Below are positions 1-64,000 of a stretch of DNA of 64,000 bases, piece after piece. Each line of letters opens with the position of its first letter. Position 1 is the first letter of the stretch. Made by a program: the position numbers and the translations under genes. Origin of the DNA: Leucoraja erinacea (taxonomy: Eukaryota). The notes below the pieces were generated by a model. The model worked only from the letters and a program-made list of their open reading frames with translations. It was not told where the DNA came from and did not search any database. The DNA lies in NCBI RefSeq assembly GCF_028641065.1, contig NC_073395.1, positions 6,944,001 through 7,008,000 on the forward strand, read 5' to 3'.

Positions 1-175
1 CTCTCTGATCCCGTTAGCCCTACGAACAAAAATTCTCACTTGAAAACATCCAGTGAATTGGCCTCCGCTGCCTTCTGTGGCAGAGAATTCCACAACTCTC
101 TGGGTGAAATTTTTTTTCTTCATCTCAGTCCTAAATGGTCTGCCCATTATTCTCAAACTGCGACCCCCAACTTTG
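1..175 (-). mobile_element. CR1-type LINE 3' fragment (truncated by the window edge)
   Basis: Reverse complement of the GTGGAATTCTCTGCCACAGAAGGCAGCGGAGGCCAATTCACTGGATG block shared with other CR1 copies. Confidence 0.75.
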
Positions 176-623
176 AATTACAGGAGTTACTATCATTTTT
201 TAGTAGCCTATTTCCTGTACCATTAAACACAAATGCCTGTGAGCAACCCTTTGTTCTGATTTGGTTCTTGAGTGCTTCCTGCTGTATAGAAGGGAAAGTT
301 GATTTTTGAAACAGTTTCTGCCCTTTGCAGTAGAGTTGGTGTTGTTTACCGTAAGGAAACATGACTGATTCATCAAAATACTCTCAAACGGACGACAAGT
401 CTAATCTAGTCTCAGCCCGTCAGCTCTCTACCTTTGTGTTAAGACCGACCTTTTATAGATTATTGTAAACTGACTTAATTTGTTTGTAATTCTACATGAT
501 TCCGAAATAACTCGTTCAAGTTGCTGTCTTAGGGATGGATGCTGTCATGGATACACAGCAAGGAATAGCTCCCAAGTGAGTGAGTGGGACATTTCAAACC
601 CCACGCAGGGCAGCGTGTTGTTT

Positions 624-921
624 GGCGTCACGGTGGCGCCAGAGACCCCCCCCCCACCCCCCCTGGTTCGATCCCGACTCCGGGTGCTGTCCATGTGGAG
701 TTTGCACACTTCTCCCGGTGACCGCGTGGATTTGTTCCGGTTTCCTCCCGCATCCCAAAGACGTGTGTGTTTGCAGGCTGACTGGCCGTCTGTAAATTGT
801 CGCTGGTGTGTACGGAGTGGACCATAAAGTGGGATAACACAGAACTATGGTGAATGGGTGATCAATGGTCGGCATGGACTCGGTGGGCCGAAGGGCCTGT
901 TTCCATGATGCGGCTCTGAAA
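624..921 (+). mobile_element. tRNA-derived SINE (HE1/V-SINE-like)
   Basis: B-box GGTTCGATCCC, V-domain GGAGTTTGCACACTTCTCCCGGTG...CCGGTTTCCTCCC, CR1-like tail GGGCCGAAGGGCCTGTTTCC. Confidence 0.85.
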
Positions 922-1006
922 CTGTGACTATTGTCACGGTAGAATTGTAGAATTATGTAGAATTACAAGCAATAGCTGGAATCCCACCCATTCCTCCGTG
1001 CGTAAA

Positions 1007-1330
1007 GGGCCTGTACCACTTGGCGATTTCTTTTTTTTTTTAGGCAACTGCCAGCGACTGTCATAGTCGTAGCAGGTCGCCAAAAAACCAGCGACAACCT
1101 ATGTCATCCTGGCGACAACCTCCGAGATCAGCTACGTCAGGAGAAGTCAAGCTACGCTCATTGGCGTCAAACCCACATCACAGAAAATTTTTGAACATGT
1201 TGAAAATTTAGTGGCGACCAGAAAGACGCTACGACTTTTTGCACGACTGAGGAGACGACTCCCGGAGAACATGTGACGACAAACTAGTCGCCTGTAGTTG
1301 CCTAAAAAATCGCCCAAGTGGGACAGGCCC
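1007..1330. mobile_element. Palindromic MITE, PIF/Harbinger-like
   Basis: TIR GGGCCTGTACCACTTGGCGATTT / AAATCGCCCAAGTGGGACAGGCCC, with TAA/TTA next to the ends and internal GGCGAC/GTCGCC subrepeats. Confidence 0.75.
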
Positions 1331-1735
1331 ATTACTTACAACTCCCCAATCTTTTGTTGTCTTTTTTACAGTTCCTAACAAGTGAAAACATCAAGCTTTC
1401 TTCCAGCCTTTCCGATCATCTTATCGTTCACCTACTCCTCGTGTTCAGCTGTGGAACAGGACAGGCACAGCTATGCTGTGTTGCTACCTAAATAATGTCG
1501 AGGCCAAAAGCAATGTGTTTACATCGTCCGATTATTGGTGTCAAGTTGTGAAAAACAAAAGTAGGCTTCAGTCTTGTATGTAAATATATTATTAAAGGTC
1601 CTGATGCTTCATAACAATTTAATAAACAATTGGATAAACTTATTATCAGTGGGTGGTATGATTTCAATCAATGAGTGAGAGGGGAGCATTGATGCAACAG
1701 AGCCGGCACATTCAAGAGTACAAACTCTGCATTTA

Positions 1736-2430
1736 AAAAAATATATATATTTATTTTATTAGAAGCAATTGTACAAAGAGAAAGTAATCGGCATAACCGT
1801 GCTTCAATTTTAACATTTTTAAAAACATAGAAACATAGAAATTAGGTGCAGGAGTAGGCCATTCGGCCCTTCGAGCCTGCACCGCCATTCAATATGATCA
1901 TGGCTGATCATCCAACTCAGTATCCCGTACCTGCCTTCTCTCCATACCCCCTGTTCCCCTTAGCCACAAGGGCCACATCTAACTCCCTCTTAAATATAGC
2001 CAATGAACTGGCCTCAACTACCCTCTGTGGCAGAGAGTTCCAGAGATTCACCACTCTCTGTGTGAAAAAAGTTCTTCTCATCTCGGTTTTAAAGGATTTC
2101 CCCCTTATCCTTAAGCTGTGACCCCTTGTCCTGGACTTCCCTAACATCGGGAACAATCTTCCTGCATCTAGCCTGTCCAACCCCTTAAGAATTTTGTAAG
2201 TTTCTATAAGATCCAAAACTAATAACTAAATCGGAAAAAAGGACAAGGGAGAAAGAGAAAGAAAGAAGAAATGAAAACGAGAAGAAAGAATTTCGCGAAA
2301 GACACGAAAAAGTAAAAAGAACAACCCCAGAACTAACGAAGAAGTGAAAGATGCGGAGATATATCCCACTGCCTTTCCATACGCCCGCTCACCCGACCCT
2401 AGCGTCGGTTTTGAGTTTGTGTTCGCAAAC
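1736..2430 (-). mobile_element. L1-like 3' UTR remnant hosting the CR1 at 1823-2214
   Basis: Minus-strand end GCTTCTAATAAAATAAAT resembles the L1 tails near 55165 and 62500; pyrimidine-rich 3' UTR-like body on the minus strand. Confidence 0.55.
1823..2214 (-). mobile_element. CR1/HER1-type LINE 3' fragment, (TTTCTATG)n-tailed family
   Basis: ORF DLIETYKILKGLDR...FFTQRVVNLWNSLP; 8-mer tail AAACATAGAAACATAG; nearly identical to 4071-4603 and 25896-26406. Confidence 0.93.
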
Positions 2431-2487
2431 TCCGCATTTTAAGGATTTTTATTTTCTCTGCAGCATCGCCGGCTGAAGGGAATGATC

Positions 2488-3215
2488 CCAAGGAACGAGT
2501 CGGTTAACCTATGATGAGCGTTTGTCAGATTCGGATTCAGATTCAGATTCAATTTTAATTGTCATTGTCAGTGTACAGTACAGAGACAACGAAATGCATT
2601 TAGCATCTCCCTGGAAGAGTGACATAGCAAACGGCACTGGGTCTGTACTCGCTGGAGTTTAGAAGAACGAGGGGGGGAGGGGGAGGGGGGGGACCTCATT
2701 GAAACATACATAATAGTGAAAGGCTTGGATAGAGTGGATGTGGAGAGGATGTTTCCACTAGTGGGAGAGTCTTGGACTAGAGGTCACAGCCTCTGAATTA
2801 AAGGACGTTCTTTTAGGAAGGAGAGGTGGCGACATTTCTTTGGTCAGAAGGTGGTGAATCTGTGGAATTCTTTGCCACTGACGGCTGTGGAGGCCAAGTC
2901 AGTGGATATTTTTAAGGCAGAGATGGATAGATTCTTGATTAGTACGGGTGTTAGGGGTTAGGGGGAGAAGGCAGGAGAATGGGGTTAGGAGGAAGAGGTA
3001 GATCAGCCCTGATTGAATGGCAGAGTAGACTTGATAAGACTTGGATGGGAAAGGTATGGAGGGTTATGGTCTGAACGCAGGTGTATGGGACTAGGGGAGA
3101 ATACGTGTTCGGCACGGACTATAAGGGTCGAGATGGCCTGTTTCCGTGCTGTAATTGTTATATGGTTATATGATACGGCGAATGGCCTAATTCTACTATC
3201 ACTTATGACCTTTTG
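2488..3215 (+). mobile_element. Degenerate CR1 3' fragment with two nested insertions (~2527-2631 antisense (TGAATC)n-tailed piece; ~3034-3173 (GGTTATAT)n-tailed CR1 end)
   Basis: LYSLEFRR / DLIET / FFGQKVVNLWNSLP-like sequence in broken frames; nested tails visible. Confidence 0.75.
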
Positions 3216-3420
3216 ACCAAGCCCCCCCCAACCCCCCCATCCTCCACACGCCAGAGAAAACAATCTAAGTTTGTCCAAAGGGACACAAAGCTTAATGGAA
3301 GATTAGCATGGCAGGGTTTTTTATTTAACACATAGGGTGGTGGGTGTCAGGAATGCACTGCCAGGAGTGGTGGTGGACTCACCTATGGTAGTGGAGCTGA
3401 AGAAGTATTTGGATATACAT

Positions 3421-3528
3421 GTTTAAGAAGGAACTGCAGATGCTGGAAAATCGAAGGTACACAAAAATGCTGGAGAAACTCAGCGGGTGCAGCTGCACCC
3501 GCTGAGTTTCTCCAGCATTTTTGTGTAC
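3421..3528. mobile_element. Penelope-derived short insertion containing a perfect 72-bp palindrome; 13-bp TSD
   Basis: TTTGGATATACAT at 3408-3420 and 3529-3541; palindrome 3457-3528. Confidence 0.85.
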
Positions 3529-3822
3529 TTTGGATATACATATGTATATGGAGTGATACAGATCATGTGCAGATTAGTTTAATGGCATCACGTTCAGCAC
3601 GGACATTGTGGGCCGAAGGGCCAGTCCCTGTGCTGTCCTGCTGCTTGATACCCAAAAATATAATGGCCCAGTTTCACTTTTCTCTGCTTGTACTGCTGAT
3701 GGACAAGGGTCTGCTGCCAAAACAGTTCATTCCCACATAGACCTTTCTGTCCTCAGTCTCCGCCATTGTCAGAGTGAGGCTAAACGCAAATTGGAGGAAC
3801 AGACGTAATTTAGCGCGATTAT

Positions 3823-4626
3823 AGAGGTACAGTGGTGCAGCGGTAGAGTTGCTGCTTTACAACACCAGAGAGCCGGGTTTGATCCGACTACAGAGGCTGT
3901 CTGCATGGAGTTTGTACAGTCCCCACTTGACATGCCAGGGGTTGTCTCCGGGTGCTCCGGTTTCTTGTACATTGTAACCTTGTACATTGTCCCTAGTGTG
4001 TAGGATAGTGTTAGTGTGCGTGGATCGCTGGTCAGCGCGGACTTTGTGGGCCGTAGACCCAGTCTCTATGTTTAAATCTGAGGAAGGACATTATTGCCAT
4101 AGAGGGAGTGCAGAGAAGGTTCACCAGACTGATTCCTGGGATGTCAGGACTGTCTTATGAAGAAAGACTGGATAGACTTGGTTTATACTCTCTAGAATTT
4201 AGGAGATTGAGAGGGGATCTTATAGAAACTTACAAAATTCTTAAGGGGTTGGACAGGCTAGATGCAGGAAGATTGCTCCCGATGTTGGGGAAGTCCAGGA
4301 CAAGGAGTCACAGCTTAAGGATAAGGGGGAAATCCTTTAAAACCGAGATGAGAAGAACTTTTTTCACACAGAGAGTGGTGAATCTCTGGAACTCTCTGCC
4401 GCAGAGGGTAGTTGAGGCCAGTTGATTGGCTATATTTAAGAGGGAGTTAGATGTGGCCCTTGTGGCTAAGGGGATCAGAGGGTATGGAGAGAAGGCAGGT
4501 ACGGGATACTGAGTTGGATGATCAGCCATGATGATATTGAATGGCGGTGCAGGCTCGAAGGGCCGAATGGCCTACTCCTGCACCTAATTTCTATGTTTCT
4601 ATGCTGTATCTCTAAACTAAACTAAA
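3823..4626 (+). mobile_element. HE1/V-SINE-like SINE interrupted by a CR1 insertion (4071-4603)
   Basis: Head CAGTGGTGCAGCGGTAGAGTTGCTG, body to 4070; tail CTGTATCTCTAAACTAAACTAAA resumes at 4604. Confidence 0.85.
4071..4603 (+). mobile_element. CR1/HER1-type LINE 3' fragment, (TTTCTATG)n family
   Basis: ORF 4108..4425 (QRRFTRLIPGMSGLSYEERL...WNSLP), 3' hairpin GGCCGAATGGCC, tail TTTCTATGTTTCTATG. Confidence 0.93.
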
Positions 4627-5537
4627 TTAAAATTTGAAGATGGTTACTTACCAAGATTAATTGTTACTCAAAGCATTGGACTAAATCTTGTACGTTGCAT
4701 CTCCTCACAAGAGGCAGCTAGGAAGCAAAAGATGTGAAGGCAAATAGTTTGGGTTATTTCAGCACAAGTAGGCCATCGTTCTACCAGAGGTATCTAAACT
4801 AGTTTATCATGGGTTCTATTTAATCTCTTGTGAGAATGTAATGCACATGTTCTGATCTCAAACTAATAATGTAAAGACATATTGAAGATGTGCACACACA
4901 TCATCTGCAGACTGCTGTGTATCACAGACAAGTCTCAACAGAAGAGGAAATGCTGTCTCGTGGAATTTTTATTCCTGCACTGTGATTATCCTTTTATAAT
5001 CTCCCTTTTTTTTTTTTTAAGTGAAGTGCTTCCCCACCCTAACAAGATTCATTATTGCGCCGTTCACTTCAGCAGAGTCGTTGATGTAAATTGGAATACC
5101 CAGACGTGGGGGAGAAAAGGGGAAATATTTACAGAATTTTTTTTTTTTTAATGAAACGAGCCTGTGATTTGTGGTGGTAATGATGTTGAAACTGTCAGCA
5201 TTTTCTCTCATTAATCTGTGAATCTGCCTTCAACATCTGGCATCACCAAGACACAGTGAAACGTGGAAACCCAGAAGCCTGCTCCACAGGGTGTTCTGTG
5301 GGAATCTTTGCAAAGGCAATTGGCGCAAAGTCACTCATTTGACATGAACTTGAATGTTCTACGCAGAGTTGGGGTCGTAAAAGCTATTGGAAACATTGCA
5401 CCGTGTTGAATTTGGTTTAACTGCGACGTTAATGGTATATTAGTCAAGAGTGTTTTATAGTCATATGTCCCAGATAGAACAATTACATTCTTACTTGCAG
5501 CAGCACAACAGAATATGTACATATAGTACACTGTAAA

Positions 5538-5904
5538 CAGTGCCCTCCCTCCATAATGGTTGGGACAAAGACCCATCATTTATTTATCTGCCTCTGTACT
5601 CCACAATTTGAGATTTGTAATAGAAATTGTATAAGAGAGCTCCCAGCACCTAGTCTTTTCTCCAGTCTTTCCATTACCTTTGGAAACTGTTATTGCTGTT
5701 TATCAAACAAATGGTTATGTATAAACACAGTTGAAATTTCTACATGGCGAAACCAAAATGTATAAAATTGGCCTTTAATAACATCTGACAATGTGCACTT
5801 TAACCACATGTGATTTTTTTTTCTATTACAAATCTCAAATTGTGGAGTACAGAGGCAAATAAATAAATGATGCGTCTTTGTCCCAAACATTATGGAGGAC
5901 ACTG
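5538..5904. mobile_element. Tc1/mariner-type MITE
   Basis: About 90-bp TIRs beginning CAGTG (5538-5627 vs ~5820-5904); right end CACTG|TA; no coding capacity. Confidence 0.85.
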
Positions 5905-6531
5905 TATGTCTGAAGAAGACTCGACCCGAAACATCACCTATTCCTTCTCCCCAGAGATGCTGTCTGTCCCGCTGAGTTACTCCAGCATTGTGTGTCTATC
6001 TTTGGTGTAAACCAGCATCTGCAGTTCTTTTCTACACTTTTTATATCTACACATATGGAGAATATACACACATATATTAAGATGCAACTACCACTGAATA
6101 GCTTCCCCAGCACTCTCTATCTAATTTGATATCTGGAGACTAATTGCAACATCATAATTAGCTGAAAGGGCCCTGTTCTTCAAAATATTATTATTCGGTT
6201 TGTCATTTGGTCTTTGCACTTCAATTTTGCGTGTGTGTCTATGAAGATTTAATAGAAACCAAAGGGTGGTGGGTGCATGGAATGTGCAGCTGGAGGAGTC
6301 AAAATTGTAAATTGTCCTTAGTGTGGAGTGACAGGAATTGCTGGCAAGCGAGAACTCGATGGTCCAAAGAGCCTGTTTCCGTGTTATATCTCCAAACTCT
6401 AAGGATGTTGCCAGGGGTTGAGGTACCTGAACAGCTGGGAGGCTAGGACTTTATATCTTGGAGTTCAGGAGGCTGAGGGCTGATCTTGTACAGTTGTACA
6501 AAATCATGAGGGGAGTAGCTGGGACGCGAGT

Positions 6532-6559
6532 CTGAAGAAGGGTCCTGACCCGAAACGTC
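6532..6559 (+). ncRNA. Minimal hammerhead-ribozyme-like core (Penelope type)
   Basis: CTGAAGA-A-GGGTC-CT-GACCC-GAAA-CGTC: conserved CUGANGA and GAAA boxes, helix II, ACGT self-complementary helix III, GUC cleavage triplet. Helix I is only ~2 bp (GT/AC). Confidence 0.6.
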
Positions 6560-8057
6560 ACCTATCCATGTTCTCCAGCGTTGATGCCTGATCCACTGGT
6601 TTACTCCAGCACTGTGTGTCCTTTGGTCATCATGAGGAAGTGGTCATCTGTGCCATGGCGTCTTGCAACTACTTTTCAAACACCAAGTTACAGGTTTTCA
6701 GTCAAATGTTCTGAGTGGGCAGAGCTTAGTTCCTTCCTAAGAGTGTCTACCCTAATTAGGCTTAATGTAATTATCGTGAAGCAGAATTGCAGCTATGTGT
6801 TTTCCAGCTGCTTGTACTGAGCCATAATTAAAACCTGGAAAGGAAGTTCTGTTATGATTGAATTACTGGGAAGCAAATCTTGCAAAGCGGCCTTTGGTAA
6901 TTTGCTATTCAGATGCAATCAGATCACAAACCATCTGTTTCATTAATTTGAGATTTTGTTTCTTCAGCCCATTTGCTATTCTTAAAATTGCATCAGATCA
7001 TGTCATAAGATCATAAGTGATAGGAGTAGGAATGGGAGGGGGCTTGGTCAAAAGGTCATAACTGATAGTAGCATTAGGCCATTTGGCCCATCGTCTACTC
7101 AGCCATTCAATATTGGCTGATCTATCTCCATTCTCCTGCCTTCCTCCCATAACCCCCAACACCTGCACAAATCAAGAATCTATCTGCCTCTGCCTTAAAT
7201 ATATCCACTGACTTGGCCTCCACAGCCTCTTGTGGCAATTAATTCCAGATTCACCGCCCTCTCGTCTCTTAATTGATGAACAATTTGTTTAGTGTATTTT
7301 GTGGCAAAAAGCTCTGTAATACCAATGAAAATTATCACACTTCCCCCCCCAAAAGAAATTCCAACTAGAAGGCATATTTAGAAAGATATATGTAATAAAT
7401 ATGACACAATGTGACAGAATTAATAATGTATCTTTAAGAAAATAAAATGGCCAGGAGCAAGTCACATTTGTTTAATTTGCATATATCAATAAATTATGCA
7501 TGAAACGAAATGGAATTTGTAATCTTAATCCAAAAGACGTCAGGGAAAATAAATTGTTTTAACAGTCGCTGCCTGTTTCATACACATGTGTCTCTTGTAA
7601 TTTGACAAATATCTTTTGCTCTTCTACCTTGTAAACTGAAAAGTACATTTTGTTTCTGATTAATATTGATGTAACTGAGATCAAATAATCAGAATGATCT
7701 ACAATGCTTCTTAACTGATTAAATTCTGGTTTGATCCCCTTTCAAGTAGGGATATCTACAAATACATTTGCTGATTTGCAATTATAATCTCTTTTATAAA
7801 GAAAATATTTTATCTTTGGATATTTTTTTTAGCCCAACAAAGGTGGAAACTGGCTACAAAATACTTGAATGTAAAGATGCTGGTAGAAATCAGAAATAAG
7901 ATCTGCTACTTCTTGCGTAGGGCTTGCACAGCCTAAAGTTGTAGGACCACTTGGCGGACCACGTGAAAGGTTGCAATCTTCCCCCCCAGAAATAAGATCA
8001 AAGTTCTGCAAATCTTTAGCAGTTCAGACAACATCGGTGGAGAACGCAAAATAACAT

Positions 8058-8575
8058 TTTAGTTTAGTTTTGAAATGCAATCTGGAAACAGGCCTTTCGG
8101 CCCACCGAGTCCGTCCCGACCAGCGATCCCCGCACATTAACATTATCCTGCACACATCAGGGACAATAATCGAGTTCGGTATTCCGACAGCGCATGTCAC
8201 AAGCAAAAAACACTCTCTACAGCCATGTCGCGGCAAAGCCGTGCTAAATCCAGCTCAATTTTGCCTTTCCCGCCGGGTTAACCTACAGCCCTGCCTGGAC
8301 ACCAGCCCGGCGCCCTGGAGTTAGCGCTGCTTCTCCATGCTGGCTTTAAGCCTGGGCCGTTGTTCCCGTAAGTCCAGGCATGACTGCAAATCTCAAGATT
8401 CCTGGCATTTTTCAGAATACCGAACTTGCTTCTTTACACATATACCAAGTCAATTAACCTACAAACCTGCACATCTTTGGAGTGTGGGAGGAAACCGAAG
8501 ATCTCGGAGAAAACCCACAGTCAATGGGACAATGTATAACCTCTGTACAAACAGCACCCATAGTCGGGATTGATC
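8058..8575 (-). mobile_element. HE1/V-SINE-like SINE (interrupted at 8171-8428), abutting a plus-strand partial SINE (8570-8730)
   Basis: TTTAGTTTAG tail complement, GGCCTTTCGGCCCACCGAGTCCG, V-domain complement GGAGTGTGGGAGGAAACCG. Confidence 0.8.
8171..8428. mobile_element. Unclassified small TIR element inserted in a SINE
   Basis: CGAGTTCGGTATTCCGA (8171-8187) vs TCAGAATACCGAACTTG (8412-8428), 15/17 match; SINE sequence resumes on both sides. Confidence 0.65.
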
Positions 8576-8948
8576 CTACTCTGGGTGCTCCAGTTCCCTC
8601 CCACATCCGAAGGACATGTGGGTTAAATGGCCTCTCTAAGATTGCCCCGAATGTGTAGGGAGCGGATGAGAATGTGGTCTAACATACAACTAGTGTGAAT
8701 GGGGTGAGCCTGTATCTCTAAACTAAACAAAATAGTCAGACAATATTGTTAAATAATTGGTTTTAAGAAGATGAGTTGAAAGATGAGAAATTGAGTCGAC
8801 TCCCGAAATACCTAATCCTAACATGGTTAACGAATAAATGAGACGTAAATACCGATACATAGAACTGTTAGTTTGCTATTCTTTTGCACAGGAGAGCATG
8901 ACTAGTATAAATGGCAGATCTTTTTTTTAAAACCAAAAATATTAACAG

Positions 8949-9238
8949 ACCATATAACCATATAACAATTACAGCATGGAAACAGGCCATCTCGGCCCTA
9001 CAAGTCCATGCCGAACAAATTTTTTTTTCCCCTTAGTCCCACCTGCCTGCACTCATACCATAACCCTCCATTCCCTTCTCATCCATATGCCTATCCAATT
9101 TATTTTTAAATGATACCAATGAACCTGCCTCCACCACTTCCACTGGGAGCTCATTCCACACCGCCACCACTCTCTGCGTAAAGAAGTTCCCCCTCATATT
9201 ACCCCTAAACTTCTGTCCCTTAATTCTGAAGTCATGTC
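8949..9238 (-). mobile_element. CR1 3' fragment, (GGTTATAT)n-tailed family
   Basis: RHDFRIKGQKFRGNMRGNFFTQRVVAVWNELP, near identical to 26625-27523; tail ACCATATAACCATATAAC. Confidence 0.92.
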
Positions 9239-9596
9239 TGAAGTCAGACAAAGGCAAGTATTTGGAATTGGTTTGCAGAGCAACTAAAATGTGACTGGGA
9301 AAATAGAACAGGGTTGAGGGCATGTACAGCCAACCGTTGCTACAGTTTTCAGAACAGAAAGGGCAACAGAAACATATTTAAACCTTTGAGAGTCAAACAA
9401 TTACAGATGTTACTGATAAAAAAAGTTATACACGAGCCACCCTTAAAAGACACCATTGAAATATCTGTGGAAAAAACATTTTATTCATGCAAATGCTCGC
9501 TGGTTTACATTTTTAAACTTACATGTTTAAACTTATTTTTACCTGCACCAAGACAGTGCACTTTAAAATAAGGTTACAGTTTTCATGGAAAGCATA

Positions 9597-11208
9597 CAGT
9601 GGCTTGCAAAAGTTTTCATACTCCTTGAACTTTTCCACATTTTGTCACGTTACAACCACAAACTTAAATGTATTTTATTGGGATTTTATGTGATAGACCA
9701 ACACAAAGTGGTGCATAATTGTGAAGTGGAAGGAAAATGATACATGGTTTTCAAATTTTTTTACAAATAAAAAACTGAAAAGTGTGGCGTGCAAAAGTAT
9801 TCAGCCCCCGAGTCAATACTTTGTAGAACCACCTTTCGCTGCAATTACAGCTGCAAGTCTTTTGGGGTATGTCTCTACCAGCTTGCACATCTAGAGACTG
9901 AAATTTTTGCCCATCCTTCTTTGCAAAATAGCTCAAGCTCAGTCAGATTGGATGGAGAGCGTCTGTGAACAGCAATTTTCAAGTCTTGCCAGAGATTCTC
10001 AATTGGATTTAGGTCTGGACTTTGACTGGGCCATTCTAACACATAAATATGCTTTGATCTAAACAATTCCATTGTAGCTCTGGCTGTATGTTTAGGGTCG
10101 TTGTCCTGCTGGAAGGTGAACCTCCGCCCCAGTCTCAAGTCTTTTGCAGATTCTAACAGGTCCTCTTCCAACATTGCCCTGTATTTGGCTCCATCCATCT
10201 TCCCATCAACTCTGACCAGCTTCCCTGTCCCTGCTGAAGAAAAGCATCCCCACAGCATGATGCTGCCATCACCATGTGTCACAGTGGGGATGGTGTGTTC
10301 AGGGTGATGTGCAGTGTTAGTTTTCCGCCACACATAGCGTTTTGCATTTAGGCCAAAAACTTCAATTTTGTTCTCATCTGACCAGAGCACCTTCCTCCAC
10401 ATGTTTGCTGTGTCCCCCACATGGCTTGTGGCAAACTGCAAACGGGACTTCTTATGGCTTTTTGTCAACAATGGCTTTCTTCTTGCCACTCTTCCACAAA
10501 GGCCCGATTTGTGGAGTGCACGACTGATAGTTGTCCTGTGGACAGATTCTCCCACCTGAGCTGTGGATCTATGCAGCTCCTCCAGAGTTACCATGGGCCT
10601 CTTGGCTGCTTCTCTGATCAATGCTCTCCTTGCCCAGCCTGTCAGTTTAGGTGGATGGCCATGTCTTGGTAGGTTTGCAGTTGTGCCATACTCTTTCCAT
10701 TTTCGGATGATGGATTGAACAGTGCTCCGTGAGATGTTCAAAGCTTGGGATATTTTTTTTATAACCTACCCCTGCTTTAAACTTCTCCACAACTTTATCC
10801 CTGACCTGTCTGGTGTGTTCCTTGGGCTACGTGATGCTGTTTATTCACTAATGTTCTCTAACAAACCTCTGAGGCCTTCACAGAACAGCTGTATTTATAC
10901 TGAGATTAGATTACACACAAGTGGACTCTATTTACTAATTAGGTGACTTCTGAAGGCAATTGGTTGCACTGGATTTTATTTAGGTGTATCAGAGTAAAGG
11001 GGGCTGAATACTTTTGCACGCCACACTTTTCAGTTTTTTATTTGTAAAAAAATTTGAAAACCATGTATCATTTTCCTTCCACTTCACAATTATGCGCCAC
11101 TTTGTGTTGGTCTATCACATAAAATCCCAATAAAATACATTTACGTTTGTGTTGTAACGACAGCATGTGGAAAAGTTCAAGGTGTATGAATACTTTTGCA
11201 AGCCACTG
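9597..11208 (-). mobile_element. Full-length Tc1-family (DD34E, IR/DR type) DNA transposon, ~1.61 kb
   Basis: TA|CAGTGGCTTGCAAAAG ... CTTTTGCAAGCCACTG|TA. About 210-bp TIRs (9597-9809, 10999-11208), each with outer and inner GCAAAAGT(A/T)TTCA direct repeats; TA target duplication. Confidence 0.97.
9813..10832 (-). pseudogene. Disabled Tc1 transposase
   Basis: ORF 9875..10741 has WSDE, FQQDNDPKH and SPDLNPIENLW (34 residues between the second D and E). Upstream frame KEHTRQVRDKVVEKFKAG starts ACG-TAG (10832-10827), with a frameshift in an A8 run near 10755. The C-terminal LVETYPKRLAAVIAAKGGSTKY* is shifted by 1 nt near 9883. Confidence 0.92.
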
Positions 11209-14200
11209 TACGTAATGAGAGCCCACAACATTAAAAAAACAAAAAAACACCTGTACTCAGGTTGAGGACAGAATATTAATATTCTTTGTTCAAATATAGC
11301 TTCAAAGAATTCAAAAACCATTATTGCCAGTCAAATTTTATTTTGCGGTGGGGCACTGATTTAAAAAAAAAATCAGAAACATTAAAAGTGCATTTACCAA
11401 AAAACTATAATCAGCTTGTTTATAAATGATTCATTTAAGATACGGCACTTACACCATAAATCAATTAAAACAAAATTAAATTACCCCTCAATCTATGCAT
11501 TTCCTTACATTAAACATGCATTGGATAGAAAAAACTTAAAAAAAAAAAAGTTCACATGCTTTACAACAAAGGCATTGCGACAAGGAGCAACAAGATTGTT
11601 TTAAAAATGACCGAAACATCAATAATTTCAAAACTAAGACAATTCCGTTTTATTAAGCAATACAGCCTAGATTACACAAAGGTTTACAATTTGTAGAAAG
11701 GCAACTTTATACAAACAAAAGAACTCAAGCCAATTGTGCCTAAAAGCCATTTATTGTGTAATCCAGAAACATAATAAAATATTCATCAATTCTGTATGCA
11801 TTTATATAAATGATGATGCAGAAAACAAATAAGGTATCTTTGCAAATTGAGGCATTAATTGCAAAATTAGAATAAAAACAACTTCATGTTCTGTAATATT
11901 GAGATGCTTTCAATAGTGACACATGACCAAAAGTGCCTCCAGCAGGCTTGCACTAGATAAACCCCATCAATTTCTCAGTTATACAGTTCACTTAAACATC
12001 CTTATCACACATTTTCTCCCTATTAAATAACCCTGTTGTATACCTGCCTCTTTTTCCATTCATTACCATGTCCCAAATTGAGCAGCAGAAATCTTCTATT
12101 CAACACAGATTGGAATGTTAACAAGGTAGCAAGTCCCCAAAATATACATTTTAGAGACCGGCATCCAGACTTTGCTTTGCAAATAGGCTAATAAGGTTTC
12201 TTTGAATTATGGATGCTTTCAATGAACTGACAAGTGTGTATTTACACTGGGAACAGATATGTAAGAGTAACCAAATCAGAATAAGCTGTGAAGGAAAGAA
12301 AGAAAATAAAATATGAATCCATTCCTGCATGCAGCTAGAGCCTTTGAACACTCTCCAGCCTTTGAAGCTGAACGCAAAGCAACCATGGTAAAAATAAACT
12401 GGGAACACATTGTACATTTAAGAGCATCAACGTCGATTCATCAGAAAGATTAATAAGAGTCAATAGAATCAAAGACTCAAAACGCTGGAGTTACTCCAGT
12501 AAGTGGGTTAGGCAGCATCTCTGCAGAAACACGGGCCTTTTGGGTCACATCTTTGAAAAATCGCAATTCCGACACTCGACCATGAATCCTGACCCAAAAC
12601 GTTACCGATCCAGGTTCTCCAGAGGTGCTGCCTGACCCTGCTGAGTTACTCCAGCACTTTGTGCCTTTCTTTTGTGAGCCAGCACCTGCACCTCCTTGTA
12701 ATAATTATTAATATTATCAAATGTATTTCGAGTTAACCATATAACCATATAACAATTACAGCACGGAAACAGGCCATCTCGGCCCTACAAGTCCATGCCG
12801 AACAAATTTTTTTTTTTTTTTGGTAAGTTGTGGTAAGAAATAGTTTTAGTTGACAGCTCTTGCAAATTTAAAACATGTCAGGGCCACATCTTTCAGCTAG
12901 TCGGGCACCGAATGAGAAGATCCATCAACGCGCCAGATTTTTTGCGCAATACTAAACGAACCACGTTTTTGAATTGTCCAGATACCCATTAATAGAACGA
13001 AAAGCAGTGGATGCCTTAACCCAGTTGACATGTCAGTCACTCAGAAGTTTGTCACGTAGAGTTTTCTTTATAAGAGTGATGACATTGACTACATTGGGCA
13101 GGAAGGATCCACTACAGTACCATGACTGAAAAAGTCAATACATTCACAGATTAAAAAAAAAAAAATTTTTTTTTAAATTCGTGCAAAACCAGCAGTAAAT
13201 TAACTTCAGAAAAAAAAAATTAAGTCAAGATAATTCAAATCATTATTTTCATATATTCTATCAAATACACCATTTGGATATAAAGACAGGAAATGCTGGA
13301 AATAGCCAGCATACAGCAACTATGGAATGAAAAAAAAAAAATGACCATACCCATACAGGTTGATCTTTCAATGCAACTTTGAAAACTTCCCCCTTTACAG
13401 CTTTTTTTGCAGGAATTGTTATATTGAAAGGATGAAACATTTCCGAAGGGTGTTCATACAGATATAAAGACCCGAAATCCCCAGGTGGTCAATGGCACTG
13501 TCATTATAACATTGGGCACCCCATTGAGTTCAGTGGCACAGCACCAACTTCCTGCATTAGGTTCCAGCACCTATGCTGGGAGGTCAGCTTGCTGAACCTA
13601 CAAATGTCTCAATTTTACTTCTCAACCTGTACCTGGTTACTCCTTGCACACCTCAGCCACTCCATTTACTTTAACAAGTAAAATACTTTCTAGAAAGATG
13701 GTCACATTACAGATTTTTAAAAATCAGTTATTTGTTTTGTTTTTTAAGTTCAATGATTTGTAAATTATTAAGTTTGATATCACTCAAGCTTTATAGATAT
13801 ATTTAGAAATTCAGTTTTGACAACCACCAAGGCAGTCCTTGGCTTAACTGGCCTCCATAGCTGTGGAGGACCTCAATCAGAGCGCAACTTCATGGACCAT
13901 TTACTGGAAACATCCTTGAGAAGGAAGAGAGAAATTATTTAAGAGGGATTAACAAAAGATCAGATGATATTTGGCAGAGGTCTCTCCCAAAGATTGATAA
14001 TTGATTCCCAAGAGGGATGATTCATAACCTGTATCGATCATAGAAACAATGGCATATCTGGTTGAGAATATCAAAGCAAGGTGAATCTAAGTGGGATGAG
14101 CTTGTCTTGTTTTGTTTTCTGTTGACTGGGAGATCCACAGGCATCAGATATGGGGAGGTTTAACTCGTACGGCAGAGTGCAACTTTTAAAACATATCTGT

Positions 14201-14265
14201 GATTGTGAAGTGTGCACTGGCAGCTCATTGTTCAGTTAGCCCAGGCTGAACTGTCTCATGGACAG

Positions 14266-14481
14266 ACAAATGCTGAAGTAACATAGTGGGTCAGGCAGTA
14301 TCTCTGGAAAACGTGGACAGGTGATTATATTGGGTCAGGGTCCTTCCTCAGAGTCTGAAGGAGCCCCAACCGGAATCATCACCAATCCATGTTCTCCAGA
14401 GATGCTACCTGACCCACTGAGTTATTCCTGCACTTTGTGTCTTTTTGTTTTTGCATTAACCAGCATCTGCAGTTACTAATT
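14266..14481. mobile_element. Penelope-derived head-to-head palindromic insertion; 12-bp TSD
   Basis: TCTCATGGACAG at 14254-14265 and 14482-14493; two inverted arms centred on ...CTCAGAGTCTGAAG. Confidence 0.8.
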
Positions 14482-16835
14482 TCTCATGGACAGGCCTGAC
14501 TTACAAGCTCCAGTACTCTAGTTGTACAATTTTAAAACCTATTAATATCTAACCTTTCTAGAACTGTGGCAAGGTCATTAACACAATCCATTTCTCCAGA
14601 TTCTGTTGAACCTATTGCGCAAATCTAACATTTTCTGTTTTAATTTCAGACTTCTAGCAATCACATTATTGATTCTTTGAACTAATGTCTTCAGGCTCAT
14701 TAAGACGCAAACATTGTCCGAAGTAATTCTGTTGCAAAAATCACCCTGGCTGCATTTGTAAATTGTGAAAATTGCCCACTTCAAGGCTGCACACAAGGAT
14801 ATATTACGTTTCTGCAAAACCTTAACATGAAAAGATGTTTAAACAATAATCCAGTGTCAAAATAAATCTTTTACAAACACAACACAAAAATTCTCAATTT
14901 GGTTCAAAATGGTTTATGTTGGAAGATAATTCACTACAACTTGCATTTTGTTTTGCACAGTTATTCACATAAGTAGTCTTGGCAATTCAGAGCAAACTTG
15001 GGAAATTGTACATCACAGGTTACAAGCAGTTTTACTTTAAGCATTCAATTAAGATTGTCATCAGGGAAAGACGGCAAGGTCCTTTATTTAGAAGGCGTCA
15101 GAAAGCACTGTACGTTTCTTCTTAGGCAACACGATATTTTATAAAACCAGTTCACATGCGATAACAAACTTGTAGGGTGTTAACAAACTGGTAAACTGAA
15201 GAAATGGTCACAAATTAGCATAGCAATATTTTTAAAAGCCCCGTGTCTGTAAGATAAACATGTCGGAAATACCATACGAAAAACCAAGCCAGGAATCTCC
15301 AAGATTCTGCAAATGAGTGGAGAATATTGCACAAATAACAGGTAACCTTTCCCAGGCCCGTATAACTTAAAACAAATTTAAAATTTTCCATTGGTAAACC
15401 ACACTTGGGAGAATTATTTTAAAAATAACAGTATGGCAGGATTGCAGTTAATAGTAGCTACCAAAATGAGTGGTTTCAACAAGAGCCACATTTGAGATTC
15501 ATGTAAATGATGCCATAGATGGTTTGTTTATACAGATTCTACAGCTCTGCTGGTGATAACTTCACACACCTCTCTTCAGATAATTGTCAACATATCCATC
15601 AATACACTTCGTCCTCGGGCTTACACAGCTTCTGCTTAAATTGGACTATGCTACTCAATTATTTCTCACTTTGGAGAATCCCACTTGGTACCAACTTTCC
15701 TAGTTAATGATTTCTAGTTGTAGACTCATTAGTTGGTAACATGTTCTCTACACGTGCCCAATACATTACATCACTACAGCGAGGTATCCTCCGTTCCTAC
15801 CTCTCACCTTCTGACCCATTCATATTAAGTTTGTTCACACAACTTTGATATTGTCCATGTGCATTTTTTTGCCACATCTCCAGTCTCCCATAACATGGAT
15901 TTCCACTAGCCAATTTGGCCTGTGGGAACTCTTGGCATAGCTCGACAAATGACTCTTCAGACCCAGATAGAAAGGGATGACAGAGGACCAAATAATGTCA
16001 AATGAGCATTGCACATGGGTTAATATTATTGGGTGTCCCGACTAGTACTCACGCTTCAAATATGTAACGTTTACCTGGTTTATTATCTAATCAATAAAAG
16101 ATTTATAAAAAGAGTTTGTCAGCTTTCTAATTATTTTGAAGATCACTAAAACATTTAAAATACTTCGTTTAAAAATCACACTATGACCACGACAGAGCTC
16201 AAAAGCTTGATTTGTCCTCGGAATGCTTTAAAGTGGTGCCTATTTTCAGTGTCTTGAAGGATTCCCCGATCAGTACAAGCTATCCAAAGTGCAGCTCAGC
16301 ATTGATATTTAAGATTTAAGAACTAAAGCTGATCGTATCTGTTATATTTGCATGTCCAAACATGATTCAATTTAAATTTTGATAAATCAGCATCTAAAAT
16401 GGTCCCATTTCTCTTCAATAACTGCCCACCACAGAATTTCAAGACCCACTCATTCCAAAACATAGACAGTATGAATCGAAATGCTCTCGAAAAGATCTTC
16501 AAATAAAATAAGATGAGCGTTACAGGGCACAGATTGATGCAAAAATGAAAATCTGTTAATGATGTCAAGTTGGCTAATTTTATATATTGCATTTAATTGG
16601 ATCAGGTAACTCAACTGTGGAGATTGGTTTATGAAATCCAGTTATCTTCCAGAGTGTTTCTTTAATAGAAAAGCATGGCATATAAACATTGACTGGCTGA
16701 AAAGGACAAATTTAGCTTACCACGCCAATTTGAGATACATTCATACATGATCTGACAATTTCCTTCTTGAAGCGAATTAAATTTATCAGATAATGTATAA
16801 GAATCAAGCCCAACAAATCAACAGATTCAATGGTT

Positions 16836-16841
16836 TTTATT
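16836..16841 (-). terminator. Probable NUP50 polyadenylation signal (AATAAA)
   Basis: Minus strand reads TTGTAATAAAAACC (UGUA overlapping AAUAAA) ~850 nt after the stop, followed by a GU/U-rich tract TCTGTTGATTTGTTGGGCTTGATT. Confidence 0.6.
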
Positions 16842-17689
16842 ACAATTTTATGACAGGAAATGAAAATCATGTGGCTAACAAGTTGTTAAAATGGATAGCT
16901 ACAAGAGTTGGGGGGGGGGGGGGGGGGGGGGGGGAGAGGAATGGAAAAAAATTGGACATCTGTCTATTCGCCAGTTATTTATCAATTGTCTTAAATTGTC
17001 CTTGCAAAAATTTTTTAATTCACTAATCGCTATTTGGTTTTACTATAGTGTTGGGTTTTTTTTTTAAACCCCTATCCCAGTCACTTCAGTTTTCAAGCTT
17101 TACAGGGCTTATCATTTTATCTTACTCTAATGTCAGATGTGAATCTCATGCATTTTCTCACTGGTGAACATGGAAACAACAGTGTTTTGGAAATGGAGTG
17201 GAGGCAAAAGAGAATTTCTACAACAGTTCCGAGCTTTAAATCATTACTCTCACTGCTTGGAAGACACCTACACGAGGAACCTGAAGAAAGTGGAGTAAAA
17301 AGTTTGAATGCAAGCGGATGTCAGGATAGAAATTTCCAATCCCCAAGGTTAGCACACAGATTCATCCATGACATGGGTTGCCGTGTTATTAAATGTTGGA
17401 CCCATTTATCAAACTTGCGATCTAATGATTTATCTATGCTGCAAAAAATCAGGTCAGGCCACAACTGTGCACAGGAAATAACTTCAGCACACATAAGAGA
17501 GACAATGCCCTTGCAAAGAGACAATGCAGAGGGATGCCCCATATGAAAATGAAAGCACTTGAGTGCAATCTGCCTAACCATTATTTTCCTCTCAGTAACA
17601 ATTTTTCAAAAAAAAAAATTGAGAATTAAAGACCCCAGCAGCAACTTGGCAAGATTTCTTTATACCATCAAATAGAACACCAACCGCAC

Positions 17690-17895
17690 TTAAAGGGCAG
17701 CCTTTTTCTCTGTAATGATTTTGTGAAGCTCATCTGCATCCTGAGTAGTTTTCACACGGATCAAAATTGGCAAAGCTGTGTCAGGACTTTTCTCATCGAT
17801 GGGAGGGTTGGGAACACAGACGATTAGGATGTTGTTTTTTCCTGTTCTTGTACAAGGCAGTGATGGGTGAAGCAAAATATTCAGTAAAACATTTC
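17690..17895 (-). CDS. NUP50: NUP50 last coding exon: NVLLNILLHPSLPCTRTGKNNILIVCVPNPPIDEK...ELHKIITEKKAAL*
   Basis: Acceptor tttttcttgaccag; 206 nt to TAA at 17692-17690; matches the Nup50 C-terminus. Confidence 0.96.
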
Positions 17896-19418
17896 CTGGT
17901 CAAGAAAAACAAAAGTTGGAAGATTTCAAACTCTGGCCATTTGCTATAACCTTATTCCACTGACTAATGAAACCTGATTTTCCTGTTGCATCCATTACTG
18001 AAGATAAATCAGATTCTCCTTCTATTGTTTTATTTAATGCCTTTGTTTTAATGACATTAACTGTTGGAAATGGTTTTTCAGTTTGTATTCCTAAAACCAC
18101 TCCACGATGCATTTTACCAATCCCAAACTCAGGAAAAATCTTCCAGCTAAAACAAAACTTTAGATTTGTAAATAGTCATGGTTTCTATAGTGTTATTCCC
18201 TTAAACAATTCTTATTTTCTACTGGGCAACACATTCCATTGTCAATTTTCAGTAAGTAAATCTGTATGTTAATAATAGAATAAATAAAACAACACAGAGG
18301 CCCTTCGGCCTAACGTATCTCCAATGGCTTTTCCAGAAAGCAAAGCACCAAGTGGTAGAGAACTGAATATGTCTATTGTTGATGAAACATTACATTTCCT
18401 CTTTCCCTCACCTCAAATTAAGGTGACATAATTTTGCAGGCTTTCAAGTATTGTACCAAAGTAGCCTTTGATCAATCATGTACAGTACAGTACAGTAAAT
18501 TCTAGCAGACTGTTCAAATGTCAGCAGCACTCCCTTTAGACTGCAGTAAAGAACCTGATATTCAACTGCAAGGTACAACAGTTAGCTTAACCATCTGGGG
18601 ATGTAAAATGGATCGTATCTGCAGGCACCCAATGTCAAAATCTCCAGAGAAAGGTGGATTCCAAAATGATTCTCATTCCAATGTCTGCTTTTGTAATGTG
18701 GTTGCATCAAGCTGTGCGTAGATCCTTAACACACAAACACAAGTGGCATTGCATGCAAAAAAATTAACTCCTCCCAGGGTTGCAAAGAATGAACTGGCCA
18801 GGCAGCTGTAGAGCAATCCATTTAGTGGACCGTGCTGTACTATTTTCATTACAAGTCAGTCAGAGGTTTGAACAGAGAGGCCAAGGTCCTACGGAAAAGG
18901 TATTGGTGGATTCATTTGGACGGTTCTCTGAGCAGACTGCCCAATGCCATTTATTACAAAATATCACCAGAATTTTCAATCAAATACCAAGATGTTCCTT
19001 AGCTGGTACTGGACCCTCCCAGTAAAATCCTCATGCACAGCCAGTGTCAACCCCATTGCATGCTACCCTCCAGGTAGCCCAATGAGGACGTTACCATCAC
19101 CAATCTTCTTCTGGAGTGTGTGTTTACCAAATAGATCTGAGAAGGGCTGCAGTGGTCTACACCAAGGATTTTTTTCTGACCAGCTGCATTACACATAGTG
19201 TGTGCTAACTGAACTGTTTCGATGGGACACACTTGGAGCCAAACATCAAAGTGCTGCTGGTTTATTGCCCACTTAAGGGATGCTCATGGGATTTCATCAC
19301 TAGCACTGGTATTCGTCCTTGAGGTAGTAATGCCATGTTGCAACCTCGAACTGCTACAGTTTGTTAAAGACATTGCAATATTGTTGTTGGGAATTTAACT
19401 CCAGGATTTAGACCCAGC

Positions 19419-19714
19419 GGGCAGCAATGTGGTGCAGCGATAGAGTTGCTGCCTGACAGCGCCAGAGACCCGGGTTCGTTCCTGACTATGGGTGCTGTGT
19501 GTACAGAGTTTGTACGTTCTCCCCGTGACCTGCGTGGGTTCCCCCAGGTACTCCGGTTTCCCCCACCCTCCAAAGACATTCAAGTTTGTAGGCTAATTGG
19601 CTTGGTAAAATTGTAAATTGTCCCTAGGATAGTGTTAATGTGCTGGGATCGCTGGCCAGCGCGGACTCAGTGGGCCAAAGGGCCTTTTTATGTGTTGTAT
19701 CTGTGAAACTAAAC
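19419..19714 (+). mobile_element. HE1/V-SINE-like SINE, near full length
   Basis: A-box TGGTGCAGCGATAG, B-box GGTTCGTTCC, V-domain, AAACTAAA tail. Confidence 0.88.
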
Positions 19715-20282
19715 AGTGAACGGTCTGTGACATATCTTCCAAGTTATGTGATTTTGGAAGTTCGTAGCAATGCTGTTTCCAAATACTTGCTACCTTTGGT
19801 CTTTTAAATAGAACAAAAAAAATTGAGCTTGGGAAATACTGTCAAAGGTTGCTGCAGAATATCTTGCAAGTAATAAAACTCGCGGAAGAAATACTTTAAT
19901 AAAAAAAAAAACATGGTGCCTCTCACGAGCTTATTTACTCTGATGCTCTGGATCTTTAGTGTTGTTGGAACTGCACTTGTCCAAGTGCAGAGGACTGCTG
20001 TGTTAATGAATCAGCAAACCGTTAATGTATACAATGACAGTATTTATATGCCAGGGCAAGTAAAAACAGGTCAGTGGTGTTCCTCAAGATGTTGATTCTG
20101 GTAAGTCCACGGTGGCAAAGCCTTTGAAAGGAGATGGTTAATTATAGACTTGGGTGGCAGTTGATTATTTAATTAAACATGCACAACCTTTCATTAATGG
20201 AGCTGCTGACTAAATTCTGTATAAAGCGTTAATTCTACATAATTAATTTGTTGATGCTAGTCATCGATGTGAATTAACTCAC

Positions 20283-20401
20283 CTAGATTTGTATCTGCTC
20301 GTACCAACAACTGAATCTTTTGATCTGCCACAGGTTTTAAATGGATTGTACCAACTCCTTTATCTTTGAAATCCCCATCTTTCTTGTAGAACATTTTACA
20401 C
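20283..20401 (-). CDS. NUP50: NUP50 coding exon 6: [39 protein letters not shown](G)
   Basis: Acceptor ttttttgcag, donor TAG|GTGAGT, 119 nt phase 2-1; RanBD/PH-like fold motif [10 protein letters not shown]. Confidence 0.96.
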
Positions 20402-21434
20402 CTGCAAAAAAACCCAACAAAATTTAAGCTTAATCGCACAATCCTACAAAATCTCCTCAACCTGAGTTTGTCTTATCCGTGGCCATTTAAGACTGAAATT
20501 CCATATTTACCGATATGCAAGAACCTTTCCTCATGTAAGAGTTGTCTTTTAATCTCTTTTGAGTCATATCATGTTTCAGGATATATGTATTGCTAGTAAG
20601 ATCTGTATTCATTCTGACATCCCAGGTCTCACCAAGGTATGGTGGGCCCATTTTTTTTTTTTGAACTGTTGGTGGTGTCTCATAACGACGAATAGGTCAA
20701 ATCAAAGAATGCTTCTGTGCTCAAAAGATGGGCTTGGGATCCAGAAGAATGCGTTTTAAAAATGAATAGTAAATTCAAAAGTGCTCTTTTGGCTTCAAAG
20801 CATTTAGCATGGTAAAAAACATCGTACAAATGGATGATTTTTTAACTTCACAATGTGAAGGAAAAAATGGCAAAATAGAAGAAATGCGAATATTTTTTTT
20901 TTAAATTGAAAATTGAGCTGGAATGCCGACGTGATGAATCATTCTTCCACCACTACCCCTTGCCCCATATCCCCCAGACAATTTTGGATCCCATGTGGCT
21001 TCACCAGCTTACATGCAGAGAAGGAAATTGGACTGCAATGCAAATGCTGAAATTATGGAGCACAAGCTCCATTAAGCATATTTTATTTTGTAATTAAGTT
21101 AGTTTAGCCAAAGGAACATTAATTGAGAACATTTGACAAAACATATCCAAGGACCCAGTAAGAGACCACCGGAATATTTTGGAGCTTCACTGTTAAAGGT
21201 CTGAATTACCTATTCTAAACCCGAAAGACCGATCACAACCCAATTAGTGATTGAGGAAATTTCAGTGTTTCCAACTAAGTGTAAAAATATCCCACGTGAA
21301 GAGAAAATGAACACTTCAAAAACACAATCCTCTTTATTGAAGAATTTTGGAGAGAACCTGAAGACAACAGATGTACTGCACGTGGATTAGCAGAACTGAT
21401 AAAATTCCAATACAGATTATCACAGAATATCAAC

Positions 21435-21643
21435 ACAAAATGCTGGAGTAACTCAGCGGGACAGGCAGCATCTCTGCAGAGAAGAAATGGGTGACGTTTC
21501 GAGTTGAGACCCTTCTTCAGACTTCTTCGGTCGGAAGGTCTCGACCCGAAACGCCACCAGTTCCTTCTCTCCAGAGAATCTGCTTGTCCCGCTGAGATTT
21601 TGTGTCTTTCTTCGGTTTAAACCAGCACCTGCACTTCCTACAC
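21435..21643. mobile_element. Penelope-derived palindromic insertion in a NUP50 intron; 16-bp TSD (1 mismatch)
   Basis: ATCACAGAA(T/G)ATCAAC at 21419-21434 and 21644-21659; hammerhead-like core on the minus strand at 21493-21520. Confidence 0.82.
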
Positions 21644-22921
21644 ATCACAGAAGATCAACCAGCGGGATAAGATAAATGCTTTTTAAAAACTGGGTAATTG
21701 GTGACCAATATTACTCAGCTGGAAGGTTTCTTCTTTTCACGGTATAAAGCCTTAAGAAAGTGGTAGCATCATCTATAAATTATAAACTTTTCTAAAGACT
21801 AAAAGAGAGTGCAAGAGATATTTATAAATTAAGAATAAGTGATAATTGGTGTTCCACAGCTGTAAGTGCGTGGTGATGAATTCTGTTTTTAAAATAGCAG
21901 TAAAGATTCAAATAGGAATAGAATTGTCACTATGGATGTGTAAAGAAATTTGGGAATGCAACATGGGTTTGACTGAAACAGAACGTGTGAGAACTCAGCA
22001 GGTCAGGTAGAATCAATGGAAAAAGATAGAGTTAATGTTTTAGCTCATGAGTTTGATAAGGCAAAAGTAAAAGTTAGAGGCAGCACAATGGCATACGGTT
22101 AGTGCTGCTGCCTCACAGCTCCAGCAACAGTTTTGATCCTGATCTCCAAAGCAGGCAGTGTATGTTCTCTACATAAATCTGGGTTTCTTCCCACATCCCA
22201 AAGATGAGCTAGTAGGTGAATTGGCCATTATTAAATACCCTGGTGTAGGACAGTGGCAAAAGAATCAAATGAGGGGTTGATGGGTAAGTGACACTGAGCA
22301 GGTTGCAGGAACATGAGGGATGCATGGATGAGATGGGTCAAATTACATTAATTTGTATTGTATTCCTAAGCTTTGCTTTAACAAGGTATAGAATGTAGAC
22401 CGCAACAAGGGAATATGCCTTTGCAAAAATGCAAGGCTTTAAAATACGCTGTTCTGACCTTAAAACTGTGCAAGATATAAACTAATACTATGAGGGCAGA
22501 TAGAAGCTGACTGTGCAGTGCTTGAACGGTCCAGATACAAAGGTTTACAAGAGAGACCTGGATGCACCCTTCCATACAGAGAATTGTATGGAAGTAGAAT
22601 TTATTTGAACAATTAGTAACGTTAGGTAGATAAAACAAAGAATTTAAACTGAAACAGGATTTGGGATAAATGCTTGCACGCAGGACTAATACAGACATTG
22701 ACATCTATGCATTTCTAGTCATTGGAAGAAAATGCAAGTAGCAATATCTAAGCGTGCAAGAAAGGAACGCAGGAGTATTTAAAATGGTTTCCCACTATGG
22801 ACGCAGTGTCAGTTTAAAACATACTGAAGCTCCAAAATTACCAAGAGCACAGATCTTAATTGTTTTTGTGAATGGTGGCTATTTGATTAAAACATATTTA
22901 AATCTGCATAACATTACATAC

Positions 22922-23003
22922 TTCTTTGAAAAGATTGCATCTTCTTCCTTGATTTCATTCACAACAGGTTCAGGAGGCTCTTCACTATCTTCTTCATTTT
23001 CAT
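22922..23003 (-). CDS. NUP50: NUP50 coding exon 5: (D)ENEEDSEEPPEPVVNEIKEEDAIFSK(K)
   Basis: Acceptor caatttgtag, donor GAA|GTATGT, 82 nt phase 1-2; acidic linker into the Ran-binding domain. Confidence 0.94.
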
Positions 23004-24084
23004 CTACAAATTGAAATAAGCAACAAGGTTTTAAAAAACGATGCAAAAAAACCCCAAAAAACTAAGTTGATAAGTATGAATAAGATGGACCAAATAACTC
23101 TGCTGCAAGCAGCTCGTAAATTTAAAATACATGTGAAATTAAGATGTCATCCTGTATTGTTGTAGTTCTATTTTCCATTGCTATATTATATCTCGCACTC
23201 CACAAGTTATCATCCACAAATTTTGAAATTGTGATATGATTTCAAATGTCCTACACAGATACGAGCAAAACACTTCCTAATTTTCAGCAATTTTAGCAAC
23301 GACCTTTACTCCACCTGGTTTAAAGCCAGTTTCTATAATTTCAATATGTACCTAGTTTAATCACTGTTCTAATTATGCATAATATTATGTTCAATTGAAA
23401 TAGCAAATTAACAAAGCAAATTTCAAAGCTCGCAGTTAAATAATCTGTGAACTATGTGTTTATCAAGCAATAAACTGATCAATACCAGAATATTCAAAAA
23501 AATTGTAGCAATTTTAATTTTATATTAGGACTATAATTTCCAGTCTTTAGTACAGATTGGCCCTCGCTTTTCTGTACCTGATTAATCCAAACCCTAGAAT
23601 GCAGTTTTTCCCACAAATTATGTACATGGATATGTATTGTACTGTTTAATACCAAAAAAGACTGAACCCTGGATATGACGCTCAAAATCTTCGGTTCTAC
23701 ATTTTCTTATCAAATTCTTTAGGTCCATATCTGAATTGTAAAACATAGGGAATCCCATTTTTTGAAAATGATCAAACTTGGCCACCAAAATGTGCGAACA
23801 CAAGACTCATGAAAAGAGACAAATGCTTTTAAGAACTCTCAATTATGTTTGTACTACAATCTCTTCAAAGATGTGGCAAAGATACGAGTTTGCCAGAGTC
23901 AGTACATCTCCCACCAACAGGATGAAATGTCCTTTCAAAAATGTGTAAACCAGTGGGAACCAGTCCATCTTAACAGTACGATCATGAAAACACTACACAA
24001 ATCCTAACCTTCCTCACCTTGCTTTAAAACCCTTTTCAATAAACAAGTATTCCTGAGGACGTGACGGCAGGAAGTCTAATATTG

Positions 24085-24298
24085 GACTGTGGAATTCTCT
24101 GCCTCAGAGGGCGGTGGAGGCCGGTTCTCTGGATACTTTCAAGAGAGAGCTAGATAGGGCTCTTAAAGATAGCGGAGTCAGGGAATACGGGGAGAAGGCA
24201 GGAACGGGGTACTGATTGGGGATGATCAACCATGAGCACATTGAATGGCGGCGCTGGCTTGAAGGTCCGAATGGCCTACTCCTGCACCTATTGTCTAT
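24085..24298 (+). mobile_element. CR1 3' fragment, (CTATTGT)n-tailed subfamily
   Basis: CTGTGGAATTCTCTGCCTCAGAGGGCGGTGGAGG...GCACCTATTGTCTATT; matches 48170-48375. Confidence 0.85.
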
Positions 24299-25895
24299 TA
24301 TCCATTTTCATTCCACCACAAAAGAGGGATGATGGGCAGATGTGAAAAGTGTGAGGGGAGGACAAAGGAGATGGAGTGGGAGGGGTGTGTGGGTGATGGA
24401 CAGATGGAATGGAAGGAGACTGGATTATACGGGGCTGGAAATAGGGTCGTCTATGAGAGGACGGGAAGAATAAGAGAGGTGGAGGCAAAGAGGGAAGCAG
24501 GAATTTTAAAATCATAATTGCCATGAAACTGCAAGGTTAAACAGAACAGCTGAAGGAGACTTGATTTAAATCCCTATTTGAGAGATTGCCAAATTCTAAG
24601 CAGTTTCAAAGAGATAAATCTAGTCTAACAAGTAAAAGCTACAAAATATTAAACTGTTTCTTTATCGGATGTTCTGTAATCTGCTATTTACGCTCTTTGG
24701 TTTCTTTTGACTCAAAATCTTCTTTTCTGATGGGTACATACAAAAGTGGATTTAAGCCAAAATGTCAAAAAATCTGAACAGGAAAGTTGAGCAAGGAAGG
24801 AAGAGTATCGGGAAGAGTCGTATGTTTTTGGATGAATGCCACTGGATCCATTTCTACTACTTCACAATGCAAATAGATCCTTCCAATAAAATACATTAGT
24901 TTAATTATTCTCCCTCACTCAAGCTGTAAATGTGTTAATATCTAGACACAGGTGCTGAAAATAATGTAAAAGAGTTGACCTTGAAATAAGGAAAGAACGT
25001 GAAGGTCTAAAGAACTATAATTTCAAAAGTTAGCTTGAACTTACCAGAATCAAGCTTTCATCCATACATTCATTTTTACTACATTTTAAAGATCAGAGAA
25101 ATTACATAAAGAACTTTTCAACTGAAAAACTGCCTGTTTCATCAGCTACGGAGAAAACCATTCACAAAAATAACTGCAAACAGGATAATATTGCCCCTAT
25201 GGATTGTCAAGTGACTGAGAACACTCATTAGAATGTCAATCCCAGCTAAGTATGACAGTGGGAAAGCAGAATGGAGTCCTGAATGAGGGGCAAGTGGAGA
25301 TGCGTCAAAATGTATGTGTACGGGAGACTAGTTACATTAACTGTACAAAATGCATCATGACTTGCCTTGCACCAAGCTTTTAATACGGTTAAAGGCTAAT
25401 TGCGGAGTTTAAAGCTTTAAACAATGTGTAAGGTGTACGTGATTGCAGGTCATTAATTGAGGAACTGCTACGATCCAAAATGGAATCTCCAGCTAAATGC
25501 AAAGGCCTATCAATTGGGTAGGAATCCACACCAACATATTTTTTTCCATCACAACTTAATTCAGTTAAACTACATTCTTGCCTGGGCGTATGGATATTCA
25601 AAAAGGAACCACCGTATCTGGCAAACTAAAAATATTAAAGACACAATCAAACTTAATGTAAACGCATATAATTGTGATATAATTGCGCAAAGATGTTTGA
25701 CAGTCTCCAAGATCAGACAGAACATATGACAGTAAGAGTAAGTAAAGGTTAAACCAGGAATGAAAAATTTGTATGAGAACGAGAAAATTAAAAACACTTA
25801 AGTTTCAGCAGATATTTAACAAAGTGAGTCCGAGGAGGTAACAATGGAAAATAAGGAAATGGCAGATAAAATATTTTTCAATAGTTTTCACTGCA

Positions 25896-26406
25896 AAGGA
25901 CATTATTGCCATAGAGAGACGGTTCACCAGACTGATTCCTGGGATGTCAGGACTGTCTTATGAAGAAAGACTGGATAGACTTGGTTTATACTCTCTAGAA
26001 TTTAGAAGATTGAGAGGGGATCTTATAGAAACTTACAAAATTCTTAAGGGGTTGGACAGGCTAGATGCAGGAAGATTGTTCCCGATGTTGGGGAAGTCCA
26101 GGACCAGGGGTCACAGCTTAAGGATAAAGGGGAAATCCTTTAAAACCGAGATGAGAAGAACTTTTTTCACACAGAGAGTGGTGAATCTCTGGAACTTTCT
26201 GCCACAGAGGGTAGTTGAGGCCAGTTCATTGGCTATATTTAAGAGGGAGTTAGATGTGGTCCTTGTGGCTAAGGGGATCAGGGGGTATGGAGAGAAGGCA
26301 GGTACGGGATACTGAGTTGGATGATCAGCCATGATCATATTGAATGGCGGTGCAGGCTCGAAGGGCCGAATGGCCTACTCCTGCACCTAATTTCTATGTT
26401 TCTATG
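25896..26406 (+). mobile_element. CR1/HER1-type LINE 3' fragment, (TTTCTATG)n family, in a NUP50 intron
   Basis: ORF 25944..26315 CR1 ORF2 C-terminus; tail TTTCTATGTTTCTATG. Confidence 0.93.
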
Positions 26407-26624
26407 AATACAAGTAATATCCCATAAGTAACTACAAATTGGGGTTTAATAGGAAAAAGGGAAAATTGCAATCACCAGGGAAGTAATATTAGCCAATAGT
26501 TAAAGCTGCAAGCTGACACGTTCTCTGGTTTATGTTTCATATGCTGGAAACATGAAATCTATTCATTTTCATCTTCCACGGGAGACAGCAAAGAAAGTGG
26601 AGAATCCTCTCCATTACTAATATA

Positions 26625-27523
26625 GTGGATAATGAAGAGGATTTCCAAAGTCTACAGAGTGATTTAGGCCATTTGGAAAAATGGGCTGAAAGATGGCAGA
26701 TGGAGTTTAATGCTGATAAATGTGAGGTGCTACACCTTGGCAGGACAAATCAAAATAGGACGTACATGGTAAATGGTAGGGAATTGAAGAATACAGTTGA
26801 ACAGAGGGATCTGGGTATAACCGTGCATAGTTCCTTGAAGGTGGAATCTCATATAGATAGGGTGGTAAAGAAAGCTTTTGGTATGCTAGCCTTTATAAAT
26901 CAGAGCATTGAGTATAGAAGCTGGGATGTAATGTTAAAATTGTACAAGGCATTGGTGAGACCAAATCTGGAGTATGGTGTACAATTTTGGTCGCCCAATT
27001 ATAGGAAGGATGTCAACAAAATAGAGAGAGTACTGAGGAGATGTACTAGAATGTTGCCTGGGTTTCAACAACTAAGTTACAGAGATAGGTTGAATAAGTT
27101 AGGTCTTTATTCTCTGGAGCGCAGAAGGTTAAGGGGGGACCTGATAGAGGTCTTTAAAATGATGAGAGGGATAGACAGAGTTGATGTGGACAAGCTTTTC
27201 CCTTTGAGAATAGGGAAGATTCAAACAAGAGGACATGACTTCAGAATTAAGGGACAGAAGTTTAGGGGTAATATGAGGGGGAACTTCTTTACGCAGAGAG
27301 TGGTGGCGGTGTGGAATGAACTCCCAGTGGAAGTGATGGAGGCAGGTTCATTAGTATCATTTAAAAATAAATTGGATAGGCATATGGATGAGAAGGGAAT
27401 GGAGGGTTATGGTACGAGTGCAGGCAGGTGGGACTAAGGGGAAAAGAAATTTGTTCGGCATGGACTTGTAGGGCCGAGATGGCCTGTTTCCCTGCTGTAA
27501 TTGTTATATGTTTATATGGTTAT
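26625..27523 (+). mobile_element. Young CR1 LINE 3' fragment (RT C-terminal part), (GGTTATAT)n family
   Basis: Uninterrupted 270-aa frame with LQSDL..L..WAERWQMEFNADKC, ERDLG-like, LYKALVRPNLEY and WNELP motifs of CR1 ORF2. Confidence 0.95.
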
Positions 27524-27629
27524 TACGACTGGTAGCACATAATCCATTGGACAGCAATTCTTTAGGACTTTATATTCAAATTTAATAAAAAAGATTTATT
27601 TAATTAATGCAATTATTCAGTACCCATAC

Positions 27630-28259
27630 CTTTATACTCACTACCTTTTATTTCTTCCTTTTTTTCTACAGATGCTGTGAAGGAAAAAGTTGGAGCACCA
27701 ATCTTCTCCTGGTTCACATCTTTTCCAAATAATGAGCCTGAAGTTCCTCCACCGAAAGAAAAGCCAGCTAAAGGAGAGTTTTCCATTTTTTTCCCAAAGA
27801 GCAAGTTGATATTCCCACTATTTCCCATTGCAGTCTCGGGTTTTTTTTCTGAAGTGACTGGAATAATATCCTTGTTTTTGACAGATGAGAATAAAGATGA
27901 TGGGATTGTTCCCTGCGGTGTTTTGCACACACCAAATGTGTTAACAGATTGCATTTCTGGCCGCTTGCTGTTCGTGTCACTCTCTGAGCCACTGTCAGAA
28001 CTGCTACCATATTTCTGTTCAATGCTTGTCAAATGCTTCTCGTAGTCTTTGAAGATTGGGGTCAAATCACAGAGTGGGTTCTCATTGACATGTTTGGTGA
28101 TCCAATCTCGGACCGAACAATTCAATGCTGCTAGTTGTCTGTTGTACTCACTGGAGCCCACTTTATCCCCAGAGTTAATCTGATTAACACCATTTGTTTT
28201 CGTACCTATTTCTCCTTTTGCCAAGGGATTTGGTGGAGGACCATTAGATAGAAAAGAAC
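27630..28259 (-). CDS. NUP50: NUP50 coding exon 4 (large central exon)
   Basis: Acceptor ccatttcacag, donor AAG|GTATGG, 630 nt phase 1-1. Contains QLAALNCSVRDWITKHVNENPLCDLTPIFKDYEKHL and FG/FSF motifs (ORF 27613..28275). Confidence 0.96.
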
Positions 28260-29703
28260 CTGTGAAATGGAACAAGTTAAATGTTTAATTAAGTTCAGTG
28301 AAACAAAACCCATTAAATTGAACAAAGATTCTTAGCAGTCGTCAGAGACAGATGAAAAATTCATCTGACAACAGGAACCCATGAAAAAATACAGACGCGA
28401 CAGTTTCTACCATGCACAATAGATACAGTAGTATAACATTTGTTTAAACAAACACAAAAGGTTTCAAATACCAATTCAATCCTTACCCTTTCCAATCTAA
28501 AACATATGGCATGAAACACAGGTGAAAAGATTTAGAATTGAGCTATTTTAAGCAGTCAATATCAATAAGAAGTCAATATCAATAAGACTATTATATCCAA
28601 GTTGTCTTAGTTGATGATATGAAAAGAAGTTAACCATTTAAAAAGGAAGCCAAACACAACATGGTTTATTTCAGAAGGCATATCAGGCAGAAATCAAATC
28701 AATTATGGTAGGGGCTCAAATCTCAATCAGATTCCAAAAATAGCAATAGCTCCATTTAAAGAAAAAGACAAATAGGAGGTGGTAAAATGGGAAAAACAAG
28801 CTAATTGTTGATAGATTGAATTGATCATTAGTCTTCAAGGTACACAAAAAGTAACATTAATATTCTGAATAGAAGTTCTAATAGCAAAGGAAAAAAGCAT
28901 TTGACTTTTGCAGCACCTCAGGTTGTTATAGCCATTCTATAAAAAAAAGTATATAAGTATACGCGTCTACTCAAAGAAGGTAAAGAGCAGCGAGCCCGTG
29001 TCATATCTGAAATGGTGAGAGTACGAGAACTCCATGCAGTGTAGTGTTCAGTATACCAGGTACGACATTGAAAATTTGAGGTGGGTACAATGTAGATTCA
29101 TCAGGAAGCTCCAAATACGCATAAAAAACTTCAAAGCACTTGACAATGGGATAGCCTGAGATCATGAAGACAAGTATGAATGAAGACAAGTATGAATACC
29201 CACGAAACAACAAAGTTAGGGTTATTCCTCTTCAAAGAAAATAGCAAGATCAGACTTAAAGGTTTCTAGTTCTTGAAAGGTTATAATATGAAGAAACAAT
29301 TTGCAGCAGTGTTGCTAATTGGATAAAACTGGATTAAGAGAACAGAAAACTACGTAATGAGAGACTATGATCTCAAAAGCTGAAAAGGTGTCATAATCCC
29401 ATTAAATATGAAGTCAAAAGGCTACTGAATAAATAGTTACAATTTAGAATTTGCAGGGCCAATTTGGGTAGATGAAGAGTTTGACTAATGGGACCTCTCA
29501 AGGACCCGACACTGTTACAATGGACATTCTTCTATGTGTTAAACCCCACTGCAGCTCTAGCAGTCCAATGGTTTACAAGACTGACGAAAGATCTCTAGTG
29601 CATTGCGAGGTCAGGAGAGAGAAAAACAGTATACATCAAGAACACAAATTAAATCTCCTCAAATAATCAATAGATGCAACGGTTATGATATTTGACTACT
29701 TAC

Positions 29704-29881
29704 CAATAGGATTATTTACATCTGTAGCGCTACTGTGTGAAGGCTTCAAAGACAAATTATTTCCATTGTTCAGACCATGTAAAGGTTTGAAACCAGAACC
29801 ATTACCAAATCCTCCAAATCCAGTACTTCCAGTTGAAGATATCAGACCAGAAAATCCTTTGAAGATTCCACCACCTTCAGA
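29704..29881 (-). CDS. NUP50: NUP50 coding exon 3: SEGGGIFKGFSGL...VNNPI(G)
   Basis: Acceptor tattccag, donor TTG|GTAAGT, 178 nt phase 0-1. FKGF and FGGFG motifs; lies inside ORF 29696..29932. Confidence 0.94.
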
Positions 29882-30848
29882 CTGGAATATTTTGAAAACA
29901 AAATTGGTTAGCATACTTTTCAAAGAATACAAGATTCACTGGCAACTTTTATTGACATCCATACTTTGCATGGAATGATTTAAGAGCCACCTAATGTATT
30001 CAAATCAGCAACAAAATATCAAGAGTCACACTGCACGGAAATTGTCATTCAGCCCTTTAGCACCCACCTACTCTCCCAACATTACCATTAAATCTCCCGA
30101 TTCTATTATTTATCTGCACATTAGGGCCAATTTAACCAGAAAACGACATGTTTAGGATGCAAGAGGGAACCCATGTTGCTATAGGGTGTAGATACAAACT
30201 CCGAGGTCAGGTTCAAACCAAGGTTTAGTAGAATTATGAGGCTGCTGCTCAACTTGCACTTCCATCACCTGGCTGTTTGTACGAATCCTAAAATCACTTA
30301 TTCCTAACCGTTCTCATTACCTTTAATCAGAATATGTAGGCCTTGAACATATACATCTAATTAAAGTTATAAAAATATTTGATTTGTAATCATTTTAGCA
30401 AGCTTGCTTTCCCCTCCCCACAGTATTATACAAGTTAGTAAATCACAATGCTTCAATTTATATTGCCTTATGTGGCGAGTGTAAAGAAACCCAAAGGGAA
30501 AACAGACACCAGTAGGAGTGGAAAGTAGGATAACAAGAATAAGCATTTGTTTATTTTTGAGTCGTGTTCGGGTATTAATTTAAATTGGAGGAATTATAGA
30601 AAATGTCGCTACGAAATAGGTAGCAATAGAAGCCACATTTCTGACTTATGGACGAAGTGGCTTATGGACAGTTCTTAGGAACGAACTTTTACTCGTGAAC
30701 TGCCTGCACCGTCGCAATTTATGTAGATGGCTCACCGCCTCTTTCTCCAATGACAAGATGTTAGAACTGCCAAAGCATTGATGGTTAGTGCAAGACCTTG
30801 TCAAACATAGTGATAGTCATACAGCATAGAAACAGCCTGTCGGCCCAA

Positions 30849-30969
30849 GAAGGGCCTCGATCCAAAACGTCACCTATTCCTTCTCACCAGAGATGCTGCC
30901 TGTCCCGCTAAGTTACTCCAGTATTTTGTGTCTATTTAAACCAGCATATGCAGTACCTTCCTACACATT
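30849..30969 (+). mobile_element. Penelope-derived single-arm insertion within an old CR1 tail; 12-bp TSD
   Basis: CTGTCGGCCCAA at 30837-30848 and 30970-30981. Confidence 0.8.
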
Positions 30970-32401
30970 CTGTCGGCCCAACTTGCCCATGCTGACAAAC
31001 ATGGCCCATTTATCTGCCGGCAAGTAGCCCATATACTTCCAAACCTGTCTTATCCATATACCTGCCCAAACGTCTTTAAAATGTTGTGATAGTACCTGGC
31101 TCAACTACCGCCTCTGGCAGCTCATTCCATATACCCACCACCCTTTGAGATAAAAAAAAGTTGTCGTTATGCTATGATCACTGATGTCAACCAGTATTTC
31201 ATGTACTACTACAGAAAAATTATAAACTGTAAAATGAGGACGATGATAAAAAGTGCAAGATATTCAAAGTTAGATTCAAATGGAGGAAGTGAAACAGTTC
31301 ATTGTCTCTCAATGTGGAAATTAAAAACTCATGGCTGCAAAATGAAAGAACAAAGTGTTGGGACTGAGTTGACGGACTGCAGCTAGTTATGGGCAAAGGC
31401 TTCATTAAGCAATGCAAATACTAGAGGCAGCTAAAACAATCTGGGTCAGACTTTTACATCTATGACCTAAAAATATACACGGTTGCAGGTAAGAAACCTA
31501 TACCATGCAACATTAAAATATTAAAACTTCATGTACATAAATCAAAAGATTGTACCAAATATGATGGGTATATTTCAGCATACTGGTCAATTCTAACGAA
31601 TACGAACCCAAAGTTTCACCAGAATGCAAGATCATTAACTCCTAGGACAAATGCTAACATGGGCCAAATGCGAGCAGGTGGCTGGAAGATGTTGGCCGGT
31701 ATGGGCAAGTTGGGCCAAAGGGCCTGCTTCCACGCTGTATGACTCTATGAATCTTCATTACAAACTGAAAATGGGATCATATTGTCTTAAAATATTTCAA
31801 GCCCCATTCGATGTGATGTGTGGAAAACCTCTAAGATAAGCTGAATAGGTCCTCACCACTCTTTTTCAGATGTCAATTATGCAAATTGATTTACTTGTAG
31901 GCATGGGAGACAGCAAGTGGAGAGTAAAACCACATACTACAGATGAAAGCCATTCGTACAGAAATTGTAATATGCACCAGCTCTTAAAAGTTACACATGC
32001 AAACGAGTACAATACTGTCAAATCGTATTGTGGTGTATTTTTGGTAGTAAATGAATTCCTATTATTATTATCAGAAAATCATGAATTAATAAAATGACAA
32101 TCAGTTTTCATTTTTAGATTTATTATTCTGATCACTAAAACTGTAGCCATTGGTTATCCATAAAACCTCAGAAGATTTTGATCTGGGGATACCCACACAT
32201 GACAACAGAATTAGATTAATTTTCAGTTGATGTTAGTTTGTCTGATCTGTGAACAATGGGATTTTCTCAAATGTCGCTCTGAATTCAGGGAGCAAGTCCT
32301 AGCTAGCAGCGCTGCAGTGACATTTAATAAGTAACTGGAGGCACAAAGCCCCACTCAACACACCAAAAAAATGTAATTAAAAACTCTATTATATGACTTG
32401 C

Positions 32402-32485
32402 CTCAGCGAGGAGGTTCCTGCGTTTTGCTTTTTTGATTGCTCGGTTTTTCAGTACATCTTCACTTGCTACTGAGAAGGTTCCTGC
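32402..32485 (-). CDS. NUP50: NUP50 coding exon 2: AGTFSVASEDVLKNRAIKKAKRRNLLAE (GC donor)
   Basis: Acceptor ttttgctttatag; 84 nt, phase 0-0; conserved RAIKKAKRR motif; donor reads GAG|GCAAGT. Confidence 0.95.
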
Positions 32486-32865
32486 CTATAAAGCAAAATA
32501 TTCTATGGTGAAACAATGTTAACCAGTAATTCAACATCTTGCTTTTCATGGAAACCTTTATTCAAGTTGTAATAAAATATCAATGTAGCACATTGCATTT
32601 TTCTACAGGGCTGGTAATTAATGTGTTGAAACCCCCACCCCCCCAACGTTTATCCAAAGGTAACTTTGTCGCACCCTCCCCCCCAAAACACCATGCTCTA
32701 CAAAAATGGGGTCTGGATCTGGGCACTGAAAATTGATTAAAACCCTCAGCAGGAGGAAAGGAAGTGTTTCATCTCATGATCTAACTATTCCTGTTTGAAA
32801 TTCATGTGTCAGGATGCCAGCTATAAATAAGTGTTACTTGTGATTGTTCACTTTATATACTAGCT

Positions 32866-33022
32866 CAGCCATTCTCAACCGTATTTTGGTCACGGCCCCC
32901 TTAGGAGCTCTTCTCAGTTTCCAGGGCCCCCTGTCAAACAGGGATACAACACGAACAGATAGACAGAAGATCATTTATTATTCAGTTTGGCCCCTTCATA
33001 TGCCCCCCGTTGAGAATGGCTG
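32866..33022. mobile_element. hAT (Charlie/MER5-like) MITE
   Basis: 14-bp perfect TIR CAGCCATTCTCAAC / GTTGAGAATGGCTG, CTAG on both flanks (TSD degenerate), internal GGCCCC motifs. Confidence 0.75.
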
Positions 33023-33615
33023 CTAGTTTATCTAGAGTGACATTCTAGAATAGTATTGAAGAAGCACTGCAGTAGAACTGGTGGATTTTGAATGGTTATT
33101 AAATCAATACCCTCAACAAGACACAATAAACTTTATTTTAAAGAGCAATCAAGTTCTCCCATTATGATCAATATTTATTCCTTAGCTAACAGTTTAACAG
33201 CATCCATTTATCTGGCTGTTGTCACAAAAATAAACTGAAAAACAGTTGGGGACATCAGAGGTCATGAAAGGTGCTACATAAATACAAGTTCTTGTATGCC
33301 GAGCATAGATGGGTGTGCCCGTGATCAAACAACTTCTGACACTCAAGGTTCTTGCAAGTAGAATTATTAGGCTAAGAGCAAACAGCCTGAAGAAGTGCAT
33401 GACTGTCAGCAGTCGATGACCTCTAGAAGGGACAACGGCAGAGAAAGAAATAATTTCAAGGGTACAGATGTGTCATTGTAAGGGTTTTGAGGATCGCAAG
33501 ATGTTAGTTATAATTAAGGATTATGTTAATGTTAGAACGATGGAATAATTAATTACTAAAATAAAGAGCCGAATTAACAATGCATTGCTCAGGAAGCAAC
33601 ATTGTTACACATATT

Positions 33616-33850
33616 AGACACAAAAAGTCGGAGTAACTCAGCGGGACAGGCAGCATCTCTGGAGAGAAGGAATGGGTGATGTTTCGGGTCGAGACTCTTC
33701 TTCACATAAGACCACCAGTCTGAAGAAGGGTCTCGACCCGAAACATCACTCATTCCTTCCCTCCAGAGATGCTGCCTGTCCCGCTGAGTTATTCCAGCTT
33801 TTTGTTTCTATCTTCGGTTTAAACCAGCATCTGCAGTTCCTTCTTACACA
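33616..33850. mobile_element. Penelope-derived palindromic insertion in a NUP50 intron
   Basis: About 90-bp inverted arms; plus-strand core CTGAAGAAGGGTCTCGACCCGAAACATC at 33720-33747. Confidence 0.82.
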
Positions 33851-35768
33851 TTGTACAATTCTTACACCTGATATAAATTTAAGTCACGAAGCACTGTCAA
33901 AAAGGAGAACATAGAACTGATGGACAATGTAGGCCAGACTTATAAAAAGGTGCTTACATTCTCCAACAGTAACAACGATTCTTAAGCAAGATGAGATCTT
34001 TCTCATATTTTCTTATGAGATTGATGCAAATCATCTGGTCCATTGTATATAATGGCTCTTAGAGTATTGTCATCATTCCCATTCTCCCACATATTACATT
34101 GCAAACTATTCTTTTTCGTATGGCCATCAATTCCTCCCGATTCTTCTACCATTATCCTGTACTATACCACTCAACATTTTATGGATGCGCAAGGAAAACA
34201 TGCATGGAGGGAGGAGGGAAAACATGTAAACTCCCCTCAAGTTTAAAACTCGTTTGCTAGAGCAGTGCTCAAGTAGCTCTAACAGTTTAAAGAAATGTTG
34301 TACCTCTAAAGTATAACAACAGAGAGTTAATGATTCAATAATTTTCAGGGATCTGGATGCTGCTGGCAAAGCCAGAATTTGTTGCCGCATGGCCTTGATT
34401 AAACTCGCTGCCTTCTCAATCATTGCTGACCTTTTGATGAAGCGTCTCCCACATTGCTATTGGATAGGGAGTTCCAAATTTAGACCCAGCAACAATGAAG
34501 GACTGACATATATTTTCAAATCAGTTTGGTGTGCGAATTGGAGTGGAACCTGCAAGTAGTGGCGTTCTTGAGTTTCTGCTACCCGTGGCGGTAGAGATTG
34601 CAAGTTTGCAAGTTGGCAAAATGCTTTTAGGAGAAGCCCTGAAAAGTAACAGCAACACATTTTATAGACGGCACATGCTGCAGCCATTGTATGCTGGTGG
34701 AGGAGGGATTGAATGTTTAGGGTGGTGGATGAAGCACAGCCTGCTTTATATTGACTGGAGATTGTCGAGCATTGGTGGAGCCCGATACATTTAGATAAGT
34801 GACAAATTACTTCATCACACTCCCAATTTGTGCCTTAAAGAAAGTGGTGTCACACGAGTCGCTTGCTATTGGATACCCTGCCTCGGAATAGTCTTGCAGG
34901 GACAATATTTTATGTGGTAGGTCCAATTGATCAATAGTGACCCCAACATGTCAATAAAAATACTATTGAATGTCAAGGATCTGACTATCTTAGATTGATA
35001 GAGTTAGAGCTATAGAGAATGGAAATAGGCCCTTTGGCCTAACTTGTGAATGCCAAATAAGTTGGTATTCTGAGCTAATCCCATTTGCCTGCATTAGGCC
35101 CACATCCCTCTAAACCCCTCTTGTCCATACATCTGCCCATATGTCCTTTGAAAGTTGTAATTGTAGCCATTTCAACAGCTTTCTCTGACAGCTCATTCCA
35201 GATGCACACTACCCTCGGAGTGAAAAAGATGCCCAGAGGTCCCTCTTAAATCTCTTGTTTGTGATGGCTGTGTAATTGCACTCATCAGCACAAGCCTGAA
35301 TGTTAACAAGGTTTTGCTCAATCAGGCATGAGCTGCTTCATTTGCTGAGTTAAGAACGGAATGGAATATTATGTAATTATAAGCAAACTGCCCCGCTTCT
35401 GACCTTATCATAGAAAAGAGGTCAATGTAGAAATAACTGAAGATCGTTAGAAGATAGATACTGCCCAGAGGAACTGTAAAGTTGGCAGCAGCTGCTAAAA
35501 ATAAGCAGTAGGCCGAACAAAAGAAACAACTAATTTATCCAGGTCGTACCAAATATCCTGGCAATAATAAATTGCTGGATTATTGGAATGGTATAAAGCT
35601 CTTAAATAATTACAATAAAGACAAATGTAGGTCATCAGCATGCCATACAAGCATACAAACAAAAGCTATAAAAAGGTTGCAGTGATACCAGAGATCATAG
35701 AAAGGTCAAGGATGGAAGGTCAAAGCTTTCACTTTTACCCTCCTAAACAAAGAGGGTGTGCAACAAAC

Positions 35769-36475
35769 TAGAAACATAGAAAAATAGGTGCAGGAGTAGG
35801 CCATTCGGCTCATCGAGCCAGCACCGCCATTCAATATGATCATGGCTGATCATCTAAAATCAGTACCCCGTCCCTGCTTTTTCCCCCCATATCCCTTGAT
35901 TCCATTAGCTCCAAGAGCTAAATCTAACCCTCTCTTGAAAACGTCCAGTGAATTGGCCTTCACTGCCTTCTGTGGCAGAGAATTCCACAGATTCACAACA
36001 CTCTGGGTGAAAGTTTTCTGCCTCATCTCAGTCCTAAATGGCCTACCGCTTATTCTTAAACTGTGACACCCAGTTTTGGACTCCAACATCGGGAAAATTT
36101 TCCTGCATTTAGCCTGTTCAATCCTTTAAGAATGTTATATGTTTCTATAATATTCCCCCTCATCCTTCTAAATTCCAGTGAATGCAAGCCCAGTCGACCC
36201 ATTCTTTCATCATATGTCAGTCCTGCCATTTCAGGAATTCACCTAATAATCTACGCTGCACTCCCCCAATAGCAATAATGTCCTTCCTCAATTTAGGACA
36301 CCAAAATTGCACAGAATACTCCCAAGTGCAGTCTCACCAGGGCCCTGTATACCTGCAGTAGGACCTCCTTGCTCCTAAACGCATATCCTCTCGCAATGAA
36401 GGCCAACATGCCATTAGCTTTCTTCACTACCTGCTGTACCTGCATGCTTACTTTCAGTGACTAATGTACAAGCAG
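35769..36475 (-). mobile_element. CR1 3' fragment (older, frameshifted)
   Basis: Tail AGAAACATAGAAAA; CR1 ORF2 C-terminal motifs in broken minus-strand frames. Confidence 0.88.
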
Positions 36476-37141
36476 TCAGGTCAGTCACACTAGTCAACTG
36501 TCTATTTATTCCAGTTCAGTAACATTGCACTTATTTCAGATTAGGATGATATTAACGAGAGGTGGAGGGGAAGACAATGGGGGCTCAGCGGGGGGGGGGG
36601 GGGGGGGGGGGACGGCCGCGAAGAACAATGGGGACCTGGCGTGGGGAGGTGCTGCTGTGAGGGACGGTGAGAGAACAAAGGGGGACTCAGTGTGGGGGAG
36701 GGGTACCCTAGTTTAGAATCCTCTTCCCAGGGGATAAGACTGTTTGATTGTTTGTTTTGTTCATTTGTTCCAATGAACACGGCAGCCAGCCAACAGTCAC
36801 TTGTCTTTTTCTTTTCACTTTTAATTTCAAGTTCTTGTGACCTTGTGTGTTGTGAATGTCGGCAGTCCAATTTCTCTACGGGGGATGAATAAAGTTTTAT
36901 CGTATCGTATTAATATTTTGCAACTGCTAACAGTCAAATGAAGCAACTAGGGAAATTATTTGCTATTTAATTGACCGCATCAAAACAAAATTGTGCCATT
37001 TCAATTCTAACAGATGGATTGCTGAGGGCAGCCTGACAAGTTAAAGAGCAGTGACCTTGTTAATCATATTGCTGAATTTGTATTTTGAAACATTCAAACC
37101 ACAAATAAAAATATGCAATCTCCTATTTATAATATATTTAT

Positions 37142-37772
37142 AGGAGTCTCCTATATATCGGCAAGACCAAGCACAGACTGGGCGATTATTTCGCTGAACA
37201 TCTTTGCTCAGTCCACCTTGGCCTACGCAATTTCCCTGTTGCCAAACACTTTAACTTCCCTTCCCATATTGACCTTTCTGTCTTGGGCCTCCTCCACTGT
37301 CTGAGTGAGGCCAAATTCAAATTGGAGGAACAGAACATCATATTTTGCTTGGGCAGCTTACAACCCAACAGTATGAATATTAATTTCTAATTTCAAGTAA
37401 CCCTTGCATTCCCTCTCCCTCCGTCCCTCCCTCAGCCGAGTCGTCCTACTGGTTTCACTGCCATCCTGCTTAGTTTCACTGTTAGTATCCACTCGTCATC
37501 ACCTTCTCCACAGCTAACAATAGACCATTGTGGGTTCCACCTTTTCTTGATCATCTTTGCTGGCTTTGATTTGTTCTTTTCATACCTTTCATTCATTTTT
37601 TTGTACCTTTCCATACCTCTAGTTTCCCTCTCCCCTGACCCTCAGTCTGAAGAAGGGTCTTGATCCAAACGTCACCTATTCCTTTTCTCCAAAGATGCTG
37701 CCTGACCCGCTGAGTTACTCCAGCATTTTGTGTCTATCTTCGGTATAAACCAGCAACCAGTTCCTTCCTACA
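37142..37772 (+). mobile_element. Penelope-like retroelement 3' remnant (GIY-YIG endonuclease end plus pLTR-like tail with degenerate hammerhead motif)
   Basis: LYIGKTKHRLGDYFAEHL, PVAKHFN, KLEEQNIIFCLGSLQPNSMNI peptides; tail CAGTCTGAAGAAGGGTCTTGATCCAAACGTCACC at ~37643. Confidence 0.85.
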
Positions 37773-38164
37773 CAGTGGTGATAGATCTCCTGTCCTTGTA
37801 CTCATTTGCATCCTTCAGAGAAATCAACTACTGGGTCAAGCAGATTTTAGTTTCTCTCTGTCGTACCTTATGATAATATAAATGGCTACAACTTATCACA
37901 TATTTTAAAAATTAGAGCATCTGGTTGCTCATTAACACATCAAAATTAACAATCCAAATTAGAATCAAGAATGTTTTATTGTCATATGTCCCGAAACAGA
38001 ACTATATTAAAAAAAAACCCAATAATAGTGGAAAGACAAAAACAATGCCCCAGGATCTATGTAGTTTCGAGCTTATTTTGAGGATGTTCACCCCGTCATC
38101 CTGTTCCTTTCCCTTCCTCTTTACGCCCATCTCTGACCCTTCCCTTGACCGAGCCCCAATTCCA

Positions 38165-38470
38165 TAAGGTCATAAGTGATAGGAGCAGAATTAGGCCTTT
38201 TGGTCCATCAAGTCTGCTCCACTATTCAATCATTGCTGATCTATCTCTCTCGCTCGCTCTCTCTCCTAACCCCATTCTCCTGCCTTCTCCCCATAACCCC
38301 CGATACCTGTAGTAATCAAGAATCTATCTATCACTGCCTTAAAAATATCCATTGACGTGGCCTTCACAGCCTTCTGTGGCAAATTCCAGATTCACGACCT
38401 TCTGACTAAAGAAATTCCTCCTCATCTGCTTCCTAAAGGAACGTCCTTTAATTCTGAGGCTAGGACCTCT
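38165..38470 (-). mobile_element. CR1 3' fragment ((CTTATGAC)n-tailed subfamily; similar pieces at 7005-7260, 45988-46196, 57645-57910)
   Basis: CATAAGGTCATAAG tail complement; SLRIKGRSFRKQMRRNFFSQKVVNL peptide. Confidence 0.8.
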
Positions 38471-38958
38471 GCCCTTTCCAATGCCCTGACCAATTCTCTT
38501 TATTACTCCCTCTTTCCCTTCCCCAGTCCAAAATGTCATATGTGGAGGGAACTGTCCATTTCCCTCCACAAATGAGTTCCACCAGCACTTTGTTTTTTGC
38601 TTTGTAGCTTGCAAAACATTTATAAAACTAACAACTGAAGCTGCAAAAAAAAGTTGCAGAATTGAATTCCACAAATCAAAATCAATAGCTATACACCTAG
38701 CATCAACAAAAACAATGAACACTTCTTCCAAATTTACTTCTTTTACAGCTGCTATTGCAGTATGGCCAAATCCAACTTAAAGACTTGGGTTCATTTTATT
38801 TTCACACCAACATCTCTCATTGACGTTAAGCATGTTACAGTATGGTAAAGAACTGCATTTTTTTTCTCCTTTTATCCTCAAACCTCATCCTAAAAAAAAC
38901 TGCATTTTATATTGGAAATATATGTTATTAATATCATAAAGTGAATACATACACACAC

Positions 38959-39027
38959 CTCTTCGGATTCTTCTTCCTGATCCCAATTTCGATCAGTTAG
39001 TTCCTTGTCTGCAGTCCTTTTTGCCAT
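38959..39027 (-). CDS. NUP50: NUP50 coding exon 1 (exon 2 of gene; exon starts at 39037 with 10 nt of leader): MAKRTADKELTDRNWDQEEESEE
   Basis: Acceptor tttctctttcag before 39037, ACAATGG start context, donor GAG|GTGTGT. The peptide matches the importin-alpha-binding N-terminus of vertebrate Nup50. Too short for the ORF track. Confidence 0.96.
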
Positions 39028-39694
39028 TGTGTTATTACTGAAAGAGAAAAAAAGTCAAGATTAATATTTTGCTACAACTGGATGAAACAGCTAGATCTAA
39101 AAAGAAAAAAAGTACAAATACATTGAACTACAACAGAAAAGTCTAAAAATGTAGTTCTATAACATCAGCTTAAGTTCAAATACAAATGTAAAATGTACGT
39201 GGGAAAGACCTTTCAAAATGGCGAAAAACTGTGGAGTAGAACAGCAGTGTAAATATATACTTAGTTTACCAATGGGGGGGGGGGGGGGGGGGGGGGGGGG
39301 AGACTGGATGGGAATGAACTGAAGGCTTGAGGGCGAGATGGAAATCATATTAAACTTTCCACATGCATTTGTGTCTTTTTACAATACTGGAGAGATTTTG
39401 AGGAACGAGATTATTATTCATGTTTTTGTTCTTAACAAAAATCTACCCATCACGTGAAATCTTACAAACAACAGATATAAATTAGATAACTTCAAGACCG
39501 AAAGTCAAAAACTTTTTCATTACAGACAAATTTTCATTGTTTCACCACCATTTCGGACACCAAAAATGTGACATTAAAAACTCGGCCACATTTAGCCATG
39601 AATATTTAATTCATAAACTTTATATGGCCCCTCATACATATACATTTTGATAATGATCTAGGGAAATAACTTCATCAATTCCAGGAGAAAAATA

Positions 39695-40515
39695 CAGTAA
39701 CATCTCTGGTATACCGGCGAGCAAAGATCCCGTAACGGTCGTTGTGCTTGGTGTCCATTGTCACAACGACCGTTATCGGGGTCGGTACCTCCGTAAGTTA
39801 AACCACGGAGGCTCCAAACCTCTAATGCTTTTCAAAAACACAACGAAGTATCCTATGGTCGTTGTAATTTTTGGGCGAGTTAACTACTTTTTCTTATTTT
39901 CCAACTCAATATATCAAAAACATCGCGGCGTCAAAAACGCAATGACCATTTATATTTTCCGACTTTTTAAAATTAATTTAAAAAAAAATTCTGACATGAA
40001 TTGGTCATCAAAACTAAGAAACTGAGCCTATTTTAAATTTGGCAACACATTATCTCTTGTTTACCTTTCTTACAGACCAAGTCGCTAATTTCATTCCTTC
40101 CTATCAACTTCCGGAAGCTCCACAACGACCGTTACGGAGACATTTTTACTTACTAAAAAATCATCCCAAATCAAACCTTCTGACGAATCATCGGCCATCG
40201 ATATAGCTCAATTCCATAAGGTAATGTTCACATTGGTGAAAATGTTTGGTTTTCACTAATAATGTAACTTTCGTTTTCTGGGACACCAAACCTTTTATTG
40301 TCCACCACAACATACCTTTGTGTGTATGTGTAACGCACGTTGCGGTGTCCACTCAGATGGATGCAGTATTTTACCACATGATCACATGAAGTGGAAACGG
40401 TGTTTGCAATTTTATTGTTCCATGTGGTATTCATAAACATAGAAAGGAATAAGACATACATGCACTTACTGTGCCAACCTGGTCACTGGTGGACACCACG
40501 CGACAACCGTTACAC
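39695..40515. mobile_element. Unclassified DNA-transposon-like remnant with repeated ACAACGACCGTTA motifs
   Basis: Starts TA|CAGTAACATCTC; 14-bp perfect IR (39733-39746 / 39762-39775); motif recurs near 39855, 40121 and 40500; CpG-richer than flanks. Boundaries approximate. Confidence 0.5.
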
Positions 40516-40602
40516 AAAATGTATTTGTTTTTTCTGAAGGAAGACAAAAATGCTGACGAAACTCATCGGTTGAGGCAGCATCTATGGAGCGAAGGAATAG
40601 GG

Positions 40603-40630
40603 GACGTTTCGGGTCGAGACCCTTCTTCAG
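40603..40630 (-). ncRNA. Minimal hammerhead-ribozyme-like core, sense to the NUP50 pre-mRNA (intron 1), in element ~40541-40630
   Basis: Minus strand CTGAAGAAGGGTCTCGACCCGAAACGTC; core intact, but flanks give no convincing helix I. Confidence 0.55.
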
Positions 40631-43600
40631 ATATATTCTTATGCCATTTTCGGAAACTTGCCATCAATATGCTATCCTTTTAATATTTTTTATTGATACC
40701 ATGTTAGTCATGAACCCAATAAAGTGCTCATCAACTTTTGAAGGGATTTGAAATTTGACCCCCTTTGTCACATTATTGTGTGCAGTATTGTAAAAATACA
40801 CATTGCAATGCAACCAATTCCTTTGTACTAGACTGCAATCACTGGAATTCAATACATTAAAATCTAATTTAAGTAACAAATTGCTACATAAGAAAAAATA
40901 ATTAATAACATAATATCTATGCTGAACATGGTTGAGGGAAAGGCAGTGGCCAGGATATTACAAGAATCTACTGTGTTTCTGAGCAGTTCAGGGATCTCTT
41001 ATTTAGTTAAAAGACTATTTTGCAAGAGAACCCGAAAGATAATGTAATCAAAGGGCCAAATAAAGCAGGATCTTCCCTATGCCCGACACTTACTTGGTTG
41101 TATGTGAAGCAGTGATCAAACTGATTCATCATATCCAGATGTCTTGCAAAGGCAGGGCAAGTAGGTCCAGAGGGGCACTACCAATGTCTTATTTTCATCA
41201 AAGCAAGGGATGGAGCACTGTCTCCAGTCACAGACAGGAACGCAAAAGTGTTTTATAATTCGACACATTTAAAGACCAATATTACTTTAAATAATTGAAT
41301 CTTTACAATTTTTAAAGATTTAAAATTGAAAACATTAAAACAAACTAAGATAAAATTATTCAATTTTTGAATTATTTACCCGTTTCCTCCCATTTTCCAG
41401 AATACAAACTGCAATTAAGATTGAATGGGGTCTCCAATACTATGCTAGATCTCACTGAACCTAGGATCACAGAAACAAATTTTACAGTAGTATGCTGGGA
41501 ATCCTAAGACAGGGCTATGCAGATGAACTTTACAGAGTCCAGTGACAGGGTGGACTGACATGTATTTCAGAGGGGCTCAACATTGACGACAGACATCACA
41601 ATCATTCCCAATAATTAAAGCGAGATATAAACTCAGTTTGAAAATCAAGTCCCTAACTGGGCTATAATATTATGATGTTAAGACAAGTGAGGGAAAAGGA
41701 GGATTTTATCCCTCAAGCGGAATATCCTGCTAATTACAGGACAACAGGTGATTGTTAAAACATGTTTTTTAAATGGAATACCATCACAAAAGAGAAGGGC
41801 AATACTTTAATGAAGTGATATTTGACGAGGCATAGGTCTTAAACCAAGAGAAGATTTCCATCTTTACAATGTTGGCTGGACTTTAATTCTGGTACTGAAC
41901 ATAAAATAGCCGTGCCGAGCCCACTGTGCAAACCATTCTTTCCCATAAATGTTATTAACTGGAGAATATATGCTACCTATTAGGTCATAATAGCTTTGGA
42001 AATATAAAGAACAATTATTCACTCTATTAAATCCCATAGGGAGCAAGATTGCTAATAATGACATTAAGCCTTTATTAGAAGTGAATTTGCCATTTTTCAC
42101 AAGAGGACATGTTTTTTTTTAAATCAGTGTTTTCTTAAGACCTGTGCCATGAACATGGAGGAGAGAATCTGAAGGATAAAGGAAAAGTAATTTTACCTTG
42201 GTAATTCCTTCATTAAGATGGGCCCCAAAGACAGTTCTGTTCTCCAGATGCATAAAAGCTAACTCATTTTTGAAAAAAATTACAAAACACCCACTTCTTC
42301 ACTAATATTTATTTGAGTTGATTAACGCTTCTGAAAAAGAGTTCTAACTCCATTGTTTTTGATTCCCAAGCTTCCGTTCTCAAACCGCATACACAAGGAG
42401 CTCAGATTCTATTCATGGTTGGTGTTTCGGAGTAGCTTGATGGATGATCGGAATACACTAATCAAAGAAGACTCATTTAGTGGAATCAATCATCGGAAAA
42501 CAGTTCCAGAAACAGTTTTATGGCGACTTAACTTTGCACATTCATGTTGAAAAAATTATTGATTCAATCTTTTGAAATTGATTATTTTCTTCATTCTTGA
42601 ACTTTTCTACAATAATCCATGTTATCATACTTTACTATATTTTCTACCGCATGCCACTGCATGTATTATGTAAACATAATTTACTACTAAAAGTAAAAAA
42701 TATGATGGGAACAAGAATTTATTCTGAAATAATTTATCAGAGAATCACCGATTGTCAGTTAATCACACAAGCTTTGCTTGCATAACCTAACATTATCTGG
42801 TAACTTCAACTTGTTACCATTGTATAATGAGTCCATGATGTCTTGGTATTGGTATTAGTATAGGTTGTTATTGTTACATGTACAGAGGTACAGCAGAAAA
42901 ACTTGTTTTGTGTGTTATCCGAAGAAAGGAAAAAGGAGGATGAGGTTGGTTAATGCGGACCGAGCTGAGGTGTTCGGCGAAACGATCGCCAAGCCTATGC
43001 CTTGGGAGAGAAGGCTTGACATCATGCTACCAAACTCTTTCTCCTTCCTGTACTCTGTAACTCCTTGTTTGAGATACAGCCCAGTACGATGTTAAGAACT
43101 ACAGCAAAAAGCTGAGAAAGCAGCCTTGCGGGCTGCTGCGTTGAGAATGATTGTCGAGGATGTTTATGCCTATCCTTACTGTAGGCAGTCTATGAGCCAG
43201 AAAGTAAAAGGACCCAGTTGCAGTGCTGAGTGCCGAGTCCTAGTTTCAGATGAATTTGGTTGGAATTATGGTATTGAAGGTAGTCAATATATAATCACTG
43301 ACTAAAAGAATCATTGTCCGAAGGGTCCCGACCCGAAATATCCCCTTATCCACATTCTCCAGAGATGCTGCCTGACCCGCTGAATTACTCCAGCACTTTG
43401 TCATTATTATAAATCATTGTAAAATCATATTCATTATAGTCAATGAATATAAGCTATTATTATCATTCATCTAACTATTTGTGGTTTCGTTTTTGATTAA
43501 CTTCAGTGCCCATAATTTCACATTTTCAAAGAAAATAATTTTACAGATAAAATAATGAAAAACATACAATGTTTCATTCATATATACAAAACATACATGT

Positions 43601-44849
43601 TCAGCAAATGCAATGAATACAAAACATCAGCACGTTAATGTTACAATAAGTATTTATCTGATAACTTCAACAACAAAATGCCAATACTGTTGATACACTT
43701 TTCTGCATACAGAGCATTTTCTCTCCCTACAGAGTAACACACAAAAGACATGTAATAACAGAAGAGCCCACATTAAAGATAAAACGAGCACTGATCAGAC
43801 TGATACTACAAGTCACATAAGAGCTCCAAACAGCAAGATCATTTTGTCAATTGTGTTAAAAAGAACTTCAGTGACCTTCACAATTCCTGTATCAATTTAT
43901 CAAGGAATCAAACATAACCGAAATTAACAACGACACATATACAATCAATTGAACCGACCTCCAATTCCATGCTTTCCATAATCGAACAATTACATACTCC
44001 CAGTAGGGGTCGCTGGGCAGCGGATAAGGATTGAGATCATACCATTTCCAACCCGATTAATTTTAATTCTTAATGACTCGTAATAAGACATCTTAACTCA
44101 GACCAGCTATCAGAGATCACAAATCAAACCTGCAATCTGCCCCAAGCCTGTGTAATCCAACTAATCTATTAACAAACCACATCAATCGAATCCATTTTTA
44201 AAACACCATTATGAAAAATATCTTGGAAATGTTTTGGATCAATTGAATTATGACATTCAATGTAAACTGGGCAATATATATGCTCAAAACAAATGCACTG
44301 CTGATCGCTTTCATCATTCCTACCCTCTTTAGTTATCTTCAAGAAGGATGCTATTTCCCCAACCCGAAGAAATTTCAACTTCGTCCGTGTAGACAAAAGC
44401 TTGAAAATAAACGTGTTTTTCCAACGATAATTGATCCCTTCCATCGCAGCAAAAGCTCCCAGGAAACGGCGCAGCCAAGCCAAGGCGACCCGCATGTGGG
44501 CAAAGCAGAGCACAACTCTGCGCTCATCCCCGCCAAACAATCACATTGCGGCTCCGAGCCAGCGCCGGCCACAATGACCGGGACCACATCATCAAGTTGG
44601 GTTGACTCATTCACACAAAGTGAACACGTTTTTTGAAAGAAAACAACAAAATGCCCTCACACGGGTCTCCTCGGTGTCCCACAGCCTCGCTATTGCTCTC
44701 CTTTGATTCTTTTCAATCAAATAATAGACTATACATGATTACAATCAAGCCGTCCGATACTGGATAAAGAATACAACATTCAGTGCAGGATAAAGTCCGA
44801 CTAAAGATAGTTTGAAGGTTGCCAATGAGGTAGATGGGTGGTCAGGACA

Positions 44850-45670
44850 GAATCCCTTAGTCCTTATCCCATCAGACGTCCCCTCCGTTGCAACATAGAC
44901 ACAGTTCCCATAACCCTCACCCTTCACCCCATTAGCAGTCGCATACAGCACATAATCATCCGACATTTTCGCCAACTCCAAAATGATCCCACCACTAGCC
45001 ACATCTTCTCATCTCCACCCCTTTCAGCTGAGACTGTTTCCTCCGCAACTCTCTGGTTAACTCATCACTTCCCACCCAAACCACCCCCTCCCCAGGTACT
45101 CTCCCCCCCACCCCACCAGCAACCTCAGGAGATGCAACACCTGTCCTTATACCTACTCCTTCCACTCGGTCCAGGGAGCCCGACAGTCCTTTCAGGTGGG
45201 TCAGGTTCACTTGCACCTCCTCCAACCTCACCTACTGTAGCTGCTGTTCCAGATGTGGATTCCTTTACATTGGCGAAACCAAACGTAGACTGGGCGATCG
45301 TTTATCTGAACATCTCCTCAGTCCGCCTGGGCATACCTGATCTCCCGGTTGCCAAACACTTTAACCCTCCCATTCCCATACTGACCTTTCTGTCCTGGGC
45401 CTTCTCTACTGTCATTGTGAAGCCAAACGAAGAAACAGCACCTCATATTTCACCAACAATGAAACATTCTACATTTCCTTGACTATCGTCTGCTTTGATT
45501 TGTCGTTCTCACACCTTGACCTTCCATATCTCTAGCCTCCCTCTCCCCCGATTATCACAGACTGAAGAAGGGTCTCCCATTAGAGACGTCTCCCATTAAA
45601 CATCACCCATTCCTTCTCTCCAGAGATGCTGCCTGACCCGCTGAGTTACGCCAGCATGCTTTGTGTCTAT
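44850..45670 (+). mobile_element. Penelope-like retroelement remnant
   Basis: VPITLTLHP, IIIRHFRQLQNDPTTSHIF, CSRCG-like/YIGETKRRLGDR and LPVAKHFN peptides in shifting frames; same pLTR-like tail at ~45560. Confidence 0.85.
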
Positions 45671-45718
45671 CCACATTATCAAATTGGGTTGACTCACACA
45701 CAACATGACCACACACTT

Positions 45719-45951
45719 TGCTGGTTTAAACCGAAAGTAGACACAAAATGCTGGAGTAACTCAGTGGGTACAGGCAGAATTTCTGGAGAGAAGGAATGGG
45801 TGACGTTTCAGGTCGAGATTACTTCCTTAGTCGTCTGAAGAAGGGCCTAACATCACCCATTCCTTCTCGCCAGAGATGCTGCCTGTCCCACTGAGTCACT
45901 CCAGCATTTTGTGTCTACTTTCGGTTTAAACCAGCAACTGTAGTTCCTTCC
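45719..45951. mobile_element. Penelope-derived palindromic insertion
   Basis: Arms TGCTGGTTTAAACCGAAAGTAGACACAAAATGCTGGAG... and its complement ending GTTTAAACCAGCA. Confidence 0.8.
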
Positions 45952-46299
45952 TGAACAATATGCCTACGCTTTGCTGCAACGATATCTTTAGTCAGAGAGG
46001 GTGGTGAACCTGCGGAATTCATTGCCACAGGAGCCTGTGGAGGCCAAGTCAGTGGCTATTTTTTTTAAGGCGGAGATAGATAGATTCTTGATTAGTGCGG
46101 GTGCCAGGGGAGAAGGTAAGGAGAATGGTGTTGGGAGGGAGAGATAGAGCGGCCATGATGGGCCGAATGGACTAATTCTGCTCCTACAACTTATGAACGA
46201 TTGTCCAGCTGCTCCGGCTCCGTCTGCTTTGTAATAAAATGTCACAGAGGGGGCAATAAAAATGCTGCTGTGGTGGGGATGGGGTGGTGGAAAATCTGG

Positions 46300-46770
46300 G
46301 CCAGGGCCTGTGAAAGGCCGTTTAGATTATTTTTTTTAATGCCCCTTGTTCCTGAGAGCCGCCTGCGTGTGTGAGGTGGTGAAACGCAGCCGTGTTGTGT
46401 GTATGTGTGTGAGGGGATCGTGCATTTAATCCTGCAGCGTGTGGCTCACACACACACGCTCGCTCGCGCCGTTTGTGCCCAGGAGACGGTTATTATTTGA
46501 ATCCGGGGCAGGAGGACGGCTGGAGGCAGGAGGAGAAGGAGAAGCTCGGCTCACCTCAGGTAGGCGACGTTCTGCCCCCCCTGGTAAGGCCTTCGACAAG
46601 CAATGATCTCGGTCTCCCAGCCGGGCCCCGGTTGCCAGCGCCGTATATTCGGTTTTTCCCCCCCCGCCTCCCTCACACCAGATCCCGGCCGCTCACTCAC
46701 CGCTGAGGGAAGGCCGCCATTTTGTCGGCAAATGGCGGGGCCCCGCGCATGCTCCCCAGCCAGAGCCTCC
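46300..46770 (-). promoter_or_regulatory. NUP50: CpG island / NUP50 promoter and first exon with two candidate splice donors
   Basis: The most conspicuous CpG-rich non-repeat patch upstream of the ATG exon. Donors GCG|GTGAGT (exon end 46701) and GAG|GTGAGC (exon end 46555). TSS not determinable from sequence. Confidence 0.75.
46714..46738. promoter_or_regulatory. Inverted pair of YY1-type motifs
   Basis: CCGCCATTTT (46714-46723) and AAATGGCGG (46730-46738); 9-bp perfect inverted repeat with a 7-nt spacer. CGCCATnTT is the YY1 consensus. Confidence 0.65.
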
Positions 46771-47465
46771 CACCTTCTCTCCCTCCCTCCCACCTTCTCN
46801 NNNNNNNNNNNNNNNNNNNNNNNNNNNNNNNNNNNNNNNNNNNNNNNNNNNNNNNNNNNNNNNNNNNNNNNNNNNNNNNNNNNNNNNNNNNNNNNNNNNN
46901 NNNNNNNNNNNNNNNNNNNNNNNNNNNNNNNNNNNNNNNNNNNNNNNNNNNNNNNNNNNNNNNNNNNNNNNNNNNNNNNNNNNNNTCCTCTCTCTCTCCC
47001 TCCCACACCTCTCCCTCTCCCTCCCTCCCCTTCTCTCCCTCCCTCCCACCTTCTCTCCCTCCTTCTCTCCTCCCCTCCCACCTCTCTCTCCCCCCTCTCC
47101 CACCTTCTCTCTCTCCCCCCCCCATCCTTTCTCTCTCCCCCCCCCCCATCCTTTCTCCCCCCCCCCCTCCTCTCTCCCCCCCCCATCCTTTTCTCTCCCC
47201 CCCATCCTCTCTCCCCCCCCCCCCATCCTTTCTCTCCCTCCCCTCTCTCTCCCCCCCCCCCCTCTCTCTCCTCCCTCTCTCCCCCCCCCATCCTTTCTCT
47301 CCCCCCCATCCTTTCTCCCCCCCCCATCCTTTCTCCCCCCCCCCCCATCCTTTCTCCTCCCCCCCCTCTCTCCCCCCCCCCATCCTTTCTCCCCCCCCCC
47401 CCCATCCTTTCTCTCGCCCCCCTCCCCCCCCCCCCATCCTTTCTCTCCCCCCCCCATCCTCTCTT
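46765..47465. repeat. Polypyrimidine/polypurine minisatellite (CCCACCTTCTCTCCCT and C(n)ATCCTTTCTCT units) containing an assembly gap
   Basis: Directly visible C/T-rich tract with many C-runs; 186 N at 46800-46985. Confidence 0.95.
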
Positions 47466-47550
47466 GTTCATTAGTCAATGAAAGTAAGCGTGCAAGTACA
47501 GCAGGCAGTGAAGAAAGCGAATGGCATGTTGGCCTTCATAACAAGAGGGA

Positions 47551-47819
47551 CTTAATTATATAGAAGGCAAGGCAACTTTAATTAGGCAACACAGCTTTAG
47601 CAATTCCAAACCAAAGGCAACATAGCTTTAGCATTTCCAAACCAAAGGCAACACAGCTTTAGCATATATTTTATTAGCAAAAATCCTCTTGTCCTGCGCA
47701 GCAGAGGGGGACTCCGAGTAAGATGGCCAAAAATCACAGCCGTAAGTGGCAGTGTTTTTACTAGAATCAATATGCAGAACAACAGGAAGTGGTCAAGATC
47801 AGACTTTTAATAATATAGA
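47551..47819 (-). mobile_element. Helitron-like non-autonomous fragment (5' end) with a 31-bp tandem repeat
   Basis: Minus strand begins A|TCTATATTATTAAAAGTCTGATCTTGACC (Helitron-type TC start). 31-bp units at 47584, 47615, 47646; homologous to 52770-52892 and 53350-53491. Confidence 0.55.
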
Positions 47820-47924
47820 TAATAGACTTTATTTATATTTCTATGATTCTACAGACCTTGTCTGGGAACCTGGGGCTCACCAAAATTATTCCCAATTGGG
47901 CCCCCCGTGCCTCCTAAGGCCGGC

Positions 47925-48375
47925 CCTGATGGTGGGACTGTCACATGCTGAGAGAATGGAGCAGCTGGGCTTGTATACTCTGGAATTTAGAAGGATGAGA
48001 AGGGATCTTATTGAAACATATAAGATTATAAAGGGTTTGGACACGCTAGAGGCAGGAAACATGTTCCCGATGTTAGGGGAGTCCAGAAGCAGGATCCACA
48101 GTTTAAGAATAAGGGGTAAGCTATTTAGAAAGCAGATGAGGAAACACTTTTTCCACACAGAGAGTTGTGAGTCTGTGGAATTGTCTGCCTCGGAGGGCGG
48201 CGGAGGCCGGTTCTCTGGATACATTCAAGAGAGAGCTGGATAGGGCTCGTTAAGATAGCGGAGTCAGGGGATATGGGGAGAAGGCAGGAACGGGGTATTG
48301 ATTAGGGATGATCAGCCATGATCACATTGAATGGCGGTGCTGGCTCGAATGGCCTACCCCTGCACCTATTGTCTA
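47925..48375 (+). mobile_element. CR1 3' fragment followed by an antisense SINE head (48380-48468)
   Basis: GLSHAERMEQLGLYTLEFRRMRRDLIETYKIIKGLD peptide; CR1 3' hairpin and tail. Confidence 0.88.
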
Positions 48376-49845
48376 ACTCCGTGCAGATGACACCCGTAGT
48401 CGGGATCGAACCCGGGTCTCCAGCGCTGCATTTGCTGTAAGGCAGCAACTCTACCGCTGTGCCACCATGAAACATCCTCAACACATTCACTCTATCCAGT
48501 CCAATGAAAACTATTATCAAATTTATCTCAGTCAAAACCAGGTGGTAAGTGACATTTTAAAGTATGCAAATCTCCTGCTTATCAATGGAACATGTATCAG
48601 ACAAAGATGACTGGTATCATCTGCAGGTCTGATGGTCTCATCTGCACCTTTTGCACCTAACACTCATCTGCACCTTTTCCAGAAAAGTCATTCATATTAA
48701 ATTCATTTTCTGAAGAGATTTTGGTTAACGTTCTGAGATGAAGCATTATTCCATCAAATATTAAATCTGATGATGACTGGCTGTGGATAACAAAGGTAGA
48801 GTACAAGAATAGGCCTTTCGGCCCACATCATGCTAAATCATTATTAATCTCGTCTGCCTTCACACAATCCAAAAATAGACACAAAATGCTGTAGTAACTC
48901 AGTGGGACAGGCAGCATCTCTGGGGAGGAGGGATGGGTGACGTTTCAGGTCGAGACCTTCCTTCATTCTCGACCCGAAACGTCACCTATTCCTTCTCTCC
49001 AGAGATGCAGCTTGCCCCGCTGATTTACTCCAACATTTTATATATCTTCGGTGTAAACCAGTATCTGCAGTTCCTTCCCTCCCATGATCCATACACTTCC
49101 ATTCCCTGCACATCCGCTTGCCCATCTAAAAGCCGCTGTTGTATCTGCATTCACCACGACCACCACATTCCAGGCTAGTCACTAAAAAGAAAACTTGCTG
49201 CACACATCTCCTTTAAACTTTGCCTCTTGCATCTTAAAGCTCTCTAGTCTTTGACATTTCCACCCTGGGGAAAAGGTTCGGGCTGTCTTCTGATCAGCAC
49301 GTTATCTAACTGTATTCTACCTAATGGGAACAAATATCAACAAAGCTTTTTTGTCATCACAATTTGTGCCACAGAGTGCGACACACTTAATGGAAGATGG
49401 ATATTTTACTGGTTTATTTAACTCCAAAAATATTCAACTTGTTCGTGCACTACATTTGGTAACCCATCCAACATCCAGTCCAAGAAACAAGGTCAATTGT
49501 TTCACATCTAATCTTCTACATCTAATTTCCGACAACTACAACCCAATGGTAATCAAAAACACAACCACTTTACTTGCGCTGAATGAGTTCCCCCTCAAAG
49601 CCTCCAGACCTGCTGAGTTTTCAACATTTTTGGCTATTAGTTTTTAATTGCAAAGCAAATGACATAGATAGGGCAGAACAACTATTACTGAAGAGCATAA
49701 TCTCTTGACTGTGGCAATGGTCAGTAGAATAACGTATCAAAGGTCAAGCACATGGTTATTAAAGGTACACTTTACCCTCATATGCAACATTGTTTGGCTA
49801 CTTTAAACACTGGCAATTATTATCACTCGGGTTCTGATTCTACCA

Positions 49846-50056
49846 AAGGTAGACACAAAATGCTGGAATAACTGAGCAGGACAGGCGGCATCTCTGGATA
49901 GAAGGAATGGATGACGTTTTGGATCGAGACCATCAGACCTGAAGAAGGGTCTCAACCCAAAACACCACCCATTCCTTCTATCCAGAGATGCTGCCTGTCC
50001 CGCTGACCCTCCAGCATCTTCGGTGTAAACCAGCATCTGCAGTTCCTTCCAACACA
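49846..50056. mobile_element. Penelope-derived palindromic insertion; 14-bp TSD (similar copies at 12474-12695 and 48878-49085)
   Basis: TTCTGATTCTACCA at 49832-49845 and 50057-50070. Confidence 0.85.
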
Positions 50057-50555
50057 TTCTGATTCTACCATCGAAACAGTATACCAGCTGGAATGACCCA
50101 TGTTCACAAGACAAATGCTGCTTTCCATCTTTGGTGGCACAACGTTCCAGTTCCAGAGACAAAGTCCAATGCCCACAACGGGGTAGAGATGTTCACATGC
50201 ATACATATCTTTCCTCTGGTGTTGGGTTATATATACCAAAGTTTCAGCTCCAGAAATTCTTGCAATGATTCCAGATTAAAGTGTACTTTTAAGACTTTTA
50301 TTGCATATTCACCTTCAAATCATGACGCTGGCAGAAACTCCTTTGGCTCTGGCCTTACCAGTAATAACAATAAATCTTCTACTTCTTGAGCATCATTGTG
50401 TTTCTGTTCCATGTTCTTCCTCGGACCTCAATGACCGTGTTCACCTTTAGGAATATTTCCAATTGCTCCAGGCATTGCTCAGTCAGTTCATATTTAATTA
50501 ATCCACTGAGAATCGATCAAATTCTGGAAAATGATAACCAGTGCATATCTAGGGT

Positions 50556-50836
50556 GGGGTGGCACTGCGGTAGAGTTGCTGTCTTATAGCACCTGAGAAC
50601 CGGGTTCAATGCTGTCTATGGGTGCTGTCTGTATGGAATTTGTACGTTCTACCTGATACCGCATGGGCTTTCTCCCACGTTCCAAAGATGTACAGGTTTG
50701 AGGTTAATTGGCTTTGGTAAAATTATAAATTGTCCCTAGTGTGGAGGACAGTGCTTGTAAACGGGAATCGCTGATTGGCACAAACTCGGTGGGCTGTAGG
50801 GCCTGTTTCCGCACTGTATATCTAAAGGAAACTAAA
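50556..50836 (+). mobile_element. HE1/V-SINE-like SINE
   Basis: Same head, V-domain and tail as 19419-19714, with small deletions. Confidence 0.85.
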
Positions 50837-51976
50837 GTGCAAATTATAACACAATAAAGTATATTTGGCTTACAAGAGTAAAATATTCAATGTTTTACTT
50901 CAAATATATTTACATAATTATTACTTTGTGTTAAGGATAATTTAATATTTTAATGTTAATGCATTAATATGGAAGTAGCACGTTTATACTTTTGTGCCCA
51001 ACTCTTTACATTTCTGGTACGATTTTTTAGCATTTCGTTATAGGTTTTTGTATTCATCACCTTGAGACTATAGTAGATCTTAACCCCCCCCCCCCCCCCC
51101 ATGTGTGCATGTGCAACAACTCTTGGGATTGACACCTGTGTGTACATAATATCCAGAGTGTCTTTTTTTCCCCCATTACCTCTTTAAAGATTGAATTTTG
51201 AAGAATACATTTACATTATACAGAGCTTGTATATCATTGATGTTAACATAGAAGCAATAAAAGTAATTGCTCCCTCACATCTAAAAATGCAACATTTCTA
51301 AGCTATCAGTAAAATTAAAGTTTGCCATAATTGGGGCTAATTTTGATTCCCAGTAACACTGGGTAAGCATGGGTTTGTGGAGTGGGTGGTGCAATATAGG
51401 AGAAGAAATAAGTAGAGAGACAGTGGACAATGGGGAAAGGTGCCCTATCCCATTTTCATGTCGTCCAGATTTGAATGTGATGAATGAGCTGTCAGCGCAC
51501 AACAGAGTTTCCCAAAGAACTTGCTAATTACAAGCTTAGAAAACAGTCTTCTTTGTAGATTCTGAAGGTCTTTACAGTATCTTAAAAGGAAGATAAATTT
51601 GCCAAGCAAAATAGGCACATTGTGATGGCAAGGTATCTGGAGCAGATGAATCCCAGGTTAATGATTCTGTGAGTCTTTGACCTGAAATAGTGACTCTGTT
51701 CCTTCTGATTCGGGCGTGGGGGGTGAGCGCCATGAGCAGTGATGGAAATGGGCTTTAGGAACTAGGGGTACGCTAAGGTTCATGAGACTGAGGGGGGAGG
51801 TGGGATTTTTTCATGTGCGGTCATACCCATGTAAGAGTACAAGAATGCATAACTTGTTTATTGTGTAATTGTAATACAGGTTATTGCGTAGTATATGCCA
51901 TAGCTGCTTTCTTGCCTCTCTCTCTCTCTCTCTCTCTCTCCCCCTCTCCTACTTCAGTGAGGGAAGCAGGTCGGCG

Positions 51977-52077
51977 ATTGGTCACAACGCCCCTCGGAAA
52001 CTGTGTCTTATTGGCCGCCGAGTGACCAGCGCATTATGTGATTGGACACAATGCCCTTGGAGACAGCGGCTGATTGG
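51977..52077 (-). promoter_or_regulatory. Array of four phased CCAAT boxes
   Basis: ATTGG at 51977, 52010, 52041, 52073 (spacing 33, 31, 32 bp), all in the same orientation. Confidence 0.55.
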
Positions 52078-52198
52078 ACGGAAGGCATTGTTGGCCAAAT
52101 AGATTCTTGGGGTGGCAGCTCATTCCCTCACGCCTGATGTGCTGGCAGCTCACTCACGGCTGGTGGGCTGGCAGTTGACACGGCTATTCCTTGAAATT

Positions 52199-52490
52199 CC
52201 ATTTCAAGCAGAGTGCAAGGCCACCAAATTCAAATCCATTTTCCTACCTACCATTTCAAGCAGGGTACAAGGCCACCAAATTCAAGTGCATTTTCCTACC
52301 ACTTCAAGCAGGGTGCAAGGCCACAAAATTCAAGTGCAGTTTCATACCATTTCAAGGAGGGTGCAAGGCCACCAAATTCAAATGCAGTTTCATACCATTT
52401 CATTCAGGGTGCAACGATACCACATTCAAATGCAGTTTCATACCATTTCATGCAGAGTGCAAGGCCACCACATTCAAATGCAGTTTCATA
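52199..52490. repeat. 48-bp minisatellite, 6 copies
   Basis: Units start at 52199, 52251, 52299, 52347, 52395, 52443; consensus CCATTTCAAGCAGGGTGCAAGGCCACCAAATTCAAATGCAGTTTCATA. Confidence 0.95.
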
Positions 52491-52892
52491 CCACCCTGTA
52501 TTTCAAGCAGGGTGAAACCACCATAAAACCACACAAAACACTACACTCACAGTTCAGTAGACATTCAGTGTGTTCAGTTGATTCACAGCTCAGACAGAGT
52601 CGTGACCTCTCCCTCCCCCATCATGCAGAGACTGAGCCACACCCACACTTCCGGCTTTTATAATCCCTCCCCCTCCCACCGGAAAAGGTGTGGCCTTCAT
52701 GGTGTGATTGACAGGAGAGATTCTCAACATTTTTTAAACACTAATAACACTTTTGTTTTTCATTGAGGGGAAGAATCCTCTGCACCTGATGAGCGGAGGG
52801 GAACTAAGTAAGATGGCCAAAAATTTCAGCCGTAAGTGGTAGCGTTTTATCTAAAATCAATATAGTGCAAACAGGAAGTTGTCAAGTTTAGA

Positions 52893-53030
52893 CAAACAAC
52901 CATTTGCAGGCAGTGCTTTTTCACTTCAACCCAAACCCCCCAAACAACCATTTGCAGGCAGTGCCTTTTCACTTCAACCCCAACCCCCCAAACAGCCGTT
53001 TGCAGGCAGTGCCTTTTTACTTCAAACCAA
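52893..53030. repeat. Second 48-bp minisatellite, ~2.8 copies
   Basis: CAAACAACCATTTGCAGGCAGTGC(C/T)TTTTCACTTCAACCC... at 52893, 52941, 52989. Confidence 0.92.
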
Positions 53031-53045
53031 CCATATTTTCATTTT

Positions 53046-53206
53046 CAAACCACATTAAGGGCACTCACAGTTGAGTAGACATGTGTTCAGTGTTATTCAG
53101 AGCTCAGAGAGACGTGACCCTCTGGGCAAACCACATTAAGGGCACTCACAGTTGAGTAGACATGAGTTCAGTGTTATTCAGTGCTCAGAGAGATGTGACC
53201 CTCTGG
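53046..53206. repeat. 81-bp tandem duplication
   Basis: CAAACCACATTAAGGGCACTCACAGTTGAGTAGACATG... at 53046 and 53127. Confidence 0.92.
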
Positions 53207-54734
53207 CTTCCTCCATCTTGCAGAGACTGAGTGAGGCACACCACTTCCTGGTTTTATAGTCCCTCTCCCTCCCTCCAGCAGGGGCAGCAGAGAGAATGGA
53301 AAATTGTTTAAAAAGATTAATATCTCTCTGATTTTTCATCGATGAGAAAAATCCTCTGGTCTAGGAAGGCGGAGGGGGGCTCTGAGCGAGGTGGTCAAAA
53401 ATGACGGCCGTAGGTGGCGGCATTCTCTCGGAAATCACAGCACAGTGAGCTAATAGCGGTCAAGATCAGACTTTTAGTAATATAATATAGACTGTGGGAG
53501 AAAATTCCATGAGCCATAATTTCCACATACATACCCAAAAGTAGAAATGTAGAAATTTACAGTGTGTAAAAAAAATAGATATTACGAGCTTTGTAGTCTC
53601 CTTGTACCAATCAAACGGCAAATTCAAAATTCTATGTTTTGAAAATGGGCAAAGCAAAACGTAGCGTGTTCTCTAGAAAGGCTTATCCTAAAATAATTGA
53701 TCAGAAGGGTGTGATTTTAAGTCAGGACGTCTGTATCATTCAGTCAGTGAGCTCGAGGCCCGGAGCCCTTCTCTATTACCCCTCTACATAAAAACAAAGT
53801 GTCAATGCCTCTTCAAGGTCTACTAATCCACCCGTAGCTTCAGTTGCAGGTACAGCTGAAGGGATTTGGCGCTCGGGCAATGCTATAAATTTATATGAAT
53901 TTTAAAAATCTGATACGTTTAAATCATTCAAAAGCTACAACCACAACGTGATAAATAACACGAAATAAAACTGAAGCAAATAAAGGCAAACAGAAGAACT
54001 AACCTTGAAGGAGAGAGAGAAAAAAACACACGTAAACTTATTTTTAGAAGAAAGGAGGTGCTTTTTAACTTTGTAAATGTGGCGACTATTGCGTACTTTG
54101 GGAATGCAAGCAAAGAATTTCACTGTGCCCTGACACATGTGGCAATAATGTATTCCATTGCATTCCGCAGATGCATTTTCAGTTTTTATTTCATATTTCT
54201 TTTCATTTTCATTTATCTCCAGAATATGGTAAAAATGCAACCAAATAATAATTGGGTGATTTTAAGAATTATGCATGGTGGGAACATTGTATCTAAAGCC
54301 AGAAATGTCTTGGATTAAAGTATTGTCTCGTGTTCTTCCTTGCTACAAAAAATGTTTCATTATTGATTAGTGCTTGATGGATTTGAAGGTTGTGAGAATT
54401 TTAAAACTTCATTATGAACAATTAAGAGTAGAGTTATATGATCGTTGAATCATAAGTGAGCAATCAGAAAGAGGTCTCTTCATCTTTGAGTATTTTAAAA
54501 TGCCCATAATTTATATAATTGTCAAGACTGGAATATGGTTTTACCTCTTATGATTAAGGGTTTGTAATTTTTGAGTTACTTAAAGAGCAAACATTTGTTC
54601 TTAGGATGCTTTTGAGTTTGGTGTGTCAGGAGATAATGTTGCTGACATTATGGTTTGGTGTTTGCTGAGACAACAGGAATTGTGCATTTTGTTTCACAAT
54701 GCAAAGTTTTTAGCTGGATTATAAGAGTAGGATA

Positions 54735-55205
54735 TCCTTGAAGAAATGAGACTCCGACTAATAGATAAATATGACCAATTCTTAAGGAGTTGGTCTCCTT
54801 TCATCGACTTTTTGGAATCATGTGATGCAGCGGTACCGTAAAGATTGCTGATTTCAGTTCATGACGCGGATAGATCTACATCTCCGAATACAGATTTGAA
54901 AAATTCTCTTTTAAGGGGCCTTCTCTTCTATTTCTACTTTCCACTTTCTCTTTCTTTTTTATTTTTTATATACACACTTCACGTTTTTCTACTCTCTACC
55001 ATCTATTTTTCCACTTTTTCCTCTTTCTATTGTTTTCTTTTTCTTGTCTTGCTTACTTCCTTCTCATAACATAAAACTAGAGGTTGTACATAGAATGGAT
55101 TACGGTATTACATAGTTGGCACCTAAAATTAGGTTCCACTGTACTGCTTTGTGCTGTATTAACTTCTAATAAAATAAACAAAACAAAAAAAAAAAAATAA
55201 AAAAA
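54735..55205 (+). mobile_element. L1-clade LINE 3' fragment with poly(A) tail and 14-bp TSD
   Basis: ORF2-like end LEEMRLRLIDKYDQFLRSWSPFIDFLES...*, T-rich 3' UTR, AATAAA plus A-tail; TSD ATAAGAGTAGGATA at 54721-54734 and 55206-55219. Confidence 0.88.
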
Positions 55206-56368
55206 ATAAGAGTAGGATAATGGTAAGACGGAATGAAAAACATGTAGCTTTTATCGTTTGGGGAAAAAAAGGCTGTCTATGAGATGCTGTATCTCATCAT
55301 TATATACCATCTGACATATTGTTGTAATAAAGAGTGTAAAAAGCAAACTTCTCTGGCACTGTTCTCCAGTTTTGTCAGTACACCTTTGCCTTCAGTCCTA
55401 CATCCCTCCAATTGTTCATGAGAAATCCCTCTGGGCACCAAATCATCTTTTTAGTCATCTTCAGATTTGGATCTCACCCCAGATCGAACTAAGGTTGATC
55501 TCGTTGAAAACAACATGCCCTTCTCCACTGCCTCTTTGTCATTCTTTGAATGGATCCTGGTATCTTTGGAAAATAACACATAATTACATTCAAGCATAAC
55601 ACCACTGCCACCTCTCATGTAACTAATGCTCCAAATGCTGCTTTTGCAGGTCACTTTGGCATTTTTAAAGATAATACTTCCAATTTAAGTACTCAGAGCT
55701 CTCTTGCAGTCCATCCTCCTACAAGATCATCAGCTGATATGTAAGTAAATTTGACCCACAATTTATTAGCCATAAAATTATGGTCCATGCATGTGGGTAT
55801 ATATAAATTCCAGCGAAGTCACAAGGACAAGATAACATTCCTTATAAAAAGCTGAGGCATGATTGTACTCTCATCATTACATTTACTTGAGATCCTGACA
55901 CTACACGCAATATTTGTTTTACTCCATGCTAACTGCTTAATAATTCAAAAGCTAATTTTATTTACTTGTTCCATCTGTTAATTTATTTTCACTTCCAGTG
56001 GCAGTATAAAAATATTTCTATGGCAATTCCCCTCATCTTCCATGTAGCCTTTGTCGCTCAATTCAAAATATGATCTTAAATTTTATGTTTTTCACATCAT
56101 TAAAAATGTTATTAAACTATTATGATATGAACATATAAATATGATTTACTGCTTTGTTCTCGTAACACTCTGGAATATCATGTTCACATTGAATCACTCT
56201 GATTACTGTATGAGTTTACTCATAGCATTATTGTAACTAACCATTTCAGATTTCTCAAGTCACTATCCTCCTTAACACAGTCTGGACAAATCTTCTTTGT
56301 TCACCGACCTTGATAATCATATAACAGTTCTACAAAATCTACATTCCTGCTTCAATCACTTAAATCTT

Positions 56369-57336
56369 AAATTAGGGGGTGTTGTGGATAATGAAGAGGA
56401 TTTCCAAAGTCTACAGAGTGATTTAGGCCATTTGGAAAAATGGGCTGAAAGATGGCAGATGGAGTTTAATGCTGATAAATGTGAGGTGCTACACCTTGGC
56501 AGGACAAATCAAAATAGGACGTACATGGTAAATGGTAGGGAATTGAAGAATACAGTTGAACAGAGGGATCTGGGTATAACCTTGCATAGTTCCTTGAAGG
56601 TGGAATCTCATATAGATAGGGTGGTAAAGAAAGCTTTTGGTATGCTAGCCTTTATAAATCAGAGCATTGAGTATAGAAGCTGGGATGTAATGTTAAAATT
56701 GTACAAGGCATTGGTGAGACCAAATCTGGAGTATGGTGTACAATTTTGGTCGCCCAATTATAGGAAGGATGTCAACAAAAGAGAGAGAGTACAGAGGAGA
56801 TTTACTAGAATGTTGCCTGGGTTTCAACAACTAAGTTACAGAGATGGGTTGAATAAGTTAGGTCTTTATTCTCTGGAGCGCAGAAGGTTAAGGGGGGGAC
56901 CTGATAGAGGTCTTTAAAATGATGAGAGGGATAGACAGAGTTGATGTGGACAAGCTTTTCCCTTTGAGAATAGGGAAGATTCAAACAAGAGAACATGACT
57001 TCAGAATTAAGGGACAGAAGTTTAGGGGTAATATGAGGGGGAACTTCTTTACTCAGAGAGTGGTAGCGGTGTGGAATGAGCTTCCAGTGGAAGTGGTAGA
57101 GGCAGGTTCATTGGTATCATTTAAAAATAAATTGGATAGGCATATGGATGAGATGAATAGAATAGTTTCTTTATTGTCATTGTAACATGGGCCATGTACA
57201 ACGAAGTGAATGGAGGGTTATGGTATGAGTGCAGGCAGGTGGGACTAAGGGGAAAAAAAATTTGTTCGGCACGGACTTGTAGGGCCGAGATGGCCTGTTT
57301 CCGTGCTGTAATTGTTATATGGTTATATGGTTATAT
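56369..57336 (+). mobile_element. Young CR1 LINE 3' fragment, (GGTTATAT)n family, with a +1 frameshift in a G-run (~56895) and a ~55-bp insertion near 57150-57207
   Basis: Near-identical to 26625-27523; ORFs 56297..56917 and 56919..57185; tail GTTATATGGTTATATGGTTATAT. Confidence 0.95.
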
Positions 57337-58379
57337 CTTGATTTTCTTCCATATTACACTTTTTTTACATTTTGGTTTTCTCCGTTTCATCTTTTCTCCA
57401 TCTTCTTTACCACACAACATATCTCTGTTTCATATATTGCCTTTTTCATTGAATCTGCTTAGGTTTTTATTGATTGATTGATTGATTGAAAGATACAGCA
57501 TCGAGCCCATGCTAACCGTCAATCACCCATTCACGTTTGTTCCATGTTATCCGACTTTCTCATCCATTCCCTACACACCAGAGGCAATTCGCGAAGGCCA
57601 ATTAACCTACAAACCCGCCCATCTTTGTGGTGTGGGAGGGAACACAAGTTCACAAGTTATAGGAGTAGAATTAGGCCATTTGGCCCATCGAGTCTACTCC
57701 GGCATTCAAACATGGCCGACCTCTGCCTCCTAATCCCATTTTCCTGCCTTCTCCCCATAATCCTTGACACCCATTCTAATCAAGATTTTGTCTATTTCGG
57801 CTTTACAAATATCCACAGACTTGTGCCTTCACAGCCCACAGTGGCGATGAGTTCCACTGATTTACTACTCTCTGACTAAAGAAGTTCCTCCTCACCTCCG
57901 TTCTGAAAGAGCGCTTGAGCAACCCAAGCGAAATCCAGCAAACTCCACACAAATAGCAGTTGAAGTCAGGATCCAACCTGGGTTTCTGACACTGCGATGC
58001 AGCATCACCACAACTGCAGCACTGTGCAGCCCTTCTTTGAAAAGTCTGTTCTTTGAAAAGATTGTGGCCATCCTTTTGTGTGTGTGTGTGTCTCTCCCTC
58101 ATTGAATTTAAGCAACACTTTCTTTTGTGACAGTATGCACTAGTAAAGTGCACTGGTACCGTTAAAAAGTTTTTAAAAGCCAGATTTTCACATTTTCTAT
58201 ATTTTCAAAATATCACTAAAGTTTAAAAAAAGAAAATGTATGTATTAAATTTGACAGTCTGGCCCTTAAATTGCTTACGCAGCCTATAACATGACAATCT
58301 CCAATAGCGAGCTACTGCAAGGAATGATTTGTGTCCCGGCACTTTTTTTGCCTCCAAAAAAAGCATGTTGCTGGTGTAC

Positions 58380-59166
58380 AAAGTATTTTGTTGGGCCGCA
58401 CTTGGAATACCATGCATTGTTCTGGTTGCCACGCTGCAGGAAGGATGCATTTAACAGTAGAAAGAATGCAGAAGAGATTTACCAGGATGGTGTAGAAAGG
58501 AACTGCACATGCTGATATATCCCGAAGATAGATACAAAGTGCTGGAGTAACTCAGCGGGTCAGGCAGCATCTCTGGAGAAAAAAGATGGGTGATGAATGT
58601 TTCCAGACGGTATCCTTCCATACCATTTGCTCTTGGCCTGAAACGTCACTCATCCTTTTTCTCCAGAGATGCTGCCTAACCTGCTGAAGTTACTCCAGCA
58701 CTTTACCAGGATGAATCCTGGAATGGTGGGTTTTACTTACAAGGAGAGATTTGATAAGCTGGGGTTCTTTTCATTGGAACGTAGGAGGTTGAGGGATGAC
58801 TTTGGTGGTTATAAAATTACTTAAGGCATAGATAAGGTAGATAATTGAGTATTTTTCTTGGGCGGGTAGGCCTAAAACTAGAAGGCATAAGTTTAAGGTG
58901 AGGTCAATTTAAAGGAGTTCTGAGGGTTACGTTTTTCCACATGGGGGGTAGTGGTTATTTGAAGCAAGTTGCCAGAAAAAGTTGCAGTTGCAGTTGCAGA
59001 TACTATTACAGCAATTAAGAGGCATTTGGACAGGTACTTTAATAGGAACCATATAGAGGGATATGGGCCTAATGCAGGCAAATGGGATTAATGTAGATAG
59101 GTATCACGGTTGGCATGGACAAGTTGGGCCAAAGGGCCTGTTTCTGTGCTGTACATCTCTATGATT
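58380..59166 (+). mobile_element. Old CR1 fragment interrupted by a palindromic Penelope-derived insertion (58490-58701)
   Basis: GPHLEY..FWLP, FSLERRRLRDD and CR1 tail GGGCCAAAGGGCCTGTTTCTGTGCTGTA...CTATGATTCTA. Confidence 0.75.
58490..58701. mobile_element. Penelope-derived palindromic insertion; 12-bp TSD
   Basis: TTTACCAGGATG at 58478-58489 and 58702-58713. Confidence 0.82.
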
Positions 59167-60842
59167 CTACCATAGTCAATCACTGTAATTATCACACATC
59201 TACTTTAACTTCATCTGCACAATATGAACCTTTTAAAAATAAATTGATGCTGCTATCTTGTAAATCGAAAATTTAGAGATGAGAAAATTTAGAGATGAAA
59301 ATATCTCAGAATATGTGTTCATCTTTAAATAATCACATTTTAATAATATTGCTTGGTAAACAAAATGTGATCAGATTTTTAGCAACTACACAGATTCAAA
59401 TGTTCTTAATTTTTTTGTGAAAAATCCCAGACAAGCAAGTAATATAGACTCATGGGGAACTTAGTAAAAAGCTAATTCAACTCATTGGTTCCCTTGTGTC
59501 CCGCTGAGTTACAATTCAAATTTTTATTGGCCCATTAGCTGTTGCAGATGGGTCCAAATAATGCACTTGCAACGTAAATACTACCATCCCGGTTGGAGAA
59601 GAAATGTAATTACCAAATGTGTTGAAATTTTACTTTCACTGTTAATCTATATAGATAGACCAGATGGCCATTTTGAGTAATGCAGCAGTCATTTCTGTGT
59701 GATTCTCGCTGAGAGTAAAGCTAATACTAAATGCTGTGTGGTAATGAAGGCTTTTGTAACAATATGGCATTTGAACACTTATTGTAAAGATTATTTTGAC
59801 ATTTTAAATCTTGTTGAAGAGTTACCATGTGCACAGCAAACACTGGAAATTATTCAACTCAGACCTATCCATATTTTTCTTCATATCCATCTTTCTGTAT
59901 TGATTTTGACTTTGATCCTGACCACTCCGCTTCGAGTCTCAAAATTACCAAAGGAGACACGATGATCTGAATTATGTTAATCAGGCACAGCATCTGATCT
60001 CAATTGTGTTCACCAGGCAGAATATCCAGTGAATAAACATATTCTCTTTTTCAATATGCTTCCTGAAATACACAGATCACAAACAAGACTGAAGCAGCTA
60101 TTTAATCAATAGACTGTCATTTATTATCCACAGGCTCCCAGAAAAAAAAGTCAATTTCAGAAAAGGACACACAGTTTAAAGTCTACTTGTGAAATCTTTA
60201 GAATTTCTTTTCATGATATCTTCAAATAATTTGAGAAAGGTAATTCAGCTGAAAACGGAAATATTTATTTCATTTGATAAATGGTGATGATTTGCAAATG
60301 TTTTTGTTTCTTTAAAAATGGACACCTTTTAATTTTTTTGTTTTGTTCGGGTACAAGGGAGTTGGGGGAGGGGTCATCCTAATCGGCAGATGGAAAGTCT
60401 AAAAATTGCTAGAACTGAAGAAATGTTTTTTAGCAGTGCAGCTGACGGAACATTACTAATGCATCTTGGAAAATAGGAACAATGCACATGATCCGGCTCC
60501 ATAACATTGTGAACTTCGGTAAAAATGACAAGTTCAAATCTAATATTTCAGGAGTAAAAAACTATAATGCATTAAAAGCATGCAAAATCAATAAAGAGAT
60601 TTTGGAATATATTAACATATGAAATTTTAAGTTAAGTTATATGCTTGAGCAAAATAATATCAGCAGAAACCCAACAATCAGATTGTGGTATCACAAAGTG
60701 AACTTGCACAATTGTTAATGGCTGTAATCCATTAAAACATGAATGTATGAATTAATAATGGTATAAATTGACTATTTTGATTTAAAAATGACAATCAAAT
60801 GAAAAATTGTACAAGTAGAAAGTTTGCGGAAATTCAATACAT

Positions 60843-61427
60843 ATCCCTTTACCTCCCCTCTTGACTCCATCCAAGGACTCAAACAGTCTTTCCAGGTGAG
60901 ATGGAGGTTCACTTGCACCTCCAACAACCTCATCTACTGTATCCGCTGTTCCAGGATTCAACTGCTCTAAATTGGCGAGACGTAGAGCAGGCTCAGCGAT
61001 CGTTTCGCTGAACACCTCCGCTCAGTCCATCTTAACCTGCCTGATCTCCTGGTGACTCAGCACTTCAACTCCCCCTCCCATTCCCAATCTGACCTTTCTG
61101 TCCTGGGCCTCTTCCATTGTCAGAGTGAGGGCCAGCGCAAATTGGAGGAACAGCACCTCATATTTTGTTTGGGTAGTTTACACCCCTGCGGTATGAACAT
61201 TGCTTTCTCTAACTTCAGACACCCCTTGCTTTCTCTCTCCATCCCCTGCCATTTCCCAGTTCTCCCACTAGTCTTACTACCTCCAACTCCATCCCATCTT
61301 TGTCCTGCCCCCTCAGCTGACATCAGTCTTAAGAAGGGTCTCGACCCGAAACGTCACACATTCCTCTCCAGAGATGCTGCCTGACCCTCTGAGTTCCTCC
61401 AGCACTTTGTGGTTAGCTCAAGATTCT
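60843..61427 (+). mobile_element. Penelope-like retroelement remnant (tail continues at 62541-62570 after the L1)
   Basis: FTCTSNNLIYCIRCSR, IGET, RFAEHLRSV, QHFNSPSHS, RKLEEQHLIFCLGSLHPCGMNI; hammerhead-like motif 61328-61355 with CTTA instead of CTGA. Confidence 0.87.
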
Positions 61428-62540
61428 GGAGTTACAACGGATTTATGGACTACACTCAAATAACTTTTTCAGATATTTACAACTTAGAGATTATGTTAAA
61501 TCAAATACACAAGATTATAGAACTAGAGATCCAGAAACTCTTGATGAATGTTTGAATAAACATCCCAATATAGATAAATTAATATCTCATATTTATAATA
61601 CCCTCTTAGATAGTGAGGTCCCGCTGACAGAATTATGTAGTCAAACATGGGGAAATGAATTAGGCCAACCTATAACAAAAGATATTTGGGATGAAAGTCT
61701 ACAATGTACACATCAATGCTCATTAAATGCCAGACATTCTTTAATACAATTTAAAGTATTACCTAGACTACATTACTCTAAAACAAAATTAAATAGAATC
61801 TTCCCACGTATCTCTCCTATTTGTGATAAATGTCAGCACTTAGAGGCTAACTTAACTCATACCTTTGTAAACTGTATAAAAATCAAAAAATTTTGGACGG
61901 ATATTTTTAGAATAATTTCTGAAGTTGTCAACACCCAATTGGATCCCGACTCAAAACTAATAACATTAGGAACATCAGAACAAAGCCTAAGACTTACAAC
62001 AAGCCAAAGAAACTTCATTGATTATAGTATAATAACTGGGAAGTAATTAATATTAAAATTTTGGAAAGGTCCTATAACCCCCACAATTAAAATGTGGATT
62101 ATGGAAATGTCGGAGACCTTACATTTGGAAACAACTAGACATGTCTTAAATGACAAACAAGAATTATTTGTTAGAATATGGTCTCCATTCATTGACTTTT
62201 TGAAGGGGTAAATTGGTCCAGCACAGGAATCTGACTGAAGCTCGAACTCAGGATTAGATGAATAGTTGTGCTTTATAACCTACGGACCTATCTCCAGTGC
62301 TGTATTATTGGTAAATTACTCCATTCTTCTTTATCATGCTTTTTTTTCTCACTTTCTATCTATAATAAAACCCCAAATAGAAGCAGAATTAATATACAAC
62401 TGATCAATGAGGACCACTATTATTTTGATAGTTGGATTCCCACCTATTAGTAACGTATGATTGATATACAAGAAATGTTTTTATTAATATATACACATGC
62501 TTCTAATAAAAATATTATTAAAACAAAAAGAAGAAAAAAA
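61428..62540 (+). mobile_element. L1-clade LINE 3' fragment (ORF2 C-terminal Cys-rich region) inserted into a Penelope tail
   Basis: FFRYLQLRDYVK, LIQFKVL.RLHYSK, CDKC...HTFVNC..IKKFW and WSPFIDFL motifs; A-rich tail; TSD AAGATTCT at 61420-61427 and 62541-62548. Confidence 0.9.
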
Positions 62541-64000
62541 AAGATTCTAGCATCTGCAGTTTGTTCTGTACCCACCCTTCCCCTCTCTGGGTTCCTTACC
62601 CCAAACCCCACACCCACCTTTGTTTCCATTTACCCATCATCCCTCTCTCAAGTTCTACATTTCACTCTTTACTTTCCTGTCTTATCAGATTCCATTATCT
62701 GCAGTCCTACTTTTTCCCCACTTATCACCTCCAGTCTTTGTGACCAATTCCACCATTCTTCCTTCCCAACTCGCCCCCCCCCCCCCTCCCCCATTGACTG
62801 ATCTGCCAATAAACCCTTCCTACCTGAGAATGTAGATAAAACCAATGGACTAATGGGTCATCATAGGCATGATCAAATTCTGTGAAACAAATCAAGCCAA
62901 TAGTACTCTGAATGGATTGTTTCAAGTTATGTTATATCCAAGGCCACTTCCAAATATTGCTTCCATGGTGATGCAAACCACATACATGTTGTCTTCACAT
63001 CAAGCATATCCACCCAGAGTTTCAACATCCAAGAAGTCCCCAATCATTGGATTGATGATGTAACAATTTTTTTTTAATTAGCTCGCATGTAATGTAGCAT
63101 CTTTTACCTTTCATCTCCGCCAAGCCAAAAGGCTTGGAAGCCTAAGAGCAGCATCAGTAAAGTTTGCAAAAATATTTGAGTACAACAAATTCCCATAATG
63201 GAAAAATAAAAAATAAGTTAATTTGTGTTAGTGGTAATGGTTGCAGTATGAACATTATTGGTAACAATAGATCCTCTGCTCCTTATGCTTGTAGGTAGGG
63301 CCTGACAATACTTCAATATTCTTTCAGATATTGACCTCTGATGGTGGCCATGAGGACATAATAGTCATAATAAAACTTATAACATACAACTGCCATACAT
63401 GATTAAACATCCTTTCGGCCGGTAACTATCAACAGAAGGGAGAGAGGAGGTTCCGTAATGTGGCCCGTCAAACTGTTCATTAGCCTCAGATTGAAAATGA
63501 AAACAGTGTCGTTGCTTGAAATCTGAAATCAAATCAAAAATTGCTGGAAACACTCGGCACGTCTGGAGATATCAGTGGAAAGGAAAACAATGTTAACTTT
63601 TGTTTTTAATCAAATCTTTGACCTGAAATGTTAACACTTTTCTTTCCCCAGAATTTGCCTGATCTGCAAAGTGGTCTCTTTTTTCTTATAAATATGCTTC
63701 AGAATCCTTCCTCAACAATGCGTTCTCCAAACAAAGAATGCAATGATATGAAAATAAATCTATTTTTCTTTCTTTCGTAACTGACAACTGACACACAAAC
63801 AATGGAAATCATTTTTACCTACTTAATACTGCAAAAGTCATAGTTCTGATTGACTTCCTATCACCAAGGGGATAGAACGTTACCTGGGTATCTGAGAATT
63901 TGTTGTGTTACAATAAGATCAGGCATGATTTTCTTGAAAGGCAGAGTGAGCTCAAATGACCAAGTGGCCTAGTCATACTCCTGCTTCAAATGTTTGTGTT

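Follow-up and report, generated by a model that had tools for sequence, protein, structure and literature searches.

Dispersed hammerhead-bearing repeats of the skate Leucoraja erinacea as probable, extremely truncated insertions of a Penelope-like retrotransposon

The short repeats scattered through the analyzed DNA of Leucoraja erinacea (the window, i.e., the whole stretch of 64,000 nt) are built from a 135-nt arm, and this arm is the hammerhead-bearing 5′UTR, or pseudo-LTR (pLTR) end, of an autonomous Neptune-type Penelope-like element (PLE) with RT and GIY-YIG. We consider it very probable that the arms found alone (solos) and those found as head-to-head copies are the shortest insertions of this element, copied from an internal start and stopped near the 5′ edge of the ribozyme. 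Based on target duplications, one tail per pair and the lack of alleles private to short copies, they likely represent the published PLE insertion layout, an inverted truncated copy with one tail (PMC8557442), in an extremely truncated form. The original prediction had derived the repeats from Penelope elements and their mobility from Penelope machinery, and both views agree with this structure. The kind of element is itself already known.

A profile search of the window located 26 arms at 17 loci (Table 1), namely 5 solo arms, 9 head-to-head pairs and 3 arms behind Penelope remnants. All loci lie within a few bases of the positions first proposed, so the repeat family is real, and the initial count of about 15 copies was too low. 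A blastn search with the natural copy 33716-33851 returned 27 pieces, against 0–1 in each of ten shuffled windows. The association of arms with three GIY-YIG Penelope remnants was also confirmed, as all three gave tblastn matches (E 9e-23, 1e-37, and 3e-51) to the RT-thumb/GIY-YIG end of a long element found in this genome; the Pfam GIY-YIG model alone remained below cut-off on the three (E 0.055, 0.0019, and no match). The units had been described as inverted dimers, which is true of their head-to-head arrangement but not of their symmetry, since in 9/9 pairs a tail of 35–40 nt is present on a single arm.

Table 1. Arms and arm-bearing Penelope-like copies located in the window.
Feature	Position	Strand	Details
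Head-to-head pair	3419..3528	.	Arms cover positions 52-136 (-) and 53-~100 (+), without hammerhead; target duplication 15 nt, one mismatch
Solo arm with tail	5908..6037	+	Arm positions 3-134
Solo arm without tail	6529..6620	+	Minimal hammerhead (descriptor passed): core 6532-6559, 2 bp of helix I, cut predicted after 6559
Head-to-head pair, decayed	12471..12699	.	Tail on + arm only
Head-to-head pair	14259..14483	.	Tail on + arm; target duplication 14 nt
Head-to-head pair	21411..21643	.	- arm passes hammerhead descriptor (C3 at 21520); tail on + arm
Solo arm with tail	30847..30968	+	Target duplication 13 nt
Head-to-head pair, best preserved	33612..33851	.	RNA predicted to fold as a single long hairpin
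5′-truncated Penelope-like copy	37151..37775	+	GIY-YIG end 37151-37387, 3′UTR, arm with tail 37644-37775
Solo arm without tail	40529..40631	-	Intact hammerhead core (C3 at 40630), zero helix I
Solo arm without tail	43320..43405	+	Profile search
5′-truncated Penelope-like copy	44844..45674	+	44844-45433 (frameshifted) covers RT thumb, Cys linker and GIY-YIG; arm 45559-45674, ribozyme with 20-nt insertion
Head-to-head pair	45719..45958	.	Tail on + arm; target duplication 11 nt
Head-to-head pair	48868..49080	.	Joint within helix II; tail on + arm
Head-to-head pair	49835..50057	.	Tail on + arm; target duplication 12-13 nt
Head-to-head pair	58489..58704	.	Tail on - arm; target duplication 13 nt
5′-truncated Penelope-like copy	60827..61415	+	Cys linker and GIY-YIG 60827-61216, 3′UTR, arm without tail 61325-~61415

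The parent element is about 3.9 kb long (tandem repeat unit 3,945 nt). Its ORF of about 1,250 aa contains a long Pro-rich insert, and the frame of copy L247 (1193 aa) presents the YIDD and IYC..YIG motifs. The element protein, with RT and GIY-YIG, matched RVT_1 (E 3e-6) and had 1039 homologues; PF00078 and PF01541 are present in homologues. Upstream of GIY-YIG, copies L247, L209, and L113 have a C-x4-C-x2-C linker corresponding to the Zn-finger-like CX2-5CxxC linker between RT and EN that defines Neptune (PMC8557442), and the element is assigned to this clade from the linker motif. In young full-length copies the ATG lies 34 nt after the arm tail. The sequence of upstream 3′UTR, arm, 34 nt, and ATG at 14 of 20 young 5′ ends corresponds to a partial tandem forming pLTRs, where the arm is the 5′UTR of the downstream copy. 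Also, an arm was found within 450 nt downstream of 40 of the 52 GIY-YIG C-termini in the genome sample. The search for long elements from old remnants gave at first only broken copies, and when L267 and L268 were followed over their full length, an unbroken ATG-to-stop frame was present in neither. An open frame through the arm in one subfamily is broken by TGA in another and was taken as chance.

The continuity of the arm with the RT/GIY-YIG ORF on both sides weighs heavily against a MITE of a DNA transposon, in which the arm would be the terminal inverted repeat. Short, palindromic and very numerous copies would suit such an origin; however, their ends are unequal, their target duplications vary between 10 and 19 nt at both solos and pairs, and the Tc1-like element of the window carries other repeats. 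We regard this origin as extremely improbable. The original prediction, which saw in the repeats a MITE look-alike and named the DNA-transposon terminal repeat as the competing identity, was right to prefer Penelope.

Abundance was estimated on a genome sample of 1.2 Mb spread evenly over the genome. It contained 612 arms, amounting to 4.6% of bases and, by extrapolation, to about 1.1 million arms genome-wide. Coverage reached 228 on the arm vs. 2–5 on the RT core, indicating that short copies far outnumber ORF-bearing ones. A young subfamily is present in the genome, with RT 98–100% identical in 150/150 scored matches. Arms were also abundant in RNA reads, which were swamped by arms lying inside host transcripts.

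This excess of short copies, their common sharp 5′ edge, their abundance in RNA reads and the likely cis signals of the arm, through which an arm-only RNA could be copied in trans, would be expected from the non-autonomous retrozyme- or SINE-like family initially proposed, with its own master copies, excised by the hammerhead and mobilized in trans by Penelope proteins. The proposal is nevertheless quite improbable, as the arm is the autonomous element's own 5′UTR. None of 172 tested alleles was common in short copies yet below 2% in linked copies (a small sample of 65 linked copies), and short and body-linked copies belong to common subfamilies. Adjacent arms had the same direction in only 33 of 155 cases, mostly broken arms, and were head-to-head in 108, whereas non-LTR retrozymes are tandem arrays (PMC7229834; bioRxiv 10.64898/2026.07.22.740005). 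Pair junctions varied from copy to copy, no host flanks were seen carried along between duplication and arm, and the copies inspected had neither poly(A) nor a tRNA head. However, a CCA signature marks subfamilies that occur more often in short copies (34/130 solos) than in linked ones (5/65), so that some short copies are without a well-sampled parent.

The ends of the short copies are those of PLE insertions. Exactly one tail was found in 79 of the 108 pairs of the genome sample, vs. 52.7 expected (p 2e-7). The 3′ ends of arms were bimodal, at about 95–105 and about 135; among 28 young copies, they fell near 97–102 in 19 and at 129–138 in 8. AT content was 63.6% after the tail vs. 56.0%. Target duplications of at least 11 nt flanked 29/108 pairs and 24/130 solos, as compared with about 1% of shuffled pairings. 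At this threshold, no duplication was recognizable for 106/130 solos and 79/108 pairs; age accounts for some of these cases, and deletion of longer copies may account for others. Short copies could also be what remains, as solo pLTRs, after longer insertions recombined or were deleted, as the duplication is not detectable in most of them and rotifer solo pLTRs without duplication have been explained in this way (PMC3846280). Yet recombination between pLTRs would retain the upstream 3′UTR, while solos show background composition right up to position 1, and duplications, where seen, adjoin the arm (15/99 near vs. 3 far; null 0.2 and 1.7). Such an origin is highly improbable for the short copies as a whole.

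In the mechanism that we favor, the element enzyme would prime at a staggered cut, using one nick or both. By analogy with in vitro work on the anole element PAc, copying would start inside the arm, at two internal sites, and both nicked strands would be extended to give two short cDNAs. These could then meet head to head and be joined via short quasi-palindromes, namely the AGWCT located at the 5′ edge or, alternatively, helix II. The two-nick step is thus modeled on the in vitro behavior of another species' enzyme. Separate priming of two cDNAs would account for two young pairs whose arms are unequal: L210, flanked by a 14-nt duplication, where the tailed arm has 95 nt of UTR and the tail-less arm 405 nt, and L247. 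In old palindromes, central deletions can mimic unequal arms.

Alternatively, following the self-priming proposal of Arkhipova et al. (2013), pairs may derive from one cDNA that folds back and primes itself at quasi-palindromes; central deletions would come later. Junctions are often located on quasi-palindromes (in 15/44 pairs with both 5′ edges kept, the overlap is precisely the 5-nt AGWCT, and others join in helix II), the two arms belong to one class in 63/64 classified pairs and resemble each other more than unrelated arms do (0.82 vs. 0.76), and a short inverted stub was found on 8/130 solos where 2.5 were expected. Against this, one cDNA cannot yield a tail on one arm and extra 5′ sequence on the other, as observed in L210, L247, and 29 of 94 one-tail pairs (the tailed arm reached further 5′ in 17), and the AGWCT center base was unbiased in seven one-tail pairs (A 3, T 3, C 1). 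We therefore consider self-priming an unlikely source of the pairs.

The 5′ ends of arms pile up at arm positions 1–8, the 5′ edge of the ribozyme, with the A of TCAGT as modal first base. Of 225 unpaired arms reaching this edge, 130 stop there, which corresponds to a per-base loss of 4.9%, about five times the values inside the arm (0.9%) and upstream (1.3%). Length-dependent fall-off was rejected, as tailed and tail-less arms stop at the identical place (42/72 and 70/119). Full-length copies pass the edge in 14/15, and among 20 young ones none starts at positions 1–8, 14 continue upstream, 5 begin within the arm, and 1 has no arm. Lack of a pile-up in full-length copies is contrary to a simple model in which the transcript starts here. 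Two causes appear equally plausible, each at somewhat less than even chance: early abort at the edge of a protein-bound arm, or a separate pool of short RNAs beginning at an initiator-like TCA(+1)GT. Fold-back at the quasi-palindrome is a less likely third. In three raw RNA runs chosen by species label, no massed molecule starts were seen at +1 or at the cut site, which, in fragmented libraries dominated by passive copies, speaks neither for nor against such starts; among the matches listed none was on record as RNA.

As a tentative account, somewhat short of an even bet, these stumps could record a discrete early intermediate of Penelope retrotransposition, namely a 100- or 135-nt "strong-stop" cDNA ending at the 5′ edge of the hammerhead. 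Single cDNAs would become solos, twins primed at opposite nicks by a dimeric enzyme and annealed via AGWCT would become palindromes, and cDNAs passing or jumping the edge would give normal copies and tandem pLTRs. If true, this would explain the inverted repeats of PLEs and make the ribozyme region an RT boundary rather than a knife.

A pyrimidine tract and CAG before the ribozyme prompt an intron reading, as in D. virilis (PMC4209133, PMC2377424). Among 40 GIY-YIG-linked arms, genomic copies that had lost the 3′UTR by splicing were absent; likewise, there was no spliced joint among the RNA joints listed (15 of 30) and no shared exon upstream of solos. Since PLEs retain introns in DNA, missing spliced genomic copies do not refute the intron reading.

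The minimal type I hammerhead, as announced, is genuine as judged by homology. All 55 descriptor matches in the 1.2 Mb fell in arms, with 0 in the reversed control, and the core is complete (CUGANGA/GAAA/UH, base inserted between 9 and 10.1, G10.1-C11.1, palindromic 15.2-16.2). The hammerhead recurs with other stems at 19 of 80 related loci (20 motifs), including C3-G8 to U3-A8 swaps and helices fully different yet pairing. Within the family, helix changes were one-sided, from U-A to U-G only, at 10.4-11.4 (217 and 50) and 2.1-1.1 (152 and 52). The core was identical in 12/12 young 5′ arms and all core bases were kept in 107/309 arms. The presence of a hammerhead in the units was only partly upheld in the window: the descriptor passed 3/26 arms (6532 +, 21520 -, and 40630 -, with helix I of 2, 2, and 0 bp), and one pair holds none, its arms starting at positions 52–53. 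The search of the Rfam hammerhead families suggested beforehand gave no match at E ≤ 10 in the window; the Rfam scan showed only weak matches to hairpin look-alikes.

The doubts voiced earlier on catalysis seem justified. Helix I reached at least 4 bp in 2/55 matches (mode 2) vs. 15/20 relatives (median 4), with a predicted pairing of 0.002–0.02 vs. 0.83–0.97. The predicted cut site was rejected as a copy boundary, as there was no excess of 5′ ends (9 starts at 31–35 vs. 21 and 14 beside it) or of 3′ ends, and 1 of 20 young long copies (L284) starts exactly there. Head-to-head pairs are not the tandem dimers needed by a minimal hammerhead, since each strand has one ribozyme, masked in the RNA by a predicted hairpin of -168 kcal/mol. 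The ribozyme is a true hammerhead descendant, likely weak or protein-dependent and dispensable for stump formation.

About 4.6% of the sampled genome thus consists of pieces resembling MITEs or microRNA hairpins, which are easily mis-annotated, and head-to-head pairs inside host transcripts would form long double-stranded RNA. The formation of PLE inverted repeats and the role of the hammerhead are open questions (PMC8557442, PMC11167929), and about 1 million insertion ends together with a young subfamily offer material to test both. No prior description of the skate arm family was found in the literature searched, and the word Penelope is not used in the main text of one elasmobranch genome paper (PMC10115646); Repbase and Dfam may well contain the family.

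Like EN+ PLEs of the Neptune clade (Craig et al., 2021, PMC8557442), the skate element has a single ORF with RT, a CX2-5CxxC linker and GIY-YIG at the C-terminus, partial-tandem pLTRs with hammerhead, an inverted 5′-truncated copy at the 5′ end and a 30–40 nt tail at one end. It departs from those described there by about 1.1 million arms, mostly without coding part, and by the Pro-rich insert in its ORF. With PAc, the green anole's Poseidon element (Frangieh et al., 2024, PMC11167929), it would share two internal start sites defining the tail, and it shares AT-rich targets and a hammerhead that does not mark RNA ends. However, the PAc ORF begins inside the hammerhead and its start sites are within the ORF, whereas in the skate the hammerhead and both 3′ ends are in the 5′UTR, ahead of the ATG. 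The features of the core are those of the minimal hammerheads that metazoan PLEs carry (Cervera and De la Pena, 2014, PMC4209133), which are likewise mostly single or in opposite-strand pairs from truncated PLEs; helix I has 2 bp, a length shared with D. virilis Penelope, rather than 4–5. Descriptor matches are estimated at about 100,000 in the skate vs. about 9,000 in Xenopus (PMC4209133), with descriptors that differ. Finally, non-LTR retrozymes (PMC7229834; bioRxiv 10.64898/2026.07.22.740005) are also short, non-coding, PLE-derived, and very numerous, with a type I hammerhead and, according to a section title, up to 120,000 motifs in axolotl. Retrozymes, however, form head-to-tail arrays, their ribozymes are canonical and cleave, and they have circular RNAs; the skate arms occur singly or head-to-head at dispersed sites and have target duplications and tails of the PLE type.

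Searched with a 137-column profile made from natural copies of the arm (columns 1-4, CAGT; 5-32, hammerhead core; about 97-135, the 3' tail), the window yielded 26 arms at 17 loci, namely 5 solitary arms (solos), 9 head-to-head pairs and 3 arms that follow a coding remnant; their places are those of the original prediction. One natural copy used as query (window 33716-33851) gave 27 matching pieces in the window, versus 0-1 per shuffle in 10 shuffles. The genome holding the window, presumably that of a cartilaginous fish, amounts to 2.19 Gb. To sample the genome, 10-kb segments were drawn from round-number coordinates of the 40 largest contigs, 120 in all. The profile found 612 arms (4.6% of bases) in them, and 0 in their reversed sequences. 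Scaled from this sample, there would be 1.12 million arms genome-wide (bootstrap 0.97-1.27 million).

The other features of the window are collected below. Between the repeats of the Tc1-like transposon lies an open frame of 296 aa that encodes HTH and DDE domains of a transposase. The 223-aa frame, to which no Pfam match was found, presumably resembles an exon of a NUP50-type nucleoporin host gene; if so, many arms would sit in the introns of that gene. The LINE 3' ends, some of which are 97-100% identical to one another, we take to be of CR1/L2 type, and the 209-aa frame presumably resembles the C-terminal end of a LINE protein of L1/Tx1 type.

Features of the window other than the arms
Feature	Position	Strand	Remarks
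Coding remnant	37151		matches C-terminal end of long element from same genome
Coding remnant	44844		matches C-terminal end of long element from same genome
Coding remnant	60827		matches C-terminal end of long element from same genome
Young Tc1-like DNA transposon	9657-11151		153-nt inverted repeats, 99% complementary
223-aa open frame	27613-28284	-	
LINE 3' ends	1826-2214, 4112-4603, 25842-27452, 47746-48306, 56276-57153		
Tandem repeat	52196-52493		six copies of a 48-nt unit; one frame is open
209-aa open frame	61417-62046		begins directly where Penelope copy 60827-61415 ends

A young subfamily of the parent element was reached by walking from the remnants; its reverse transcriptase (RT, 253 aa) showed 98-100% identity in 150 of 150 scored matches, 148 of them without internal stop. 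Its longest open frames reach 1193 aa, and neither of the 2 copies read end to end had an unbroken frame. In the protein, a C-x4-C-x2-C linker joins the RT to a GIY-YIG domain, and this layout is that of the Neptune clade as defined in the accessible text of PMC8557442. In the ORF of one locus, L247, residues ~210-460 form a long Pro/Ala-rich, partly repeated insert between N-terminal domain and RT, which varies among young copies. In 14 of 20 loci, the 5' end opens with sequence of an upstream copy, its GIY-YIG end and 3'UTR, followed by the arm, 34 nt and the ATG (the repeat unit at locus L268 is 3,945 nt). The copies thus form a partial tandem in which the arm is the 5'UTR of the following copy, and this is the definition of a pseudo-LTR. 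Also, an arm lay within 450 nt after the GIY-YIG C-terminus in 40 of 52 cases in the genome sample.

The 3' ends of arms fall into two clusters, ~95-105 and ~135, a pattern which is that of a Penelope-like element (PLE) tail. In the anole element, such ends are described as two internal RT start sites, with both nicked strands extended (PMC11167929, accessible part). Adjacent arms were head to head in 108 of 155 cases, in the same direction in 22 + 11 and tail to tail in 14. Among the 108 pairs, 79 had one tail, 6 two and 23 none (expected 52.7, 19.2 and 36.2). Target duplications of at least 11 nt, one mismatch allowed, flanked 29/108 pairs and 24/130 solos, with ~1% in shuffled pairings, and 6 of the 17 window loci; they adjoin the arm (15/99 near and 3 far; null 0.2 and 1.7). 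The pair layout was present at every insertion length, not only in short copies: at locus L210 the two head-to-head arms carry 95 nt of UTR (the tailed one) and 405 nt (the tail-less one), and at L247 a 1.3-kb and a 3.7-kb copy are joined in inverted orientation.

Two separate primings would give two cDNAs forming a head-to-head pair. The rival explanation, fold-back of one cDNA, agrees with both arms being of one class in 63 of 64 pairs and with paired arms being more alike than unrelated ones. However, in 29 of 94 one-tail pairs it is the tail-less arm that extends further 5', an arrangement that a single folded cDNA cannot produce, barring later deletion, and two primings are therefore favoured. 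At the junction, 15 of 44 pairs keeping both 5' edges (a set including loci fetched by similarity) overlap by the 5-nt quasi-palindrome AGWCT, and the other 29 show 19 different spacings. Palindromes at the junction were also described by Arkhipova et al. (2013), who proposed self-priming (PMC3846280, accessible part). In the young subfamily, helix II and the GAAA box have turned into a 15-nt near-perfect palindrome (L268 1391-1405, arm positions 15-29), which is the joint of several head-to-head pairs (L068, L145).

The hammerhead announced for the arm was borne out, as the arm shows all features that the accessible part of Cervera and De la Pena (PMC4209133) lists. A descriptor returned 55 motifs in 1.2 Mb, every one inside an arm (reversed control 0), or ~100,000 genome-wide when scaled. 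All core bases were kept in 107 of 309 arms, and all helices as well in 38. Metagenome contigs supplied 80 related loci, and in 19 of these the motif lies on the sense strand (20 motifs in total, of which 13 are at most 1 kb after the ORF; antisense 2, reversed control 1). Because helices in these loci differ wholly in sequence and still pair, the arm motif appears to be a real hammerhead by descent. Helix I of at least 4 bp occurred in 2/55 motifs here versus 15/20 in relatives, and helix changes inside the arm family were solely U-A to U-G. The youngest subfamily is predicted in another fold (helix II 0.01, helix I 0.002), versus 0.83-0.97 for helix I in three relatives, and its 15-nt palindrome is predicted to compete with the ribozyme fold. 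In a head-to-head pair each strand holds one ribozyme, and such pairs are predicted to form a single hairpin (-168 kcal/mol, z -22). Copy ends did not gather at the predicted cut site; one of 20 long young copies, L284, begins exactly there (arm position 33). Ribozyme activity in arms is likely to be low, by analogy with the anole ribozyme, which according to the accessible part of PMC11167929 cleaves solely with its protein and is dispensable for insertion.

The 5' edge is sharp. Unpaired arms reached positions 1-8 in 231 of 396 cases; of 225 with full flank, 95 continue into 3'UTR and 130 end at these positions, the sequence upstream of the latter having background base composition. Per-base loss was 4.9% at the edge; it was 0.9% within the arm, over positions 9-60, and 1.3% over the 64 nt lying directly upstream. 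Tailed (42/72) and tail-less (70/119) arms stop at the edge alike, so the stop is set by place, not length. With the young subfamily as reference, 39 of 48 copies reaching position 16 end by -1. The composition step is largest at the A of TCAGT, a putative initiator, and reads of the raw RNA run X24 depart from the reference most at this A (563, 281, 158 and 151 reads at positions 2-5, counts that may be weighted by few loci). A plain RNA start at the arm edge is at odds with the long young copies: none of 20 begins at 1-8, and 14 of 15 reaching position 16 continue upstream. Two causes would be compatible with both the pile-up of short copies and the read-through of long ones: copying that aborts early at a protein-bound arm's edge, or an additional pool of short RNAs.

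Three raw RNA runs, chosen by species label, covered the arm at least 100-fold more deeply than the ORF start. In X24 the arm was covered alike in both directions, and 94% of arm-placed reads continued into unlike sequence. Thus, arm RNA is mostly a passenger in host transcripts.

In the article texts searched, no description of the arm family was found. The separate non-autonomous family that had been proposed did not hold: solos, pairs and arms linked to an element body share subfamily signatures, and 0 of 172 alleles exceeded 15% in short copies while staying below 2% in the 65 linked ones. CCA-type subfamilies are over-represented among short copies relative to linked ones. The lasting value lies in the sharp 5' edge and in the young subfamily through which it becomes testable. 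As for known systems, a MITE is excluded because the ends are unequal and the duplications long and variable, and a non-LTR retrozyme, as the accessible parts of PMC7229834 and bioRxiv 10.64898/2026.07.22.740005 describe it, is ruled out since no tandem arrays of arms were found. The inverted layout is a general PLE feature according to the accessible text of Craig et al. (PMC8557442). The repeats are real and very abundant, and Penelope-like insertions at their shortest extreme explain them.
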